A stretch of DNA of 64,000 bases, taken from assembly GCF_011745625.1 (NCBI RefSeq), contig NW_027191469.1:248001-312000 (forward strand). The letters are read 5' to 3'. Numbering within the stretch: position 1 is the stretch's first letter; each line of letters opens with the position of its first letter. This document shows, in pieces, positions 1 to 64,000 of this stretch. Origin of the DNA: Cladosporium halotolerans (Eukaryota). A model generated the notes under the pieces. The model was given only the letters and a program-made list of their open reading frames with translations. It ran no database searches and was not told where the DNA came from. The translations under genes and the position numbers were made by a program.

Positions 1-2
1 GC

Positions 3-197
3 CTTGCTTCTCCGACGCGTGCTCCCAAGACTCCTGGCGGTGCTCGTTCAGGCAATGGTGTTGGCACCCTCAGCGTCGGCAAGCGCTCTTCGCCCAGCCG
101 TCGCAGCACAGAGGGCAAGACCAGCGTGCGAAAGACCAGCGGCCGTGTCGGCAGCATGGGTACGCAGGCGCTTAGCCGTTCCACCAGGGGCTTGTGA
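3..197 (+). CDS. Probable 3' end of a gene entering from the left edge (Ser/Arg/Gly-rich C-terminus)
   Basis: Frame 3 is open from the window edge: LASPTRAPKTPGGARSGNGVGTLSVGKRSSPSRRSTEGKTSVRKTSGRVGSMGTQALSRSTRGL, TGA at 195-197. T-rich 3'UTR-like sequence follows. Family not recognisable. Confidence 0.45.
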   Translation, partial: LASPTRAPKTPGGARSGNGVGTLSVGKRSSPSRRSTEGKTSVRKTSGRVGSMGTQALSRSTRGL

Positions 198-911
198 GCG
201 CCCTGAAACGGCACGATCGTCCGAAACCAGTCGGGCGAAGGCGTTGATTTTCTCTGATTGATTCACGACTAGCGAGCGGGCACGAATGGTTACGCTTTCC
301 ATCTACCGCTGTCTGGGTTTTCCGTATTTTACTGGCATGGGGTTCTACGGTTACGGGGGAAAGGCCTGGAGTCCTTTCGGCGGCGCTCTATCCGCGAGCA
401 CGGGGTTTTCTGCTCCTGGGGTTGTTTCTTGCTCTCCTCACGTTCTGTTTTTCGAGACTTCCTTTTTTGATTCCCTCCTTCCTGTCTCTTGTCTGGTTCT
501 TTCGAGAGTCGGCAGGAACTGAGAAAGCGGCATGGCGCGAGCATTCGAATGTGCACTGCATTTTTGCGGGAGCTTTGGCTTCTTCGCTCATGGGTCGGTC
601 GGTCAGCCAGACCCGGCACTGTATGTAAAGAGAACGACATCTGCATCCTGATGGCGTGCATTTGGGAGCGATTGCAGGCTTATGCATACTACACGAGAAA
701 GACAAGCAAAATCTTCGAACTCGTTTTCTTGACGGTCCCCTCCCGTTTGGACGTAAAGCCCCACTTCATCATCAGTCTGTTTACCTCGGTGCTCTACTCT
801 GCGGAGAGATGACATACCAATGGGTTCGCCCTTAATTAAGGATCAATCGTTTTTTATCGGTAAGACAGATTCACAAATCCTCTAACCCCAACATCAACGC
901 GAACACCCAAA

Positions 912-1817
912 ATGATCGACTGCACAGTTCACCTCCTCTCCCTCGACTCCTCCCTCTCCTCCAAAGACGCCGCCACCCTCCTCTCAAAGGCACTCTCAAC
1001 ACCCACCACCACCAACCCACTCCTCGTAACCGGCATCCCGCACGGCTGGATCCACAAACCACACGTCCAAGACGCCGCCCTCCTCCTCGCGCACGACTGG
1101 CACCTCTTCGCCCTCACCTCTCCTCCCCCAAACACACCACTAAACCTCACCGCAACAAACAACTCCATCCTCGCACACGCCACAATCGCCATCTCCATCC
1201 CCGAAACCCAATACACCGCCCTCCTCACCACCCGCAACTCACCCCCAACCCCCCTCCCAACAACCCCTCCGCTCCCCGCAGCCTGGCACAACCCCCAAAC
1301 CAACACCCTCTCCATCCCTCCAAGCGCCATCGCCCCAAAAACAACAACAAATCCGACAAGCACCACACGCCCCGCTCCCGGAACTCTCAACCTCGACAGC
1401 GAAATGGCCTCCTTCCTCTCCTCCCTCCTCCCCTCCCCCGCCTCTCAAACCCCCATAAGCCTCTTCAATCTCTTCCAGTACGCCCGCGCAGACTCCACGA
1501 CCCACGACGCCTACATGTCCCAGTTCAAATCCACGTTCGGCGACTCCGCCGGCGCGAGCGTCAAGTTCATGGGGCCCGTGAAATCGCCCCTGGCCCTCTC
1601 CGTCTCCCCTCCGTCGTCCTCTGAGGGCGAGGGTCAAAACCAGGCTGCGCGGGGCCAGGGCTGGCAGGACGCGAACCTGGTGCAGTACGACAGTGTCTGG
1701 CACTACGCTTGGATGCTTTCGACGGGGGAGTATGCGGAGCTGAATCGCGGGAAGGTGGAAGGGTTGGCGGATACGGGCATTTTGGGGGTGGGGGAGTGGG
1801 AGGTTTGGGGGCTGTGA
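912..1817 (+). CDS. Conserved fungal hypothetical protein with C-terminal DUF1330-like dimeric alpha-beta barrel domain
   Basis: Intronless 301-aa ORF with ATG in CAAAATG context. N-terminal CTVHLLSL..GWIHKP..HDWHLF and C-terminal PISLFNLFQY..AYMSQF..GASVKFMG..WQDANLVQYDSVWHYAWMLSTGEYAELN match the pattern of this fungal family as I recall it. Confidence 0.7.
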   Translation: MIDCTVHLLSLDSSLSSKDAATLLSKALSTPTTTNPLLVTGIPHGWIHKPHVQDAALLLAHDWHLFALTSPPPNTPLNLTATNNSILAHATIAISIPETQYTALLTTRNSPPTPLPTTPPLPAAWHNPQTNTLSIPPSAIAPKTTTNPTSTTRPAPGTLNLDSEMASFLSSLLPSPASQTPISLFNLFQYARADSTTHDAYMSQFKSTFGDSAGASVKFMGPVKSPLALSVSPPSSSEGEGQNQAARGQGWQDANLVQYDSVWHYAWMLSTGEYAELNRGKVEGLADTGILGVGEWEVWGL

Positions 1818-2060
1818 TGACCTCGAGGGTTCCAGTTGACTGGGGAGGGGAAGAGGCGGGGGACGGGGAGGGTTCATGTGATATACGGTCCTGGATGATC
1901 ACGGGCGACAACGAACACGTCGGATTCGAGGTCCTGCGGCAACGAGTTTCGACGAGGCTGATGTTTTCAAGTTCGAGAACATTGCATTGAGGCCTGGAAA
2001 CATAGACCTGTTGCGCATTCGCCAACTCAGCCTTTCAAGAGCATCGATCTCGTCAGTCGA

Positions 2061-3357
2061 TCAAGCGGAGACCGTCGCGCTCTTGTCGACGACCCCTTTC
2101 TCCGAGGCTCTGAGCTGCTCTGCTGCCGCCACAGCCAATTCCTCCGACCTCGACTTGCTGTTCGGATCAAGATACGGCACCTCGCCGATCCCAACAGCAC
2201 GGTGGCCGAACCGCTCGCCCAAACCGTCATAGTCGAACGTCGCGCTGTGGAAGGCACTGCGGTTATCCCAGATCGCTGTAACAAACCATCAAAGTCAGCC
2301 AAACAATCCCACAAAAACGCCCACCAGACAATCTCGCCAAAACTCACCAATATCATTCTCATTTCTCCACTTAAACCTCACCGTCAAATCATGCGCGTCC
2401 AGAATCCTCCGCCTGAACAACCCCAACAACTCCTCGCTCTCCTGCCCCTCCAGCTCATTAATCCACTTCGGAAACGGCCCGATCGCGAAAAGGCTCTTCC
2501 ACCCCGTGACCGGGTTCGTCCGCACAACAGGGTGCACGGCGCTCAGCTCCCTCCCAACATTCGCCGGCGCCCCGCGCGGCCCCTCGTGCACGACGACCTG
2601 CTCCGGATTCGCCGCCGCGGCCTTCAGGAAGCCGTCGCCGACAAACGTCGCCGTGAGCCCTTCCAGGAAGCGCCGGTAGGCGGGCGAAAAGCGATCGTAC
2701 AGCTCGTAGCCGCTGGCCCAGAGCGTGTCGCCTCCCGAGCTAGGCAGCTGCGTCAGGCGCAGAGACGTGAAGTCCGCGGGCACGGGCTCGAACTGGATGT
2801 CGGAGTGCCACTGGGCGGAGTCGTAGCGGCGGGGGCGGGAGCGGGAGCGGATTTCGTGGGCGAAGAGTTTCTTGCGCGCGAGGGAGGAGATGGTGCTGAT
2901 TTCGGCGTCGGCGAGGCCGAATTCGGAGGTGCTGTTGAGGATGGGGTGGGTGTGCAGGGTGCTGGTGGGGGGTTTATTGGTTGCGAGGCCGAGGGAGTGG
3001 ATGAGTGTTTTTTGGAGGGCGTCGGTTAGGTTTGTTTGCGAGCGCAAGAAGACGACGCCGCGTTGGGAGACTGGGATGCGGGGGTTAGAGGGGTTTTGGT
3101 GGAGGGTGGGAGTGGTGAGAGGGACTTGTGATGGCTAGGTCGCGGAGGCGTTCTGATGAGTTCGAGGCGTTGAGGATGTCGTCGACGAGGTTTAGGTCGG
3201 GGTATTCGCGGCCGATGACGGGTGTGGTTTCTTCGTGTTTGAAGTGGTCGAGAGAGTCGGAGAGCTTTAGAGGTTCGGGGTATGACTTTTTGTCTGTTGT
3301 ATTTCCGATAGAGGCATCTTGCTGCTGCACGTCGTCTGAAACAGCACCTGGAGCCAT
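2061..3357 (-). CDS. TauD/TfdA-family Fe(II)/alpha-ketoglutarate-dependent dioxygenase (JLP1-like sulfonate dioxygenase); exons 3357-3126, 3070-2348, 2275-2061
   Basis: Spliced product contains TPVIGREY, ISQRGVVFLR, WHSD (HxD), GGDTLWAS, HPVVRTNPVTGWKSLF and AIWDNRSAFH (distal His). Introns 3125-3071 and 2347-2276 have CTAAC/CTGAC branch sites and CAG acceptors. Confidence 0.9.
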
Positions 3358-5022
3358 ATTGAGAGAAGGGGTGTATGCGAGGAGTGGTGCTTAGCAAACT
3401 ACAACCAACCCGATCGAAGTACCTTAGGAATGCTTCCAACCCAATATAAATGGATGCTCAACTTCAACCGGCATCCTTCGACCCCGCCATTGCAGGCTCC
3501 ATGTTGCAATGCATCGGCGGGGTGCACCATAGCACGCAATCAAGCACATCATAGCCGAAGACGAAGCATTAAGCCGCCTCGCCACGCAACCGTCTGCATA
3601 GATTGGCCGAAAATCAGCGCTTATCTGCAGTAGACGGTGAAGGATGGTTGGAGTCAAATGCTTAGGCGAGGTTGAAGTATGCCGTGTTATCCGTTGAGGA
3701 GACGAGGTCTCAATGACCCCAACCCTAACCCTGGTAAGTGCCACTGATATGGTGTTGGGGTTTCAAATGCCTTTTGATCATTAGAGCGTTCCGATGGTCC
3801 AATGTTCTCGAATTAGTATCAGGTATTGCTATTGGGATCATGGCTATGGCGTTTAAATGGCCATTCCTTGGTAATCACACTGCCTCGTTGTTTGGTTGGG
3901 GCAAAGCGACAAAGACGCCGCTCCACCGTTTACAACTTTCCTTGTCATCGTAGCAATCCAAAGTTAGTCCAGTGACCATTGCTACATATATTCACAACAT
4001 CGGTCAACTCATCTATTATCCTTCGCCATGTGCTCCGGAGCTCCACTCGACCTTAGAACCCAGAGGTCATCCCTCCAAGCGATTGAAGACGTGGGCATCT
4101 AGGCTTCTTGATCCTACGAAACAGCCATCCTGTCCCTTATTGTCAAAACGAGATAAGTCAAGAAAACGCCAGAGCCGAAGGGATGAGGCAAGGATAGCTC
4201 CATTCACGTGTCTCATGCCGAGTTGTAGTGTCGAGGTATTTTCGAGCGATTCGTACAACCCTCCATCCAATCAGACGGCATCAACGCCCGGCCCACACCG
4301 CAGACGACATCCATGCATGCCGTACACACTCACCTCTTACCACCCAACCAGCGCAGTCCAACAGCGTCGAACAAAGCCCTGACTCTTCGAGTTCGGAAAA
4401 CCAAGTGCAATACACCGGCCAAAGATTCATCTGACACCTCGCACAGCATGCTATTCCACCCCAATCAACCCCCAAACCAGAACCCCAACTCCCCAAAACC
4501 CTAGCGCCTCGCACGCCATCTGTCGTGACAGCTACAGCCCACCTTTCACCACCTGCCATCCTCGAACCCTCAAATCAGAACCCCTCCTTCCCCGACCTCG
4601 CATTCCAGATCTATTCGCCGCGTCGCATGGCAGCAACGTGCTGCCGCCCCGCTTGGCGCTCGGTGGTATTGTAGTTGCGATGGCGATGTCGTGATTTCGA
4701 TGAGAGCTTGGGGAAGAGGGATGTTGGCCAATGGGGCGGCTTGAGGAGAGGGGATCATCGTGAGAGGTTTAAGACGTGATTGTCGCGAGTGCCGACGTGC
4801 CGGCTTAGGTAAGTAGGCGTCGACGGTAGATAGGTAAATGGGACTCCACGGAGGGAGGAATTTATATAAGGCGTGGTATCTTTGATCCTCGCTCGCGCTC
4901 GCTGCTACCTAACCACCTGCCTCCAAAGGCACCGACCTGATCACCTCCCCTCCGCACTCCCAAACCCTCGCCCAGCAGACGGACCCTACCACCTGCACCG
5001 AATAGAATCATCATCCTCCACC

Positions 5023-6204
5023 ATGGCGCCCGCCCTCCTCTCCCCCTCCACCCCCACCGATCGTTCCTCCGAAGAACAACAAGCCACAGCCCTCTACAAA
5101 AAAGACAAACTCCAGAACGGATCGTCCAAAGAAGCCTTCGCCCAATCGACCGCCAGCACAAACTACGCGGCCGAACTGCACGGGACCGCCTCGCACGCCG
5201 CCGCCTCCCACCCGGAGTACCTCCCCTACTGGGACGACGTCAAGTACCCGCCGTACGAGCCGTTCGAGGCCGTCGAGCGCGGGCGGGGCGCTGACCCCAC
5301 GTTCCCGAACTTATTGAAAGGAGGCGATGGGGAGGAAGGAGTGCAGGTGCGGGACCTGACGGCCAACATCGGCGCCGAAGTAACCGGCGTGCAACTATCC
5401 GGGCTTGACGAGAAAGGCAAAGACGAGCTCGCGCTCTTCGTCGCGCAGAAGAAAGTCGTCGCCTTCCGCGCCCAGGACTTCGCCGACCTCCCTATTCAGC
5501 AAGCACTGGACATCGCCGAGTCCTTCGGCCCATCACACATCCACCCCGCCAGCGGCGCGCCGAAGGGCTTCCCCCGAGTGCACGTCGTGCACCGCTCCGC
5601 GGCCGACACTACCGCGAAAGACTTCTTCTCGGAGCGCACGAACAGCATCACGTGGCACAGCGACGTGACGTACGAGCTGCAGCCGCCGGGCACGACGTTC
5701 CTGTACTTGCTCGACGGGCCCGCGGCGGGCGGCGACACGCTGTTCGCGAACCTGGCCGTCGCGTACGAGCGGCTGAGCCCGGCGTTCAAGGAGAGGCTGC
5801 ACGGGTTACAGGCAGTGCACTCGGGGCACGAGCAGGCGGGCGCGGCGCTGGCGCGCGGCGGGACCGTGAGGCGGGAGCCGGTCGCGACGGTCCATCCGGT
5901 GGTGCGCACGCATCCGGCGACGGGCGAGAAAGCGCTGTTTGTCAACCCGCAGTTCACGCGGCGGATCGTGGGGTTTAAGAAGGAGGAGTCGGACTGCTTG
6001 CTGGGTTTCCTGTACCAGCATATTGCGCTGGGCGCGGATTTGCAGGCGCGCGTCAAGTGGGAGGAGGGCACGGTGGTTGTTTGGGATAATCGGGTGACGG
6101 CGCACACGGCGATTTTGGACTGGACGGATGGGCAGAGGAGGCATTTGGCGAGGTTGACGCCGAGGGCGGAGAGGCCTTTTGAGACGCCGTATGAGGGTGC
6201 TTGA
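5023..6204 (+). CDS. TauD/TfdA-family alpha-ketoglutarate-dependent sulfonate dioxygenase (JLP1-like), intronless
   Basis: ATG at 5023 (CACCATGG), TATATAA at ~4863. Motifs LTANIGAEVTG, KVVAFRAQD, WHSDVTYE, GGDTLFAN, HPVVRTHPATGEKALFVN, VWDNRVTAH, RHLARLT. Confidence 0.93.
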   Translation: MAPALLSPSTPTDRSSEEQQATALYKKDKLQNGSSKEAFAQSTASTNYAAELHGTASHAAASHPEYLPYWDDVKYPPYEPFEAVERGRGADPTFPNLLKGGDGEEGVQVRDLTANIGAEVTGVQLSGLDEKGKDELALFVAQKKVVAFRAQDFADLPIQQALDIAESFGPSHIHPASGAPKGFPRVHVVHRSAADTTAKDFFSERTNSITWHSDVTYELQPPGTTFLYLLDGPAAGGDTLFANLAVAYERLSPAFKERLHGLQAVHSGHEQAGAALARGGTVRREPVATVHPVVRTHPATGEKALFVNPQFTRRIVGFKKEESDCLLGFLYQHIALGADLQARVKWEEGTVVVWDNRVTAHTAILDWTDGQRRHLARLTPRAERPFETPYEGA

Positions 6205-6279
6205 GTGAGGCGAGGTGGTGAGAGGATGGGGTCTACTGGAGGATTAATCTGGTTCGGTATATATGATGATATGAAGAAT

Positions 6280-6357
6280 TGTTGAAGCATTCTGGAAGTT
6301 CGTGGCCGATGAGATAAAAGGCATGTTGATGCATTGTTGAAGTTCGTGGCCGATGAG
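6280..6357. repeat. Imperfect tandem duplication, period 44 bp
   Basis: tgttgaagcattctggaagttcgtggccgatgag at 6280 and tgttgatgcattgttgaagttcgtggccgatgag at 6324, with an identical 19-bp core. Confidence 0.8.
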
Positions 6358-7585
6358 GATCATTTTACTATATGTCCATAATAAGATGGCTGACCTGTAG
6401 ATTGGCTGCTTGAATATTGAGCAGCTCTTGGAGTCAACAGAGTACGATAATAAATCCTCGACCTACCTGTATCGCGCAGACACGACGACAAGCCTTAACA
6501 CTGCCGTAGAGAAGACGCGACGCAACACCGCGAGCACGGCTACATCGCGGACGACACTCCTTGACCGTGACACAACATCCCGTCAACAACAAATGTCCGG
6601 TGGTACAGGTGAGGTCTCTCCATCCCAGGATAGCCTCGTAAGTCTCTCGTATGTGCGTCTGGCACTGACCAGCGGCCGATGCACATCATCGGTGGCTCGG
6701 GCTCCGAGACAAACGGGTTCCAGAGTTTCAGCATCTGCACGACGCGGAACGATGAGACACTGAACGGAATGCGCGGGCGTCGGAGAAAGGCGAACCGGTC
6801 CTTGGGGGATTTGCGCGGCCAGCTGGTGCTGTGAAGTCTAGAAGCGCGACTACTGCGGGCGAGGGCGGTGGGTACCTGAGGCTGTACATAATTTGGACGA
6901 TGGTCGGCAGCGTGTTGGGCGAGCAGCAGTAATCCACCTCTTCAGGCTTGCGCGTGCAGGACGGCAGGTGCCCTGGCGGGTCGCGTGTCTGCGTTCGGCG
7001 CGCGGTACGGTAAGGCGGCGCATGCGCAAGTGTCAGTAGCGCTGGACGGTGGCTTTGGGCAATAATCAATTCGGCGGGTCAGGAGGCAGCGTTTGGCCGG
7101 TGCGTGCAGGGGATCAGTGCGGCAGGGCAGGGCATTGGTGCAGCAGCCGCAGGGCTGGTGGCATCGGCAGGCCAGACGCGCGAACCGTGGGTCGCTCTGC
7201 GGCGACAGGCGTCTAGCGCGGCGCGCGAGGTGCAGTCTGGCTCGGGCGGTGCAGGGGTTTTGCGTGCTGGCCTGCGGACGTTGGTGTTGCAGGACTCAGG
7301 AGGTGAGGTGCGGTGCGGAGACGGCGAAATCGATGTGCGACGTGCGCTGCGGGTGGGCATGGCGAAATGCACTATTGGGAGATGGTATGGGATTGATGAG
7401 GGCGAGGACGATAGCCTGGTGCACGGTGGTGCTCCAGTATGTATGTAGTATAACGGTGTATGCCAATTGCTAGCAGGACGGGTAGACAGTCTCATGTCAA
7501 CCGTCGACTCGAGCACGCAAGCATCCCAGGCGTTGGCTTCAGCCTTCAGCATCAATAATAATCAGCCCTCCCATGCCACGCGAGA

Positions 7586-7625
7586 GCACACGCACGCACG
7601 CACGCACGCACGCACTCGCACACGC
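7586..7625. repeat. (CACG)n microsatellite upstream of the Q-rich gene
   Basis: gcacacgcacgcacgcacgcacgcacgcactcgcacacgc read directly. Confidence 0.8.
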
Positions 7626-8685
7626 GCAACAATACAGTAAGAACAATCTCCTCAGGGCCTGGCTGACCTCTGCCCTGCGCCGCGGAGGAGGCAGCAGCAA
7701 CTCCACCCGGCCAACCCACCAGCAGACGCAGGTCTACGCTACCGCCCGCCGTCACCTTTTTCCCTCCAGCAGCCGCCTCCGCTGATTCGCTGCAGCCGCT
7801 GCCTGACGCCGCCCGCGCCAAGCTGCCCCTGTCGTCGCGCCTGGCCCTCCCATTTGGTCGCCTCTGCTCTCCACCGCCGCTCGCTGCCTCCTGCTACTCC
7901 TGCTCGCTCTCCTCCTCTCCACCACGAGACCCTCCACTCATCACTCCCTCCTTCGCCCGCCGCCCTGTCCGTTGCCAGCATCCTCTCCGACTCTATCGTT
8001 CCTTCTGCCATCCTTTGCGCCCGCTGCACATTCTGCCTGTTTGTTTGACACCGCGCGCCTTGTCCGCCCGTCGCCAGACCACCGCGCCTTAATTCTCCCC
8101 GACCGCCCGACCACGCCTCTGCACGCGACCCGCTTGACAACGAGCACGGCCTCCTTGTCACCGCTGCGTCAGACTACTCCTCCTCCTCCTCCACCACCCT
8201 CATCCATCTGTCTTGGCTCGCCGCCCAGCCAGCAATCCGCGCCCGCACCGTGAAGAGCTTGCTCTCAGCGCTGCCCTCATCGGCGTCACCCGGACAAAAA
8301 GCTTGCAACCGCACCACCACCACCACCAACAAAGAGCTCGGACTCGGTATACCCCAGCGGTGTATTTACAGACAAAGAACATCCCCACCACCGCCACGCG
8401 GCTCGGACCAGCTTCTTCAAAGACCACACCTTTCTAATCCCATAATCTGCATATTTGCTGTTCGCTTTCACCCAGCACTCTAATTTCGGTGCCTGCTCGC
8501 CGGAACAAGTCGACTCCGCTTCTTGCCTCGCCTTCTTCCCGCCCGCACGCCGACCCTCATCCGCTTCCTTGACAGCCTAGCATTGGTACCTCTCTGCTTC
8601 ACTTTCAACCGGACGGCCACCTTTTTGATTTTCGCATTTACGACACTAGACGGATACCAAGCTTCATACGATCCCAGAAAAGAGC

Positions 8686-10314
8686 ATGGACACTGGCGGT
8701 CTCGCTCAAATGACTTACAACAACAACAATAACGGCTTTTCTACCACAGGGCTCAACGCCCCGGCCTCTGGCTTCGGCTCCCGTGGTTCCCGCTTCAACT
8801 CCAAGAGGTTGAGCGTAGCGCTCCCTCCCAAGGTCGGCTCCATCAGCGAGCACGCTGTGGACGTCCCCACCCCGCGCACCAGCCGCTCGCACCTGCTTGC
8901 CGGCCTGCGCACCCAGCCCAAGACTCCCTCAGTCCCGGCTTCCGCTCCTTACAACCAGTCTCAGCACCACGTCCCGCAGTGGGCTGACAACAGGTACAAC
9001 GCCCACCAGCAGGGTGTGCCTCAGACTGCCACCGGCGCTGGCTTCGACATGTCTCAGCAGTACGCTATGAACGCCGCGCGTCAGATGTACTCTCTGCCGG
9101 AGCAGGTCCTGGCACCTCCGACATACGACCAGGCTGAGGGCATGGATCAGGCAACTCTCGAGCAGCTGCAGATGACCAGCCTCTTCCTGGCCCAGCGTCA
9201 GCAAGAGCTTCAGCAGAAGCTTGCCGCTCTGTCTCTCCAGCCTCAGCCTCAGCAGCAGCCTCAGCAGCAGCAGCAGCAGGTCAACTACGGCCGTGGACAG
9301 TTCTCCCAGGCCCAGCAGCAGCTGCAACAGATGCAGCAGATGCAGCAGAATGTCTACAACCAGCAGCAGCAGGTCCAGCAGCCGATCGAGGTCCAGCCTG
9401 GCGTCTACCTCGTCTACAACCCAGCTACCCAGGGCTACACCTACGCTGTCGACCAGAGTGTCCAGCAGCAGGTCCAGCAGACCATGTCTCCGCCTCAGCA
9501 GACTCAGGCCCCTGCCTACTCTCACATGAACACCCCGAGCTTCAGCATCTCTCCTCCGCCCGCGGAGAAGACTCGTTCCTTCACTCCCCCGAAGAAAGCG
9601 CCCTCTCCGCCCACCACCCTTGAGAACGTCGAGCCTCTGCCGCCGCCTTCTGCGAACGCTTTCCGCCGCGGCCACAAGAAGGCCTCTTCTCTCGCCATCA
9701 ACCCTGCTGTCACCGCTCCCGAGGGTCCCAAGACGTCTTCCGCCGCCGTAACTCGCAACCAGCGTTCCGTCTTCCCTCCTACGCCTATGACCAGCACTTT
9801 CGGCCCTGGCGCCGCCCGCGCTGGCGACCACCCCATGCGCCAGCCTCGCGGCCCTCCCCCGATCGAGGAGCTCACCTCCGCTCCCACCAGCAAGCACGAA
9901 GGCAGCAAGAACTTCGCGCAGCGCCAGCGCCGCCGCGCCCTCGACAGCCTCCTCCGCGCCGGTACCATGCGCCGCGGCGTCAACGGCTCCCCTCGCGACA
10001 GCCCCGTCAGCGAGAGCGAGTACCACCTCCCCATCTCAGCCGAGCCCGAGGACTTCCTCCCCTCCGGCAACAGCAGCCGCAAGATGAGCCCGATCGGCTC
10101 CGAGATGAAGGCCAAGCGCGGCAGCCAGGACTCCGCCGACGGCTACTTCGGCCTCAGCAGCGCCAGCAGCTCCGAGGGCGAGGAGCTCACTTCTTTCAAG
10201 CAGCCGCCCACCCCGGCCACGCCTGTTGGCGAGGCGCCTGTTGGCGGCGAGAGGAAGAAGATGATGCTGGGCGTGCTCAATGCTGCTGAGAAGAGGCGCA
10301 GCTTCGTCTTGTAG
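8686..10314 (+). CDS. Conserved Pezizomycotina Q/P-rich intrinsically disordered protein (542 aa), function unknown
   Basis: Long intronless ORF with strong C-ending codon bias and poly-Q tracts. Conserved-looking blocks PTPRTSRSHLLAGLRT, FRRGHKKASSL, RQPRGPP..EL..PTSKHEGSKNF. Followed by a long T-rich 3'UTR. Confidence 0.85.
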   Translation: MDTGGLAQMTYNNNNNGFSTTGLNAPASGFGSRGSRFNSKRLSVALPPKVGSISEHAVDVPTPRTSRSHLLAGLRTQPKTPSVPASAPYNQSQHHVPQWADNRYNAHQQGVPQTATGAGFDMSQQYAMNAARQMYSLPEQVLAPPTYDQAEGMDQATLEQLQMTSLFLAQRQQELQQKLAALSLQPQPQQQPQQQQQQVNYGRGQFSQAQQQLQQMQQMQQNVYNQQQQVQQPIEVQPGVYLVYNPATQGYTYAVDQSVQQQVQQTMSPPQQTQAPAYSHMNTPSFSISPPPAEKTRSFTPPKKAPSPPTTLENVEPLPPPSANAFRRGHKKASSLAINPAVTAPEGPKTSSAAVTRNQRSVFPPTPMTSTFGPGAARAGDHPMRQPRGPPPIEELTSAPTSKHEGSKNFAQRQRRRALDSLLRAGTMRRGVNGSPRDSPVSESEYHLPISAEPEDFLPSGNSSRKMSPIGSEMKAKRGSQDSADGYFGLSSASSSEGEELTSFKQPPTPATPVGEAPVGGERKKMMLGVLNAAEKRRSFVL

Positions 10315-10951
10315 TTTCTTATTTTACTGTTTTATCTCCAATAAATCGTCACATGGGGAAATCGGGAAGGCCATCTGATATCTCTTATCGAAAGACTAGA
10401 TCTTCCGATTCGACGCTGGATGGGATGGAGGGTCGGGTTGGTCGATGGCTTCGAGACGACGACTCTTACTTATGTTCTTATTCTCCTTTCTTTTTTTTTC
10501 CTTGTTCGCTTCGATCCGAACGGGGGGGTACGAATTCCCTTTGCCTTTCTTCATCTTTTCATCTTCACTTTGTCACCAAACTCTTATTCTTACGAACGGC
10601 CGATCGACTGATTGATTGAGATGGATTGGAGGTTGGAGAGAGAAAACCGATACAACTACACAACCAAAGAAACGAACGAGCTTCTCTACAGAGTTCTCTC
10701 CGCCAACGCCAACGGCAGGCGCGGTATCTTTCACCAGGCACATCACTCAACATCACAACAGAAAAAGATCTCGAGAGAGCATTCTTCGCTGCGCGAATCT
10801 GCTCTTACTGTTACTCTACCTTTCTCCGCCAGAGTGCGCCACGTTGGTTCTCTCTCTCTCTCACGCGCGGCACGTTGATGGACGGACGAACGGACGGACG
10901 GTCTACTTTGTTCTGTATTGGAATTGGAAAGCCCACGAGAGCCTTAGGTAT

Positions 10952-11064
10952 TCTTACTCTTACTCTTACTCTTACTGGGGGGAGATGGAAAAGAAAACGG
11001 AAATGAAAAAGAATTATTAGCCCAAAGACCCAAGGCTTTTTTCTGATTTTTTTTTTTTTTTTTT
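10952..11064. repeat. (TACTCT)n microsatellite and poly-T tract in 3' flank
   Basis: tcttactcttactcttactcttact at 10952-10976; T run at ~11047-11064. Confidence 0.75.
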
Positions 11065-12361
11065 GTCTCTGAGTTTTATGGCTTTCTTGTTTGTGTACAT
11101 TCCATTCCACTGCTCGTTTCTGCTGCGGCTCTTCTATCTCGATGTTGCTTCGCTTCTGACGGCGACTTGGATCGAGGAGTGAGTGCTGCGTGGCGGAGTG
11201 AGGTGGGGGATCAACTTTGGGGGGTTTTTTGAGCCTTTGTTTCACTGGGTGAGGAGGGAGTGAGTGTTCCGAGCACCGTATGTATGAGGATTAGAAGATC
11301 GTGGACGAGCGAACGGGAGAGGACGGAGGGAGGGTTCTTCAGGGGGTCTTGGGTAGGTATTCGCGACCGAGAGACGTAGCGCAAGGTAGTTTTACGGATG
11401 ATAGCAATACCTCACCTTGTCTTGCCTTGTCCGATATTCATCTGTCTATCTATTCGTCCGTTCGTCTACCATACCTAGGAAAGGTACCGCTGGTGATCGC
11501 CCGCCTCGTCCGTCCTACTTGTGCTTCCACCCACGCTCTGTGCGTACGTGAATTGACAGGGTGACCTGCCACGAAGGAGAGCGAGTGAAGAGAGAGGGGA
11601 GGTAAGAGGCTCGGTACTGGACACGAGGGCTCGATTATCGATGAACGCACTCGTGTCCGGATCACGACTCTCTACTTCCCAACATGATTCGTCTATCCGC
11701 GGGTGAGTCCTCGACCGTCTCGGAATGTTATCGTGTTGAGCGTGTAAAGAAGGCGCTCTTTGCTTGCTTTTATCGTCGGGGTGCTTGAGTGCCTCCGTGC
11801 GTGTGGATGCGGATGTGAGTTCTTCTCGGGCTCGGGCGAGCCGAGACTGCCTGCGTGTACTCTTTTGCTCGCTCGCAGTACTCGCCCGAGTTTTGGCAGA
11901 CGGCATTCCGTTCCCGGCGCGCCATTTCCCCGCCCATGTGTGTGAGCGCTGGTGTAGACATCGTGCTCTTAGGAGTGCAACTGATGCGTGAGGGTGGTTG
12001 ACGCTGCTGTGCATTGTGGTGAGGGCGTGTAACATATGCATGTATAATTTGGTACTAGCTTGCGCTTAGCTGTCGAGTGGCGGACCGCCAGGTAGGTGTC
12101 TAGTCTCGCTGCGCGCGGCTTTGTAGTCGCGTACTAGACTTCGAAGTGCTTCTATTGACATTGCTTTTAACTTTCGTATGTTCGTGTAAGACATGTACAT
12201 GTACAATCTGAGGGCTCTAATGCCAAACTAAGCATCGCTCATGCTGCCGGATACCTGATCGTAGTCTTGCTGCGTGCGATTCTGTACAATTTGCCGCGAA
12301 GTCGGGTCGCGGCCGATCTCTGCTGCTGTGGTCGGTCCACTCTGAGCCAGGTCCAATCGAC

Positions 12362-13639
12362 TCATTCATAAGCGACCGTCACAAAACCCCCCGTCCCTCG
12401 CCCAAACATCCAAACCAATACCAGCACCAACACCACCACAAACCCCGCGAACCCCACCCATGGCCTTCCCCACCCCACCGCCTTCCTCCCCCCAAAATTC
12501 GCCCCCAAAACCTTCCCCACCAACCCCCCATCCCCCTTCTCCGGAAAATCCATCACCACAACTCCCAACCTCCCTCTACCCCCAGCACCGCCCTCCAACT
12601 CCTCCCTCCTCCCATCCAACCAAGCCCCCAACCGCGCATTAACCCCCTCCTCCCACCGAAACCCCCAATAAGCCCCGGCGGCAATCTCCCGCGGCGGAAT
12701 CTGGTAGTAGAGATTGAACTCGAACGCGGACGTGAAATTCACGAACCAGTGCTCCAGCGGCGCGGCGGGCGAGGCCGCGAGCGCGAGCGTGCGGGAGACG
12801 AGGAGGCCCTTTTGCGTTATGAGCGACGGCAGCGGGAGGGGCGACGGGAAGGAGTAGTGGTCTTGAATTGTGAGGGTTGCGTGCGGGGTGGAGATCGTGA
12901 AGGGCGCGGAGGGGTTGTCGGGCCAGGGGGTGACGTCGATGCCGTAGGCGAGGGGCCGGGGGGAGGGCAGCGTGAAGCGGCGGAAGAGCTGGATGCGGGA
13001 GCGCAGCTCGCCCAGGGTCGGGGTGGTGTTTGCTGTGCGCCAGCGGGAGGGGGTGGCGGAGAGAAGGTTTGTGATTGCGGTGGAGAAGGGGAGGGTGGAG
13101 GATTCGGGTTTGCGGTCGCGTTTGATCTGGGCTATGAGGGCTTCGCCTGGGTGAGTGGAGAGCCAGGCGTACATTTCTGAGAGGACGGTGGAGAGGCGGA
13201 GGTTGAGCAGGGCGCTGCCGTGGACCATTTCGAGCTCGTTGGCGACGAGGCCGCAGCGGAGGTCGAAGAAGCGGATCCCGGCGTCGAGTTGGGCGGTTAT
13301 GGAGAGAGTTTGAGTGGCGATGAAGGGCCATGAGTAGGTGTAGGCGGCGCTATCGTGCGTGCCGGGGATGGTGAGGGCGGACATGAGGGTTGAGGAGGGG
13401 ATGTGCGACATCCATGAGTCGCCTGTTATCTTCGGCGGTGGGGTGGCGAAGGGCCACGACCGCTGGTGTTTTGGCGAGGCTTGATCACCGGGCCATTGAT
13501 AGCCTGCAATCTGTTCTGAATCTTCATTGCGGGCATTGCGAGAGTCCAGTAAGGGTTGCTTCTCGGTCATGGATGGGTCTGGGTTGGTGTATATCGTATC
13601 TGGACGCGGTGCTGCGTCGCTGTGCTTGGGTGTCATCAC
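12362..13639 (-). CDS. Phosphatidylinositol-specific phospholipase C X-domain protein (bacterial-type PI-PLC TIM barrel) with C-terminal transmembrane helix
   Basis: Motifs WMSHIP..LTIPGTHDS, QLDAGIRFFDLR, MVHG, TLGELRSRIQL, IQDHY, WFVNFTS, LGVVVMDFP. Hydrophobic tail FAGFVVVLVLVLVWMF. Start may instead be the Met at 13570. Confidence 0.88.
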   Translation of the reverse strand: MMTPKHSDAAPRPDTIYTNPDPSMTEKQPLLDSRNARNEDSEQIAGYQWPGDQASPKHQRSWPFATPPPKITGDSWMSHIPSSTLMSALTIPGTHDSAAYTYSWPFIATQTLSITAQLDAGIRFFDLRCGLVANELEMVHGSALLNLRLSTVLSEMYAWLSTHPGEALIAQIKRDRKPESSTLPFSTAITNLLSATPSRWRTANTTPTLGELRSRIQLFRRFTLPSPRPLAYGIDVTPWPDNPSAPFTISTPHATLTIQDHYSFPSPLPLPSLITQKGLLVSRTLALAASPAAPLEHWFVNFTSAFEFNLYYQIPPREIAAGAYWGFRWEEGVNARLGAWLDGRREELEGGAGGRGRLGVVVMDFPEKGDGGLVGKVLGANFGGRKAVGWGRPWVGFAGFVVVLVLVLVWMFGRGTGGFVTVAYE

Positions 13640-13986
13640 ATCGTCTAAATCATGCTATCAAATATGTACAATTGCGCTTAGAAACAAATGCGGCCCGCAA
13701 TATGGACGGGTCGATGCTCAATGCCTCGCGTCGCAATGCATTTCCAATGGCGAGATCGAGTGAGGTCAGGGCGGGAACAGCCGCCGCCGCTGGCTGGGGT
13801 CGCTGCTGGCGTTGACTTCGCTTGGAGACTAGGGTTATTGTGAGGTAACAGAACAGCGAATATTCTGCGAAACCAGAACTGAGCTTGATGTAAACGTTCT
13901 GACACAATTTCACGCGCATGCGAAAGCCTCACAGCAATTGCTGAAAGTCTACGTCCCGACCCAAGCTTACATCCAACCAAACCACC

Positions 13987-14751
13987 ATGTCTCGACCAGC
14001 GCCAGGTAACAGGCGCTCGACCAAATCCGAGTACATCGAAACGGTAAGCCTCGATCAAACAATATCTCAAAGAAAGAAACTCCAACCCCCTGACACGCCT
14101 CCCCAGGACACCGGCAACAAAATCTCCCGCAAAGCGCACATCGAAGGCAAACCCAACATCATGCTCGGCGGCCGCACGGTCATCATGGCCGGCGTGACGA
14201 TGCGCGGCGACCTGCAACGCAAACAAGAGCGCCCCGCAGACGGCAGCGAAAGCGCCGCGGCCGACAAAGTCTCCAGCACAGCCATCACCATCGGGCGGTG
14301 AGCCTCTCCCGCCCTCCTCCCCCTCCCCCACCTCAAAAGCACCAACTAACTCCCCTACCCCAGCGGCACAATAATCAGCACCAACACGACGATCCGCCCG
14401 CCCATGCGCTCCTCCCGCGGCAGCGGGCCGACCTTCTACCCCCTCCGGATTGGCGACAACGTCTTCGTCGGGCCCGGCAGCCACATCTCGGCGCTCAGCG
14501 TGTCGTCGAACGTGCACGTCGGCGCGGGCTGCGTGCTGGCGCCCTTCAGCATCGTCAAGGAGCACTGCCGCATTCTGCCAGGCACGGTCGTGCCGCCCGC
14601 CATGGTGGTGCCGCCGGGGAGCGTGGTGGCGGGGAAGCCGGGGAGGGTTGTGGGGGAGGTGGGCGAGGGATGGGGGCAAGGGGGTGGCGGGGAGGGGGAG
14701 GAGTGGGTTGAGGGTGGGGATTTGAGGGCGTTGGTTAGGAAGGTTAGGTGA
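13987..14751 (+). CDS. DCTN5: Dynactin subunit 5 (p25), left-handed beta-helix; exons 13987-14043, 14107-14297, 14364-14751
   Basis: EYIET|DTGNKISRKAHIEGKPNIMLGGRTVI..RGDL, IRPP, YPLRIGDNVFVG, hexapeptide repeats and ILPGTVVPP..VVAGKPG. Canonical GTAAGC/GTGAGC donors, CTGAC/CTAAC branch sites. Confidence 0.9.
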
Positions 14752-16807
14752 GAGGGGGGTGGGAGGAAGGTGCGGGTTTGCTAAAGGGCGTCCTGTGTGA
14801 GTGGGATTCACGCTGCAGGCCGACTTTGGGGGATATGAGCACAATGGCGTCCTTTTGTGGAGATCTGGGAGGAAGACTCTCTGGTGGAACATCGACTACC
14901 CGCGTTCAGGCGATGGCTCTCTACGAGTGACCTATTACCCGCGCAGTTTAAGCGTTTGGATTTCCCGCGGGTAGGACGACGACTGGGCCAGAGATCAGGA
15001 AACCGGAGCACACGACACGAATGCCCTGTTCATTGGAGCACTCTACCAACAACCGAACACTGAATGCTGCAGGCGTATCATTGGCAATCAGCAGCTCGCC
15101 CATGAACGTTCTAAGTTAAAGGGAGAGGCGTCTATCTAACGTCATGGGTTGAGCGAAGGGACGATACGCGATTGAAAACGGAGATTGAGGTGCCTCGCTG
15201 AAGAATCGTCTGGTGTGAACGATCGAGAAGCATCAGAGTCTGACGGAAGAAGAGACTTGACGAGGGAATTATAAATTGAAAGAAAGTCTGGTTAAGGTGA
15301 TAAGTCAAGGAGTCAAATCAAGTCAAATTAATGAACCACAACCCTCGGAAATAGCGTCACCCGCCAACAGGCATGCAAAAGCCAAGGCTAATTCCACCGG
15401 CTCCTTTACAGAATGCTCTGTGGTTCAGCATGAATTGACGGATACAAAGTCGAGGCAAGGTCCAGTAGTAGCACCTCGATGACGCCACGGCGATATCACG
15501 CAGCCCTACTAGCCACCGCACCAGGAGAGCTGGCAAGGCTCCGAGCGGACGTCTAGACATCCAAGCACGCATCGAAGGACATACGTCGAATGTACACGGC
15601 AACAAAAGATCGCATAAAGAGAACCTCTAACACACAGCGCCTCGAGGAACGCTTTGTCCGTAGACGGCCATCCACCAATACATACTACCAGCGTCTCGCG
15701 CCTAGAACTAGCCACCGAGCCCAGCCCAGCAGGCTTCGCTCATAAACCACACGAGGCACAGGTCAAACACAAAAACAGCTCACAACCGAGCCCGTACAAC
15801 GCAGTACAGCCTGGTACCGTCCACCGCCTCACCGACTCGAACCGAGCCTGCCGCCCCTTCTTCGCAATCAAGACGACCGACCAACTGCCCAGCCGACCCG
15901 CAATCCCCTCCAGCCAGCGAGCCAGCGCAGAAGGTCGGACCGGCCAGCATGCTAACGCAGCAGCCTCAATGAGTCCTACTGTAAGCGAATCTCCGACCTG
16001 CCAACCAAGCAGCCAGCCGGGCAGCATGGAAGTACAGTAGCGAACAATACCCAGTCGCCAAAAGCCCGTAGCCAGACCAGCCAGCAGCTCATCATTCCAC
16101 ACAGTAACCCTCACGCACGATCCATCCATCCATACTACACTATACTAGCAAGCCCTCCAGCCGCGCCGCGCCAGGGCCAAAAAGAAAAAAGCACGCCAGG
16201 GTCCAGGCCGGGATCCCTCGGCCGTTTGCTTCTAGTCCGTCGCTGCTGGCGAGGGGGCGAGATGGGGCGATATGTACTGTACACAAGCGCGGTCTTCAGA
16301 CGCGAGCGAGCGTGCGTGCCTGTCAGCGGTAAGCGGTTTGGAACTGCGTTTAGCGCGCTGCGCTGCGCGGCTGTGATGGAGCCGCGGGCGGTGAATGTAG
16401 CTACATTGGGAGCGGCGATTTCGGATTTGGGCGCGAGGGTCGGATGGCTCGGTGGATGAGAGGGTAGTACGGTGTGCACGAATAGGGAGACTTGACGTGG
16501 CTGCGGTCGTCTCGACGGCGCTTTTGGGTCGATGCGCTGTGCTGGCACTACTGGCGGTGGAAGTGACTGGCAGTGACTGGGCCCCCGACCTAGACCTGGA
16601 CGTGGAAATCCTCCGTCGACTAGGAGTCGCTGGTTCGCGGTCCACTTCGTCGACGGGGCCGGCGCTGGCTTTTAGCGAGCGCGTGTTTCCAGCTCTGCCG
16701 GTGAGGGTTTGATTGGAATGACTGATTGGTCGCGGTGCCAGAGGCTGTCTACTGTGCACGACTCATCGTCCGTTTCAGCGGTGTGATAACTGTGAGGTTT
16801 GTCCACC

Positions 16808-17690
16808 AGATCCACCGAGGACGACATAGAACATGGTACAGGAGATCGCAGGCCAAACCAGAGCCCGAGCGCACCGATATACGTCCACGAGCCACGAGGC
16901 TAAAGGGCGGCCAGCGGTGGCGTCTGTACGATCAGATCGCTAGCCCCGCCAAGCCCCGATACGATCTGCCTCCGTCAAGACGTGCGGGCAAAAGACCGCA
17001 GGAGGCGGATTCAATCAGATTGGCAGCAGGTAGGTGATCCGAGCCCGACGCGCGCGGACTCCCCCGAGGCCTCAGCAACGGTCGCGGACGGGAAGCCGTG
17101 CGCAGGCACCCTTGCCTCTTTCCCGCGGCTGGCTCTTCCCCGATCCCCAGGCCTCAGACACCAGCGGCGACAGGGGGCTGAAGATCGAAGGTCAGTGGAA
17201 GCATCTGTCGCGAAAAACGGGCGGGGCGGGAGTCGCGCCTTGTGGCTTGCGCTGGTCTCCCGCTGCCGGAAGCCTGCTGCGGGCGGGGCGGGCGCTAAGA
17301 TCGTCGTATCGTCAAGGACCTTTGCCTCATCTCGGGGAGCCTGAGGGTGAAGCTCGCGCATTCTGCGGCTGCGCGCGCGGGGAAGATCGGTTCGTGTGTT
17401 GTGTGTGAGTGAGCGCGTCAGGGGGCGCAGGCTCTGCGGCGTGGGAGGCGTGTGCTGGCCGGCTGGCTTATCGAGATGCGAGATCTCATCGAGATGTGAT
17501 GACATGACAGCGCCGTGGCACAGGACGGCCGAGTCGCGTGTGAGCGGGTGGGCTCGCGGTCCAGTAGTGGTGGGCGGCTTTCGTCAAGATCTGGACTGCT
17601 GAGCTGCGCGTTGCCGCGTAGGCGGGCAGGCGACGTGGACGGGGCTGCCAGGCTGCGTGCTGCCTCGCTTGGCTGCTGCTAGTGAGATCT
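16808..17690. promoter_or_regulatory. Cluster of AGATC/GATCT motifs in the far-upstream region of the GATA factor gene
   Basis: Sites at 16808, 16843, 16934, 16963, 17182, 17298, 17384, plus palindromic AGATCT at 17481, 17587 and 17685. Function is inferred. Confidence 0.4.
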
Positions 17691-19273
17691 GCCGTTGGCC
17701 GGCTTCGTGCATCTCAGTGTGGTGGTGATCACGGCGCCGTCTCGCACAGCTGTGCACAAGCGCGCGCTCCCTGCGTCGAGAGGGCAGGCCGTGCACGCGG
17801 AAATGCGTGCGCGCCGTTTCGTGGGCGAATGACGACGGGCAGGAGTGAAGAGTTCGCGCGGCTAACGTGCGCGCCGTCGTTTGTGGCAGACCCTGTGGCA
17901 CATCACACGCGCTGATCGGGCCCGGAGCGGTAGCGCCTTGCGCAGGCCATGACACCGTCGTGAGCACGTTGGGGCAGACAGCACGCACGCGCGGAGTGCC
18001 GCCCGCCGGGTGGGGAGGGAGTGATGTGGCAGACGGAGAGCACAGCAGGCGCTCAGGCGAGCAGGCGAACCGACGATGCTGTGTGTACTGTATGTAGCAG
18101 CCGCGTACGTCGGGGTGACGCGCATGGGGAGATCCAGTGCTCCGCCGGGAGGTGGATGATGGAGCGCTGGCGCAGATGAACGCCTTACGTACGGTACGGA
18201 TGGCGTGCAGAGCGGCGGGCCAGCAGGGACAGCCTGGCGAGCGCTGGCATGACAGCGGCAGGAGGCAGGACGGCAGACTCCGAGGAGGGAGCGGGCGCAC
18301 GTGGAGATGCGGCCCATGGATGCGCCATCGCCGGCCAGTCCCACTCTCGTATCGAGATCGGGCGCCGGTGACGGGTGGCTTGGGTGCAGGAGTGAGTTCA
18401 GTAGCGAGTGCTTGCCTGCCACTGCTGCCACTGCGGCCACTGCTGCTGCTGCTGCTCCTGCGTGCCTGACGGTCGGCCGCGGAATCGGGGCTCCAACACC
18501 CTCGGCCTGAGCACACCCCAGTCTCTCCCAACTCACCACTACTGCACGCCCGTGACGCCCTCGCGCACCGCAGCGCCAGCGATGATGCCCGCCGTCGCAC
18601 CGCGCCCACAGGCTCCCCTGCTCTCGACCCAGACGCTGCCGAGACTGCCCGTCCGGGTATGGATGGCAAGGCATGGCACCCGGCACTCCGAGCGAGTCGA
18701 GGCACCTAGTCGAGGCAGCTGGTAGTCGAGGCACCTTGGGCACGGCCGCAGCGCCGCCTCCGTGCCGCAACGTCTGCACACCCTGCTCGCTCGAGCGTGC
18801 GTCGGCCTCGTCGTGTGTCTCGGCGGCTTTGCTGCAAGCAGCCAGACACATCTCGCTTCGCGGAAAGGGTCCTTGTCATAGAGTGCGCGCCGGCTGGCGC
18901 TCGCTGCTGCGTCAAGCACTGCGCTCGGCCGGCGTGCTGGATCATTATCATTGATGATGGCGACAGCGCTGCGGCGGGCCACGAATGCTTGCCGCGCCTC
19001 ATCGCTAATATATTGCCTCGTGGTGCGGCGGGCCAGCGCGCGCCCTGCCACGCTCTGCGGCGGCATGCCTGACGACGATCAGGCCGGAGGTGGGCGACGC
19101 TGTGGTAGTGTCAGGTAGTGGCTGATGACACGGGCTGTCTCATCATGCCCGGCAATTGCCCCAGCTCGTGGAGTCATGGCGGCCAGGGCAGCGGGCGGGG
19201 CTAGCACCCTTCGGGCTGCTGCATTTCGCCGGTGACGAGACGAGTGAGGAGGGAGGCTGCAGGGCCGGCGGGT

Positions 19274-19304
19274 ATCTGAGGCATCTGAGGCATCTGAGGC
19301 ATCT
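19274..19304. repeat. 9-bp tandem repeat (ATCTGAGGC)x3.4
   Basis: atctgaggc atctgaggc atctgaggc atct read directly. Confidence 0.85.
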
Positions 19305-20501
19305 CATCGTGTCATCGTGGCATCTTGTCATGCAACGCGGCGTGGCTGCGTGGGTCCCTCCGCCGCCGGCTGGCGCCTCTGCCTCTCTGCCTCTGCCTGG
19401 CCTTCCCTGCCTGCCTGCCGGCGTCTGCCCTCTCGGCTGAGCTCCGGCAGCACCATCATCTGGCATCGTGATCTAGCCGTCTAGTCGCTGGCGATCGGAC
19501 TGCGCGCCTGAGATTGCGGGCGCCGGCCCAGCGAGCATGCGAGTCTTCACCCTTACTCATGGGCGGCGTGCTAAACGAGAGTTAGGCAGTGTGCTGGCGA
19601 GAAACGCGCGAGTCTTGCCCTCGAGGCCCTGCTGCGTGCGGGATGGAGACACTGCGAGGCCCTTCCGCCGCCGTGGATCACATTCGCTTGTCGCTCGCAT
19701 CCCTGCCGGCCGATCGAAGATTGCCTGCTGCATCTCCCATTCGCTCGCGCCTCTCGCGCGCCTCTCCCCTTCACTCCCCCCAAACTCGCTCTTCGCCCGG
19801 CCGACTGCCCTGCCCGCCTCGGTGTTGGCCTTGCTCCCTTGACACTACATACAGTGCAGTAGTCAACGCCGCCCGCCCGCACGACCCTCGCCGTTTCTTC
19901 TCCACGCCCGCCGCCGCACAGATCGCTCCCATCTGCAAACCCTCTCGTGCGCCGCCACCCGTAGCGTCCCACTCCCCTCGCGCCCTTCTCGACCCTTTCA
20001 TTAATATTATCACGCGACTCCTATCATATCGTTCCTCTCCTCCACTCCACCCAACGCCTGCTGCAAAACTTAGCTGCCGCCCGATCGCCGAACCATCACG
20101 CTTCGCCCACTAGGCCCGCTGTCTGAGATCCGACGCTGAATCCTTCCATCGCGCAGCGGTTCGCCTTCTCTCCGCTGCACGCCTCGTCCTCTCGCCTCGA
20201 CTCGACTCGTCCGCCACCTCCACTACCACCACCGCCTGCACCACCTGCAATTCGCGCGCCTGCCTTCACGCACTGCGCCTATACATTGCCCTGCATAGGT
20301 TTGCTCCTTGGGTGTATATACTGGCCAGTCTGCTATTGACGGCCCACACACGGCACGCTCACCGAGCTCCGCCGGGCCCATCTTCGTGACGTCTCTGCAT
20401 CATCGACGGGACGGGCCAATCGCCTTGGTGTCCTAACCTCTACACGCGACCTTTGTCGCTCTTTGCTATCTTGCCACCACTCGTCCGGACTACCGCACAC
20501 T

Positions 20502-22137
20502 ATGGATGCTGCAAGCAGACGGTAAGTTCCATCGTCCGACGTCTGCGACCGTGTCGCGCAGCCCGCCGCATCGCAAAACAGTCAACCATGGTTCAGCGTG
20601 CTGACATCTCTACCAGGCCTCAATTGCCACCCGTTGGCTTTTTGGACCACGACAGGAATCGCAAGGAAGAAGACGCATACCAAGATCGCAACATTGGTGC
20701 GCCTCAGGCCCTTCCTCCTCCCGCTCCCCTCCAGAGTCCCGCACACCAATACCCAACCGGTCCACCACCACCCTACAGCCATCCCGCTCCGACGTCTCAA
20801 TATTTTCCAAACACAAATCCGTCAACGCCCGCCGGCATGCGCACGCCGCCTGAATCGCGTAGGACCAGTGGTGGAGACGAGAAGGAGGCTGTCAAGCATA
20901 CCGTCAGGCAATCTTTGCCTTCGATTTCGGAAGCCTTGGGCGACAATCAGCCAGCATATCACTCATCGCTGCCGCCGCAAACAACACCTTCAGCACATCC
21001 TGCTCCTCCTCCTAGACCCGCCCTGGCATCGTCGCCGTCACCGCGATCACATCGCATGGAGCCGCCTCAACTTCCGCCCGAGCACAACGCCGCACCGACC
21101 TCACACTATGCTCAATACCGACGAGATACACCCCAACACTCCTACCCACCTGTAGAAACATCGAAACCGGTGTACGCGGACGCACGCCCTCCGCCTCATG
21201 TACAAACCACGCGGTCGCCTCCGCCGCAAGCCTCGCAACACCGGAACTCTTATCCCCCCACTGCGCCGCAACGCTCTCCCAGCCACGAGTATCCACCCCA
21301 ACATCCCACGGGCGCAATGGGTCCTCCGAGCTTCCCTTACGGGTACCAGCCTTACCCACCTCGGTATGCTCAGCCTGCACCTCCTCAGGGCTCGGGCGCC
21401 ACTCCAGTCTACCAACCTTCGCTCTCAAATGGAGCGCCATCTTCTGCTACTGCCGGATGGAAATCTGAGAGCAGCCGATATGGCGGTGAGGAGCGCACGT
21501 ATGGCGATTCCGTGAAGCGTCAACTCGACATGTATGATTTGGAGGGCGCACTCAACGATGTAAGTTATTTTCAATATCGCCACTCCAGAAGTTATATGCT
21601 AACATGTATCAGATCTCCCAATCTAGCAGCTTCATGATTGATTTTGCCCGACGATACGGCGACCGCTTGCACCAGACCGCACGTTCTGGTCCTACGCCTT
21701 CGACGCTACCGGGCATCGTAGAAGTCGAGGACATGATGGCGAAATCTCGCATGCAACTCGAGTCCCTCTCGAAAATTCGAGAAGTCGTAATGGCCCAGCA
21801 AGTAGCATACGAACAGCAAGCGGCCGAGCAACGACAACAGCAAAAGGTCTACGCCGAGCACGCCATGCCCGGCGGATCCCACGACATGGACGAGAGCAAA
21901 GTGGGCTTCGCCGGTTCCGACGCAAAGAAGCGCAGAGGCCGCGCCGCACCACCTGGCCGCTGCCACAGCTGCAACCGCGCCGAAACTCCCGAGTGGCGAC
22001 GCGGACCGGACGGCGCTCGAACGCTCTGCAACGCCTGCGGCCTGCACTACGCCAAATTGACCCGCAAGCAGAACAACGCCAACAAGAACGCCGCGGCCAA
22101 CAACTCCAACCTCAGGCCGAAGGAAAACATGTCCTAG
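20502..22137 (+). CDS. nsdD: GATA zinc-finger developmental regulator NsdD/SUB-1/Pro44 orthologue; exons 20502-20521, 20617-21559, 21613-22137
   Basis: C-terminal KKRRGRAAPPGRCHSCNRAETPEWRRGPDGARTLCNACGLHYAKLTRK (C-x2-C-x18-C-x2-C). Also QSLPSISEAL and YGDSVKRQLD blocks and a Pro-rich N-terminus. GTAAGT donors at 20522 and 21560. Confidence 0.92.
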
Positions 22138-25130
22138 AGGGAACCGCAAATGACTTCGTCCCGGAAAAGAAGGCCACTACAATCTACCGACCACCACCAC
22201 CCGCGCGGCTAGCCCAGCGCACCCAAAACCAAAAGAAAATCCCCTCTTGAGCGCAGCGTCACCGCACGCTCACCCCGTCTTGCATCATCGTAATCACATT
22301 TCCCGTTTAAGAGATACCCGCGTTACTAGACGCCGCATTTTGGGGACTTGTCCGCCCCACCCACTTGTTTTTCCCAGGACGAGACGAGGCGAGACGAGAC
22401 AGTCTTCCACGCCTCTCCCTCCTCTTCCTCTTCCTCCCGCATGACCGACGAATCTCGACGACGACTTTGCAGAAAAATTACGAACTCGCCCTGCCGCCAC
22501 GCATCATCGGCTTGGGGGGCGGAAACGGCGTTGTCAGACGCCCGCTGGACTGGACGTTTTTATTCCCCATTGTTCGATCAGGATTGTATCGACAAATGTT
22601 TGTTTTTCTACTTCTCTAGACCTTGAGATTTTACCTGCCTTCTTTTTATTCTGTGCGTGTGTGTAAAATGGAAGAAAGCCGAGGACACGGATCGGGGTGG
22701 CATAGCATATTTTTCTCTTTTCTATTTTTTGTACATGTCCACGGATGTGAAGGAAAGCTATCGAAAGAATCGAAAGAACGAACGAACGCGAAAGATCTCT
22801 GATCTGGTTTTTTACACATACTTACATCCATTTATCCTCCCGCTCTTCGTTCCTTTCTCCTTGTCAACGTCAGATTCTGTCACGGCGTCCTCTGCCGCGC
22901 ACGTCTATGTGCCGCCCGCCGCACTCCACGGAGTATAAGTAAGGTAGGACAGGATCTAATCCCCCGCTTATTTACACACGCCCGTGGTGACCACGCAGCG
23001 CCAATCGGCTCGTTCGACCCCAACAAACACACACTGTCCTGTACTGTCCTGTACCTGTCCTTCTTCGACCCCAGTCCGGACGGTCCGAAGCGATTGATCG
23101 ATCGCTGTTTTCCGCTTGCGAGGAGGAGGAGGAGCGCTGTGCGACGGCTGGCTGGCTGTCGCTGAATGTCGCTGACTGCCGCCGCTGCTGCCGCTGCTGC
23201 TGCTGATGCTGAGCAGTTGTAGGGTCGATCTATTGGTTTCTTTTCTTGGGAAGCGGTCGGGCTGGGCGGTTGTTGGCGTCGAGAGGCGTTATAGGATAGG
23301 TTGGTTGGTTGGTTGATTTAGGGAGAGAGGCGTTTGGCACCACAGTCTTTAGACACCACGCCTTCCAGCGCTGCTGAGACCAATTGATTGATGTGCTGTT
23401 GACCAACCGTCTACGTCGTCCCGTCTGGGCCTTGCTCCATCTCGACCTCCATCCATCCGGTACTTGCTTGCCTGCCCGCCTGCCGTTTCTGTTCAATCAA
23501 TCTCAAATACATCCCAGCAGAACAGCACGCATGCACGCACGCCTACACACGACCCTCACACAGCATCCGGCTGCCCCTCGGCACTCCCATCCCAAACCCG
23601 CTCTCTCTATACGAAGTACGAACACATACATACACACCCTACTGTACCTTACCCTCCAGCCCCAGCCCCAGCCCCAGCATCACCAACGCCCTTCCTCTTC
23701 CCAATCCGCCAACAACCACATGAACGCCCGCAGACGCCCGCTCGCGCCGTGGCGAGCCCGCCCACCCGCCGGCCGGGGATCGACTGCGCAGCTCCTGCGC
23801 TGCGCGGTGCTGCGATGCAGCGACGGGCGTCCGGCGTGCGTGTGCGTTGATGCAAGCAAGTGGTTGTTAGTTGTTTTCGCTGAGCGCACGTGAGAGCTCG
23901 CTCAATCGTCGCTGCGCGGGGGATGGGTTTTAGGGTCAGGCGTGGGATCGGTGGCGAGGATGCGAGAGGAGCCTATAGTGCTGTACTGTACTGTGCGGTA
24001 AATTGATGGCGTGGGAGGTGCGTCGCTCGCTTTGCGGTGCTGTGCTGTGCTGGCGGCGGTGAGCCAGCCGAGGCTCGGGGGGCTGCTGCTGCTCCTGCTG
24101 GGTGCTGGGTGGTGTGATAGTACGTAGTACAGAATGACCGGGAGGAGGCTCGCTTCGGCGCGGCGGCGGGCGCGGTGGCCGTCGGGAGGATTCCGGGGCG
24201 TGGTTGTGCGGTTGCGTGATTGCGTCTGTGGAAGGGTGAGAGAGAGGGGATGTGTGGGTTGTTTGGGTGGGATTCGTGTGGCTTGGAGGATTCTGTATGC
24301 TGTCTACAGTAACGTTAATTTGTCTGCTGATTGCTCTGCTGGTGGCATCGACCGATGCTGCGAAAAACGCCCACGACGATGACGATCGGCCTGCTTTCTT
24401 CGACAGAGCAGGAGCAAGGATTGGCCTCGCCAGAGCGCCGTGTCCGGGATGCGACCTGTACGTGATTAAGAACGGAAATAAGGTTCTTGCTCGCTTGGCT
24501 GCGAGGCTTGCGGCGGTGGTGCAGCGCGCTCAAACGGGTCAGGGCGAGCGGCGCAAGCGGCCTTTCGTTTTCCTTGGCCGTGCAGCTCGTACGGTTGTTT
24601 GTTGCGCCTGCGTGACCGGTGGCTTGCAGCCTGTGCGACACTGGTCGGCGCCACGGGCTCGACGAGTCGAAGAGGACTCGTCATGGTCGGTCGCAGGGTG
24701 TGTTCGGTGGCCACGGACGCTGTGCGCGGGTGGTATAGGTTGCGCGGGCCTGCGACTTGATGTACGTCTGGTCAGCTCGGGTAGGTATTTGTGATTCGCA
24801 ATGCGTGAGCTGGCGTCCAAGGTGAATGGGTGTTTGTGCATGGGCGCTTCTCACACGCTGCGTGGTGACAAATCAGAATTACCAGGGAGGCTTTCTTCAC
24901 CCCGCAAAGAACATTGTTGCAACAAGGATCACCTCAACGCTATCACAAACCCTGCCCATATGCGTTCCGACAAAGACGTCGTTCATGCAGCGTCTGACCC
25001 CAGGTGTTCTCCCTCCGCTGGCCGCAGCCTCGGTCGAGATATTGACAACGATGTGCTTATCTCACGGTACCGCCGACGTGGGGTCGGAGGGGTCCGCCGT
25101 CTCACCTCCCGGCCAGGCGCATGTGAGCCA

Positions 25131-25150
25131 AGATGAGATGAGATGAGATC
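25131..25150. repeat. (AGATG)n pentanucleotide repeat ~600 bp upstream of glutamate-cysteine ligase
   Basis: agatgagatgagatgagatc read directly. Confidence 0.75.
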
Positions 25151-25753
25151 AAGCAGATCAGATTATCTCAGCAGCCGTTACACGCGCGTCTCAATGCGGC
25201 AACACGATATGTAATCCAGCCTCTCTCGAAGCGGAAAGAAGAAGTGAGGTCCGCCCGTCCAGGCACAAGCTTCCGCCCTGCGGCCGTGGGAGCCCTACGG
25301 CGCCGTTCAGACTTGCCTGTTCGGGCAACGAATCTTTGCATCATGGTTTGTAATCCACTTTTTCCCGACCGACCGCGTGCGCGCGCGCCCTGTCCTTCCC
25401 GCACCCGCCTGGCCATGCGCCGCTACATAGTGCGATTGCGTGCTTGAAAGGGCGCTCTCGGCCGGCAACGAAGAAATTGTACGCTCCGCTGTACGATGCG
25501 TGCGCGCGCGACCACTGCGACTTCTCCCACGATCCCGTCACCCGCTCCGTGAAGCTGCGCGACCCCGCGAGCCTTCGACGAACCCGCCGTAGAAACAGCC
25601 CCGCCGGACCGGAAGCCGAATGATGAGGTAGAGCGATTGGGAGAAAGTGAGGATATTGGGACAAACGACGCATACTGCGTGGTACAAAATTAGACGAGGG
25701 TGGCTTAAAAAGTCTCTTCCGCTCGACCGATATTGCTGTGACTCGCGACCACA

Positions 25754-28063
25754 ATGGGTTTGCTGTATGCCGGCACTTGAAGCAACACGCCAAGGATTCA
25801 CATGTTGACGGATATGCTGCAGAGCCATTGGAACGCCGCTTGACTGGCCCGAGGCGAAGGAAAAAGCGAGCCATGTGCGCAAGTGGGGCATCGAGGTATA
25901 TCCTATCTGCAGTGCAGATCACATGAGCGGAGCCTGATACAGATCGCAGCAATTATTGGCAATCTGGAACAATGCCAAGGGCAAAGAGCGTGATGCTCTT
26001 CTTTGGGGAGATGAGGTAAGCTTTGAGTGAAGAGCATTGGCTAAGGGAATGCCACTGACAAGCACTACAGATCGAGTATCTCGTCGTGAATTTCGACGAC
26101 GAGCAAAAAGAAGTAAAGCTTTCGCTGAGACAAGCAGACATTCTCGAGGCTCTAGCCAGTGATCCCGAACTTTTGAAGCAGGGCGGAGGTGTGCCAGACC
26201 TTGCACGTGGACCGGCGAAGTAAGATCTTCTCTTTACGCTGGCCAATCGACTCTTGCTAATGCACCTGCAGAGGAGGAAAGACCGCGCCGGTCTTCCACC
26301 CTGAATTTGGCCGTTTCATGCTCGAAGCTACACCGGGTGCTCCTTGGGGGATTGGCTTCAAAGATCTCCTGGCTGTTGAAGGTGACATGCGTTGGAGGTG
26401 AGTTGTGGCATTGATTGGTCGTACGGCGTTGCATCAAAGCTGATCAGTCTTCAGACGAGAAATCGCAAAACAGCACATGGAAGCCAACGAATTCCCCATC
26501 ACCCTCACAACTTTCCCCCGTCTAGGCGATCGCAAATCGATTACGCCTTACTATCCACCTTCAGGCTCGAAACTTCGGTCACAGTTCCTCCCTGATGAGA
26601 TCGCAAACCCACACATCCGTTTCCCTACTTTGGCAGCCAACATCCGAGCGCGGAGAGGCCGAAAGGTCGAGCTCAACGTGCCGGTATTCCATGACGAGAA
26701 GACTGCCAAACCATTCAAAGATCCTACAGTTGACTACGACCTTCACAACTGGCCCGAAGATGATGACGTCCGCAATGGCGCGGCAAAGGATGACTCTATT
26801 TACATGGACGCCATGGCCTTTGGCATGGGTTCATGCTGTCTGCAAATCACATTTCAAGCAAAGAACATCGACGAGGGCCGAACCATGTACGACCAGCTGT
26901 CTCCTCTTGGACCAATCCTGTTGGCACTGACAGCTGCTACACCCATCTACAAGGGATTCCTTGCAGACACAGACGTACGATGGAACCAGATCAGTGGCGC
27001 CGTTGACGACAGGACACCGGAAGAGCTCGGCGAGAAGCCGCTGAAGAACGACAGATGGCGGATCCCTAAATCCCGATACGCCAGCAACAGCACATACATC
27101 GCTCAGGACCCACGTCTGAGGTCCGAATACCTAGACCCTGATCTCGTTGTTGACGAAGAGCACAAGGCACGTCTGATTGAAGGCGGAATGGACGAAAGGC
27201 TAGCCACCCATTTCGCCCACCTGTTCATTCGCGACCCCATCGTCGTCTTCTCCGAAGACCTGGAAGAGCTCGACCTCAACAAAGCCGACCACTTCGAGAA
27301 CCTGCAATCGACCAACTGGCAACACATGCGCTTCAAACCGCCTCCCGTCGGCAGCGACATCGGCTGGCGCGTCGAAGTGCGCCCGATGGAAATCCAAATC
27401 ACCGACTTCGAGAACGCCGCCTTCTCCGTCTTCGTCGTCCTCATCACCCGCGCAATCCTCACCTTCAACCTCAACTTCTACCTGCCCATCCCCCGCACGA
27501 CAGAGAACATGGAAACCGCCCACCGTCGCGACGCCGTACTCAACGACAAATTCCACTTCCGCAAAGACCCCCTCCCGCGCCGCAGCAGCAGCCGCGCCGC
27601 CACCACAAACGGCTCCACCTCCGCCCCGCCCTCCACAACCGGCACCCCCACGCCCTCGCGCCCCAGCACGCCCTTCGGCCCCGTCGAAGACGAGTACGAG
27701 CTGATGACCGTCAACGAGATCATCAACGGGCAGGACTCCCCCGGCGGCTTCCCCGGCCTGATCCCGCTGGTGGAAATGTACCTGGACAGCCTGAACGTGG
27801 ACGTGGAGACGCGGTGCGAGCTGGCGCAGTACCTGGCGCTAATTCGCGGGCGCGCCGACGGCTCGCTGTGGACGGCGGCGCGCTGGATCAGGCACTTCGT
27901 GCGCGGGCACGCGAAGTACGAGGGCGACAGCGTGGTGAATGAGGAGGTGAGCTATGATTTGGTGAAAGCGGCGGAGAGGGTGACGATTCACGAGGCGCGG
28001 GATGGGTTTGGGAAGGAGATGTTTGGGCGCACGAGGATGCAGCGGAATGGGGTTGTTGGGTGA
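25754..28063 (+). CDS. GSH1: Glutamate-cysteine ligase catalytic subunit (gamma-glutamylcysteine synthetase); introns 25765-25822, 25896-25949, 26016-26070, 26220-26271, 26398-26454
   Basis: Spliced N-terminus MGLLAIGTPLDW..WGIEQLLAIW..LLWGDEIEY. Motifs FHPEFGRFMLEATP, IYMDAMAFGMGSCCLQITFQ, IPKSRY, HFENLQSTNWQHMRFKPPP, GWRVEVRPMEIQITDFEN. Confidence 0.96.
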
Positions 28064-28566
28064 GAAGTGTTTTTTTTTTTTTGGATAGATGAGCGATTTG
28101 GGGCAATAGATGGGTCGCGATTGCCAGCCTGAAAAGTGAATTTGAGCGCTTGCGTCCTCGTTGGCGTACCTCCCTCATACTTGAAGCGAGACCGGAATTA
28201 AATTGAGGCCAATGTCCGATTTAAATCTTTCTTCGTACGTATCTTACGTCCTCAACTCGTTGAAATGCATTCATTGCAAGCGTTACACGTGCGTGCTGTC
28301 CGTCTCTGGCTTCCCGACGTCTGTCCGTCAGCGATGAAGTCCGTCAAGCCATCCATCTCCCCAATGAAGAAGTTTGAAAACAAAAGCAACGCCATGCCAT
28401 CCACCGATCCGTCCACTCCGCCTCTTCAGTCCCTTGAGGCCGTCCTCGCCTGCAACATGAAAACTCCCAGCCAGAAAGAAATCACCAAACCAGCAAAAAG
28501 CCTGCCAATCCACAACCATCGTCGTCATATGTACAGAACTCCACCACAACACCACCCTCAAGAACC

Positions 28567-31500
28567 TCAAGCGTTCAACCTAGCCTTAACCTGCGAGTCC
28601 CTAAACTGCTCCCACCCCTCCGGATCCTGCTGCTGCAGCGCGCGCAAATCCTCCAAGTTCGCCCCGACCTTCTCCAGCACCGCTTTCCAGCCGATCTCCT
28701 CGACCAGCGGGCCCAGCTCGTCGCCGGGCGTAGACTCGAGGCGCTCCTTGAGGTCGTCGAGGCGGCGCTGGCCGGCCGTCGCGGGGCTGGCGGGCGCGTC
28801 GGAGGGCGAGAGGTCGACGACCTCGCGGCGCAGGTGCTGGCCGAGCCGGTGCAGGCGGCCTTCCTCGAGCGTGAGGGCGCGGCTGGCGAGGCTGGCGTCG
28901 CTGTTGTGGCGCGACATGGCGGGGGGTTTGAGGGCTTCGTCGGGGTCGGCGTCGTCGGTTTGCGGGAGGGGTTCGGCCTCCGGGGCGCGGGAGGAAGGGT
29001 CCGAGGCGGCGACGGGCGCGGCGGACGGCAGGCGGGTGTCCGGGTATTCTTCCTCGAAGCGCGAGATCATGCTCTGCAGCGTCTGGTCGAGGAAGAGCAG
29101 GCGGCGGTAGGCCATTTCGTCGCCGGCGGTGGCCTCCTTGATCAGCGCGGGCTGCAGGCGGGTGCGGATCTTGCGCGCGCTCTGGAGCAGGTCCTTGCTC
29201 ATCTGCTTGGCTTTGGCGTGGCCTTGCTCGCTGAGGCCGGCGGCGGAGCCCTGGCGTTCGCCCCGGGCGCCGGAGATGGGCGTCGAGGGCCGGCTGATCT
29301 TGCCGATGTCATTGGCTTTTTCGCCGAGGACGTATTGCAGGGCTTTGACGACGCCAGTGCCGCCGACGATGTAGTCGTCGTCAGGCGCGGGCTCGTCTTC
29401 GTCGGCGTTCTGTGCGCTGCCGTCTACGTGGCCGACGAGGTGCATGAGGACGTCGGGGACTACGATGCCCTTGACGTTGTCCTCGCCGCCGTGTGGCGCA
29501 GTGAGGGTGGCAGCGGCATTTGCTGTCGCATCTGCGTCGCCTGTCGCCTCGGCAAGAGCGAATTGCTCCATGTTGCGCAACGAATACGCGACGACCTGCT
29601 TCGCTAGAGCCTTGACAATCTCATTGCTTTCCGGGCTCGGCACCTGGACGAGGTCAGCTAACAATCCAGCACAAACCAGGCACAGAAGACCACATACCTC
29701 GATATCAATGCAGATCAACGTCTTGCTGACCCGCGCGGCCGTCATGAGACTAGCATACAGCGCGCACGCCTCCTCCTGCGCCGTCTCATCCTTCGCGTTC
29801 GCCAAAGCCTTCAACTGCGGATTATCGACGATACTCAAATGCGCCAGCCTCGGGCCTTCAGGCAGCACCTCGGCCAGCGCAATCGCCTGCTTCGTCGTCA
29901 TGCCCACGTCGCTCAGATGTATGCGCTTGAGCTCGCGCATCTGCGGGATGTATCGGCGGAGCAGGGAGATGGTGCCGTTGTCCTCGCCGCAGAGGTCGCG
30001 GTTGTGCGAGAGGTCGATGAAGCGGAAATTGGGCAGCTTGACGAGGGCCGGGAAGAGGGCCTTGACGCTCGCGGAGTCCAGGTTGCAGTCCGCGAGGCTG
30101 AGGCCCCAGCAGGGGGAGTTGGGCTTGTCGTTGAACGTGTCGGCGAAGACGCCCAGTTTCCCGCGCAAGTCGTTGCCGCCGAGGTCCAGGCCGTGACAGA
30201 CGCCGGAGCGCACGTAGTGTATGACATACTCAAGGCTTTCGTCGTTGAGGTGGTTGCCGGCGAGACCGAGGCGAGAGATTCCGCACATCATCGCGCCGTC
30301 GATGATTTTTCGTACGTGCTCTGGGGCAAGCCCGCATTCTGATACGCTGAGCTCTTCCAAGTGTGAACCACCTAGTCGTTCGCTAAGGCACTTGTATAGC
30401 GTTTCCGCCGCGTTAATCTCTGGTGTGTTAGCGGGAGGTGCTTTCTCAGGAGTCTTTTTGGCCGTCAATTGTGTGCTGGGCGGCATTGTGTCAGGAAACT
30501 GATTCATCGACAAGTCCACCGCCTTGATCGACCTGCACATGTAAAGGAACAAGCTGATGTGCTTCCAGCCCACGCGGGTGACGCGCGGGTTGTTTTTGAA
30601 AGAGATCTTCTCCACAATGCCCGACCTCTCCTGACGCGGCGGTATGGGAGCAGCGCGCTCGCGGTGTTTGGGGCCGGTGTTTCTGCGTCTTGTCGGCTCT
30701 GGCCTCTTTGCGGCGAGGAGACCGGCTAGGATCACTCGCACGCCTTCGTCGTTCAGGTCTGCGTCTTCCAAGATCAAGCGCTTGACTGGGACGACGGCCA
30801 GCCAGTCTCCGAGAGTGACCACATCCGCAAGCTGCAATCGCGATCCGGTCAAGTCCAGACATCCTACGACTCCAGGTTCGTTGACGACGGCACATTTTGG
30901 CGACATGAGCTGCTCCGTTATCCGTTTCAGAATAGGCGTCTCTCGTAACTGGCAACACCTCCTGTAAATCCGCACGGGATCTGTCGTCGGCCTATCCTGC
31001 TTGGAAGGCACCGCCGTCAGAGAATTAGGCGGCAACCCAGCCCCGTTCGGCAACGAACCCGCCAGCGAACCCTTCTCACTATCATCGTCGTCATCCAGCG
31101 CAGTCATCTCAACAGGTATCGACCCGTTTTCCTGCGCCCTCCGCAGCTTCTTCTCCTTGCGCTCCTTCCTCTCCACCTCCGACCGCTTCTTCTTCTCCTT
31201 CTTCCGCGTCATCCCCGCCGGGCCCTCCTCCAGACTCCCCACCGTCGGGCTCCCCGCCGCATCCTCCACGGACGCCGCCGCCGCCGCCTCGCCGTTCGCC
31301 TTCCCCTCCTGCCCCGGCACCGGCACAGCCCTCGACTTCGTCTCCAGCGCCGGCTCGCCCTGCTCGTCCTTCTCCTCCGTGATCGCATCCGGGTGCTTCA
31401 GCGCCTCGCCCTCCGCGCGCTCCTTCATCTTGACATCCTTCTTCTTGCGCTTGCGCTGCGCGTCGTCCTCCGGCGCCGCGCCCCCGGCATCGTCCGTGTA

Positions 31501-32388
31501 CTTCGGCCCGCCGGCGATTTCCACATCAACGCAGAACGACACGCGCCGCAGCTTGCTCTGGTCCAGCTCCGGCACGAGGCAGCGCTCGCGGTTCGGGTCG
31601 ACGTTGAGGACCTTGCGCGGGCACACGCCGCCGTTGCCCGCGGCTTTCGGGGCGCCGCCGGAGCCCGCGCTGGCGGAGGAGAGCTTGCGCGTGATGGAGG
31701 AGAAGAAGGAGCCTGTTTCTTTGGGCTTGGAGGGGATGTAGGGTTCCACGGACTCGGATTCCTCGGTGGGTTTCTGCGCGCCGGCGGAGGCGGGGTTGTT
31801 GGGTGCTGGGGGGGAGCGGGGAGGGGGTGTCTGGGAGGTTGTGGGGATTGCGTTTGGTTTTTGGGGGGTTTGCTGGGAGGAGGAGAAGCGCGAGCTGATG
31901 TTGTTTATCCATGAAGGTCTTCTTGATTGGCGGGGCTCTTCGCTGGTGGCTTTGTCGGTGCTTGAGCGGCTGAGCAGGTTGGGCCGCTTGCTCGCTTGCG
32001 CCTTGCTCTGGGAGGTTGAGGATGGAGGTGTGGGTGTAATCGGAACGGCGGGCTCGGTGTTTTGTTTGGGCTGCGACAGCGACGGCGGCGTCACTGGTGC
32101 AGGCGCTGGGTTCTTGGTGGTGTCGCTGGAGGGTTGGACATTGTGGGTCTGCGCTGGAAGGTCGCCGTTCGCGGCGGCCGGGGGCTTGTTCTCTTTCGAG
32201 GTCGAGGATGTGGAAGAGGCGTGCTTGCGCTGCTGGTTCTCTGTATCCGGGTCAGCACGCTGCATGCGATCCGACCGCGCGGCGCATGCGCGGTGGTGGT
32301 GGTGGAGGTCATGCGACAGGCGGCGGGCTGGCTTACCCTTGTTCGGCGTGTGAAGCCAGGAAACGTCGACGCCGTGGACCTGATCCAT
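28567..32388 (-). CDS. RNI-like leucine-rich-repeat protein, Mhp1/Gip3 family (cell wall biogenesis / PP1-interacting); introns 32336-32241 and 29697-29644
   Basis: Starts MDQVHGVDVSWLH. Contains LRRVSFCVDVEIA (RVxF), RPTTDPVRIYRRCCQLRETPILK, multiple LRR units (LDLTG, VDLSMN, LGLAGN, LDLGGN, LSLADCNL, IDLSHN) and DDDYIVGGTGVVKAL. Confidence 0.85.
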   Translation of the reverse strand: MDQVHGVDVSWLHTPNKGKPARRLSHDLHHHHRACAARSDRMQRADPDTENQQRKHASSTSSTSKENKPPAAANGDLPAQTHNVQPSSDTTKNPAPAPVTPPSLSQPKQNTEPAVPITPTPPSSTSQSKAQASKRPNLLSRSSTDKATSEEPRQSRRPSWINNISSRFSSSQQTPQKPNAIPTTSQTPPPRSPPAPNNPASAGAQKPTEESESVEPYIPSKPKETGSFFSSITRKLSSASAGSGGAPKAAGNGGVCPRKVLNVDPNRERCLVPELDQSKLRRVSFCVDVEIAGGPKYTDDAGGAAPEDDAQRKRKKKDVKMKERAEGEALKHPDAITEEKDEQGEPALETKSRAVPVPGQEGKANGEAAAAASVEDAAGSPTVGSLEEGPAGMTRKKEKKKRSEVERKERKEKKLRRAQENGSIPVEMTALDDDDDSEKGSLAGSLPNGAGLPPNSLTAVPSKQDRPTTDPVRIYRRCCQLRETPILKRITEQLMSPKCAVVNEPGVVGCLDLTGSRLQLADVVTLGDWLAVVPVKRLILEDADLNDEGVRVILAGLLAAKRPEPTRRRNTGPKHRERAAPIPPRQERSGIVEKISFKNNPRVTRVGWKHISLFLYMCRSIKAVDLSMNQFPDTMPPSTQLTAKKTPEKAPPANTPEINAAETLYKCLSERLGGSHLEELSVSECGLAPEHVRKIIDGAMMCGISRLGLAGNHLNDESLEYVIHYVRSGVCHGLDLGGNDLRGKLGVFADTFNDKPNSPCWGLSLADCNLDSASVKALFPALVKLPNFRFIDLSHNRDLCGEDNGTISLLRRYIPQMRELKRIHLSDVGMTTKQAIALAEVLPEGPRLAHLSIVDNPQLKALANAKDETAQEEACALYASLMTAARVSKTLICIDIEVCGLLCLVCAGLLADLVQVPSPESNEIVKALAKQVVAYSLRNMEQFALAEATGDADATANAAATLTAPHGGEDNVKGIVVPDVLMHLVGHVDGSAQNADEDEPAPDDDYIVGGTGVVKALQYVLGEKANDIGKISRPSTPISGARGERQGSAAGLSEQGHAKAKQMSKDLLQSARKIRTRLQPALIKEATAGDEMAYRRLLFLDQTLQSMISRFEEEYPDTRLPSAAPVAASDPSSRAPEAEPLPQTDDADPDEALKPPAMSRHNSDASLASRALTLEEGRLHRLGQHLRREVVDLSPSDAPASPATAGQRRLDDLKERLESTPGDELGPLVEEIGWKAVLEKVGANLEDLRALQQQDPEGWEQFRDSQVKARLNA

Positions 32389-34468
32389 GGTCGGCGTGAG
32401 GGTTGGATGCCCGGCAGCAGTAGAGGAGGCGGTGTTCGGTATCAGCAGCAATTGCTCATGTCGGCGGCCGGTCGGTCAGCGGCTGGGAAATTCGGACCTT
32501 TCCAGGGCGGTCCAGAAGGATGAGGTCAGCGGTTTGGGTTTGCCGGCCACAGGCGGTCCGGCAGTCAGTCAGCTGCCTCGCGGTCGGTCGAAGGAAGCGC
32601 CCCCAGATTCCGGCACCAGACCAGCGCTGGAGTGAGGCTGAGCTTGCGATGTGAATGTCTCACACTAGGAGAATACTGTATGCTTGAGTACAGGCCAAGA
32701 ATAGTGTATCGACGCTTATCCTTCTCTGCAACCATTGAACGCGAAAACCGCATTTTCTCTTCCGCACAAAACGCAGGCGGGCAACAATAATAATGCACGC
32801 AGCCCGCCCGCCCCGGTGACACCATCGCCGCGCATACCAACCCAGCACAGGCCCCTGCCCTCGACGATCTTCCCCCGTGTGCACGAATAATGCAACGCGC
32901 ACAACTCCGCGCACGCACCCACGGAATCCCACACCTCAGTCGATCCTCCGACCATCGGCGTCCACAGTGGCCTTGCACTCCACAGGAGGGAGAGATGCAT
33001 TGGTCTTTTTCGAACGCTTCCCGTGTGTCTGTGGGACTGTTTTACGCGGCGGGCCAGACACTTGTAAATCGCACGCACGTCATCCGTGATACCCGCAGCC
33101 TGAAAGAAAAGAAAAGTGCGATGGTGCGACTCGCCGTCCGCCGGGCTCGCGTCTTCGTCGTGAGGATAACGCCGAAGTCCGCTGCGTTGTCCGATACCTC
33201 ACCAAAACAAGGTGGAAAAAAAAATCAAAAAATTAAGAGATCTCGCCGAAACCGTTGCAGAGCGGCTCTGATGTTCGGCAAAGGATGTCGCCTGGTCGAT
33301 AACAATAATGTCTATCAATCATGGCTGCGCCTGTCTCGTCGCGGTGGTGATGTATCTCACAAGGTCCGAGTCATCCGTAGTGCTCTCTTCTCCACAGAGC
33401 GGCCTCTGTAGAACCTACCTACTTCCACCTTGTCCAACATCGACTCGCGATCAGCAATCCCAGTTGTACCTCACATGACGACCTCACTCCAAAGCGCGAC
33501 ACACTGCTCATGAAGCGACCAATCCCTCGGCCCTACCTCTCACCAAAACACGCATAAACATAAACAAAAGCACCCCCAACTCGACAAGAAATCGAACGTC
33601 ACTAAGCAGAGCAGAGAAGGAAAAAAGAAAAAAAGCTCTTGGTATCTATCCCACGGCAGTAACTGAAATGAAAAGTCAAGTTCTAAGGTACAGGCAAACA
33701 CAGCACAACACGAGAAAACAGAGAAAGGAGAAAGGCGGGGCCCCCCGGCTCCGGTCTTATACGCCTCTCTCTTCTTCTCGATAGCATGGAAAACCCAAAG
33801 AGAAAGTAAAAAAAAAGAGAGGGAAAACAAAAGAACAGCCAGCCTCCCGTCAACCACCGCCTTCCCTTCCCTTCCCCTCCCACCTCGTGATTCAGACGGG
33901 AGTGAAAGAACAGAAAGACGCACGAGCAACAAGAGCCAGTTGAAACCCTCAGCCTCAGTTTTCGGAGTCAAAAAAAGAAGTTATAAACAAAAGTAAAAAA
34001 GGTGAGCAAGGTAAGGTAAGGTAAGTATTCTTATTCTTATTCTTTCTTTCTTCCTGTCCTTTCTTCTTTCTGCTCAAACAAAGGCAAAATCAAAAAGAGT
34101 CCGGCTCGTTCTGTTTCGTCGAGCAGCAGAAGCTGAGGACATTCCCGTCTCGCTGTTCTCTCCTCCTGCGAATCCTCCCGCAGCAGCAGCAGCATCTGTT
34201 CCAGCAAAGGCCTCTTCTTCTTCTTATCGCTTTCTTTTCCTTTCCGTACCTCCTGATTCGACGAGCCAAAATGTAAGAGAGAGAAAAAAAAAAGGGAAAA
34301 TATTACAAGGTGCCTCTCCCGGTCGAGGCCTGGAAGGACAGGTGTGGGTAGTTGTTGGTGGGAGTGTGTGGTATTGGTGGGCGGTGGAAAGGAGAGGAAG
34401 GAGGTGTGGAGCTGGGCTTGCGGCGCGAAAGCGGATGGTATAACGTGCGGTAGCCGCAGCGACAGCGC

Positions 34469-35657
34469 TTATATCAGGCCGCACATGCGCAGGTTCTCTT
34501 GAATGATGATGTCGTTGACGGCGGCCATGACGAAGCGGATTTGCATTGTGTCGGTGGCGCAGGTGAAGTGCGTGTAGATTTGCTTTGTGGGGTGCTGGTT
34601 GAGGCTGGGAGAGTGAGACGTTAGCAGGATGTTCCGAAGAGCTTTGATGCGTTTGTCAGTAAGACTTACGAGACGAATCTGTTCAGGATGTAGTCGCAAG
34701 CCGCGCCGTAGTCCTGGCCACCCTCGTAGTCGGGGAAGTAGTTCTTCATCGGTGATACGGGAAGCTTCTCCTTGAAGCGATCGATCTTGTTGAGGAAGAG
34801 GATGATGCTGGTCTTGGTGAACCATCTGCTGTTGCAAATCGAGTCGAACAGAGTGAGAGCCTCCTGCATGCGGTTGACCGTCTCGTCCTCGAACAGTAAC
34901 TGGTCGTACTCCGAGATGGCGACAAGGAAGAGGATGGTGGTCACGTTCTCGAAGCAGTGGATCCACTTCTTACGCTCCGAACGCTGACCACCCACGTCGA
35001 ACATGCGGTAGGTCAGGTCGCCGATGATGAATGTTGTCTCCGTAATACCAGTGGTCTTGACACGCGAGCGCAGAACGTCGGCGTCTGAAGGAACGTATGT
35101 AGGCGATGCGATGGTGTCGATAGAGTCGAAGTAGTACTTGGCGCTGTCGTTGAGCTGATATTCGCGACTCCTCTGGAACGCCGCCTGAACACCAGCATCG
35201 GCCCAGAGGGTCTTGATGGCCTGGCCAACCTCCGGAGGGAGCACATCGCCTTCGATCTGGGCAGGCTGCATGAAGATGGTCTGAACGTGGTACTCGGCTC
35301 TCTGGTCGTCAAGGGGCAGCTCTAAGCTCTCCATAGCCTCAAGGATGACGCGCATTGACTGCACTGTGTTGGAGAAGATGATCTGACCGAGAAATGTTAG
35401 TACTTGTCGCGCATGCATGCTGCGATCAGCCTCCGAAATCGTACCTCTCTGAAGCTTTCGCGCTCGTCCCGCGAGTAGCCACCCTCGTGAATGAGCTTCA
35501 TCTGTTTGAGGATCGTCGACTTTCCAGATTCACCAGCACCGAGCAGCAGCATCTTGATCTCGTTTCGCAGGTTCATTTTGTCGCGCTTCAGCTGGTTCTC
35601 AATCTCCTCGTTGCGCTGCTTGCCCTCCTGGGCTTCTGAACTCTGACCGCAACCCAT
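34469..35657 (-). CDS. fadA: Heterotrimeric G-protein alpha subunit, fungal group I (FadA/GNA-1/MagB type); introns 35444-35383 and 34669-34605
   Basis: MGCG myristoylation start, [44 protein letters not shown], and C-terminal CGLI typical of group I. Confidence 0.96.
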
Positions 35658-35759
35658 GACTGCGGTTGTGTGGCGCGTCCGGAGGCGCGGTGATAGAGGA
35701 GCGGGTAGAGGGTAGGCGCGAAAGCACGCAGTCTTCGAGGCGTCGAGCGAGTTCGGTCA

Positions 35760-36013
35760 CTGCGAATGGTTGGTCAGTCAGGGAGTCGCATTGGAGCATG
35801 GCGAGACTGCGAAGGCTGAGTCGCGAAGCAGCGCTGTCATGGTGACCGGTGCCGAAATAGCAGCATCCAATGCATGCCGCAGAGTTCATGCGCGGCGGCC
35901 GAGCATTTGCGCAATCCGCGGTGAATAGGAGACGGACAGCGCGGCGGCGTGATGCGTTCAGGTGCAGGGTGATTGCATGGAAGGACGGCGGCAGGCGTAA
36001 GCAGGAGACTCAC
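35760..36013 (-). other. Predicted 254-nt 5'UTR intron of the G-alpha gene
   Basis: Minus strand AG|GTGAGT donor at 36013. CTGACTGAC branch region and CGCAG acceptor at 35760, ~100 nt before the ATG. Confidence 0.6.
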
Positions 36014-39000
36014 CTCGAGCGCGATGTACCCAATTGTCTTGGTGTGTTGAGGGAAGTGAAAGTAGGGCGAAGCAGCTGCGGATGCGGATCGCGGCCGGTG
36101 CGAATGGCGCGGGTTCAGGAGCTCGTTGGCGAGGCTCACGTGCGGGCGAGGGAGGGTGCTGAGACCGGACGGAGGAGGTGTAGCTGGGGCGCGAGGGCCG
36201 TTCGAGCAGCGGGCGCAGAGGGAGGAGGTGGTGGACGGGCGGGCGAGGCGTGTGTGTGTGAGGTTCGGTGAGAGCACGGAGGCGAGGCGTGATGATTGGT
36301 AAAGCGGCAGCTGTCTGGGCTGGGCAGCGGCGGGCGTGAGGGAGGCAGGCTGGCCGGCTGGCTGGCTGGCAGGGCCGGGGCGGGACGAGGGAGTCTCCTC
36401 ACACGCACTACGCACTAGGCTGCTCGGGGTGTCAGGCTCGTCAGGCAGACCGCAGCGCTGCGCAGAATCAACACTAGAGCGGCGGGCGGCGGAGAGGAGG
36501 GCGACGGCGCGCGCGCGAGGGTTGCGGCGAGGGTGAGACGATCGTCGCAGAAGGCAGGCCGGGGCTATTCCTGCACTATTCCTGCACTCGCCCTCGCAGC
36601 CTGCATGAGATGATGCGCGCTCGGGCCCGGCGCGCGGTCTGTCTGTCGACGGCGCGACGCCCGGATCTCGAGAGCCTCCCTGGGCCTGAGCCCTCGCCGC
36701 TCCAAATAATGCCCCCCCAGCCAATAATGCGCGGACGCTCGCTGCTTGGCTGCCGGACTTCAGCCTGTGTCTGCCGAGGCACCTGAAGACTGAAGACTGC
36801 TGGAGATGTTTGTGGCCCTGTCTCGGTGCTGCTGGATCTGGCAGTCGGGACTGCGGTCTGCACGCAACGGCGCCCTGTCTCTGGCCCTGGGCGGGCAAAG
36901 TGATGGGTCTGCCGCGTTGAAACCGACGTGGGCGGTGGCGGCAGGGCATAGTGTATACACTTCATACACACATACGCAAGGCCGGCAGAGGCTGACGCTG
37001 CCGTGCCACCAAGCCTGCAGCAGCCAAAGACAGCAACGGCCCCGGCAGTGGTGGTTTGGCAGCACAACCGCGGCGGGTGCTCGCCTGAGCAAGGCATCGC
37101 GCGTACACCGCGGGCGGTCAGCCTGGCGTGCCTGGGTGAAGCGGCAGGCCTTCGAAGGACTAGAACACACGGAGAAGGCAGCCCCATGTCTCCTATTCCA
37201 CTCGTCGGCGTGCCTTTTCATCCGCGGCGGGCGTGCGGGCGTGCAACGACTCGTAAAATCGCCTCCCAGGCCGCGCTACCGACAAGCGAAGTGTCTCAGC
37301 TGCAGGGCCTTACTCGCTGCATGGCCCTGAAACTGCTCCCCCTTGTCTGCTGAGGGAGCAGGTCGGGAATAATATCATTCTTGTCCCAGCTTCTATTTTC
37401 AACATGCTCACCGCTCCAAATAGTCGTGCAGACATGCAAGTACCCGTGAGCATCTCTTTGAGTCCTCAGTCCACTTCCTGAGTGGTGCGCAGCAGACTCC
37501 GCGATGCTCTAGGGTACCTGATAAACTCAGCCGAGAGCTCGGTACCTTAACTCAACTCAGATCCTGCCTTCCCGCACGACGGGGATCTCCGTGCGCCACC
37601 ATCACAAACCGGTGGCCCAAGAAGCACCACCAGTCCCAGGCAAATAACGCGTCGTCACTATAGATGTAAGGCGTCATCCGCCCACACCCATCCTAGTCCG
37701 CGCACGCGATCGCCTGCCCTCAAACACCGGCAGAAAGTGAGAAGACAGCTTCTCCCGCGGTTCAGAGATCCTCAGACTTTCGGCACCGACCGCGACAATA
37801 AATCCTTCAGGAACCCACCCGCCCGCCCTCATCATCTCTCGCCCTCCTCTCCACTTGCCTGTTTCCGGCCATTCCACTCTCTCTAGCAGCCCCCTCGGTC
37901 CCCTCCACTCCAACACAAAAAGCTCGCTTGACTTTCGTCCGTCCGACGCAAAGTCCGCAACCCCGCCGAGCCGCCGTTTCAACCCCCTCGGTCGACCCCG
38001 AGAAATTGCGAGCTCGACTGAGAAAGCCAACCAGCCCAAATCAGGCTCCGTCTCCGCGCGCTGTCAATTCCGCTCTCTTCACTTCCCACCTATGTAGTAG
38101 CTCAAACACACATCTGCACTTCCCGTCGCATATCGATTCCATCCAGACGAGCAGCTCTCAGGCGCGTTTCGACTCTCCCCGTCCCTTCTGCGACACCTGT
38201 CGCGCGGGAAGGCCGAGCACGGACGCCGCGTTCGGTGGCGCACGTACAGTACAGTAGTTGTTCGTATGATCGACGACGCGTCGAGGCTTGTTCGTCCTGT
38301 CTGCCGCCCGCAGCGGCAGACCGCTCTTCGCGAGCGAGCGAGCGGGCTGAGCTGATGCTGGTTTGCGGGTCGCTTGCTCGCGAGCGCGTTCGCGCTTCCG
38401 TTCACGATTCGGGTTCGGTAACGGGATGTTTTGGGGGTGTGACTCGGCTCGACAACGTGCGTCGAACAGAACAGAACATCACCGTAGACAAAGCAGTAAG
38501 TGTACGTAGCCCTGCCGAAAATCAGCATCCCGCCTCCAGTCCCTCCGTCTCCAACCCTCCTTGCCACCACCACCAGCAGCCTACTTGTACACCCGCCCCA
38601 TCTGCCCACAACACAACCCTCGCACAGCATCCCCATCCCGCCGCCGCCGCCGCGCGAACAAACGAACGAACGCAAGGGTCCTCCTCTGTCACGCCCGCGC
38701 CATGCCCGATCCGCTCCGTATAGCGAGCGGCCGACGCCTGCGGTGCGACTGTCGACCGGCACCGCAACCTGTTGCGTCAGGAATGTCTGGCGTTGGTGCT
38801 GAGATCGCTTTGCAGGAAGTGGGAGCTGGCGGACTGGAGGGCTTTGAGTAGGCGGTTGCTGCTGTGGTGGTAAGTAAAGTCGGTTTGCTGAGGTCGAGGG
38901 CGGGGGGTGGTTTGCTATGTGTGTTATGCCTGCGTGACCCCTGGCCGGCGTGGCTGGTGGCTTGGACGGTTTGGATGCAGGGTGCCGGGCGAGGCTGGGG

Positions 39001-39904
39001 GTTGTGGGACGCTGGTGTTGAGGTGAGGGCGTTGTTCGCTCATGCGGGTGCGCGTGAGTTGAACGTCGGTGCCTAAGCAGAACCAAGCAAGAGAGCATAG
39101 AAGGACTCATACAATGGAGGGGAGTGTGGGGTTGAGCTTTTGGTCGGGTGGTGGTCGTTTGCTCTGAAATTTGAATACGTCTTTGTGACGGATTGTTTTC
39201 TCAGATAGTCTTCCACGGACGTGCTGATGGTGCATCTTCTTAAGCACCCGGTGAGGGTGGCGCATCTATCATCATGAGGAGCATGTCTTGTGTGTGGTTC
39301 AGCATCCAAGCGAGAGCGTGGAAGAAACGTTCGACGCCCACCTTGTTCCGTCACTTAGAGATTGGTTCCTCGTGTTTGTGCAGGTGGAGGCGAAAGCGAT
39401 CCTAATGTCTCATGTGCTCAGGATAGTCCGATCTAGATATTGTCATGAACATTTTACTATTCCGTATGATGCTTATTGATCACAATACAATGATGCCATC
39501 TGCAGGGATCTGTATTGACCGGCTTCAATACTCTGTCAGGTAACAGCGTTGGAGCGGAAGCGTTTGCCAAGACTCGCGCTTTTAACCTCACTTCACTTCA
39601 CTTCAACACCTCTAGCAAGAAAACCTAAATAGCACGAGCTGAAGATACAATAGAAATGGCGATTTACTGATAACGTCAGGTGTTTTATGCGTTGGCTTGG
39701 ATGGAGCCGCACGTGGATAATATGACAAAATGAGCACATGAAGGTTGCTCGTCTTGCGCGTGAAGCGCATATGAAGCGCGATTGAGCTTGTATAAAAAGG
39801 CCCCTTCTTTCCGCTCCAAATTCTTCCGCCTCGTACCGGCTCACTCTCTCCATCGCTCACTACAGTCAATTGAAACCAAACCCAACCTGTCACAAGCCGC
39901 CAAC

Positions 39905-41392
39905 ATGGCAGGCTATTACCCAGAACTCGCCCTCCTCTCACTTCACCGAGCGCCGACTCCACTTCCCGACCGCATTCGCAGTCCAGCCTTGCGATCCGCC
40001 TCTACCACTTCTTCATCTCCCACTGCTACCTCTCATCAACAAACCTGGCCAGGATTCCGATCAAGCCTCCGCTCCTATCCGCGAAGAGCGCATTCTTGCG
40101 TCGAGTCCTACAGACCGCCACAACACATGACCTCGTCGACTGCGCCGGAGAGCCCTAGCGACACTATGCAGTCTTTCTCGCCAATCTCGCCCAACATGTC
40201 GTCGACAATGAAAATGTCTTCCACGCCGCCTGCCATCCCTCCACGAGCATCGAGTCTCAAGCAAAGACACAGCATCCGCCTCTTCACGCCGACAGACCCC
40301 ACCGCGCCGAAACCGAAGCGCAAGAAACTGGTGCGCAAGCACAGCTCCCAGCCAGCATTCGAGATTCTCAACCCGAAGCCAGCACCAACGCCCAATTCAT
40401 CAGAAGCGCAAAGAAACGCGCCCAAAACCGACGAGCAGAACGCATCACCAACCACTAAATCCACAACCACAATCACCAATCCAGCCCAACCCACCAAACC
40501 AATCCCCCCACCCCTCATCCTCGCCCGCCCGAGCCCACCGCCCCTCCTCCCCGAACTCGACTTCGGCAGCCCCACCACCTCACCAACCTCCACTCTCTTC
40601 GACCCCTCAACCCACCAACCAACCCCCACCGCCCAAATAACAATCTCCATCCTCCCACGGCCCCCAGCCCCCACCTCCGCTCCACCAACAACACCAGGCC
40701 CTACAACAACCCCAACCTACCGCTGCGACATCCACGCCAGCCACGGCGCCAGCCACACCGCAATCGAGCACGCCTGCCAATCGCTCGTCCTCGCCGCCGG
40801 CGGCAGCCTCCTCGACTCGTACTTCTACCCGGGCGGGTTCCTGTACTCGCTGCCGGCGGGAGCGGCGGAGCCGATCGGCAGCGGGGAAGTGGAGGGCGCG
40901 GGAGCGCGGATCGAGGTGCGCAGCTGGGTGCCGTTTGCGGTGGCGCGGTTCGATGGGTTGCGGATGCATCCGCCGGGCGGGAGGTTGGGCGGGGAGGTGG
41001 TTAGGGTGGGGGAGGGGTGGGGTCGGTTTGGGGATGAGGGGTCGAGGGAGGAGAAGGTTGAGAGGGTCGAAGGAAAATCGGAGAAAGAAGGAGCAGAAGG
41101 GGACGATGCGGCTACGACGCCGCGGGAGGGCGTGAGGAGGAGTGTTCTGGGGTTTGATGGGGCGGCTTTGACTTCGATGAGGAGCTTGCGGAGACTGAAG
41201 TGCCGCTCGAGCCGGGATATGGACCTGGGTGCTGGAGAGGTCAAGGTGTCGTCTCCGACTACGGTTGTTCAGAGTCCTCGGGAGAAAGGAGATCACCGGT
41301 TCACGGTCATGTCATATGCGTCCGATAGCGGCGACAGCGACGAGAGCGGTAATGAGGAATGGGAGAGTGTGAGGAGTGAATTGGACAATTGA
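39905..41392 (+). CDS. Hypothetical Pro/Ser/Thr-rich protein with a small central globular segment
   Basis: Open frame of ~495 codons from CAACATGG at 39905, with TATAAAA at 39791. No firm family. Confidence 0.65.
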   Translation: MAGYYPELALLSLHRAPTPLPDRIRSPALRSASTTSSSPTATSHQQTWPGFRSSLRSYPRRAHSCVESYRPPQHMTSSTAPESPSDTMQSFSPISPNMSSTMKMSSTPPAIPPRASSLKQRHSIRLFTPTDPTAPKPKRKKLVRKHSSQPAFEILNPKPAPTPNSSEAQRNAPKTDEQNASPTTKSTTTITNPAQPTKPIPPPLILARPSPPPLLPELDFGSPTTSPTSTLFDPSTHQPTPTAQITISILPRPPAPTSAPPTTPGPTTTPTYRCDIHASHGASHTAIEHACQSLVLAAGGSLLDSYFYPGGFLYSLPAGAAEPIGSGEVEGAGARIEVRSWVPFAVARFDGLRMHPPGGRLGGEVVRVGEGWGRFGDEGSREEKVERVEGKSEKEGAEGDDAATTPREGVRRSVLGFDGAALTSMRSLRRLKCRSSRDMDLGAGEVKVSSPTTVVQSPREKGDHRFTVMSYASDSGDSDESGNEEWESVRSELDN

Positions 41393-41480
41393 AAATGGAC
41401 ATTTGGATGTTTGATGGCATGCAGAGTGCTCGGAGGTGTATGCTTGTCTAAAGGCCGCTGGATGGCGGGATAGGCATAGA

Positions 41481-42843
41481 TCATTCCCAACTGATACTGT
41501 GGAATTGGTTAGCACGGAATCATAGAACAATGGAATTTCAGAACCTTACCCCAGCATGATACCTGCTCCAGCTGCCATGGCTAGGAACTGAACAAGCATG
41601 CCCTTGAGCTCTTTGAGCTTGTTCGGACCAGTCTCCAGCATCTCCGGTATCACGCCAACAGTACCAACGTAGAGGAAGGTGCCGGCCGTGAACGGAAGTA
41701 GAAGGTCGCCCCACTGCAAGCTGGTTCCCAGAAGGCCTTGGTTACCCAGACCCTTGGCCAGCTCGACAGAAGCGCTGTTACCTCCAAACTCCTGCACAGC
41801 GACGCCAATGGCAGTACCGAGAACAGCGCCCATAGCAGTCACAAACTGGAGACCCATGGCGAGCTTCTTGCTCATGCCACCCTGGATCAGCAAAGCAAAG
41901 TCACCAACCTCGTGCGGAATCTCGTGGCAGAAGACGGCCAGGGTGGTGGTAGCGCCGATGGTGGGGGAGGCGTAGAACGAAGAGCTCAAGGCCAGACCAT
42001 CGGTGATGTTGTGGGTGAAGTCGGCAATGATGTTGAGGTAAGCCGAAAGCTTAATCTCTTTCTTCGGTGGCTCGCTGCTAGATGGAGACGTGGCTGATGC
42101 CTTAGCATCGTTGCCCTTACGGTTGCGGAGACCAGAGTCCTTATCCTCGAGAGCAGACGCTTTGGCTTTCGCGTCGCCGAGATGTCCATTGCTCGGCTCA
42201 GCAGAGTGGCCGTGGTCGTGAGTGTGGCCCTCTCCACCAGTCGCGATCCTCAAGCCCTTGTCCATTGCGACGAAAGTCACGAATCCAACCATGATCGCAA
42301 CGCCCAACAACAGGTTCTTGTTCGGCTCGACAAGTCTCACCCTGACCTCGCCCTCCGGAACCTCCCCAAGGAAGATCTCAGGCAGCAGATGGAACAGGGT
42401 GTCTCCAAGCAATCCACCAACAGCAAAGGCAACCATCGTATTCAAGCTACTGGGATCGACGTTCGTTGGCACGAGGGCGAGCAGGAAGTTCGGCGGGCCA
42501 GAGATGTAGGCGGTAGCAACGAATGAGTTGATAGCAGGCGAAGTGAAGGGGAACAGCATTTTGAACGCTTGCTGGAGCATGGAAGAGTGCTCTTCACCCT
42601 CCGATGCATGATGGGCGGTCAATTGCTCGACAACAGGGCATGACTGCACGTTCTGTTTAGCAGATCTCTTGTAGTCAGTGGTATCAATTGATATACCTGC
42701 AACTGCTCCTCAATCTCCTGCGTACTGAGCGAACCAACGTCAATTTTGACGGCAGACTTTTCAGTCTCCTGAGCATAAACAGAGCAGATCAAGATAGCCA
42801 CGAGGGCCAGTAAGGCCAGCCTCAGCCCTTTCATTCCCATCAT
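41481..42843 (-). CDS. YKE4: ZIP-family zinc transporter, ZIP7/Yke4/Catsup type; introns 42696-42644 and 41549-41497
   Basis: Signal peptide, FAVGGLLGDTLFHLLPE, His-rich loop HTHDHGH, AYLNIIADFTHNITDGLA, HEIPHEVGDFALL, PFTAGTFLYV. Last exon encodes GISWE*. Confidence 0.9.
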
Positions 42844-43069
42844 TGCGCAGTTGTATGTCGCAGACAACACGTCGCGTGTCTGACGTGCCAACAGCGCCCG
42901 AATTGATGGAGCCCCTCCCCCGAACGATCCCCGTAGTCGGGCGTCGGGCAGCGCAAACGCCGACCCGCCCGACCCTGGACGTCAAACTTCCAGAAAAGTT
43001 CACCCGAGGAAAGAAAGAAGGCGCTCGCTCGCTCCCATTCCAACAAACCACACAACCACAACCACAACC

Positions 43070-43801
43070 ATGGGCCGCGAAATCCAAAAGAAAAAGAACC
43101 GCTCCGGCATCCCCAAAAAGCGCCAGAAGCCCAAGTCCAAGAAGCGCATCCTCAACAACCCCGTCATCGCCGCCAACTGGGACAGCTCGCAGACCCTCAC
43201 GCAGAACTACCGCCGCCTGGGCCTCGCGTCGAAACTCAACAAGCACACCGGCGGCGTCGAGCGCCATGCCGACGACGTTGAGCAGCTGCAGTCCAACAGA
43301 CACAGGGATGATCCGCTGAGCATCGCCGCGCACCGCCAGGCGGAGCAGCAGGTCGGCCTGGGCGAGGCGAGGATCGAGAGGGACCCGGAGACCGGCGCGA
43401 TTCTGAGGGTCATCGAGGGCCCTGCTGCGAAGCCGAACCCGCTGAACGACCCGCTGAACGACCTGGACTCGAGCGACGACGAGCAGCGCGGCTGGGCGCG
43501 CAAGGGCGGCCAGCACGGGAATATCGAGGAGGGCGAGTTTGAGGGGTTCGGCGATGACGACGGCAAGACGGACGTCGTGCGGGAACTGGAGGCTCGCGCG
43601 AGCATGCCGGCGAAGAAGTACAAGCGCAAACAGACCGAGAACGAAGTTGCGTTCATCGAAAAGCTTGTGCGGAAATACGGCGAGGATACTGGCAAGATGG
43701 CGCGGGACATGAAGATCAACTACATGCAGAGGAGCGAAGGTGACCTCAAGAAGAGGATTAAGAAGTGGCGGGAGGCTGGAGGAAGGGTCGAGGGCGAGTG
43801 A
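43070..43801 (+). CDS. NOP16: Nucleolar protein 16 (60S ribosome biogenesis)
   Basis: MGREIQKKKNRS..NPVIAANWD..TLTQNYRRLGL, IERDPETGAI, NPLNDPLN, LVRKYGED..MARDMKINYMQRSEGDLKKRIKKW. Confidence 0.9.
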   Translation: MGREIQKKKNRSGIPKKRQKPKSKKRILNNPVIAANWDSSQTLTQNYRRLGLASKLNKHTGGVERHADDVEQLQSNRHRDDPLSIAAHRQAEQQVGLGEARIERDPETGAILRVIEGPAAKPNPLNDPLNDLDSSDDEQRGWARKGGQHGNIEEGEFEGFGDDDGKTDVVRELEARASMPAKKYKRKQTENEVAFIEKLVRKYGEDTGKMARDMKINYMQRSEGDLKKRIKKWREAGGRVEGE

Positions 43802-44234
43802 GGCGTCTTAAGAGCCTTGCTTTTTCGCAAAACTGTACCACTACACGGAGGCCGCAGAGGCTCTTCCGCTTGATGCCAGGCTTGAAATTTCAAACGGAGG
43901 CAAGGTCTCGTGTTTCCGACGCGGACAGGCCGAATGCCCAGTATCGAGACCATTTACGGCATATCTCTTGCCAAGGATGAAGTCTTGTCCGTACTTAGAG
44001 GCCGAAATATAGAACGGCCATGTAAGACGGGCCTTCGAGGATTTCTTTAGCCAGACCGGACAGAGATTTGGCAGACATAATCGGTATTCATCATATAGAC
44101 GCCTCCAACGGCGAAGCCAAAATACCTCGCATCAATCCCAAGAGACCTAGCGCCGGCGCTCTCCTTTCCGTCTCAGAAAGAACCCCCAAAGAACAAAAAG
44201 ACACTGTAGCAACGCCAAGTTTCCGCACCTAGCC

Positions 44235-45906
44235 TCACCTGCCTGTAATCCCATCCGTCCTCCCATCGGCACCCTCCGTAACCTCCCCATCATCCCCACC
44301 ACTCAAATAGCTCGCCTTCTCCGCCTCCTCATACTCCCCAATCAACTCCATGACCACCTCTCGCGCGCTATCGAATTCGCCGAGGCCGTCGCGGAAGGGC
44401 TCCTCGCGCTTGTACTGCTCGAGGAAAGCATTGCGCTTGCGCAAGCGGTCGTACTGGCCCACGATGCGCTTGAAGAGAGTATTGATACCCGTGTGGTTGG
44501 CGAGCATGAGGCCGGAGACGCGGGGAGGCGGGCGCGAGCTGTATGGTGGCTGGAGGAAGGGCGATGTGCGCGTGAGGGCTACTTGGATGCTGGCGGGGCC
44601 CCAGGGGATGAAGGTGGCGAGTTGGCGCTCGCGGATGCGGAGGAGGGATTTGTGGACCTGTGACAGATGTGTTAGGGGTAAGACCTTTGTGTAGGAAGAG
44701 GCTCAGAACTTACGTCTGTGGGATCAGCCTCGCCCATGATGATGTTCAAGATGGAGATGTAGCAGCTGTTCTTGCTCGGGCTTGCGGAAACCATGCGGTT
44801 CTTGGGCTGGAGTAGGCGGCGCATGACGTCCAGGACTGTAGTCTTGCGGACCATTCTTGCAGATTCGACGTTATCGCCTGTGAAAGGCGTGTAGCTCGTC
44901 TGGAGGAAATGACATCTGGGCGTCGGAATCAGACTGGCGACGATACCGACCAGATCGTTATGCATGTAGCCTGGGTATCGCAGAGTAGTTGTGCTAGCGC
45001 ACATGACCGTGCTGACGAGCTGATTCGTCTGCTGGAAGGAAGGCTCCTGGACGTGGAGGGTGTCCGCTGCAATGCGAGAGAGAGCGCCATTGTCGAGAAC
45101 CACTACTGAGTCGGCGTTTTGCGTCAAACGCTTGAGAGCGAGGAGAGAGTTGTAAGGCTGAACCACGACATCGCCGGAGTTCTGAGTATCAGGGAAGACA
45201 GAGTACGTCTGGATCAGTTTCTTCGGGAACCGATCATTCAGCCTCTCCAGCAAGAAAGATCCGAGACCAGATCCAGTGCCGCCCGCAATGGAGTGGAGCA
45301 GCATGAAACCCTGCAATTTAGGTCAGCACACCTGTTCCAGCCTTCCAGAATGGCTCTAGATACACACCTCTAAGCTGTCGCTTCCATCCGCTTCCCTATC
45401 AATCATATCCAGCACCTCATCCTGCACAGTATCTCCCATAGCATAACCCGCCGCCCAATTGTTTCCCGCGCCCGCTCCTTCCTTGTGCACGTAGAAGTTC
45501 TCCGGATTGTATATATTGCCATAGGGCCCGTTTGTGATACCGTTTATGACTCGCGGTTCGAGATCGAGCATGATCGCGCGCGGCACATAGCGCGTGTCGT
45601 CGGACTGGTAGAAGAAGACATCTTTGCGATCGCCGCCAGCGTGCGGGCCTTCGGCGGCGTAGGGGTGTAAGTTGCCGTTCTGATCGATACCGTGCTCGAG
45701 GCAGAGCTGTTGCCAGAATTGCGAGCCGACTGGAGCGTAGTTCAGTGAGTTGGGACTTCTTGTCTAGGATGCGGTGAGGCTGGGTGGTGGGGAGGATGTA
45801 CCGCTGTTACCGCATTGGCCGGCTTGGAGGGTGATTATTTCGCTGTGAGATTATTAGTAGACTGTTCGCACGCTTGACACCTATATGAAAAGCCTTACCG
45901 AGGCAT
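44235..45906 (-). CDS. mipA: Gamma-tubulin; introns 45898-45843, 45801-45730, 45367-45311, 44713-44658
   Basis: [98 protein letters not shown]. Confidence 0.97.
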
Positions 45907-46333
45907 GTTGCCCTCCTGTGCCGCTCATGCGTCGTCTGGGTCGAGAAAGCTTCGTGGGAAGACGCGCTGGAAGTGGGCTTGACGCGCGAAGCGTGGGGTT
46001 GCGCCGTGACATCAACAATGGCAGACAGACGGTAGTTTGCATGCGACGGGCGCGTAGAAATCCAATGCGTCCTCGACCGAAATTATAAACAGAAGTATGA
46101 TACGATGAAATGGCGACTTGAATATTTGAAGACAATTCTCTTAGTGACGTGTCACACAAACGCAGTTTGTCGAAGAATGCAGTGGATTGTAATATGTGAT
46201 GGTTTAGCATGCAAAGATAGTACGTTCATCTGATGCTATATCTTGAGACGGCCCTCGCCGCGTCTACGAGAAACTTGAACCGTTCTATGCCCTTTATGCA
46301 ATTTCAGAATACCTTATGCCGTGAGTCTCATGA

Positions 46334-47602
46334 TCACCTATCCCCAACCTTTGCCTTCCCTGACCCAGTTTTCGCGCCGGGCTCCAATCTCCTCCCATAG
46401 AACACCAACAAGATCCTGACCCAAACATAAGCCTTCAAAGCAGTCCAAAGGACCTTAGGCGACACCGGTAACCAGGGTTCGGGTTCCAGATGTTCATCGA
46501 AACTCTCTGCCAGGTCCATATACTTCTCCACCTCGTCCGTCACAACTCCGTCTAGACCTCTACGAATGCACCACTTCATGTTATCTTCGCCGTTTATCGT
46601 CCAGGAGAGCATCTTCCGTCTATACTTTTCTTGTGCGTCACGAAGGAACTTTCTACCGCCAGGCATGAGCAGCGCGTAGAACATCATGTTGAAGCCGACG
46701 TTTTCCACTTTGAAAAATTGCCGGGCGTAAGTCGTGCTGAATGCAATGTGCATGATCGGGAACCCAGGGAGATATTGTTGTGCCAAAGGCAGATACTTCG
46801 CAGCCCATACCCCAAGCACAACGCGCTGATTCCAGGGCGCAGACGGTTGCGAGGGAGTGGAAGCAACGGTCGACGCAATGAGCCGCATGATCTGATCCGC
46901 GTCATTGTCAAGCTTGATGTCCAGGAACACCCAAATGTGCTCGTTTCCGGGGCTCGCCAGAAACTCCAACAAATCCGTGAGTCGAGGCATAGGCTCGTGC
47001 GGTTCTTGCGTCGTCCGCAGATCCTTGATCTCGTCCCAAGTCTTGTCCAGAATCTTCTCGTCCCGGCCGAAACATCTCTTCAGACTGGCGTCATGGCTCA
47101 AGACCACCACTTCGTCCTTGGTGATGTGCAGGTCTGTCTCCACAGCGTGTGCGCCGGCGTCGACTGCGGCGCGAAATGCTTTCATCGTGTTCTCTGGGTG
47201 TTTGGCTTTGTACCCGCGGTGAGCGATGCATTGCGGTCGTCTGCGTTTTGAGGCGGAAAAGTGTGGTTGTATGAAAGTGAGTGGTGAGCAGGTAGGTGTG
47301 TCTGGAATGTGTGCTGGTGCAGCTATTTGACTGGCTCCAGGCCGGAGGAGCGTGGCAGGAACAGCATCTCGCGAAGGCAGGCGTGAGAGAAGTGGTTCAT
47401 CTTCCTGGGGCTGCGGTGTCATGTCTGACCTATGGCGGAGAAACTTGGGTGCTTGCTGGAAATAGGGACTCGGGCGGACAGATCTGAGAGCCGCAAAGGT
47501 ACTTGTCGTGATGCTGCGTCGATATCTCGACGTGTAGGTCAACGGGAGGAGCAGACGACGAGGTAGGGCGGCAGAAGGGTGAGTGAAATGAGAGGATGTC
47601 AT
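46334..47602 (-). CDS. Glycerophosphodiester phosphodiesterase (GDPD), Pgc1-like phosphatidylglycerol phospholipase C
   Basis: PQCIAHRGYKAKHPENTM, AVETDLHITKD..VLSHD, FLDIKLDND, VVLGVW, WTIN, GLDGVVTD, and a hydrophobic C-terminal segment. Alternative in-frame ATG at 47422. Confidence 0.9.
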   Translation of the reverse strand: MTSSHFTHPSAALPRRLLLPLTYTSRYRRSITTSTFAALRSVRPSPYFQQAPKFLRHRSDMTPQPQEDEPLLSRLPSRDAVPATLLRPGASQIAAPAHIPDTPTCSPLTFIQPHFSASKRRRPQCIAHRGYKAKHPENTMKAFRAAVDAGAHAVETDLHITKDEVVVLSHDASLKRCFGRDEKILDKTWDEIKDLRTTQEPHEPMPRLTDLLEFLASPGNEHIWVFLDIKLDNDADQIMRLIASTVASTPSQPSAPWNQRVVLGVWAAKYLPLAQQYLPGFPIMHIAFSTTYARQFFKVENVGFNMMFYALLMPGGRKFLRDAQEKYRRKMLSWTINGEDNMKWCIRRGLDGVVTDEVEKYMDLAESFDEHLEPEPWLPVSPKVLWTALKAYVWVRILLVFYGRRLEPGAKTGSGKAKVGDR

Positions 47603-48299
47603 GCTATACTACCTTTCGAGGCGGCATCATGCTGCCTGACCGTTTGTCGCGGTAGTCAAATCTCCGTTATATCCGGAGGAGCGCATCAACAGCCGCGCGC
47701 CACGAGGGTGTAGTGAAGTAGTGGGTGCCATGTAAGGGCGAGGATGATGTGAGGTCCACATGATCACCGGTGCATGCCGCTACCGGATCCCTGAAGCCCC
47801 GTGAGTGGTGGTGCTCCACGCGTGCTAGCCATCTTCGCGCGTCCTACCCGAACGTAGGGCAAATTAATGGATGCGAACGGGCGTGGGCTCCTGATCTAGG
47901 CGACAGTGGCGTAGTGATTTGAGTTCTCTTTGATTGCGGGGTGCGAAATGGCGCACGCCAGCAAGCAACTGACGTGTCTTCAGAAGCAGGCGAAAGCTGG
48001 CCTGACACCAGGGCTCGACAGGCCGGTGGGTTATTAGGTTAGCTAGGCGCGCATACGCTTCTTTTCAAGCCTCTTCCTCCTGCTGGGCATCGACCCATGT
48101 CCTAGTCAGAGGCGCGGAAGGGCCATCTTCCGAGTCTGTGGAGAGCTAGCACGCCACTCACGTTCGTGGCGTGTTTCCGTCCACTCACCGCTCCGGTAGC
48201 CTCCCGGATAAAATCAAAAACCAATACTCAAGAAGGATTTCGCTGGATTGTTTGACTGCCGTACAGTAATTCAAGGTAGTCATCAACGCTCTGCTTTCA

Positions 48300-48630
48300 A
48301 AAAAGTGTTCTGCCTGGGCATCTAAGCCCGTAGGATTCCTCCGGCTATGACGGTCTGGCACGACGCATCGTAATCGTCGCGCAGGTTTTCCAGGTTTCAT
48401 GGGCCCCTTGGCCTACCTTGAAATGTAGCTGTATTCAGAATCGTAGTGAATACTTCACAATCATCCTCTAGGTGTTCCGAAAGCGATAGCAGGGGTGTCA
48501 ATCCTGAAGATGCAGCGCTACAGAGAAACTCGCATGGCAAAACAAACTTCAGTGCGCCGTTTTTCCCTTGCCAATGTTCACATACGCCGCCGAGAAGGCG
48601 GCGAAGGTATGGGGATACAGCAGCGCGCAT
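48300..48630 (-). pseudogene. Possible degenerate BTB/POZ-domain gene remnant
   Basis: Short ORF with KFVLPCEFLC..S and LEDDCEVFTTIL loosely resembles fungal BTB motifs. Stops interrupt the continuation. Weak. Confidence 0.2.
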
Positions 48631-48898
48631 AATGCTTGCAGTTTTTGATAAGCGGGCTGACCTTAAATCTCACTACGGAGGAGACACTGAACATTTACGC
48701 TCGTATGCGCCAGAGTCTGGCGAAGCCCTCTAAACCCCCTCCGGTAATTCAGATCGCATTGACACTTTCGAGTACTTCACGTTGATCCTGCCAACTCATA
48801 CCTCCACAACGCCACGATATTTGAGACTTCAAACAAATCGATTAATGGAACAAAATTCGGGATAGCAATATTCTTCGTTAGGGAATGGATCTTGCCCG

Positions 48899-49361
48899 CT
48901 ATTCGTCAAGCGCTGCGACCTCTATCTCCACTCTCATCTCAGGATAAGCAAGTTTTGCAACACCAATACAAGTCCAAATCGGTTGGTGATCCGGAATCCA
49001 AGCCTTAAGGTTACGCACCATCGCAGCAAAGACTTCGTCATTCAGGACGACGTGGTAAGTGGTCACGCGGAAGACCTGAGACCAGCCTTTGCCACCCGCA
49101 GTACGGATGGCAAGTTCGACATTTTCGAAAGCTTGGTCGATCTCGCCGCTGAGATCGGGCGAGTAGTCACTGCCAGTAGCCGGATTCCAACCACCTAAAG
49201 ACCAGTGTCAAAATCGGACCTCGCGGCTGCCTGACATTAAAAAGGACTGTACCTTGACCGGCACATTCGATCCTATTCCCGATTCTTACAGCTTGGCTGT
49301 AGTATGCCGACTCCCTTGCAGTCTGACCGTAGCCATCGTATGCAAAGAATTGAGCAGGCAT
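48899..49361 (-). CDS. Rid/YjgF/YER057c/UK114-family protein; intron 49252-49195
   Basis: Spliced MPAQFFAYDGYG..YYSQAVRIGNRIECAGQGGWNP..EIDQAFENVELAIRTAGGKGWSQVFRVTTYH..HQPIWTCIGVAKLAYPEMRVEIEVAALDE*. Confidence 0.9.
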
Positions 49362-49929
49362 GGTAGTTTGAGCGTAGTAGAAGTAGGAGTTGAAGAGCGT
49401 GCGTGGTGTATCTGATGGACTCGAAGAATTTGATACAAGACGCGTGTAGTGGTACAAGTACTTACCTTCTTCTTAAATAATTTCCATTCCGCTCCGGACA
49501 AGACCGTGTGGCTTGCGATTAACAATGATGTTACCGCTGTCGAAAGACACCGGAGTTGGAGAATTGGAGAATTAGAGGGTCTCGGCTGAACGTCTCCGAT
49601 GAAAAGTGGGACCCTTATGATCTCCAACATCTCCAAGTTTGACCTTCTCAATTGCGCCATGGTAACGCTAATCTGTTAGGACAGCATATAACAATATCAA
49701 GGAGGACCGTAACAGGATTATCGTAACCAGGGAGATCGGTCTAGGCTGTTCTCACGCTCGTCCGCGCGGCATTACTATTCCTCTCGACGTCGATGATTCC
49801 TACAAGATCTCTTAGACATTTAAATCTTGCTTGTTGTGAGAGTAGCGTAACAAAAGCGTTCATCTGGTCGACCACAGATCCAGCTAGTGGAAGATTCATA
49901 GAACCATCAGGAACGTCAGAACGACGTGA

Positions 49930-52338
49930 TCAGCCAAGCGCCGTTTCCGTAGCATCCTGTGCAAGAATGGTGAATGCGGCGCTTATGTGGCGTATGACAG
50001 GCCACATCAAGTTGCCGGAGTAGACTCGAGACCAGAGGTGGAGCACGACAGCGCCGAGTTGTGCGAGATGCAGTCCCTCAACATTATTGTCTTGGAGGCC
50101 GATTTCGTGTGGCTCAAGTATCTCTAAAGATTCTCTGACCAAAGCCCGGACCCACGAGATAATGCGAGCTTCCGCGCCTGATATACAAGTCAGTTTGTAT
50201 GCTCAGACATGACAGACTCGTATGTGGTCACTAAACCTGTGACGCCTAGCTGCGCTGACGTAGACTCCACTTCCAGCAGCCATTTCCAGAGAAATACGCC
50301 GCACTCAAGAGCGCATATGGAATGCTGACAGCTCCAGAAATACATCTGACTGCGACAAACATAGTCTAGTCCCATCCGCACTGGTAGGCTCAGCGCGTGC
50401 ACCGCATACAGCAAGGCTGTTATGACTCTTGGTCCTCTGCCGGGGTTTTTGGCACGGGCGAGGCTCGTAGCCATAGCGTTTGGGTCGCGGCTTTCGAGTC
50501 GGCGGCACGGCCCAAGGTCAAGGTGTAGGCGAATGGAAGCCAGAGCGAGGAAAGCGATGGACGTGAAAGGTAACGGACCATCTACGTTCTGCGGATTGAG
50601 AGTGGAGCCTGGATCGCGTCGCCATGCGCTCTTCCATCGCTGCAGGGCTGATCTATATAGACGTTAGCATGAGCAAGGCACTTCAGAGTTATGTTGATTG
50701 TACTCTAGTAGGTCCAGGTCGCATTCACGAAGAGCTATCGCACTAATGGATTGCATTTGTCGTGCTAGTAGAATTTTCTGGAGAAGACCTTGCAACAGAA
50801 CGAACAGGGCCAAGGGAGACAGCCATGAAGGGCCATGTACGTTCTGTACACTGTCTTGATCAAAGAGCAAATGGTTAAGGCCCTCCTGAAATGATAGAGT
50901 CGGCAAATCGGTTGTCTTCAATCGGTTCCACGCACTTGCACTCACCGCTGCCCACTCCGCTGAAGCACATGGCAAGTAGAGATCTATCTCTGTGGCAAAC
51001 ACAAGTGGGGGGGTGTTGTAAGTGATAGCCAGGACGTTAAGATATGCGAAGCCAATGAGCTTTGTCCGTCTTCGACGCTCGGCGGACACCCAATTCTGCC
51101 ACTCATCGGGTCGAGTCCTCCCTTCCAGATCATGCAGGCCGTCCTGATGCAAAGCATGCGCGAGAGGTATTTGCAACTCTAGTGCTTCAGATAGTAGTGC
51201 CGGATCGTCCATCCAGAGCGAGAAGGCCATCAGCAATATAATCGTACTAATGTTGTCCAGATTTCCACAATCGGCTCCTGTCGGAGGAAGGACAGAATCT
51301 GCCAGGGAACTCTGATTCCGACATCGTCTCAGTCGTTGCAGCGTGATTCGTCGTGCTGTAGAATAAAGCTCCAGCCCATTGGAGAATTCAAATCGGTACT
51401 GAGCTCCAATGGCGGCGAGAGCAAGTGAAAGCTCGGGCGGACATGCCTCGATTGAATAAGTCGGCATATGAAGCATGGGATAATGTTTATGGAACATATC
51501 GGCGTAGCTCTGAGAGTAGCGAGTCAAAGTATGGCGGGATGGCAGACGAAATGCCGGACCTGATGGAGGAGAGGTCGCTGCGATTCGGGAGGCAAGATTG
51601 TTCCTGCTGGCTTCAGATATCCGCCAGACAAATTGAGGCGCCTGCAGCTGGGAGTAACCATGATATTCATGGTCAGAAGCACAAGGGTCGAGACCTGCAA
51701 AGCCGTCCTCCTCGTCGTCGTCAATGAACCTTCGGGGAGTACAGCCCTGGTGTAGCTGCGTACCAGCTACTGTCGGCGAGCTCGCCATAGTCGGGAAGCC
51801 GAGTTCTTGGTCATCGACGTCGTTCCATGAGAGATCCATGCCAGCTGACCCAATGAAGGTTGTAAATTCTTCAAAGACATCGGGAAAAACGTATGGGTCC
51901 GGAAGCGCTTGGGAAGAATCTTGCTCAGCAAAGATCTCAGGTGGCCCCGCTAAGGTTGGGGTGGGTTGTGAAGCCAGTGAAGCGTGGTGGCGAAGCTCCT
52001 CCGCCGTTGGATCAGTCCCATGCCCCTGGTGCGGTGACGACGCAGTGCCCGAAGCGCTTGACGATGGAACATGGACCCCAGTAGTACCAAGCTCGCGTGT
52101 TCTGTGGCGCTTGAGTAGGTCATTGCGGGTGAATGATCGGCCACAGGAGCAGCGGAAGGGCCTTTCTTTGGTGTCTGGAGATTTGTGGTCAGCCTAATCG
52201 AATACGCCGCCACTTGCCTACTGTGCCCGACCTACGTGTGCGAACATGGCGTTGGAGATGCTCCAGACGCGCGAAACGCCTTTGACAATACGGACATGCG
52301 TTGTCATTCGACACCGTAGAGCCAGATTGCGGCATCAT
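49930..52338 (-). CDS. C2H2 zinc-finger transcription factor with fungal-specific TF (middle homology) domain; introns 52235-52175, 50703-50653, 50236-50178
   Basis: CPYCQRRFARLEHLQRHVRT|HTKERPFRCSCGRSFTRNDLLKRH. Also LPSRHTLTRY..FHKHYPMLHMPT..LALAAIGAQYRFE, ERRRRTK, LPC...W, GPLPFTS, HALSLPVRMG, WSCQHS. Confidence 0.88.
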
Positions 52339-52543
52339 CAATCGGGCAGAGGCAAAGATTCGCTGAACACCTGCGACGTCTGAGACCACGCTTTGCGATA
52401 ACTCCTGCCCTCGCGTATCTCACTTTTATGCAGGGTTTGTCATTAAAAGTATTGTGTTACGCTGAATCTGACGTCTGTCTCTGAATGCGCCGGTCTCGAA
52501 TCATGGAGTACGAAGTCCCGTCCGCGACTCTGACAGATAGAAA

Positions 52544-52580
52544 TTAGGTTAGAATGGGTTCCATAGGGTTAGGGTTAGGG
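52544..52580 (+). repeat. Interstitial telomere-like TTAGGG repeats
   Basis: TAGGG TTAGGG TTAGGG at 52564-52580, preceded by degenerate ttaggttagaatgggtt. Confidence 0.6.
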
Positions 52581-53175
52581 CACGATACTTTCGTTGCTAG
52601 TCCACAAGATATAAACTTAAGAGACTCTAAACATGAATCTACTACTCACTAAAAAGAACGGACTATGTTAAGTATTAGTGGGTAGCTGTCGAAGTCCAAA
52701 CACGGAGGATGCGTAGTGTGAGGCGCGGGCGGAGGTCCACGCTTCAAGAGAGAGTAGTAGGACAACCGAGTTTCATCCGAGCCTTCTCGACCGAACGGCC
52801 AAACAAAGAACTTGCGATTGCAGACATGAGATGTCCTTGCGTATAGTTCCAGAAGACAGACTGATCATCTTCGCTGCGCTCTCATCCGCAATAAATTCCG
52901 TGAGAAATCCATGAATATAACCAGGCTGACGTGGAAGATGTGTGTGGCTATGGCACTATCGGTTCGCATGTTGTCATGTGTCAATCCCGTCACGCTCAGA
53001 GATACTCATTCGAGTGAGCATATTTCTCATTCCAATGCCCTACGAAACATTGCGGTGGATCGTAGGATACATGTCGTAGTCAATCATCATGTATTTTCTC
53101 GTCTATGCTGTAGGTATCTCTAATCCTTCATCTCTATTCGCCATTCGCTAAAAAGAATCAACGGAAATGAACATT

Positions 53176-54303
53176 TCAAGCCGAAGCCTTGGTCTGCTTC
53201 TGGAGCGCCTCAGAGAACGGGTAGTCAGTGTAGCCCTTCTCCTGCTTAGCGTTGTAGAACAGATCGCGGTCGTACGGCGTAAGCTCAATGCCGTTCTCGA
53301 TCCTGTACACCAGATCAGGGGTAGAGATCCAGTAGCGGCCAAAAACGATCGCGACGTCTTTGTCCTTGTACTGCTTGTCGACAGCCGAGCGCGAGCTGTC
53401 GGGCTTGAAACCGCCGGCCAGGAAGATGGGCGACTGGTTGCCCCAGAGCTCGATGAAGGGGTCGTTCTTCTCCGTCGCCTCGATGTCGGCGTTGCCGGCG
53501 ATGCGGGACTCCACGAGGTGCAGGTAGGCCAGGTTGAGCTCCTTGAGGCCCTTGATCAGGTGGGTGAACTGCGGAATCGGGTCTTCCATCTTCATGCCCT
53601 GGAAGGAGCTCCAAGGCGACAGGCGGATGCCGGTGCGCTCTGCGCCGACAGCGTCGACAACGGCCTTCGTGACTTCGAGCCCGAAGCGAGAGCGGGCCTC
53701 AACGCTGCCGCCCCACTTGTCGGTGCGCTTGTTGGCAGTGTCCTGGGTAAATTGGTCGATGAGGTAGCCGTTAGCTGCGTGGATCTCTACGCCATCGAAG
53801 CCGGCCTTCTTCACGGCGTTGGAAGCAGCTTGGGCGTAGTCCTTGATGTACTGCTGGATCTCGTCCTCCGTCAGGGGACGGGGAGCGGGGCTGTTGTCGG
53901 ACATCGGAAGGTCAGAGGAGGAAACGACGTCGCCGGTGCCGTTTGCCTGCTTGAACTCGGCGCTGGCGGTGCGGCCGAGGGCCCAAAGCTGGAGCCACAG
54001 GTAGCTGCCCTTTGCGTGGACAGCGTCGGCGACCTCTTTCCAGGCGGCGATCTGCTCGTCTGTGAAGATGGCGGGCACATTGGGGTAGCCGCTAGCCGGG
54101 GGAGAGATGATGGTGGCTTCGGTGATGAGAAGAGTGCCAGGAACGACGGCACGCTGCTGGTAGTATTCCTTGACCATGGGGAGAGGGACGTGGCTATCGT
54201 CGGCGCGGAAACGAGTAAGAGGAGCCATCACCAGACGGTTGGAGAGCTTGTTGGGTCCGACCTGGAGAGGCTCAAAGAGCTTGGATTGAGGAATGCTGCC
54301 CAT
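53176..54303 (-). CDS. Old yellow enzyme (NADH:flavin oxidoreductase / ene-reductase), intronless
   Basis: LFEPLQVG, VMAPLTRFRA, LLITEAT, QLWALGR, GFDGVEIHAANGYLIDQF, NKRTDKWGGS, GIRLSPW, LAYLHLVESR, FGRYWISTPDL, GYTDYPF. First ATG at 54303. Confidence 0.95.
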   Translation of the reverse strand: MGSIPQSKLFEPLQVGPNKLSNRLVMAPLTRFRADDSHVPLPMVKEYYQQRAVVPGTLLITEATIISPPASGYPNVPAIFTDEQIAAWKEVADAVHAKGSYLWLQLWALGRTASAEFKQANGTGDVVSSSDLPMSDNSPAPRPLTEDEIQQYIKDYAQAASNAVKKAGFDGVEIHAANGYLIDQFTQDTANKRTDKWGGSVEARSRFGLEVTKAVVDAVGAERTGIRLSPWSSFQGMKMEDPIPQFTHLIKGLKELNLAYLHLVESRIAGNADIEATEKNDPFIELWGNQSPIFLAGGFKPDSSRSAVDKQYKDKDVAIVFGRYWISTPDLVYRIENGIELTPYDRDLFYNAKQEKGYTDYPFSEALQKQTKASA

Positions 54304-54705
54304 CTTTGCGAGTATAAGGTATGTGTTGAGAGTGATCGGAGTGGTGAGATCAATGTCGCACGGCAACAGAAGAAACTGGCTTTGTAGAAAGCAGTGGTGT
54401 GTGAAGGCAAGGAGATAAACTGACTGGAAAATGCGTCCTTGGCCTACCTTATATTGCTAGATATGATACCAATGGCCTACCCAAAGTGATTTATCAGCTG
54501 TAAAAAGCACGCGGCAGCCCTAGCATGGCAACCGCGGACGCTTGATGACATTCGTAAGTCTTCCACGGCCCACTACGCCTCTATCGGCACGCGTTGAGCT
54601 GAGTAGTGGCGAGGCGGCGGGGCCCGTGTTCGATTACTGAGCTTTTTCTCGGCGTTTTCTCGAAAGCCTGATGGCGTAAGCGGCTGCGGCGGCGCGGGAT
54701 GAAAC

Positions 54706-54771
54706 ATCACGTGACAAGGTTCACGCGGATCAGAGAGTATCACGTGATACATGACTACCAACACTCACGTG
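54706..54771. promoter_or_regulatory. Triple TCACGTG (bHLH E-box) cluster ~400-470 bp upstream of the OYE gene
   Basis: CACGTG at 54708, 54741 (inside the perfect 14-bp palindrome GTATCACGTGATAC) and 54766, plus TCACGCG at 54721. Confidence 0.55.
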
Positions 54772-55013
54772 CCTGAGTTGGTCGATTGGATGTCGAGGTA
54801 ACGACACCGCTATTCAAGGCAGCCACAAGGTCATTTAGCGAGGACAATTTCTTTCCTCTCCAACCGGCTAATCCAAGGGTCTAAAGAGTATTTCATTAAG
54901 TCATGCAGGCATGACGATCGTGGAACTCACTACAGGCGGTCGATCAACGAAGCCACCTGCTTGACACGGATTAAAAGCGCAACGAAAACAAATTAAAAGA
55001 AAAGCAGACGCTT

Positions 55014-58000
55014 TCAGCCAGTCTCAGTCTCGACACCAGGCTGCCTCCCCTCCAGACCTCCAGTGATCTTATTCTTCACCTTCCTCATGCCAATGATGCC
55101 CTCGTCCTTGGCGAACTTGAGGTTCCTGGCGGGCTTCCACTGCATCATGCCCCTCTGCTTCCTCTCCTCGGTCCTCTTGTTCTGCTTGTTGACGTCCTTC
55201 TGCGACATATCTGTGTTCGACGTGTCGTTGGTGCCGGCAGTCCAGCCGGACTCCATCGAGCGAGCAGAGCCCATCGATTGCCTGCCGTGCTCTGCGTCCT
55301 GAATGCCCAAGTCGGAGCTGCTGCCGTCGTTGTCGTCTTCGTCGGAGTTGGCAGTGCCGTCCGTAGCATTAGCGGCGGCTTCACGCTCCTCGTCGGTCAT
55401 AGGTTGCTCGGCGCCAGGCTCGCGGCGCTTCTTGCCAGAAGTGTCCATAAAAGCCGCCGGGTCGTCACCAAAGGCACCGGACCAGTCCGCGCCGGTCTTC
55501 GACAGCCACTTCTGCTTCTCCTCCGGTTCCACTTCCTTGAGCACATCGCGTCCCTGGGTAAGCGACTCGTCGTGCAGAGTTTGAACGCGCTCAGGCAGCT
55601 CCTTGTCAACCTTGTGGGCGCGGACGCCCTCAGCGCGGCAGCATTCCCAGGTCTCGTAGGTCTCGCGCGAGCTGTTGTCCATGACGAAAGCCTCGTGACT
55701 GTCATCCATGCCAGCGTTGAAGACACCAGAGAACTGGAGGCGACCGACTTCCTCGAGATCATCCAGTCCAGGAAGCTTCTCTTGCTTGAGGATCTCCGGG
55801 GTGATGTAGTTCTGAGTGAGGCGATCAGGTGCCTTGGTCCTGTAGATCGGGATGTCAAGCTCTGTAGGGTCGTTGTCGATGAGAGTGTGGAGCCAGAAGA
55901 CAGCATAAGCATCGGGCTTGCGGTGGTTGGCGATGTGGAACTCGAAAACGACCGGGCTGCGGTAGCGGTACTTGACGGGCAGACGAAGGGGTTTGTCGTC
56001 ATGCTTGTGATTGACCTTGTTCAGATCCCAGTAGTATCCAGTCTCGCCCTCGCCAAGGGCATGGCATGCTTGACGGCCGATCTTGCCAATGGAGCCACCG
56101 GTTCTGAGCTTCAGGCGGGCGTGGTGGTTGTAGCCCTTGGCAGTGACACGCTCACCAGAGAACTGGAATGTACCGACAGAGAAACCGAGCTGCTGAGGGG
56201 GCAGGCGAGTCTCGACAGAACGGAAGAGAAGGCTGATACGAATGCGTCCGAAACCAATACCGCCGTCAAGCGGGTACCAACGGGTGACTTGCGAGGAAGT
56301 TTCGAGGATGTCGCTGAGTTTCAGAGGAACCACACCGAGGATTGGATCGTGCTCACGGTGACGAGAGTCGCGAACCGTGACGGTGATGATTGCGCTGCGC
56401 CAATCGCGGATAAAGCGTTCCGTACCAGCGTTGAAGATCGGCTTGCTGCTGACGGCCTTCGCGCGGGTACGGTAGACAAGTTCATCGTTGTAGAGGATGG
56501 TGCAGTAGCTGGTTGGCAACTCGCTGCCCTCTTCGTCGGTGCCTTCGCCGTATGCACGAGCAGGCTCATACTCGCGACCTTTGCGGCTGCCAATGGTGCC
56601 CTTGATGTTTTCATATTCCAGGTTGACGATCTGGTGAACAACGATTGAACAGATACCGCTGGGCCAGAGAGGGTCAGGCGGAGTGTGCTGCACAGCGTCA
56701 TCTTGTTCGTTGTTGACTGCGCCCTTCTCGTCTTGAAGCTCGGGGTTGTCGCGAAGAGTTTCAGGCAGAGCCTTATTCTTGCCATCAGTACGCAACGCAG
56801 GGCGATACTGCGGCTTGCCAAAGAATCCGACTTCCCAGCGAAGTTCACCGGGCATCTCGGAGCCATCGTCCATGCCAGAAAGTTTCGAAACTTGAGGGTA
56901 CATTTTGCCTGGGTGCTGAATCATCTTCTGCATGCTGAGCTCGACCTTACCAACGATGTCGTCGGCAGAGTGACGATCAGAGTCCCAAAGCTCTACACTC
57001 AAGTTCTCGTCCGCCTTGATCAACTCGGGAGTAACCAGGACCGCAGCGGTCTCTTCCCAGATGGGGTTCAAGTCATCAGTGATGACGCGGGTACAGTACA
57101 TCGGCTTGCCGTACTTGCTGAAGGACAAAGTGATGTAAGGGTCAGAGCCGCCCCATTTGGAGCCGCGCTTGTCCTGCTTGCTCAGACCAACAGCACGGTG
57201 GATACGAATCCAGAGAACACCGAGTGCCTGTGTATCCTTGGTGATATCGTCGCCCTGCAGCATGGCACGCATGTCGAGACTCATGCTCTTGGGAGCGACG
57301 TACATGCTGGCAGCCGCACCAATGGCGTAGTTGACGAAGTTGGAGATCAGTGGGAGGTTCAGAATGTTGGGGGCCTTCTCCATCATGGGAATGCAGCCAG
57401 CTTGGACGTGCGGAACGCCCATGAGAGTGAAAGTGAGTGTCTTCAGGAAAGGTGGTTCAGGGGTCATGGCAAGACGCAGGCGCACCGTTCCTACTAGCTC
57501 CTGCAGTTCGACGAAAATCGGCAATGGGACACCGAAAAGCCCCTTGATACCCAGGTAGAAAACCAGTTGCATGTGCATGTTGCGAGCCTTGTCGGAAGCA
57601 CGCTTGCCGCTTGGGGCGGCGTGGTAGGCGAAGCTGATCTCGAGGTTGTAGTAGTCACCACCCTCCTCGTCGGCGGCAGCTTCTTGAGGGTCCTTGGTCT
57701 TCTTGTTCTCCTCATGGATTGATTGTTTCAGCTCTTTCATCTGGTTGTCAGGAAGCGCGCGCAAGCTCAGGATACGAATAGGATTGGATCCCTGATCGAT
57801 CTCTGCGACGCGGACATTCTCAATCACGCCAGGAACGGAAGCCTGCATGACATCCTCGAGGGTATCGCCAACGGCCGCGAACATTTCCGGGTTGACTAGG
57901 CCCCAGACGATGCCAACAAGGGTATTCATCCACTCAACACTTTCCGGCAGAAGATTAGTGGTCGCGGTCTTTCCTCGCTCTTTCTCACTCTCCCACTCCA

Positions 58001-58749
58001 TTTCGCGACCACTCCGCACGAGTTCTTTGATCCAGAGCCAAACACCACTGGAAACACAGCCACCAAGAGGAATCAGTCCAAGATAGCCCCCACCGAAAAC
58101 CCTGCCAACAATGACAATGGCGAAGAAGATACCAATGATCAGGATCAGACCTCTTTCCTCGACGCGCTTGAACATAGGCTCGTAGCTGATAGACGGGGTA
58201 GGGTGGAACAGGATGTTGGTCTTCTCTCCGTGGATAGGTACGTCTGAGGTGCTGCCTTCAGCGATAGGGTCCGGTGGAGCTGTGACGTCCTGCTTCTCCT
58301 TGTATTCCGGGTTGAATTGTGTTGCTTCCGTCTGCACGGTCGTGTCCTTTCCGAGGTTTGCGTTAGGCACAGACAGAGTTGGATTTTTAGCCCTCTCCAT
58401 CATGTCTTTGTTGACATTCTCGATGACAATTTCTTTCCCTGTCGTGGGGTCTGTAACCGTCTCCTGATTTTCGCTGGTGTGCTTGACCTCGTTCTGGTGA
58501 GGCTGCACGTCAGCACCGCCCAACCCGCCCTTTTGGCGTTGCGCATCTTGCTTCCTCTGTTCATCGATCTTTCTGTCGCGTTCGGCCTTGTCCTTGTCCA
58601 GACGTTTCACAAACTGGTCAATGGTGGGGATCTTGTTCCCGCCGGAGTACTGCGTTGGAGTATTAGTGATCTGTTACGATTCTCAATAATGTCTGTGAAC
58701 TCACGTGTCCGCCGGGGGCGTGCTGAGCCTCTTGCGGCACTTGCGACAT
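55014..58749 (-). CDS. SMP- and C2-domain membrane contact protein, Mug190/tricalbin-like; intron 58704-58650
   Basis: N-terminal PGGH|YSGGNKIPTI, hydrophobic hairpin, PESVEWMN (SMP start), C2 domains (GVLWIRIHRA..SDPYI..DLNPIWEE..ELWDSDRHSADDIVG), and C-terminal RGMMQWKPARN..GRQPGVETE. Confidence 0.88.
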
Positions 58750-59533
58750 GGTGTACAAGCACTCTGTCGCGTCGGCTCTTGGAAAGGTACGTGCTCGTGT
58801 GTTGGATTCCCAATGCAGCTACAGCCTCGTGCCCTCCGCCAGGCTTGACCCGTTAGTGCTCGTGAGTCGTGAGTGTGCAGAAGTCGCCAGAAGTTAACAA
58901 GCAAAATAAAGTGGGTGAGGTGAACAATTGTAAGGCTGGCTCAGAAAACAGGGAAGATGTTGGCTCGTCCCCTCATGCCGCGCGCACAGCAGGCACCCTG
59001 CCGTCGATGTGGGACGAATGACGTCGATGAGAGCTCAGTGGCAGATCACCCGCGCGTCGCCGCGCGCCTGTCGCCGCCGATCGGTCGTGATAGGACGACC
59101 TCAACATCTGCGGCACGGCATAGTTCTCCTGGCAGGCCCTCAGTCGTCGTGCAGACTCTGCATAGCCAATTCGGCCGTCCCTTGCATGTATATCAGGGGA
59201 AAGCTTCGTCCTTGCAACCTCACTTCCTGCTCCAATGCAACCATATCAGGCAGGCGCGGGTCTTGGCTGATCTGCAGCTGTGCCCCGCGTCGTGCGTGGG
59301 CCAGGCCAGCGACAGGCCCGCGAATCGGCGTGATCTCAATGCTCTTGGATCGTCAACGCGATCAAGCGATGCAACTTGACCTGTGGGAAGACGCCAGCGG
59401 CTAAAATAACAGCTTGGCCTTGCGATAACAAATTATTTCGTTTGCGTAGCCACGAAGCTCTCAAAAAATCATGTTGTAGGTTATAACACATTACTCATTA
59501 TCCCCAGGGAACTGTGTCGTTTTACGCCGCGTC

Positions 59534-60788
59534 ATGTTGACCAGCAGCACCACGACGACTTTCACAAACTGCAAAATCTGCAGGGGAAGTGAACTTGTGG
59601 AGGATGAAGAAATAGTGGTGGCCGATGACACTGGAAGGATCGTGCACGCGAAATCGGCTGTTGCGAACAAGGTCATCGACTTCAACGGCGCGATACTCGC
59701 TCCCGGCTTGATAGAGCTGCAGACCAATGGCATGCGTGGCTTTCACTTCACTCACTTCGAAAATGATCAAGATTACGCTCAGAAGCTTATCGATGTCGCT
59801 CAATACCTACCAAGTACAGGCTGCACTGCTTTCTACGCCACCATTCCGACCGTTTCAAGTGATGATTTCAAGAAGGTGAGAGTTTCCAACCACCACGTGG
59901 TCCACCAAGCTGACATGTGACCGGTAGATCCTCCCGTCTCTTGAGCCTCGCGAAATACCAAATGCAGCATCTCTGCTAGGCGCTCATGCAGAGGGTCCAT
60001 ATCTCCATCCAAGTAAGAAAGGAGCCCATAATGCCTCGCTTTTTCATCAAGCATCTATTCTCCCGGAGGAAGTGTACGGAACGACAGCCGAGTCCAACCA
60101 TGTTCTCAAACTCGTCACTCTAGCTCCGGAGCTCGAACACTCGACGAAATTGATTGAGAATCTAACCGCGAGAAACATCCGGGTGTCTTTAGGACACTCC
60201 GCAGCGAGCCACTCCCAGGGCCTTGCCGCCTTGAGTGCTGGCGCAACGTGCCTAACCCACACTCTCAACGCAATGGCGCCCCTGCATCACCGCGACCCTG
60301 GGCTTGCAGGTCTAGTCACGAACTCTCCGATGAACTCAATGCAAGGTCCTTATTTCAGTATTATCCCGGACGGCAATCACCTCCACGCATCAGTAGCGAC
60401 GATGCTTTTGAGAGCCAATCCGAGCAAATGCATTATTATCACAGACAGCATCGAGCTAGCAGGCCTAGAAGACGGAACCTATCCCGGACACGCGCAAATC
60501 CCATTCAACCAGACCAAGAAAGGTACGAAGGTCGTCATTGAAGGAACCGAGACGCTCATCGGTGGATGCGCAGGTCTCGGGGAGTGTGTCAAGAATGTCA
60601 TGACATGGAGTGGGTGTGGAGTAGCCGAGGCCGTGCGGTGTGCCAGTGAGAATGTAGCAGATCTAATGGGCGATGAGGGTAGAGGGAAGCTAGAGATTGG
60701 GCGAAGAGCGGACTTCGTGGTGCTCGATGACGAGGGTCAAGTGTCGCAGACGTGGATACTGGGGAAGAAGGTGTGGGAGAGTAAGTGA
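59534..60788 (+). CDS. nagA: N-acetylglucosamine-6-phosphate deacetylase; intron 59876-59927
   Basis: APGLIELQTNG, GAHAEGPY..KKGAH, LVTLAPE, SLGHS, THTLNAM..HHRDPG, DGNH, ITDS, GKLEIGRRADFVVLD. Confidence 0.88.
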
Positions 60789-61373
60789 GCGATTTCATGT
60801 CAGCAAGCCTGGTCGCTGTACTGGTCATCCCTTCATTTCGGCAAAAGTAGGCTTCGCCTTGTCTAGAACTTCCAAGCGTATCGGCAGTCCTGCGAAGACC
60901 GGGGTATATCTGCTGCCAACGCTGGCGATGTCGTGGTCATGAAACAGTGCTTTGACCTGGTCTTGGCACCCCGTTGGCCGACTTCAGCCATCTTGCCGTA
61001 GCCGAGTCCACCCATCTCCAGACTGGAAACATGAACCGTCAGAAAAGCGCTTCATGTCTCACGCAACATCATCGCTTCACTTCAGAATGAGACATACTTC
61101 GTATCGACGAAGTAGTATGGATGTAGGTATTCTAGACGGGTTCAAGTACAAAAGACTTCGTTAAACCCGTCGAACCCGCTTCCTATTCACACAATCACAC
61201 AGCGAGCTCTGGAAGCAACTGTCTTTTCCGTTCAATTCATTCGTTCAGCGCTCCGAGAGCTGCTCTTCAATTCACGCCTCTCGTTCTCACCTCATTTTCC
61301 TCTCGCTGGCACAGGTGCCGTTTAACGATCAAATTTCTCAGGCAGGACCTTACACACAAACAAAAACGACGTC

Positions 61374-63890
61374 ATGAAGATCACAGGAACTTTGGCCGTC
61401 ATTTCGGCCTCTCTTGCAGTCGTAGATGCCCGCTGGACGCCCTTTGTCAAGCGGGAGGCCCTTCCGCAGCAAGATCTCTGCCCTTGCTCCGAGGGGTCTG
61501 GATCTGCCGGTTCAACTGCCACGACGACCGTGACAGTCACCCAAACTGCAACTGGTGGCAGCCAAACTCGGACTGCGACCATCACTGAGACGATCACCGC
61601 CAGTGGCGCTGCAGGCAGCGGTCAAACTGTGACTGTGACGGAGACTGCGCAGGGTGGTTCCGGCGAGGCTCGGACTGTAACGATTACCGAGAGCCAGGTA
61701 TCGACGGTCACTGCGGCGGCTGCATCTAACGGAGCTCAGAATGTCACGATCACCGAGACGGCAACTCAGACTATGCAGGGCGGCGGCGGATCCGGCAGCG
61801 TCGTGACCGTGACCGAACAAGCTCAGGGCAACGGCTCCAACGGCGGCTCTGCAGGCCCGTCCGTTGTGACTGTAACTCAGCAGAATGGCGGCTCTGGCTC
61901 GGGCTCTGCTACTGTCTCCGGTGAAGGTTCCTCTGGCTCGAATATATTCCCTGAAGGCAGCGCCGCCTCCGACGCCATCCCAACCAAGTCTGCTGGCCCA
62001 CCTTACCCAGTTGGTCAAGGAAACGGGACCGTGATTGCATCTTCTGGGTTCGGCACAGCAGTCTCCGGCACTGGAGTAGGCGAAGCGTCGATCCCAGTGC
62101 AGACCCTTACCTCTCAACAGCCTGGCGGAGGCGCCGTCACGATCACCGTCACTCAATCTGCCGCTTCCTCTACAGAAGTCTCGCCAGAGATGAGTACCGC
62201 TCCTTTGGGTAGCTCCATTTCCGATGCAGACGTGACAGGTGTTTCTGCCACTGGAACGGGTATTTCTGCTGGTGAGACGGGCGTCAGCTCCAACGGCAAC
62301 TCTTCGTCCGCTGGCGTGAGCACTCTTACGAGCACTGGCCAAAACGGAGCCATCACAATCACAACTACAGTGGCTGGCGGAAGTGGCGCGTCCGGAGTCA
62401 CTTCGTCTGGTGCGGCTGGCCAGACCGATAGTGCCCCGTACCCTGCACCAGAAGGGAACAACAGCATGGGCGTTGCTCCAACTGGATCTGGCTCAGCTGC
62501 CACTACTTCACTCGCTACCGCATCAAATGGCCAATCCTCGGCCAGTGTCGCGGTCGCTACTGAAACCAAGTACTCAACTTCAGTCAACGGCGACTTCACA
62601 AGTGTGGTCCCTATCGCAACTGAGATCCAGTACTCGACGATGATCAGCGTCGGTCAGCCCGTGACCAGCGTGGTACCGATTGGAACAGAAGTCGTCTACT
62701 CTACGATGACCAAAGAAGGCGGAGCTGAGACCAGCACCGTGGCCATCGAGACAAAGACTGCATACACAACCCAAGTCACCAACTCCCCTGGCAACTCAAG
62801 TGTTGTGCCGGTGTCTACTGAGACTCAATACTCGACGAGCGTTGAAGCTGGAGGATCTGGCTCTACGGTCATCCCAATTGCTACGGAGACTCAATACTCA
62901 ACAGTTGTGAGCGTTGGCGAGGGACAAACAAGCCGGGTTGCCGTTTCGACCGCAATCAGCTATTCTACTATTGTCGAAGGCGGCGGTGCGCAGTCAAGTG
63001 TCGTTCCCGTCGCTACAGAGACAGCCTACGTGACTGTGACTGGAAGCAGCCCTTCTGGCTCTGTTCTGCCTATTGAGGAGCAGGGCGGCTCAGCGAACTC
63101 CTCCGTGGTACCAGTCACCACCACGGCTTACAGTACCAGCACAGACGCAGAAGGAAAGACTGCGGTTATCCCGGTGGCGACGCAAACATCGTTCTCGACC
63201 ATCATCACGCCTGGCGAGAATGTGACGTCCGTCTTCCCAATCAGCACTGCCATTCAATACTCCACCATTATTGGAGCCGGCGTTTCCGAGGCATCTGTCG
63301 TGCCTGTCGAGACAAAGACTGCTTACACCACCACCACCGGCCGCCCTTACCCATTGCCTTCGTCAAACTCGACTCTCGCTAACCCAACCGGGCCTACAGC
63401 TGGTACCGGCGTCTCCGTCGTCGCCTCTAGCAGCCTCGCCGAGGAGACATCCAGTGTGCCGACCTCTCTTGCAACTGTGCCTACTCCATCCAGCCCAGAG
63501 GAAAGCAGTGCAGAAACTGCTAGCGAAGTTCCCTCTGAAACCGCAACTGGCACGGCAAGCAGCCCTGAAGATAGTGACGGCGAAGGCAGCGCAACCCAGC
63601 CCGGCGAAGTACCTACGAGCACCGAGGTCGCTCCAGAGGAGACCAGTGCGGCGGCGGCGGAAACTCCAGCTCCATATGCCGCTCCTTCGAGTGGCGATAG
63701 CGGATCAGAGACTACTCCTGCCTCATCAGAGACTGAGGGCGAGGGCAATGAAAACCCAGCATCTTCTAGCACTGAGGCCGCTCCGGAGGAGACTAGTGCA
63801 GCGGCCAGCGAAGGAGCTCCGCCTGCTTCGTACGGCGCTCCCGCGACTTATGGGAAGAGGAGGCATGCTAGGGCGTTTGGATTGTTTTGA
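61374..63890 (+). CDS. Secreted Ser/Thr/Gly-rich repeat (mucin/adhesin-like) protein, 838 aa
   Basis: Signal peptide MKITGTLAVISASLAVVDA, dibasic KR site, TVTVTET repeats, ~12 Val/Thr-rich repeats, acidic tail, basic C-terminus. Intronless ORF. Confidence 0.85.
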   Translation: MKITGTLAVISASLAVVDARWTPFVKREALPQQDLCPCSEGSGSAGSTATTTVTVTQTATGGSQTRTATITETITASGAAGSGQTVTVTETAQGGSGEARTVTITESQVSTVTAAAASNGAQNVTITETATQTMQGGGGSGSVVTVTEQAQGNGSNGGSAGPSVVTVTQQNGGSGSGSATVSGEGSSGSNIFPEGSAASDAIPTKSAGPPYPVGQGNGTVIASSGFGTAVSGTGVGEASIPVQTLTSQQPGGGAVTITVTQSAASSTEVSPEMSTAPLGSSISDADVTGVSATGTGISAGETGVSSNGNSSSAGVSTLTSTGQNGAITITTTVAGGSGASGVTSSGAAGQTDSAPYPAPEGNNSMGVAPTGSGSAATTSLATASNGQSSASVAVATETKYSTSVNGDFTSVVPIATEIQYSTMISVGQPVTSVVPIGTEVVYSTMTKEGGAETSTVAIETKTAYTTQVTNSPGNSSVVPVSTETQYSTSVEAGGSGSTVIPIATETQYSTVVSVGEGQTSRVAVSTAISYSTIVEGGGAQSSVVPVATETAYVTVTGSSPSGSVLPIEEQGGSANSSVVPVTTTAYSTSTDAEGKTAVIPVATQTSFSTIITPGENVTSVFPISTAIQYSTIIGAGVSEASVVPVETKTAYTTTTGRPYPLPSSNSTLANPTGPTAGTGVSVVASSSLAEETSSVPTSLATVPTPSSPEESSAETASEVPSETATGTASSPEDSDGEGSATQPGEVPTSTEVAPEETSAAAAETPAPYAAPSSGDSGSETTPASSETEGEGNENPASSSTEAAPEETSAAASEGAPPASYGAPATYGKRRHARAFGLF

Positions 63891-64000
63891 GAAGTGAAGG
63901 CTGACGATTCGACGCATTGGATGGAGAGACATTGGAAGATCGCGAACAACATTTCGGAGAAGGATTCCATTTTGCCGTTTACGCGGCACCACACTCCTTT

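Follow-up and report, generated by a model that had tools for sequence, protein, structure and literature searches.

Strand asymmetry of base composition has been described in several systems. In animal mtDNA and bacterial replichores, G/T-rich strands are opposed to C/A-rich strands, the effect is strongest at silent sites, and it is ascribed to time spent single-stranded. The skew amplitude of animal mtDNA is comparable to that of the domains described here. However, mtDNA and replichore asymmetry follows replication across an entire genome or replichore, whereas the sign in the present DNA flips each 0.3-1 kb along transcription units.

The closest precedent comes from fungal genes, whose coding strand favours C over G at its 5' end and G over C at its 3' end in about 60 fungi, including the Dothideomycetes Pyrenophora and Stagonospora (McLean & Tirosh 2011, PMC3315797). 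As presented in the parts of that report cited here, the bias is also found at fourfold-degenerate sites, reaches into UTRs, has amino-acid effects, and affects many but not all genes, with a strong skew in Candida albicans and a weak one in S. cerevisiae and S. pombe. An 'adaptive hypothesis' was advanced there, and species-wide averages were described by a three-line model (5' ramp, flat middle and 3' ramp) with flat AT skew. Near fungal transcription start sites (TSSs), the sense strand has C over G (Fujimori et al. 2005, PMC555766). As far as the cited portion of that report goes, this skew is a peak local to the TSS, and it describes neither a paired G-rich arm nor intragenic repeats nor silent-site effects over hundreds of codons, all of which are encountered here.

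A bipolar, kb-scale mirror asymmetry has also been described in the flanks of human meiotic hotspots, where C>N and A>N changes occur on the single-stranded strand, namely the forward strand to the left of the break and the reverse strand to its right; off-centre peaks of C>G, A>G and C>A are ascribed to translesion synthesis (Hinch et al. 2023, PMC7615360, as excerpted here).

Results

The window is the whole stretch of 64,000 nucleotides of Cladosporium halotolerans DNA that was analysed. Across 1-46 kb, GC skew in 200-bp windows ranged from -0.8 to +0.7 with an SD of 0.285. Chance levels were obtained from 300 whole shuffles (mean SD 0.091, maximum 0.102) and 300 shuffles in 2-kb blocks (mean 0.136, maximum 0.144). 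The fraction of windows with |skew| >0.4 was 0.155 (null maximum 0.013), and GC skew was correlated with TA skew (r = +0.39; null maximum 0.25). Sliding 200-bp skews revealed recurrent switches from C/A-rich to G/T-rich on the + strand, such as those from -0.79 at 1101 to +0.54 at 1701, from -0.82 at 12401 to +0.54 at 12901, from -0.42 at 14301 to +0.74 at 14601 and from -0.73 at 40501 to +0.64 at 41001. With a strict upward switch defined as a skew below -0.3 followed by one above +0.3 within 600 bp, the rule yielded 17 upward and 10 downward switches. The mirror-skew domains proposed in the initial annotation are confirmed as real in this window: 10 of the 11 intervals it named hold a strict upward switch, and the eleventh (45360-45800) holds a weaker one (-0.53/+0.42). 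The right part (46-64 kb) is quiet and largely without such domains, as had also been noted (skew SD 0.154; 1.1% of windows >0.4). The domains and their genes are listed below.

738..1953: bipolar domain (span 1215, switch ~1616, arms -0.84/+0.67) over a whole EthD-like gene and its flanks
912-1817, + strand: CDS of the EthD-like gene (full-length homologues, 41-51% identity); fourfold skew -0.92 to +0.71, upstream 60 nt -0.52, downstream 70 nt +0.50
2044..3362: bipolar domain (switch ~2685) over a TauD-family gene
2295-3047 plus an upstream exon, - strand: the TauD-family gene (Pfam TauD 3.3e-27); sense fourfold skew -0.81 to +0.76
4251..4849: small ORF-less bipolar domain (switch ~4610-4650, left arm -0.49, right arm +0.39) with at least 4 stops in each frame and a longest open stretch of 103 codons; it lies just upstream of TATATAA (4863-4869), which precedes the next gene
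4883..6403: bipolar domain (switch ~5692) over a TauD gene
5023-6204, + strand: CDS of that TauD gene (TauD 3.8e-63); 5' flank -0.46, 3' flank +0.56, C-arm beginning directly after the TATA box
12319..13652: bipolar domain (switch ~12739) over a PI-PLC-X-like gene (PLC-like gene below; ORF 12362-13639, - strand)
13850..14880: bipolar domain (switch ~14509, skew -0.42 then +0.74) with a two-ORF gene on the + strand (13945-14301 and 14350-14751)
15601..16575: weaker bipolar domain (switch ~16240, -0.45/+0.44); gene model tentative
23385..24353: bipolar domain (switch ~23812, -0.68/+0.60); tentative model, + strand, ORFs 23384-23893 and 24252-24794
26477-28063, + strand: ORF of a glutamate-cysteine ligase (GCL) gene (GCS 8.8e-174)
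27213..28159: bipolar domain (switch ~27785) over the last ~900 bp only of the GCL gene; 3' part fourfold skew -0.76 to +0.79, upstream 700 bp of the same exon unskewed
28567-32451, - strand: Mhp1/RNI-like ORF, a single conserved gene (homologues cover 98%)
30972..32542: first (5') cycle in the Mhp1/RNI-like ORF, switch ~31579
29594..30134: second, weaker cycle in this ORF, switch ~29850
28269..29186: third (3'-most) cycle in this ORF, switch ~28753
37426..39267 (approximate boundaries): region with two upward switches (38273, 38748) over ORF 38079-39110, - strand
39777..41494: bipolar domain (switch ~40836, -0.73/+0.64) over ORF 39782-41392, + strand; fourfold skew -0.59 to +0.71
42948..43860: milder bipolar domain (switch ~43328) over the Nop16 gene, 43070-43801, + strand (Nop16 4.9e-66)
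44086..44896: bipolar domain over the last exon, the intron before it and the 3' flank of a tubulin-family gene on the - strand (exons called by eye, introns inferred); exon 5 first 200 nt -0.44, last 200 nt +0.43, intron 4 -0.38, 3' flank +0.37
45285..45861: small bipolar domain over an internal exon and both flanking introns of the tubulin-family gene; intron 2 -0.56, exon halves -0.14/+0.34, intron 3 +0.29; exon 4 (597 nt), between this domain and the preceding one, is unskewed (-0.16)

A vanishing of the skew at synonymous and non-coding sites had been named as evidence against the domains. Instead, the skew remains there and peaks at fourfold-degenerate sites, where its extremes of -0.92 and +0.94 exceed those elsewhere, in line with the synonymous shift first noted. 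The PLC-like gene runs from -0.83 to +0.94 at such sites, whereas fourfold skew is flat and negative in 4 unaffected genes. Outside coding sequence, local arm skew was followed by 3 of the 4 inferred tubulin introns, 5 of 6 UTR-like flanks and the one ORF-less domain. Skew at fourfold sites, in introns, in flanks and in an ORF-less stretch indicates that protein or codon selection is not the cause. The predicted amino-acid shift was borne out for the PLC-like protein. In its C-arm part, 40 of 195 columns differ from the homologue majority, 26 toward C-rich codons, 11 toward G and 3 neutral; in its G-arm part, 33 of 71 columns differ, 22 toward G, 8 toward C and 3 neutral. These data support a neutral strand-asymmetric substitution process, also moving amino acids, as the right class of explanation; to this extent the process suggested in the initial annotation stands.

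Most skew units coincide with one transcription unit each. In most short genes a single unit runs from about the TSS or 5' UTR to ~150-250 bp beyond the stop, and in 8 short genes listed above the domain equals the CDS plus 40-250 bp flanks; the intergenic spacers are unskewed, with near-zero values at, for example, 3300-4200, 10300-11100 and 24800-26400. G-rich 3' ends meet at convergent gene pairs (1800-2300, 28000-28500 and 43800-44300). Units are anchored on transcription units, yet the 1294-codon Mhp1/RNI-like ORF contains three complete C-then-G cycles, with a p3 skew SD matched by 0 of 2000 codon-order shuffles. Its sense p3 skew is -0.61 then +0.81 in the first cycle (GC3 0.93-0.95 at the switch), and -0.61 in codons 721-780 and +0.53 in codons 841-900 in the second; codons 481-690 are unskewed, of lower GC3 (0.52-0.80), with arms on either side. 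Because three full cycles occur in one conserved ORF, the switches are supported as not merely gene-end effects. The pattern is absent from the G-alpha, ZIP and Mug190-like genes and one internal tubulin exon, all of them conserved.

The sense C-arm was longer than the G-arm in 10 of 15 oriented domains (not significant; one orientation uncertain), and no measured property truly depends on gene direction. The earlier remark that polarity is independent of gene strand is uninformative, as a mirror-symmetric unit reads alike on both strands.

The two arms are compositional complements, that is, true mirrors. On the + strand the C-arm contains A.218, C.468, G.144 and T.170, and the reverse complement of the G-arm A.213, C.448, G.150 and T.189, with equal dinucleotide observed/expected (O/E) values. 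Pooled third positions on the sense strand gave A.17, C.67, G.11 and T.05 in the C-arm; A.04, C.09, G.67 and T.19 in the G-arm; A.03, C.47, G.48 and T.03 in the core; and A.15, C.36, G.27 and T.23 in unaffected genes. Such complementary third-position arms rule out sense-specific codon selection as the source. On the strand running 5'->3' outward from the core, third-position C falls by ~0.37 relative to the core and is made up about equally by T and by G; these are compositions compared, not observed mutations.

The switch core has ~95% GC3 and is rich in CpG, as compared with a GC3 of ~62% in unaffected genes. Mean GC is 0.66 with 26 CpG per 200 bp at upward switches, and 0.51 with 14 at downward ones; at the switch itself GC is 0.67-0.69 with 13.5-14.3 CpG per 100 bp, falling to 0.54-0.60 and ~8 farther out. 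CpG decay is absent from the arms (CpG O/E 1.14-1.16), a search there for RIP-like TpA excess found none (TpA 0.51-0.59), and the 17 switch points share no motif beyond GC/CpG-rich words. Arms measure 165-1059 bp and whole units 0.5-1.8 kb. The switch is a step of 200-300 bp, and it stays sharp where unequal arms join (878 vs 337; 420 vs 913). Beyond 700 bp, skew in pooled flanks averages near zero with no reversal of sign. In the two TauD genes skew rises toward the gene ends, not toward the core.

Of 20 distinct related metagenome loci (43-64% protein identity), 9 have both arms at the same position of the PLC-like gene, and the p3 pattern recurs at that place in orthologues from distant relatives; relatives sharing this position are 21-45% different at silent sites. 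Polarisation of substitutions had been proposed as a check. When third-position changes in the relatives were polarised by parsimony, with a stationary simulation giving the expected parsimony bias, C in the C-arm was gained 27 times and lost 73 times (simulation 7.7:12.3), and the corresponding G-arm ratio was 13:19 (simulation 3.6:5.7). No ongoing build-up of skew was found among these changes, and the excess of C loss in the C-arm is just moderately larger than parsimony alone would produce and varies with the model used.

Discussion

Our preferred explanation is a transcription-linked, strand-specific loss of cytosine from DNA that is single-stranded for short periods. Judged from sequence, the probability that the domains are neutral strand-asymmetric substitution footprints on transcription units, left by transcription-exposed cytosine damage, is roughly one half. 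The bias would stem from unrepaired deamination or base loss on DNA that is single-stranded transiently in transcription, and the outcome would be C>T, or C>G after abasic-site bypass. Exposure of the sense strand in the distal part of sense transcripts would yield the G/T-rich 3' arm, and exposure of the antisense strand in the distal part of putative antisense or internal transcripts the C/A-rich 5' arm. Displaced strands rich in G would promote R-loop formation, making the process self-reinforcing, and strong codon selection may let the default C/T-ending codon usage prevail in the G-alpha, ZIP and Mug190-like genes.

Several results count against this reading. Intragenic units (the three Mhp1-like cycles, the last 900 bp of GCL and the tubulin pair) argue against a simple 5'-end/3'-end model, and each would need extra internal transcription units. 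Conserved genes without the pattern, if highly expressed, would argue against transcription-associated mutagenesis, whose effect should be greatest where expression is high, and the polarised changes reveal no ongoing build-up. A further point against is the co-variation of AT skew, which is flat in the averages of PMC3315797.

The main rival, which we consider unlikely, is break resection at gene ends. Meiotic or mitotic double-strand breaks would fall in the AT-richer, nucleosome-poor intergenic DNA and in certain AT-richer zones within genes. Their 3' overhangs, extending some hundreds of bases into the genes, would lose C (and A) as long as they are single-stranded, so that the overhang strand turns G/T-rich on either side, and the middle would stay GC/CpG-rich. 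Such a process is orientation-blind, as seen here, and the observed arm lengths are similar in scale to resection tracts in yeast. Each of the 10 strict downward switches falls in DNA of lower GC, those that could be placed being intergenic (2005, 13843, 28211, 32664, 39452 and 43956), and the unskewed low-GC3 zone of the Mhp1-like ORF is flanked by arms in the expected order. On the other hand, a fixed tract length predicts a midway switch, and unequal arms meet sharply; the GCL C-arm (27300-27700) has no G-arm to its left (skew -0.25 to +0.02 at 26500-27100), requiring a one-sided break site; and the 95% GC3 cores need an extra GC-raising force that is strongest farthest from breaks. [quoted passage not shown] That gene skew is nevertheless weak in the former and strong in the latter (PMC3315797, in the parts cited) suggests that a transcription-linked cause fits better than meiotic hotspots.

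The human signature, as given in the cited parts of PMC7615360, fits the polarity required by resection, and its prominent C>G is compatible with the replacement of C by both T and G deduced from the compositions above; it is, however, a weak rare-variant excess at PRDM9 sites, whereas the present signal is equilibrium composition. It would put breaks at the AT-richer unit borders, not at the CG-rich centres where the initial annotation had sought break hotspots. In the Dothideomycete Zymoseptoria tritici, 1435 of 2578 hotspots lie in exons, offering a precedent for intragenic breaks, but GC-biased conversion is weak or absent (PMC5844332, from the portion cited).

Less probable still is the picture of the initial annotation, a focal bidirectional process at the GC/CpG-rich core. 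A fixed initiation site would spread its effect both ways and leave the outward-running strand G/T-rich; it might be, for example, an intragenic recombination hotspot where repair is GC-biased, or a cryptic promoter firing in both directions. This is the simplest geometry for bipolar units with GC3 and CpG peaking at the switch and flanks that return to near zero; it explains isolated units such as GCL naturally, and its polarity equals that of GC skew around mammalian bidirectional CpG-island promoters. Nevertheless, we know of no fungal promoters in the middle of conserved exons. The lack of a shared motif and the TauD skew increasing toward gene ends speak against a core origin, the match of unit ends to transcript ends in 8 short genes would be chance, and the pooled profile would look the same whether skew decays outward from the centre or arm length varies. 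By the human signature, breaks located at the core would also give the opposite polarity (PMC7615360, parts cited).

Selection on nucleic-acid properties rather than mutation is improbable. It might act, for example, through C-rich 5' and G-rich 3' portions that set how fast Pol II moves or how it terminates, as in the 'adaptive hypothesis' of McLean & Tirosh, through termination that relies on R-loops where the genome is compact, or by keeping local structure out of the mRNA. Retention of the pattern at one gene position across diverged relatives implies that something maintains it, C-arm erosion is expected if a fixation bias opposes mutation, and G-rich 3' ends are located at convergent pairs. 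However, arms that are exact complements, dinucleotides included, point to one DNA-level process and not to two RNA-level functions; full cycles lie within ORFs and one unit over an ORF-less stretch; many neighbouring genes lack the pattern; and the C-loss excess is model-dependent.

Replication origins at the cores, with a G/T-rich leading strand as in bacteria, share the polarity of the C/A-to-G/T switch but can hardly account for 17 strict switches in 46 kb (one per 2.7 kb), 15 of them within ORFs or exons of listed genes and 2 in tentative gene models, for units ending at gene ends, or for an adjacent 18 kb almost without units, and to our knowledge no eukaryotic replication skew comes near this amplitude.

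Beyond the preferred transcription-linked cytosine loss and its rivals, the domains of this window are an extreme form of the fungal gene skew of McLean & Tirosh 2011 (PMC3315797), with which they share polarity, presence at fourfold sites, reach into UTRs, amino-acid shift and the sparing of some genes. In contrast to the averages in the cited parts of that report, single genes here reach -0.9/+0.9 at silent sites, AT skew flips with GC skew, the sign changes in one step of 200-300 bp over a ~95% GC3 core, and long genes carry whole C-then-G units at one end or serially. What is new relative to those parts is therefore the amplitude, the co-variation of AT and GC skew, and the occurrence of complete bipolar units within genes.

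Strength and alternation of the skew

Along the forward strand, GC skew in 200-bp windows follows a sawtooth running from about -0.8 to +0.7, confirming the repeated C/A-to-G/T switches described in the initial annotation. TA skew shifts in the same direction (r = +0.39; null maximum 0.25), so that arms are C/A-rich and then G/T-rich. We use the term unit for a C/A-rich C-arm, a GC/CpG-rich core holding the switch and a G/T-rich G-arm. When a strict switch was defined as skew passing between -0.3 and +0.3 within 600 bp, we found 17 upward (C-rich to G-rich) and 10 downward switches. A strict upward switch is present in 10 of the 11 intervals originally offered as examples, and a weaker one in the remaining interval. 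Between 1 and 46 kb the standard deviation (SD) of the skew is 0.285, compared with null means of 0.091 (maximum 0.102) for whole shuffles and 0.136 (maximum 0.144) for 2-kb block shuffles (n = 300 for each), and |skew| exceeds 0.4 in 15.5% of windows (null maximum 1.3%). Upward switches are rich in GC (0.66) and CpG (26 per 200 bp) and downward ones poorer (0.51 and 14), indicating that the alternation is not random. The C-arm and G-arm are true mirrors in both base and dinucleotide content.

The right part of the window (46-64 kb) is quiet, as had been noted, with a skew SD of 0.154. It contains a lone G-rich peak at 60401-60701 (skew up to +0.53), at the 3' end of an amidohydrolase-like ORF (60072-60788), and a weak C-then-G third-position pattern in ORF 46334-47602 (GDPD, -). 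Elsewhere, pyrimidine (C/T-rich) tracts at 7700-8100 and 19300-20400, upstream of ORFs 8686-10314 and 20453-21637, have GC skews between -0.14 and -0.51, and their TA skew is positive (+0.08 to +0.47). Judged by composition, these tracts are unlike the C/A-rich arms and look more like the promoter-proximal skew of fungal TSSs.

Units and genes

The 64-kb sequence has a GC content of 57.8% and no N. Its intron-containing genes include the Pfam families Fungal_trans, GATA, G-alpha, Tubulin, Nop16, TauD and GCS. Homologues of three window proteins point to the Dothideomycetes, close to Cladosporium: a Cladosporium fusiforme entry shares 78% identity with the Mhp1/RNI-like protein, and Cladosporium entries about 56-57% with the PLC-like protein. 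Near-identical proteins (93-99%) also occur. The genes most relevant to the skew are:

912-1817 (+), EthD-like gene
2295-3047 (-), TauD gene with an upstream exon
5023-6204 (+), TauD gene
12362-13639 (-), PLC-like gene
26477-28063 (+), glutamate-cysteine ligase (GCL)
28567-32451 (-), Mhp1/RNI-like gene
43070-43801 (+), Nop16
about 44-46 kb (-), tubulin-family gene

A single unit covers the CDS plus 40-250 bp of flank in eight short genes. Intergenic spacers have skew near zero, and the C-arm of a TauD gene begins right after a TATATAA. Homologues matching over the full length at 41-51% identity show that the most extreme ORF, 912-1817, is a real gene. The TauD/TfdA-family dioxygenase genes at 2295-3356 (-) and 5023-6204 (+) are arranged head to head with about 1.7 kb between them, and each has a full skew unit.

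The polarity of the units had been described as independent of gene strand. This proved uninformative: a unit that is its own reverse complement automatically shows the same polarity on either strand, which is equivalent to a sense strand that is C/A-rich first and G/T-rich last. Unit lengths range from 540 to 1840 bp, and arms of the cleanly bounded units from 165 to 1059 bp. Of 15 units with an orientation, 10 have a sense C-arm longer than the G-arm, a non-significant excess, and no feature measured here truly depends on gene direction.

McLean & Tirosh (2011; PMC3315797) reported that the coding strand is C-biased 5' and G-biased 3' in the majority of some 60 fungi; the bias reached fourfold sites, UTRs and promoter-proximal DNA and affected amino acids, and no cause was assigned. 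Eight single-domain genes (912-1817, both TauD genes, the PLC-like gene, 13945-14751, 39782-41392, Nop16 and, for the G-arm, the 3' end of GCL) show this 5'-C/3'-G order. The window also resembles that description in skew at fourfold sites (-0.92 to +0.94) and in UTR-like flanks, and in the shifted amino-acid usage between the ends of the PLC-like protein. By contrast, the AT skew that this text describes as flat along the gene co-varies with GC skew here; in gene 912-1817 third-position TA skew flips with it, from -0.83 to +0.50. Whereas the middle of the gene is flat in the published profile, the change here is completed within a step of 200-300 bp, over a core whose GC3 is 93-97%. Finally, the rule of one gradient per gene, with a 5' ramp, an intermediate middle and a 3' ramp, holds for the short genes and fails in three.

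These three, the Mhp1-like ORF, GCL and the tubulin-family gene, contain complete C-then-G units within long genes. ORF 28567-32451 (1294 codons) is a single conserved gene, as homologues cover 98% of it. Its sense third-position skew runs through three cycles (-0.61, +0.81, -0.61, +0.53, -0.76, +0.36) with a GC3 peak at every upward switch, and its SD (0.428) is reached by none of 2000 codon-order shuffles (maximum 0.212). The complete unit of GCL is confined to the last 900 bp, and the tubulin-family gene has two units with an unskewed 597-nt exon between. The possibility that switch points track only transcript midpoints is thus half right: it describes the short genes, with one unit each, but not the full units inside long genes. 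Searches of the GC-skew literature (Dothideomycetes, fungi, hotspots) returned no description of sub-genic bipolar units in fungi among the matches listed; those listed for Dothideomycetes were mitogenome or genome reports.

Silent sites, non-coding DNA and proteins

Skew persists at synonymous and non-coding sites, and the signal is strongest at sites neutral for the protein. Fourfold skew spans -0.92 to +0.71 along the EthD-like gene and -0.83 to +0.94 along the PLC-like gene, and the 3' part of GCL covers -0.76 to +0.79; in four unaffected genes it is flat and mildly negative. The complementary compositions of the two arms at third positions rule out translational codon preference as the cause.

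Pooled third-position composition (arms on the sense strand)
C-arms: A.17, C.67, G.11, T.05
Cores: A.03, C.47, G.48, T.03
G-arms: A.04, C.09, G.67, T.19
Unaffected genes: A.15, C.36, G.27, T.23

The skew of the local arm is shared by three of four tubulin-family introns (inferred by eye) and five of six UTR-like flanks; intron 1 of the tubulin-family gene (+0.04) and a 60-nt flank downstream of the PLC-like gene (+0.03) are the exceptions. A complete C/A-then-G/T unit of 560 bp without a long ORF was found at 4270-4830, in the interval separating two divergent TauD-family genes, with a TATATAA just downstream. It has at least 4 stops per frame and a longest open stretch of 103 codons; it could represent a gene with tiny exons, a decayed gene or a transcript that is non-coding.

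The proposed shift in amino acids was upheld in the PLC-like protein by comparison with 10 homologues. In the C-arm part 40 of 195 majority columns differ, 26 toward C-rich codons and 11 toward G; in the G-arm part 33 of 71 differ, 22 toward G and 8 toward C.

Possible base changes behind an arm

On the strand read 5' to 3' away from the core, third positions lose about 0.37 C relative to the core and gain about 0.17 T and 0.19 G, with A nearly unchanged; these figures compare compositions and are not a mutation spectrum. Cytosine damage on single-stranded DNA would yield C>T by direct read-through, and C>G if the damaged base were removed and C inserted opposite the gap. This route is known from yeast and from APOBEC-type signatures. 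Hinch et al. (2023; PMC7615360) reported the same classes at human meiotic breaks, where the flanking single-stranded strand shows C>N and A>N, and off-centre C>G and A>G are attributed to translesion synthesis. The composition shift in the window (C to T and G, on one strand) fits this hotspot signature; the polarity would agree with breaks at unit borders and not at cores, and the GCL unit lacks the partner arm that a border break would give.

Repeat-induced point mutation and methyl-CpG decay, which would leave DNA AT-rich with an excess of TpA or a depletion of CpG, were excluded, since the arms are 59-62% GC with CpG O/E of 1.14-1.16 and TpA O/E of 0.51-0.59. Dinucleotide O/E values reveal no CpG- or CpA-specific signature in the arms. 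No switch-point motif emerged: at their cumulative-skew minima the 17 units have nothing in common except GC/CpG-rich words, and the 'cc|gg' at these minima is an artefact of the method.

Conservation in relatives

The PLC-like orthologue set comprised 26 metagenome loci, representing 20 distinct sequences (six pairs are 99-100% identical), with a skew SD of 0.13-0.28 per locus. In nine of the 20, both arms fall at the same position in the protein and GC3 peaks at the switch; three have the C-arm only (one truncated) and eight have no pattern. Recurrence of the two-arm pattern in nine distinct contigs rules out an artefact. As the arms keep their position despite third-position differences of 21-45% between relatives compared, the pattern is maintained and not merely inherited.

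The same divergence biases parsimony counts. With that bias, all sites on 8 terminal branches gave 36 gains and 130 losses of C in the C-arm and 39 gains and 75 losses of G in the G-arm; third positions on 5 branches gave gained:lost ratios of 27:73 and 13:19, against 7.7:12.3 and 3.6:5.7 in a stationary simulation of the bias. These parsimony-biased substitutions in relatives show no sign of ongoing skew build-up, and the C-arm is perhaps undergoing some erosion.

Near the PLC-like gene lies a Gln-rich 542-aa ORF (8686-10314), and ORFs of 530-580 aa lie beside PLC orthologues in four relatives' loci:

L001, 7689-9284
L005, 4499-6217
L006, 5879-7615
L008, 2926-4635

All five share a very similar third-position string, with T > A throughout and a short G-rich mid-stretch. 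This suggests conserved synteny of these putatively orthologous ORFs with the PLC-like gene.

Processes that could expose one strand

The interpretation in the initial annotation was right in class, as the process is neutral, strand-asymmetric and strong enough to alter proteins; its claim of independence of genes and its appeal to origins were wrong or uninformative. Four processes have the right polarity: outward transcription, overhangs from border breaks, a focal event at the core and an origin at the core.

The two model yeasts have well-mapped meiotic hotspots, and to our knowledge Candida albicans has no standard meiosis. We rank transcription first, at a probability of about 0.4-0.5, because units stop at transcript ends, take in introns and UTRs and exclude spacers, and because the 2011 survey (PMC3315797) reports only weak gene skew for the two model yeasts against strong skew for C. 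albicans. Transcription outward from the core would leave its non-template strand exposed, which is the sense strand in the 3' arm and the antisense strand in the 5' arm. The units internal to long genes count against this reading, as do the lack of the pattern in conserved genes and of any feature tied to gene direction.

Breaks at unit borders, whose 3' overhangs would be the exposed strand, are unlikely in our estimate. Their polarity fits the human data (PMC7615360), and unit borders are AT-richer and unskewed; however, the GCL unit is one-sided and lacks the expected partner arm, unequal arms still meet in a sharp step, and cores are very GC-rich. The pooled profile around cores fits centre-out and border-in processes alike, because arm lengths vary. 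A focal process at the core, somewhat less probable again, offers the simplest geometry, but a break there would have the wrong polarity and the coincidence of unit ends with gene ends would be accidental. Selection on RNA or DNA properties would explain the hint of erosion in the parsimony-biased counts, yet is hard to reconcile with the exact complementarity of the arms, and we consider it improbable. Replication origins at cores, exposing lagging-strand templates, fit in polarity, but the density and position of the jumps exclude them for practical purposes: of the 17 within 46 kb, 15 fall inside ORFs or exons and the other two in uncertain gene models, and units end at gene ends.

Consequences

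Numerous ORFs longer than 150 aa overlap in the window. Because arms poor in T+G (or A+C) have almost no stop codons, long spurious ORFs arise in several frames and on the opposite strand, and ORF length is no proof of coding here. Overlaps of real genes by ORFs of 150-365 aa on the opposite strand or in other frames are numerous; examples are:

1239-1877 (-)
8929-10026 (-)
28834-29607 (+)
12639-13331 (-)

The skew also distorts codon-usage and expression indices, and amino acids that converge through composition (Pro/Thr/Ser versus Gly/Val/Trp) can lead alignments and phylogenies astray.

Cumulatively, the finding is a striking form of a known fungal gene skew, whose sub-genic bipolar units and composition shift are worth follow-up. 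Fungal gene skew entered the literature in 2005-2011 with no settled mechanism, and what is published describes weak species-wide averages. Here single genes are near saturation, their switch points are sharp, the pattern repeats within genes, and some relatives have it where others do not, so that rival causes (exposure in transcription or R-loops, break resection, biased repair) become directly testable on a handful of loci. More speculatively, and with long odds against the joint claim, the cores may be fixed points within genes at which an endogenous, germline kataegis-like process starts in Cladosporium-related fungi. One strand per side would repeatedly become single-stranded, with C changing to T and G about equally; silent sites would be driven until about 70% are C or G, and ordinary proteins would have between a fifth and nearly half of their variable residues rewritten. 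The initiation sites would be stationary across species with largely randomised silent sites. If true, such a local mutational architecture would be of a new kind and separate from the gene-end skew of 2011.
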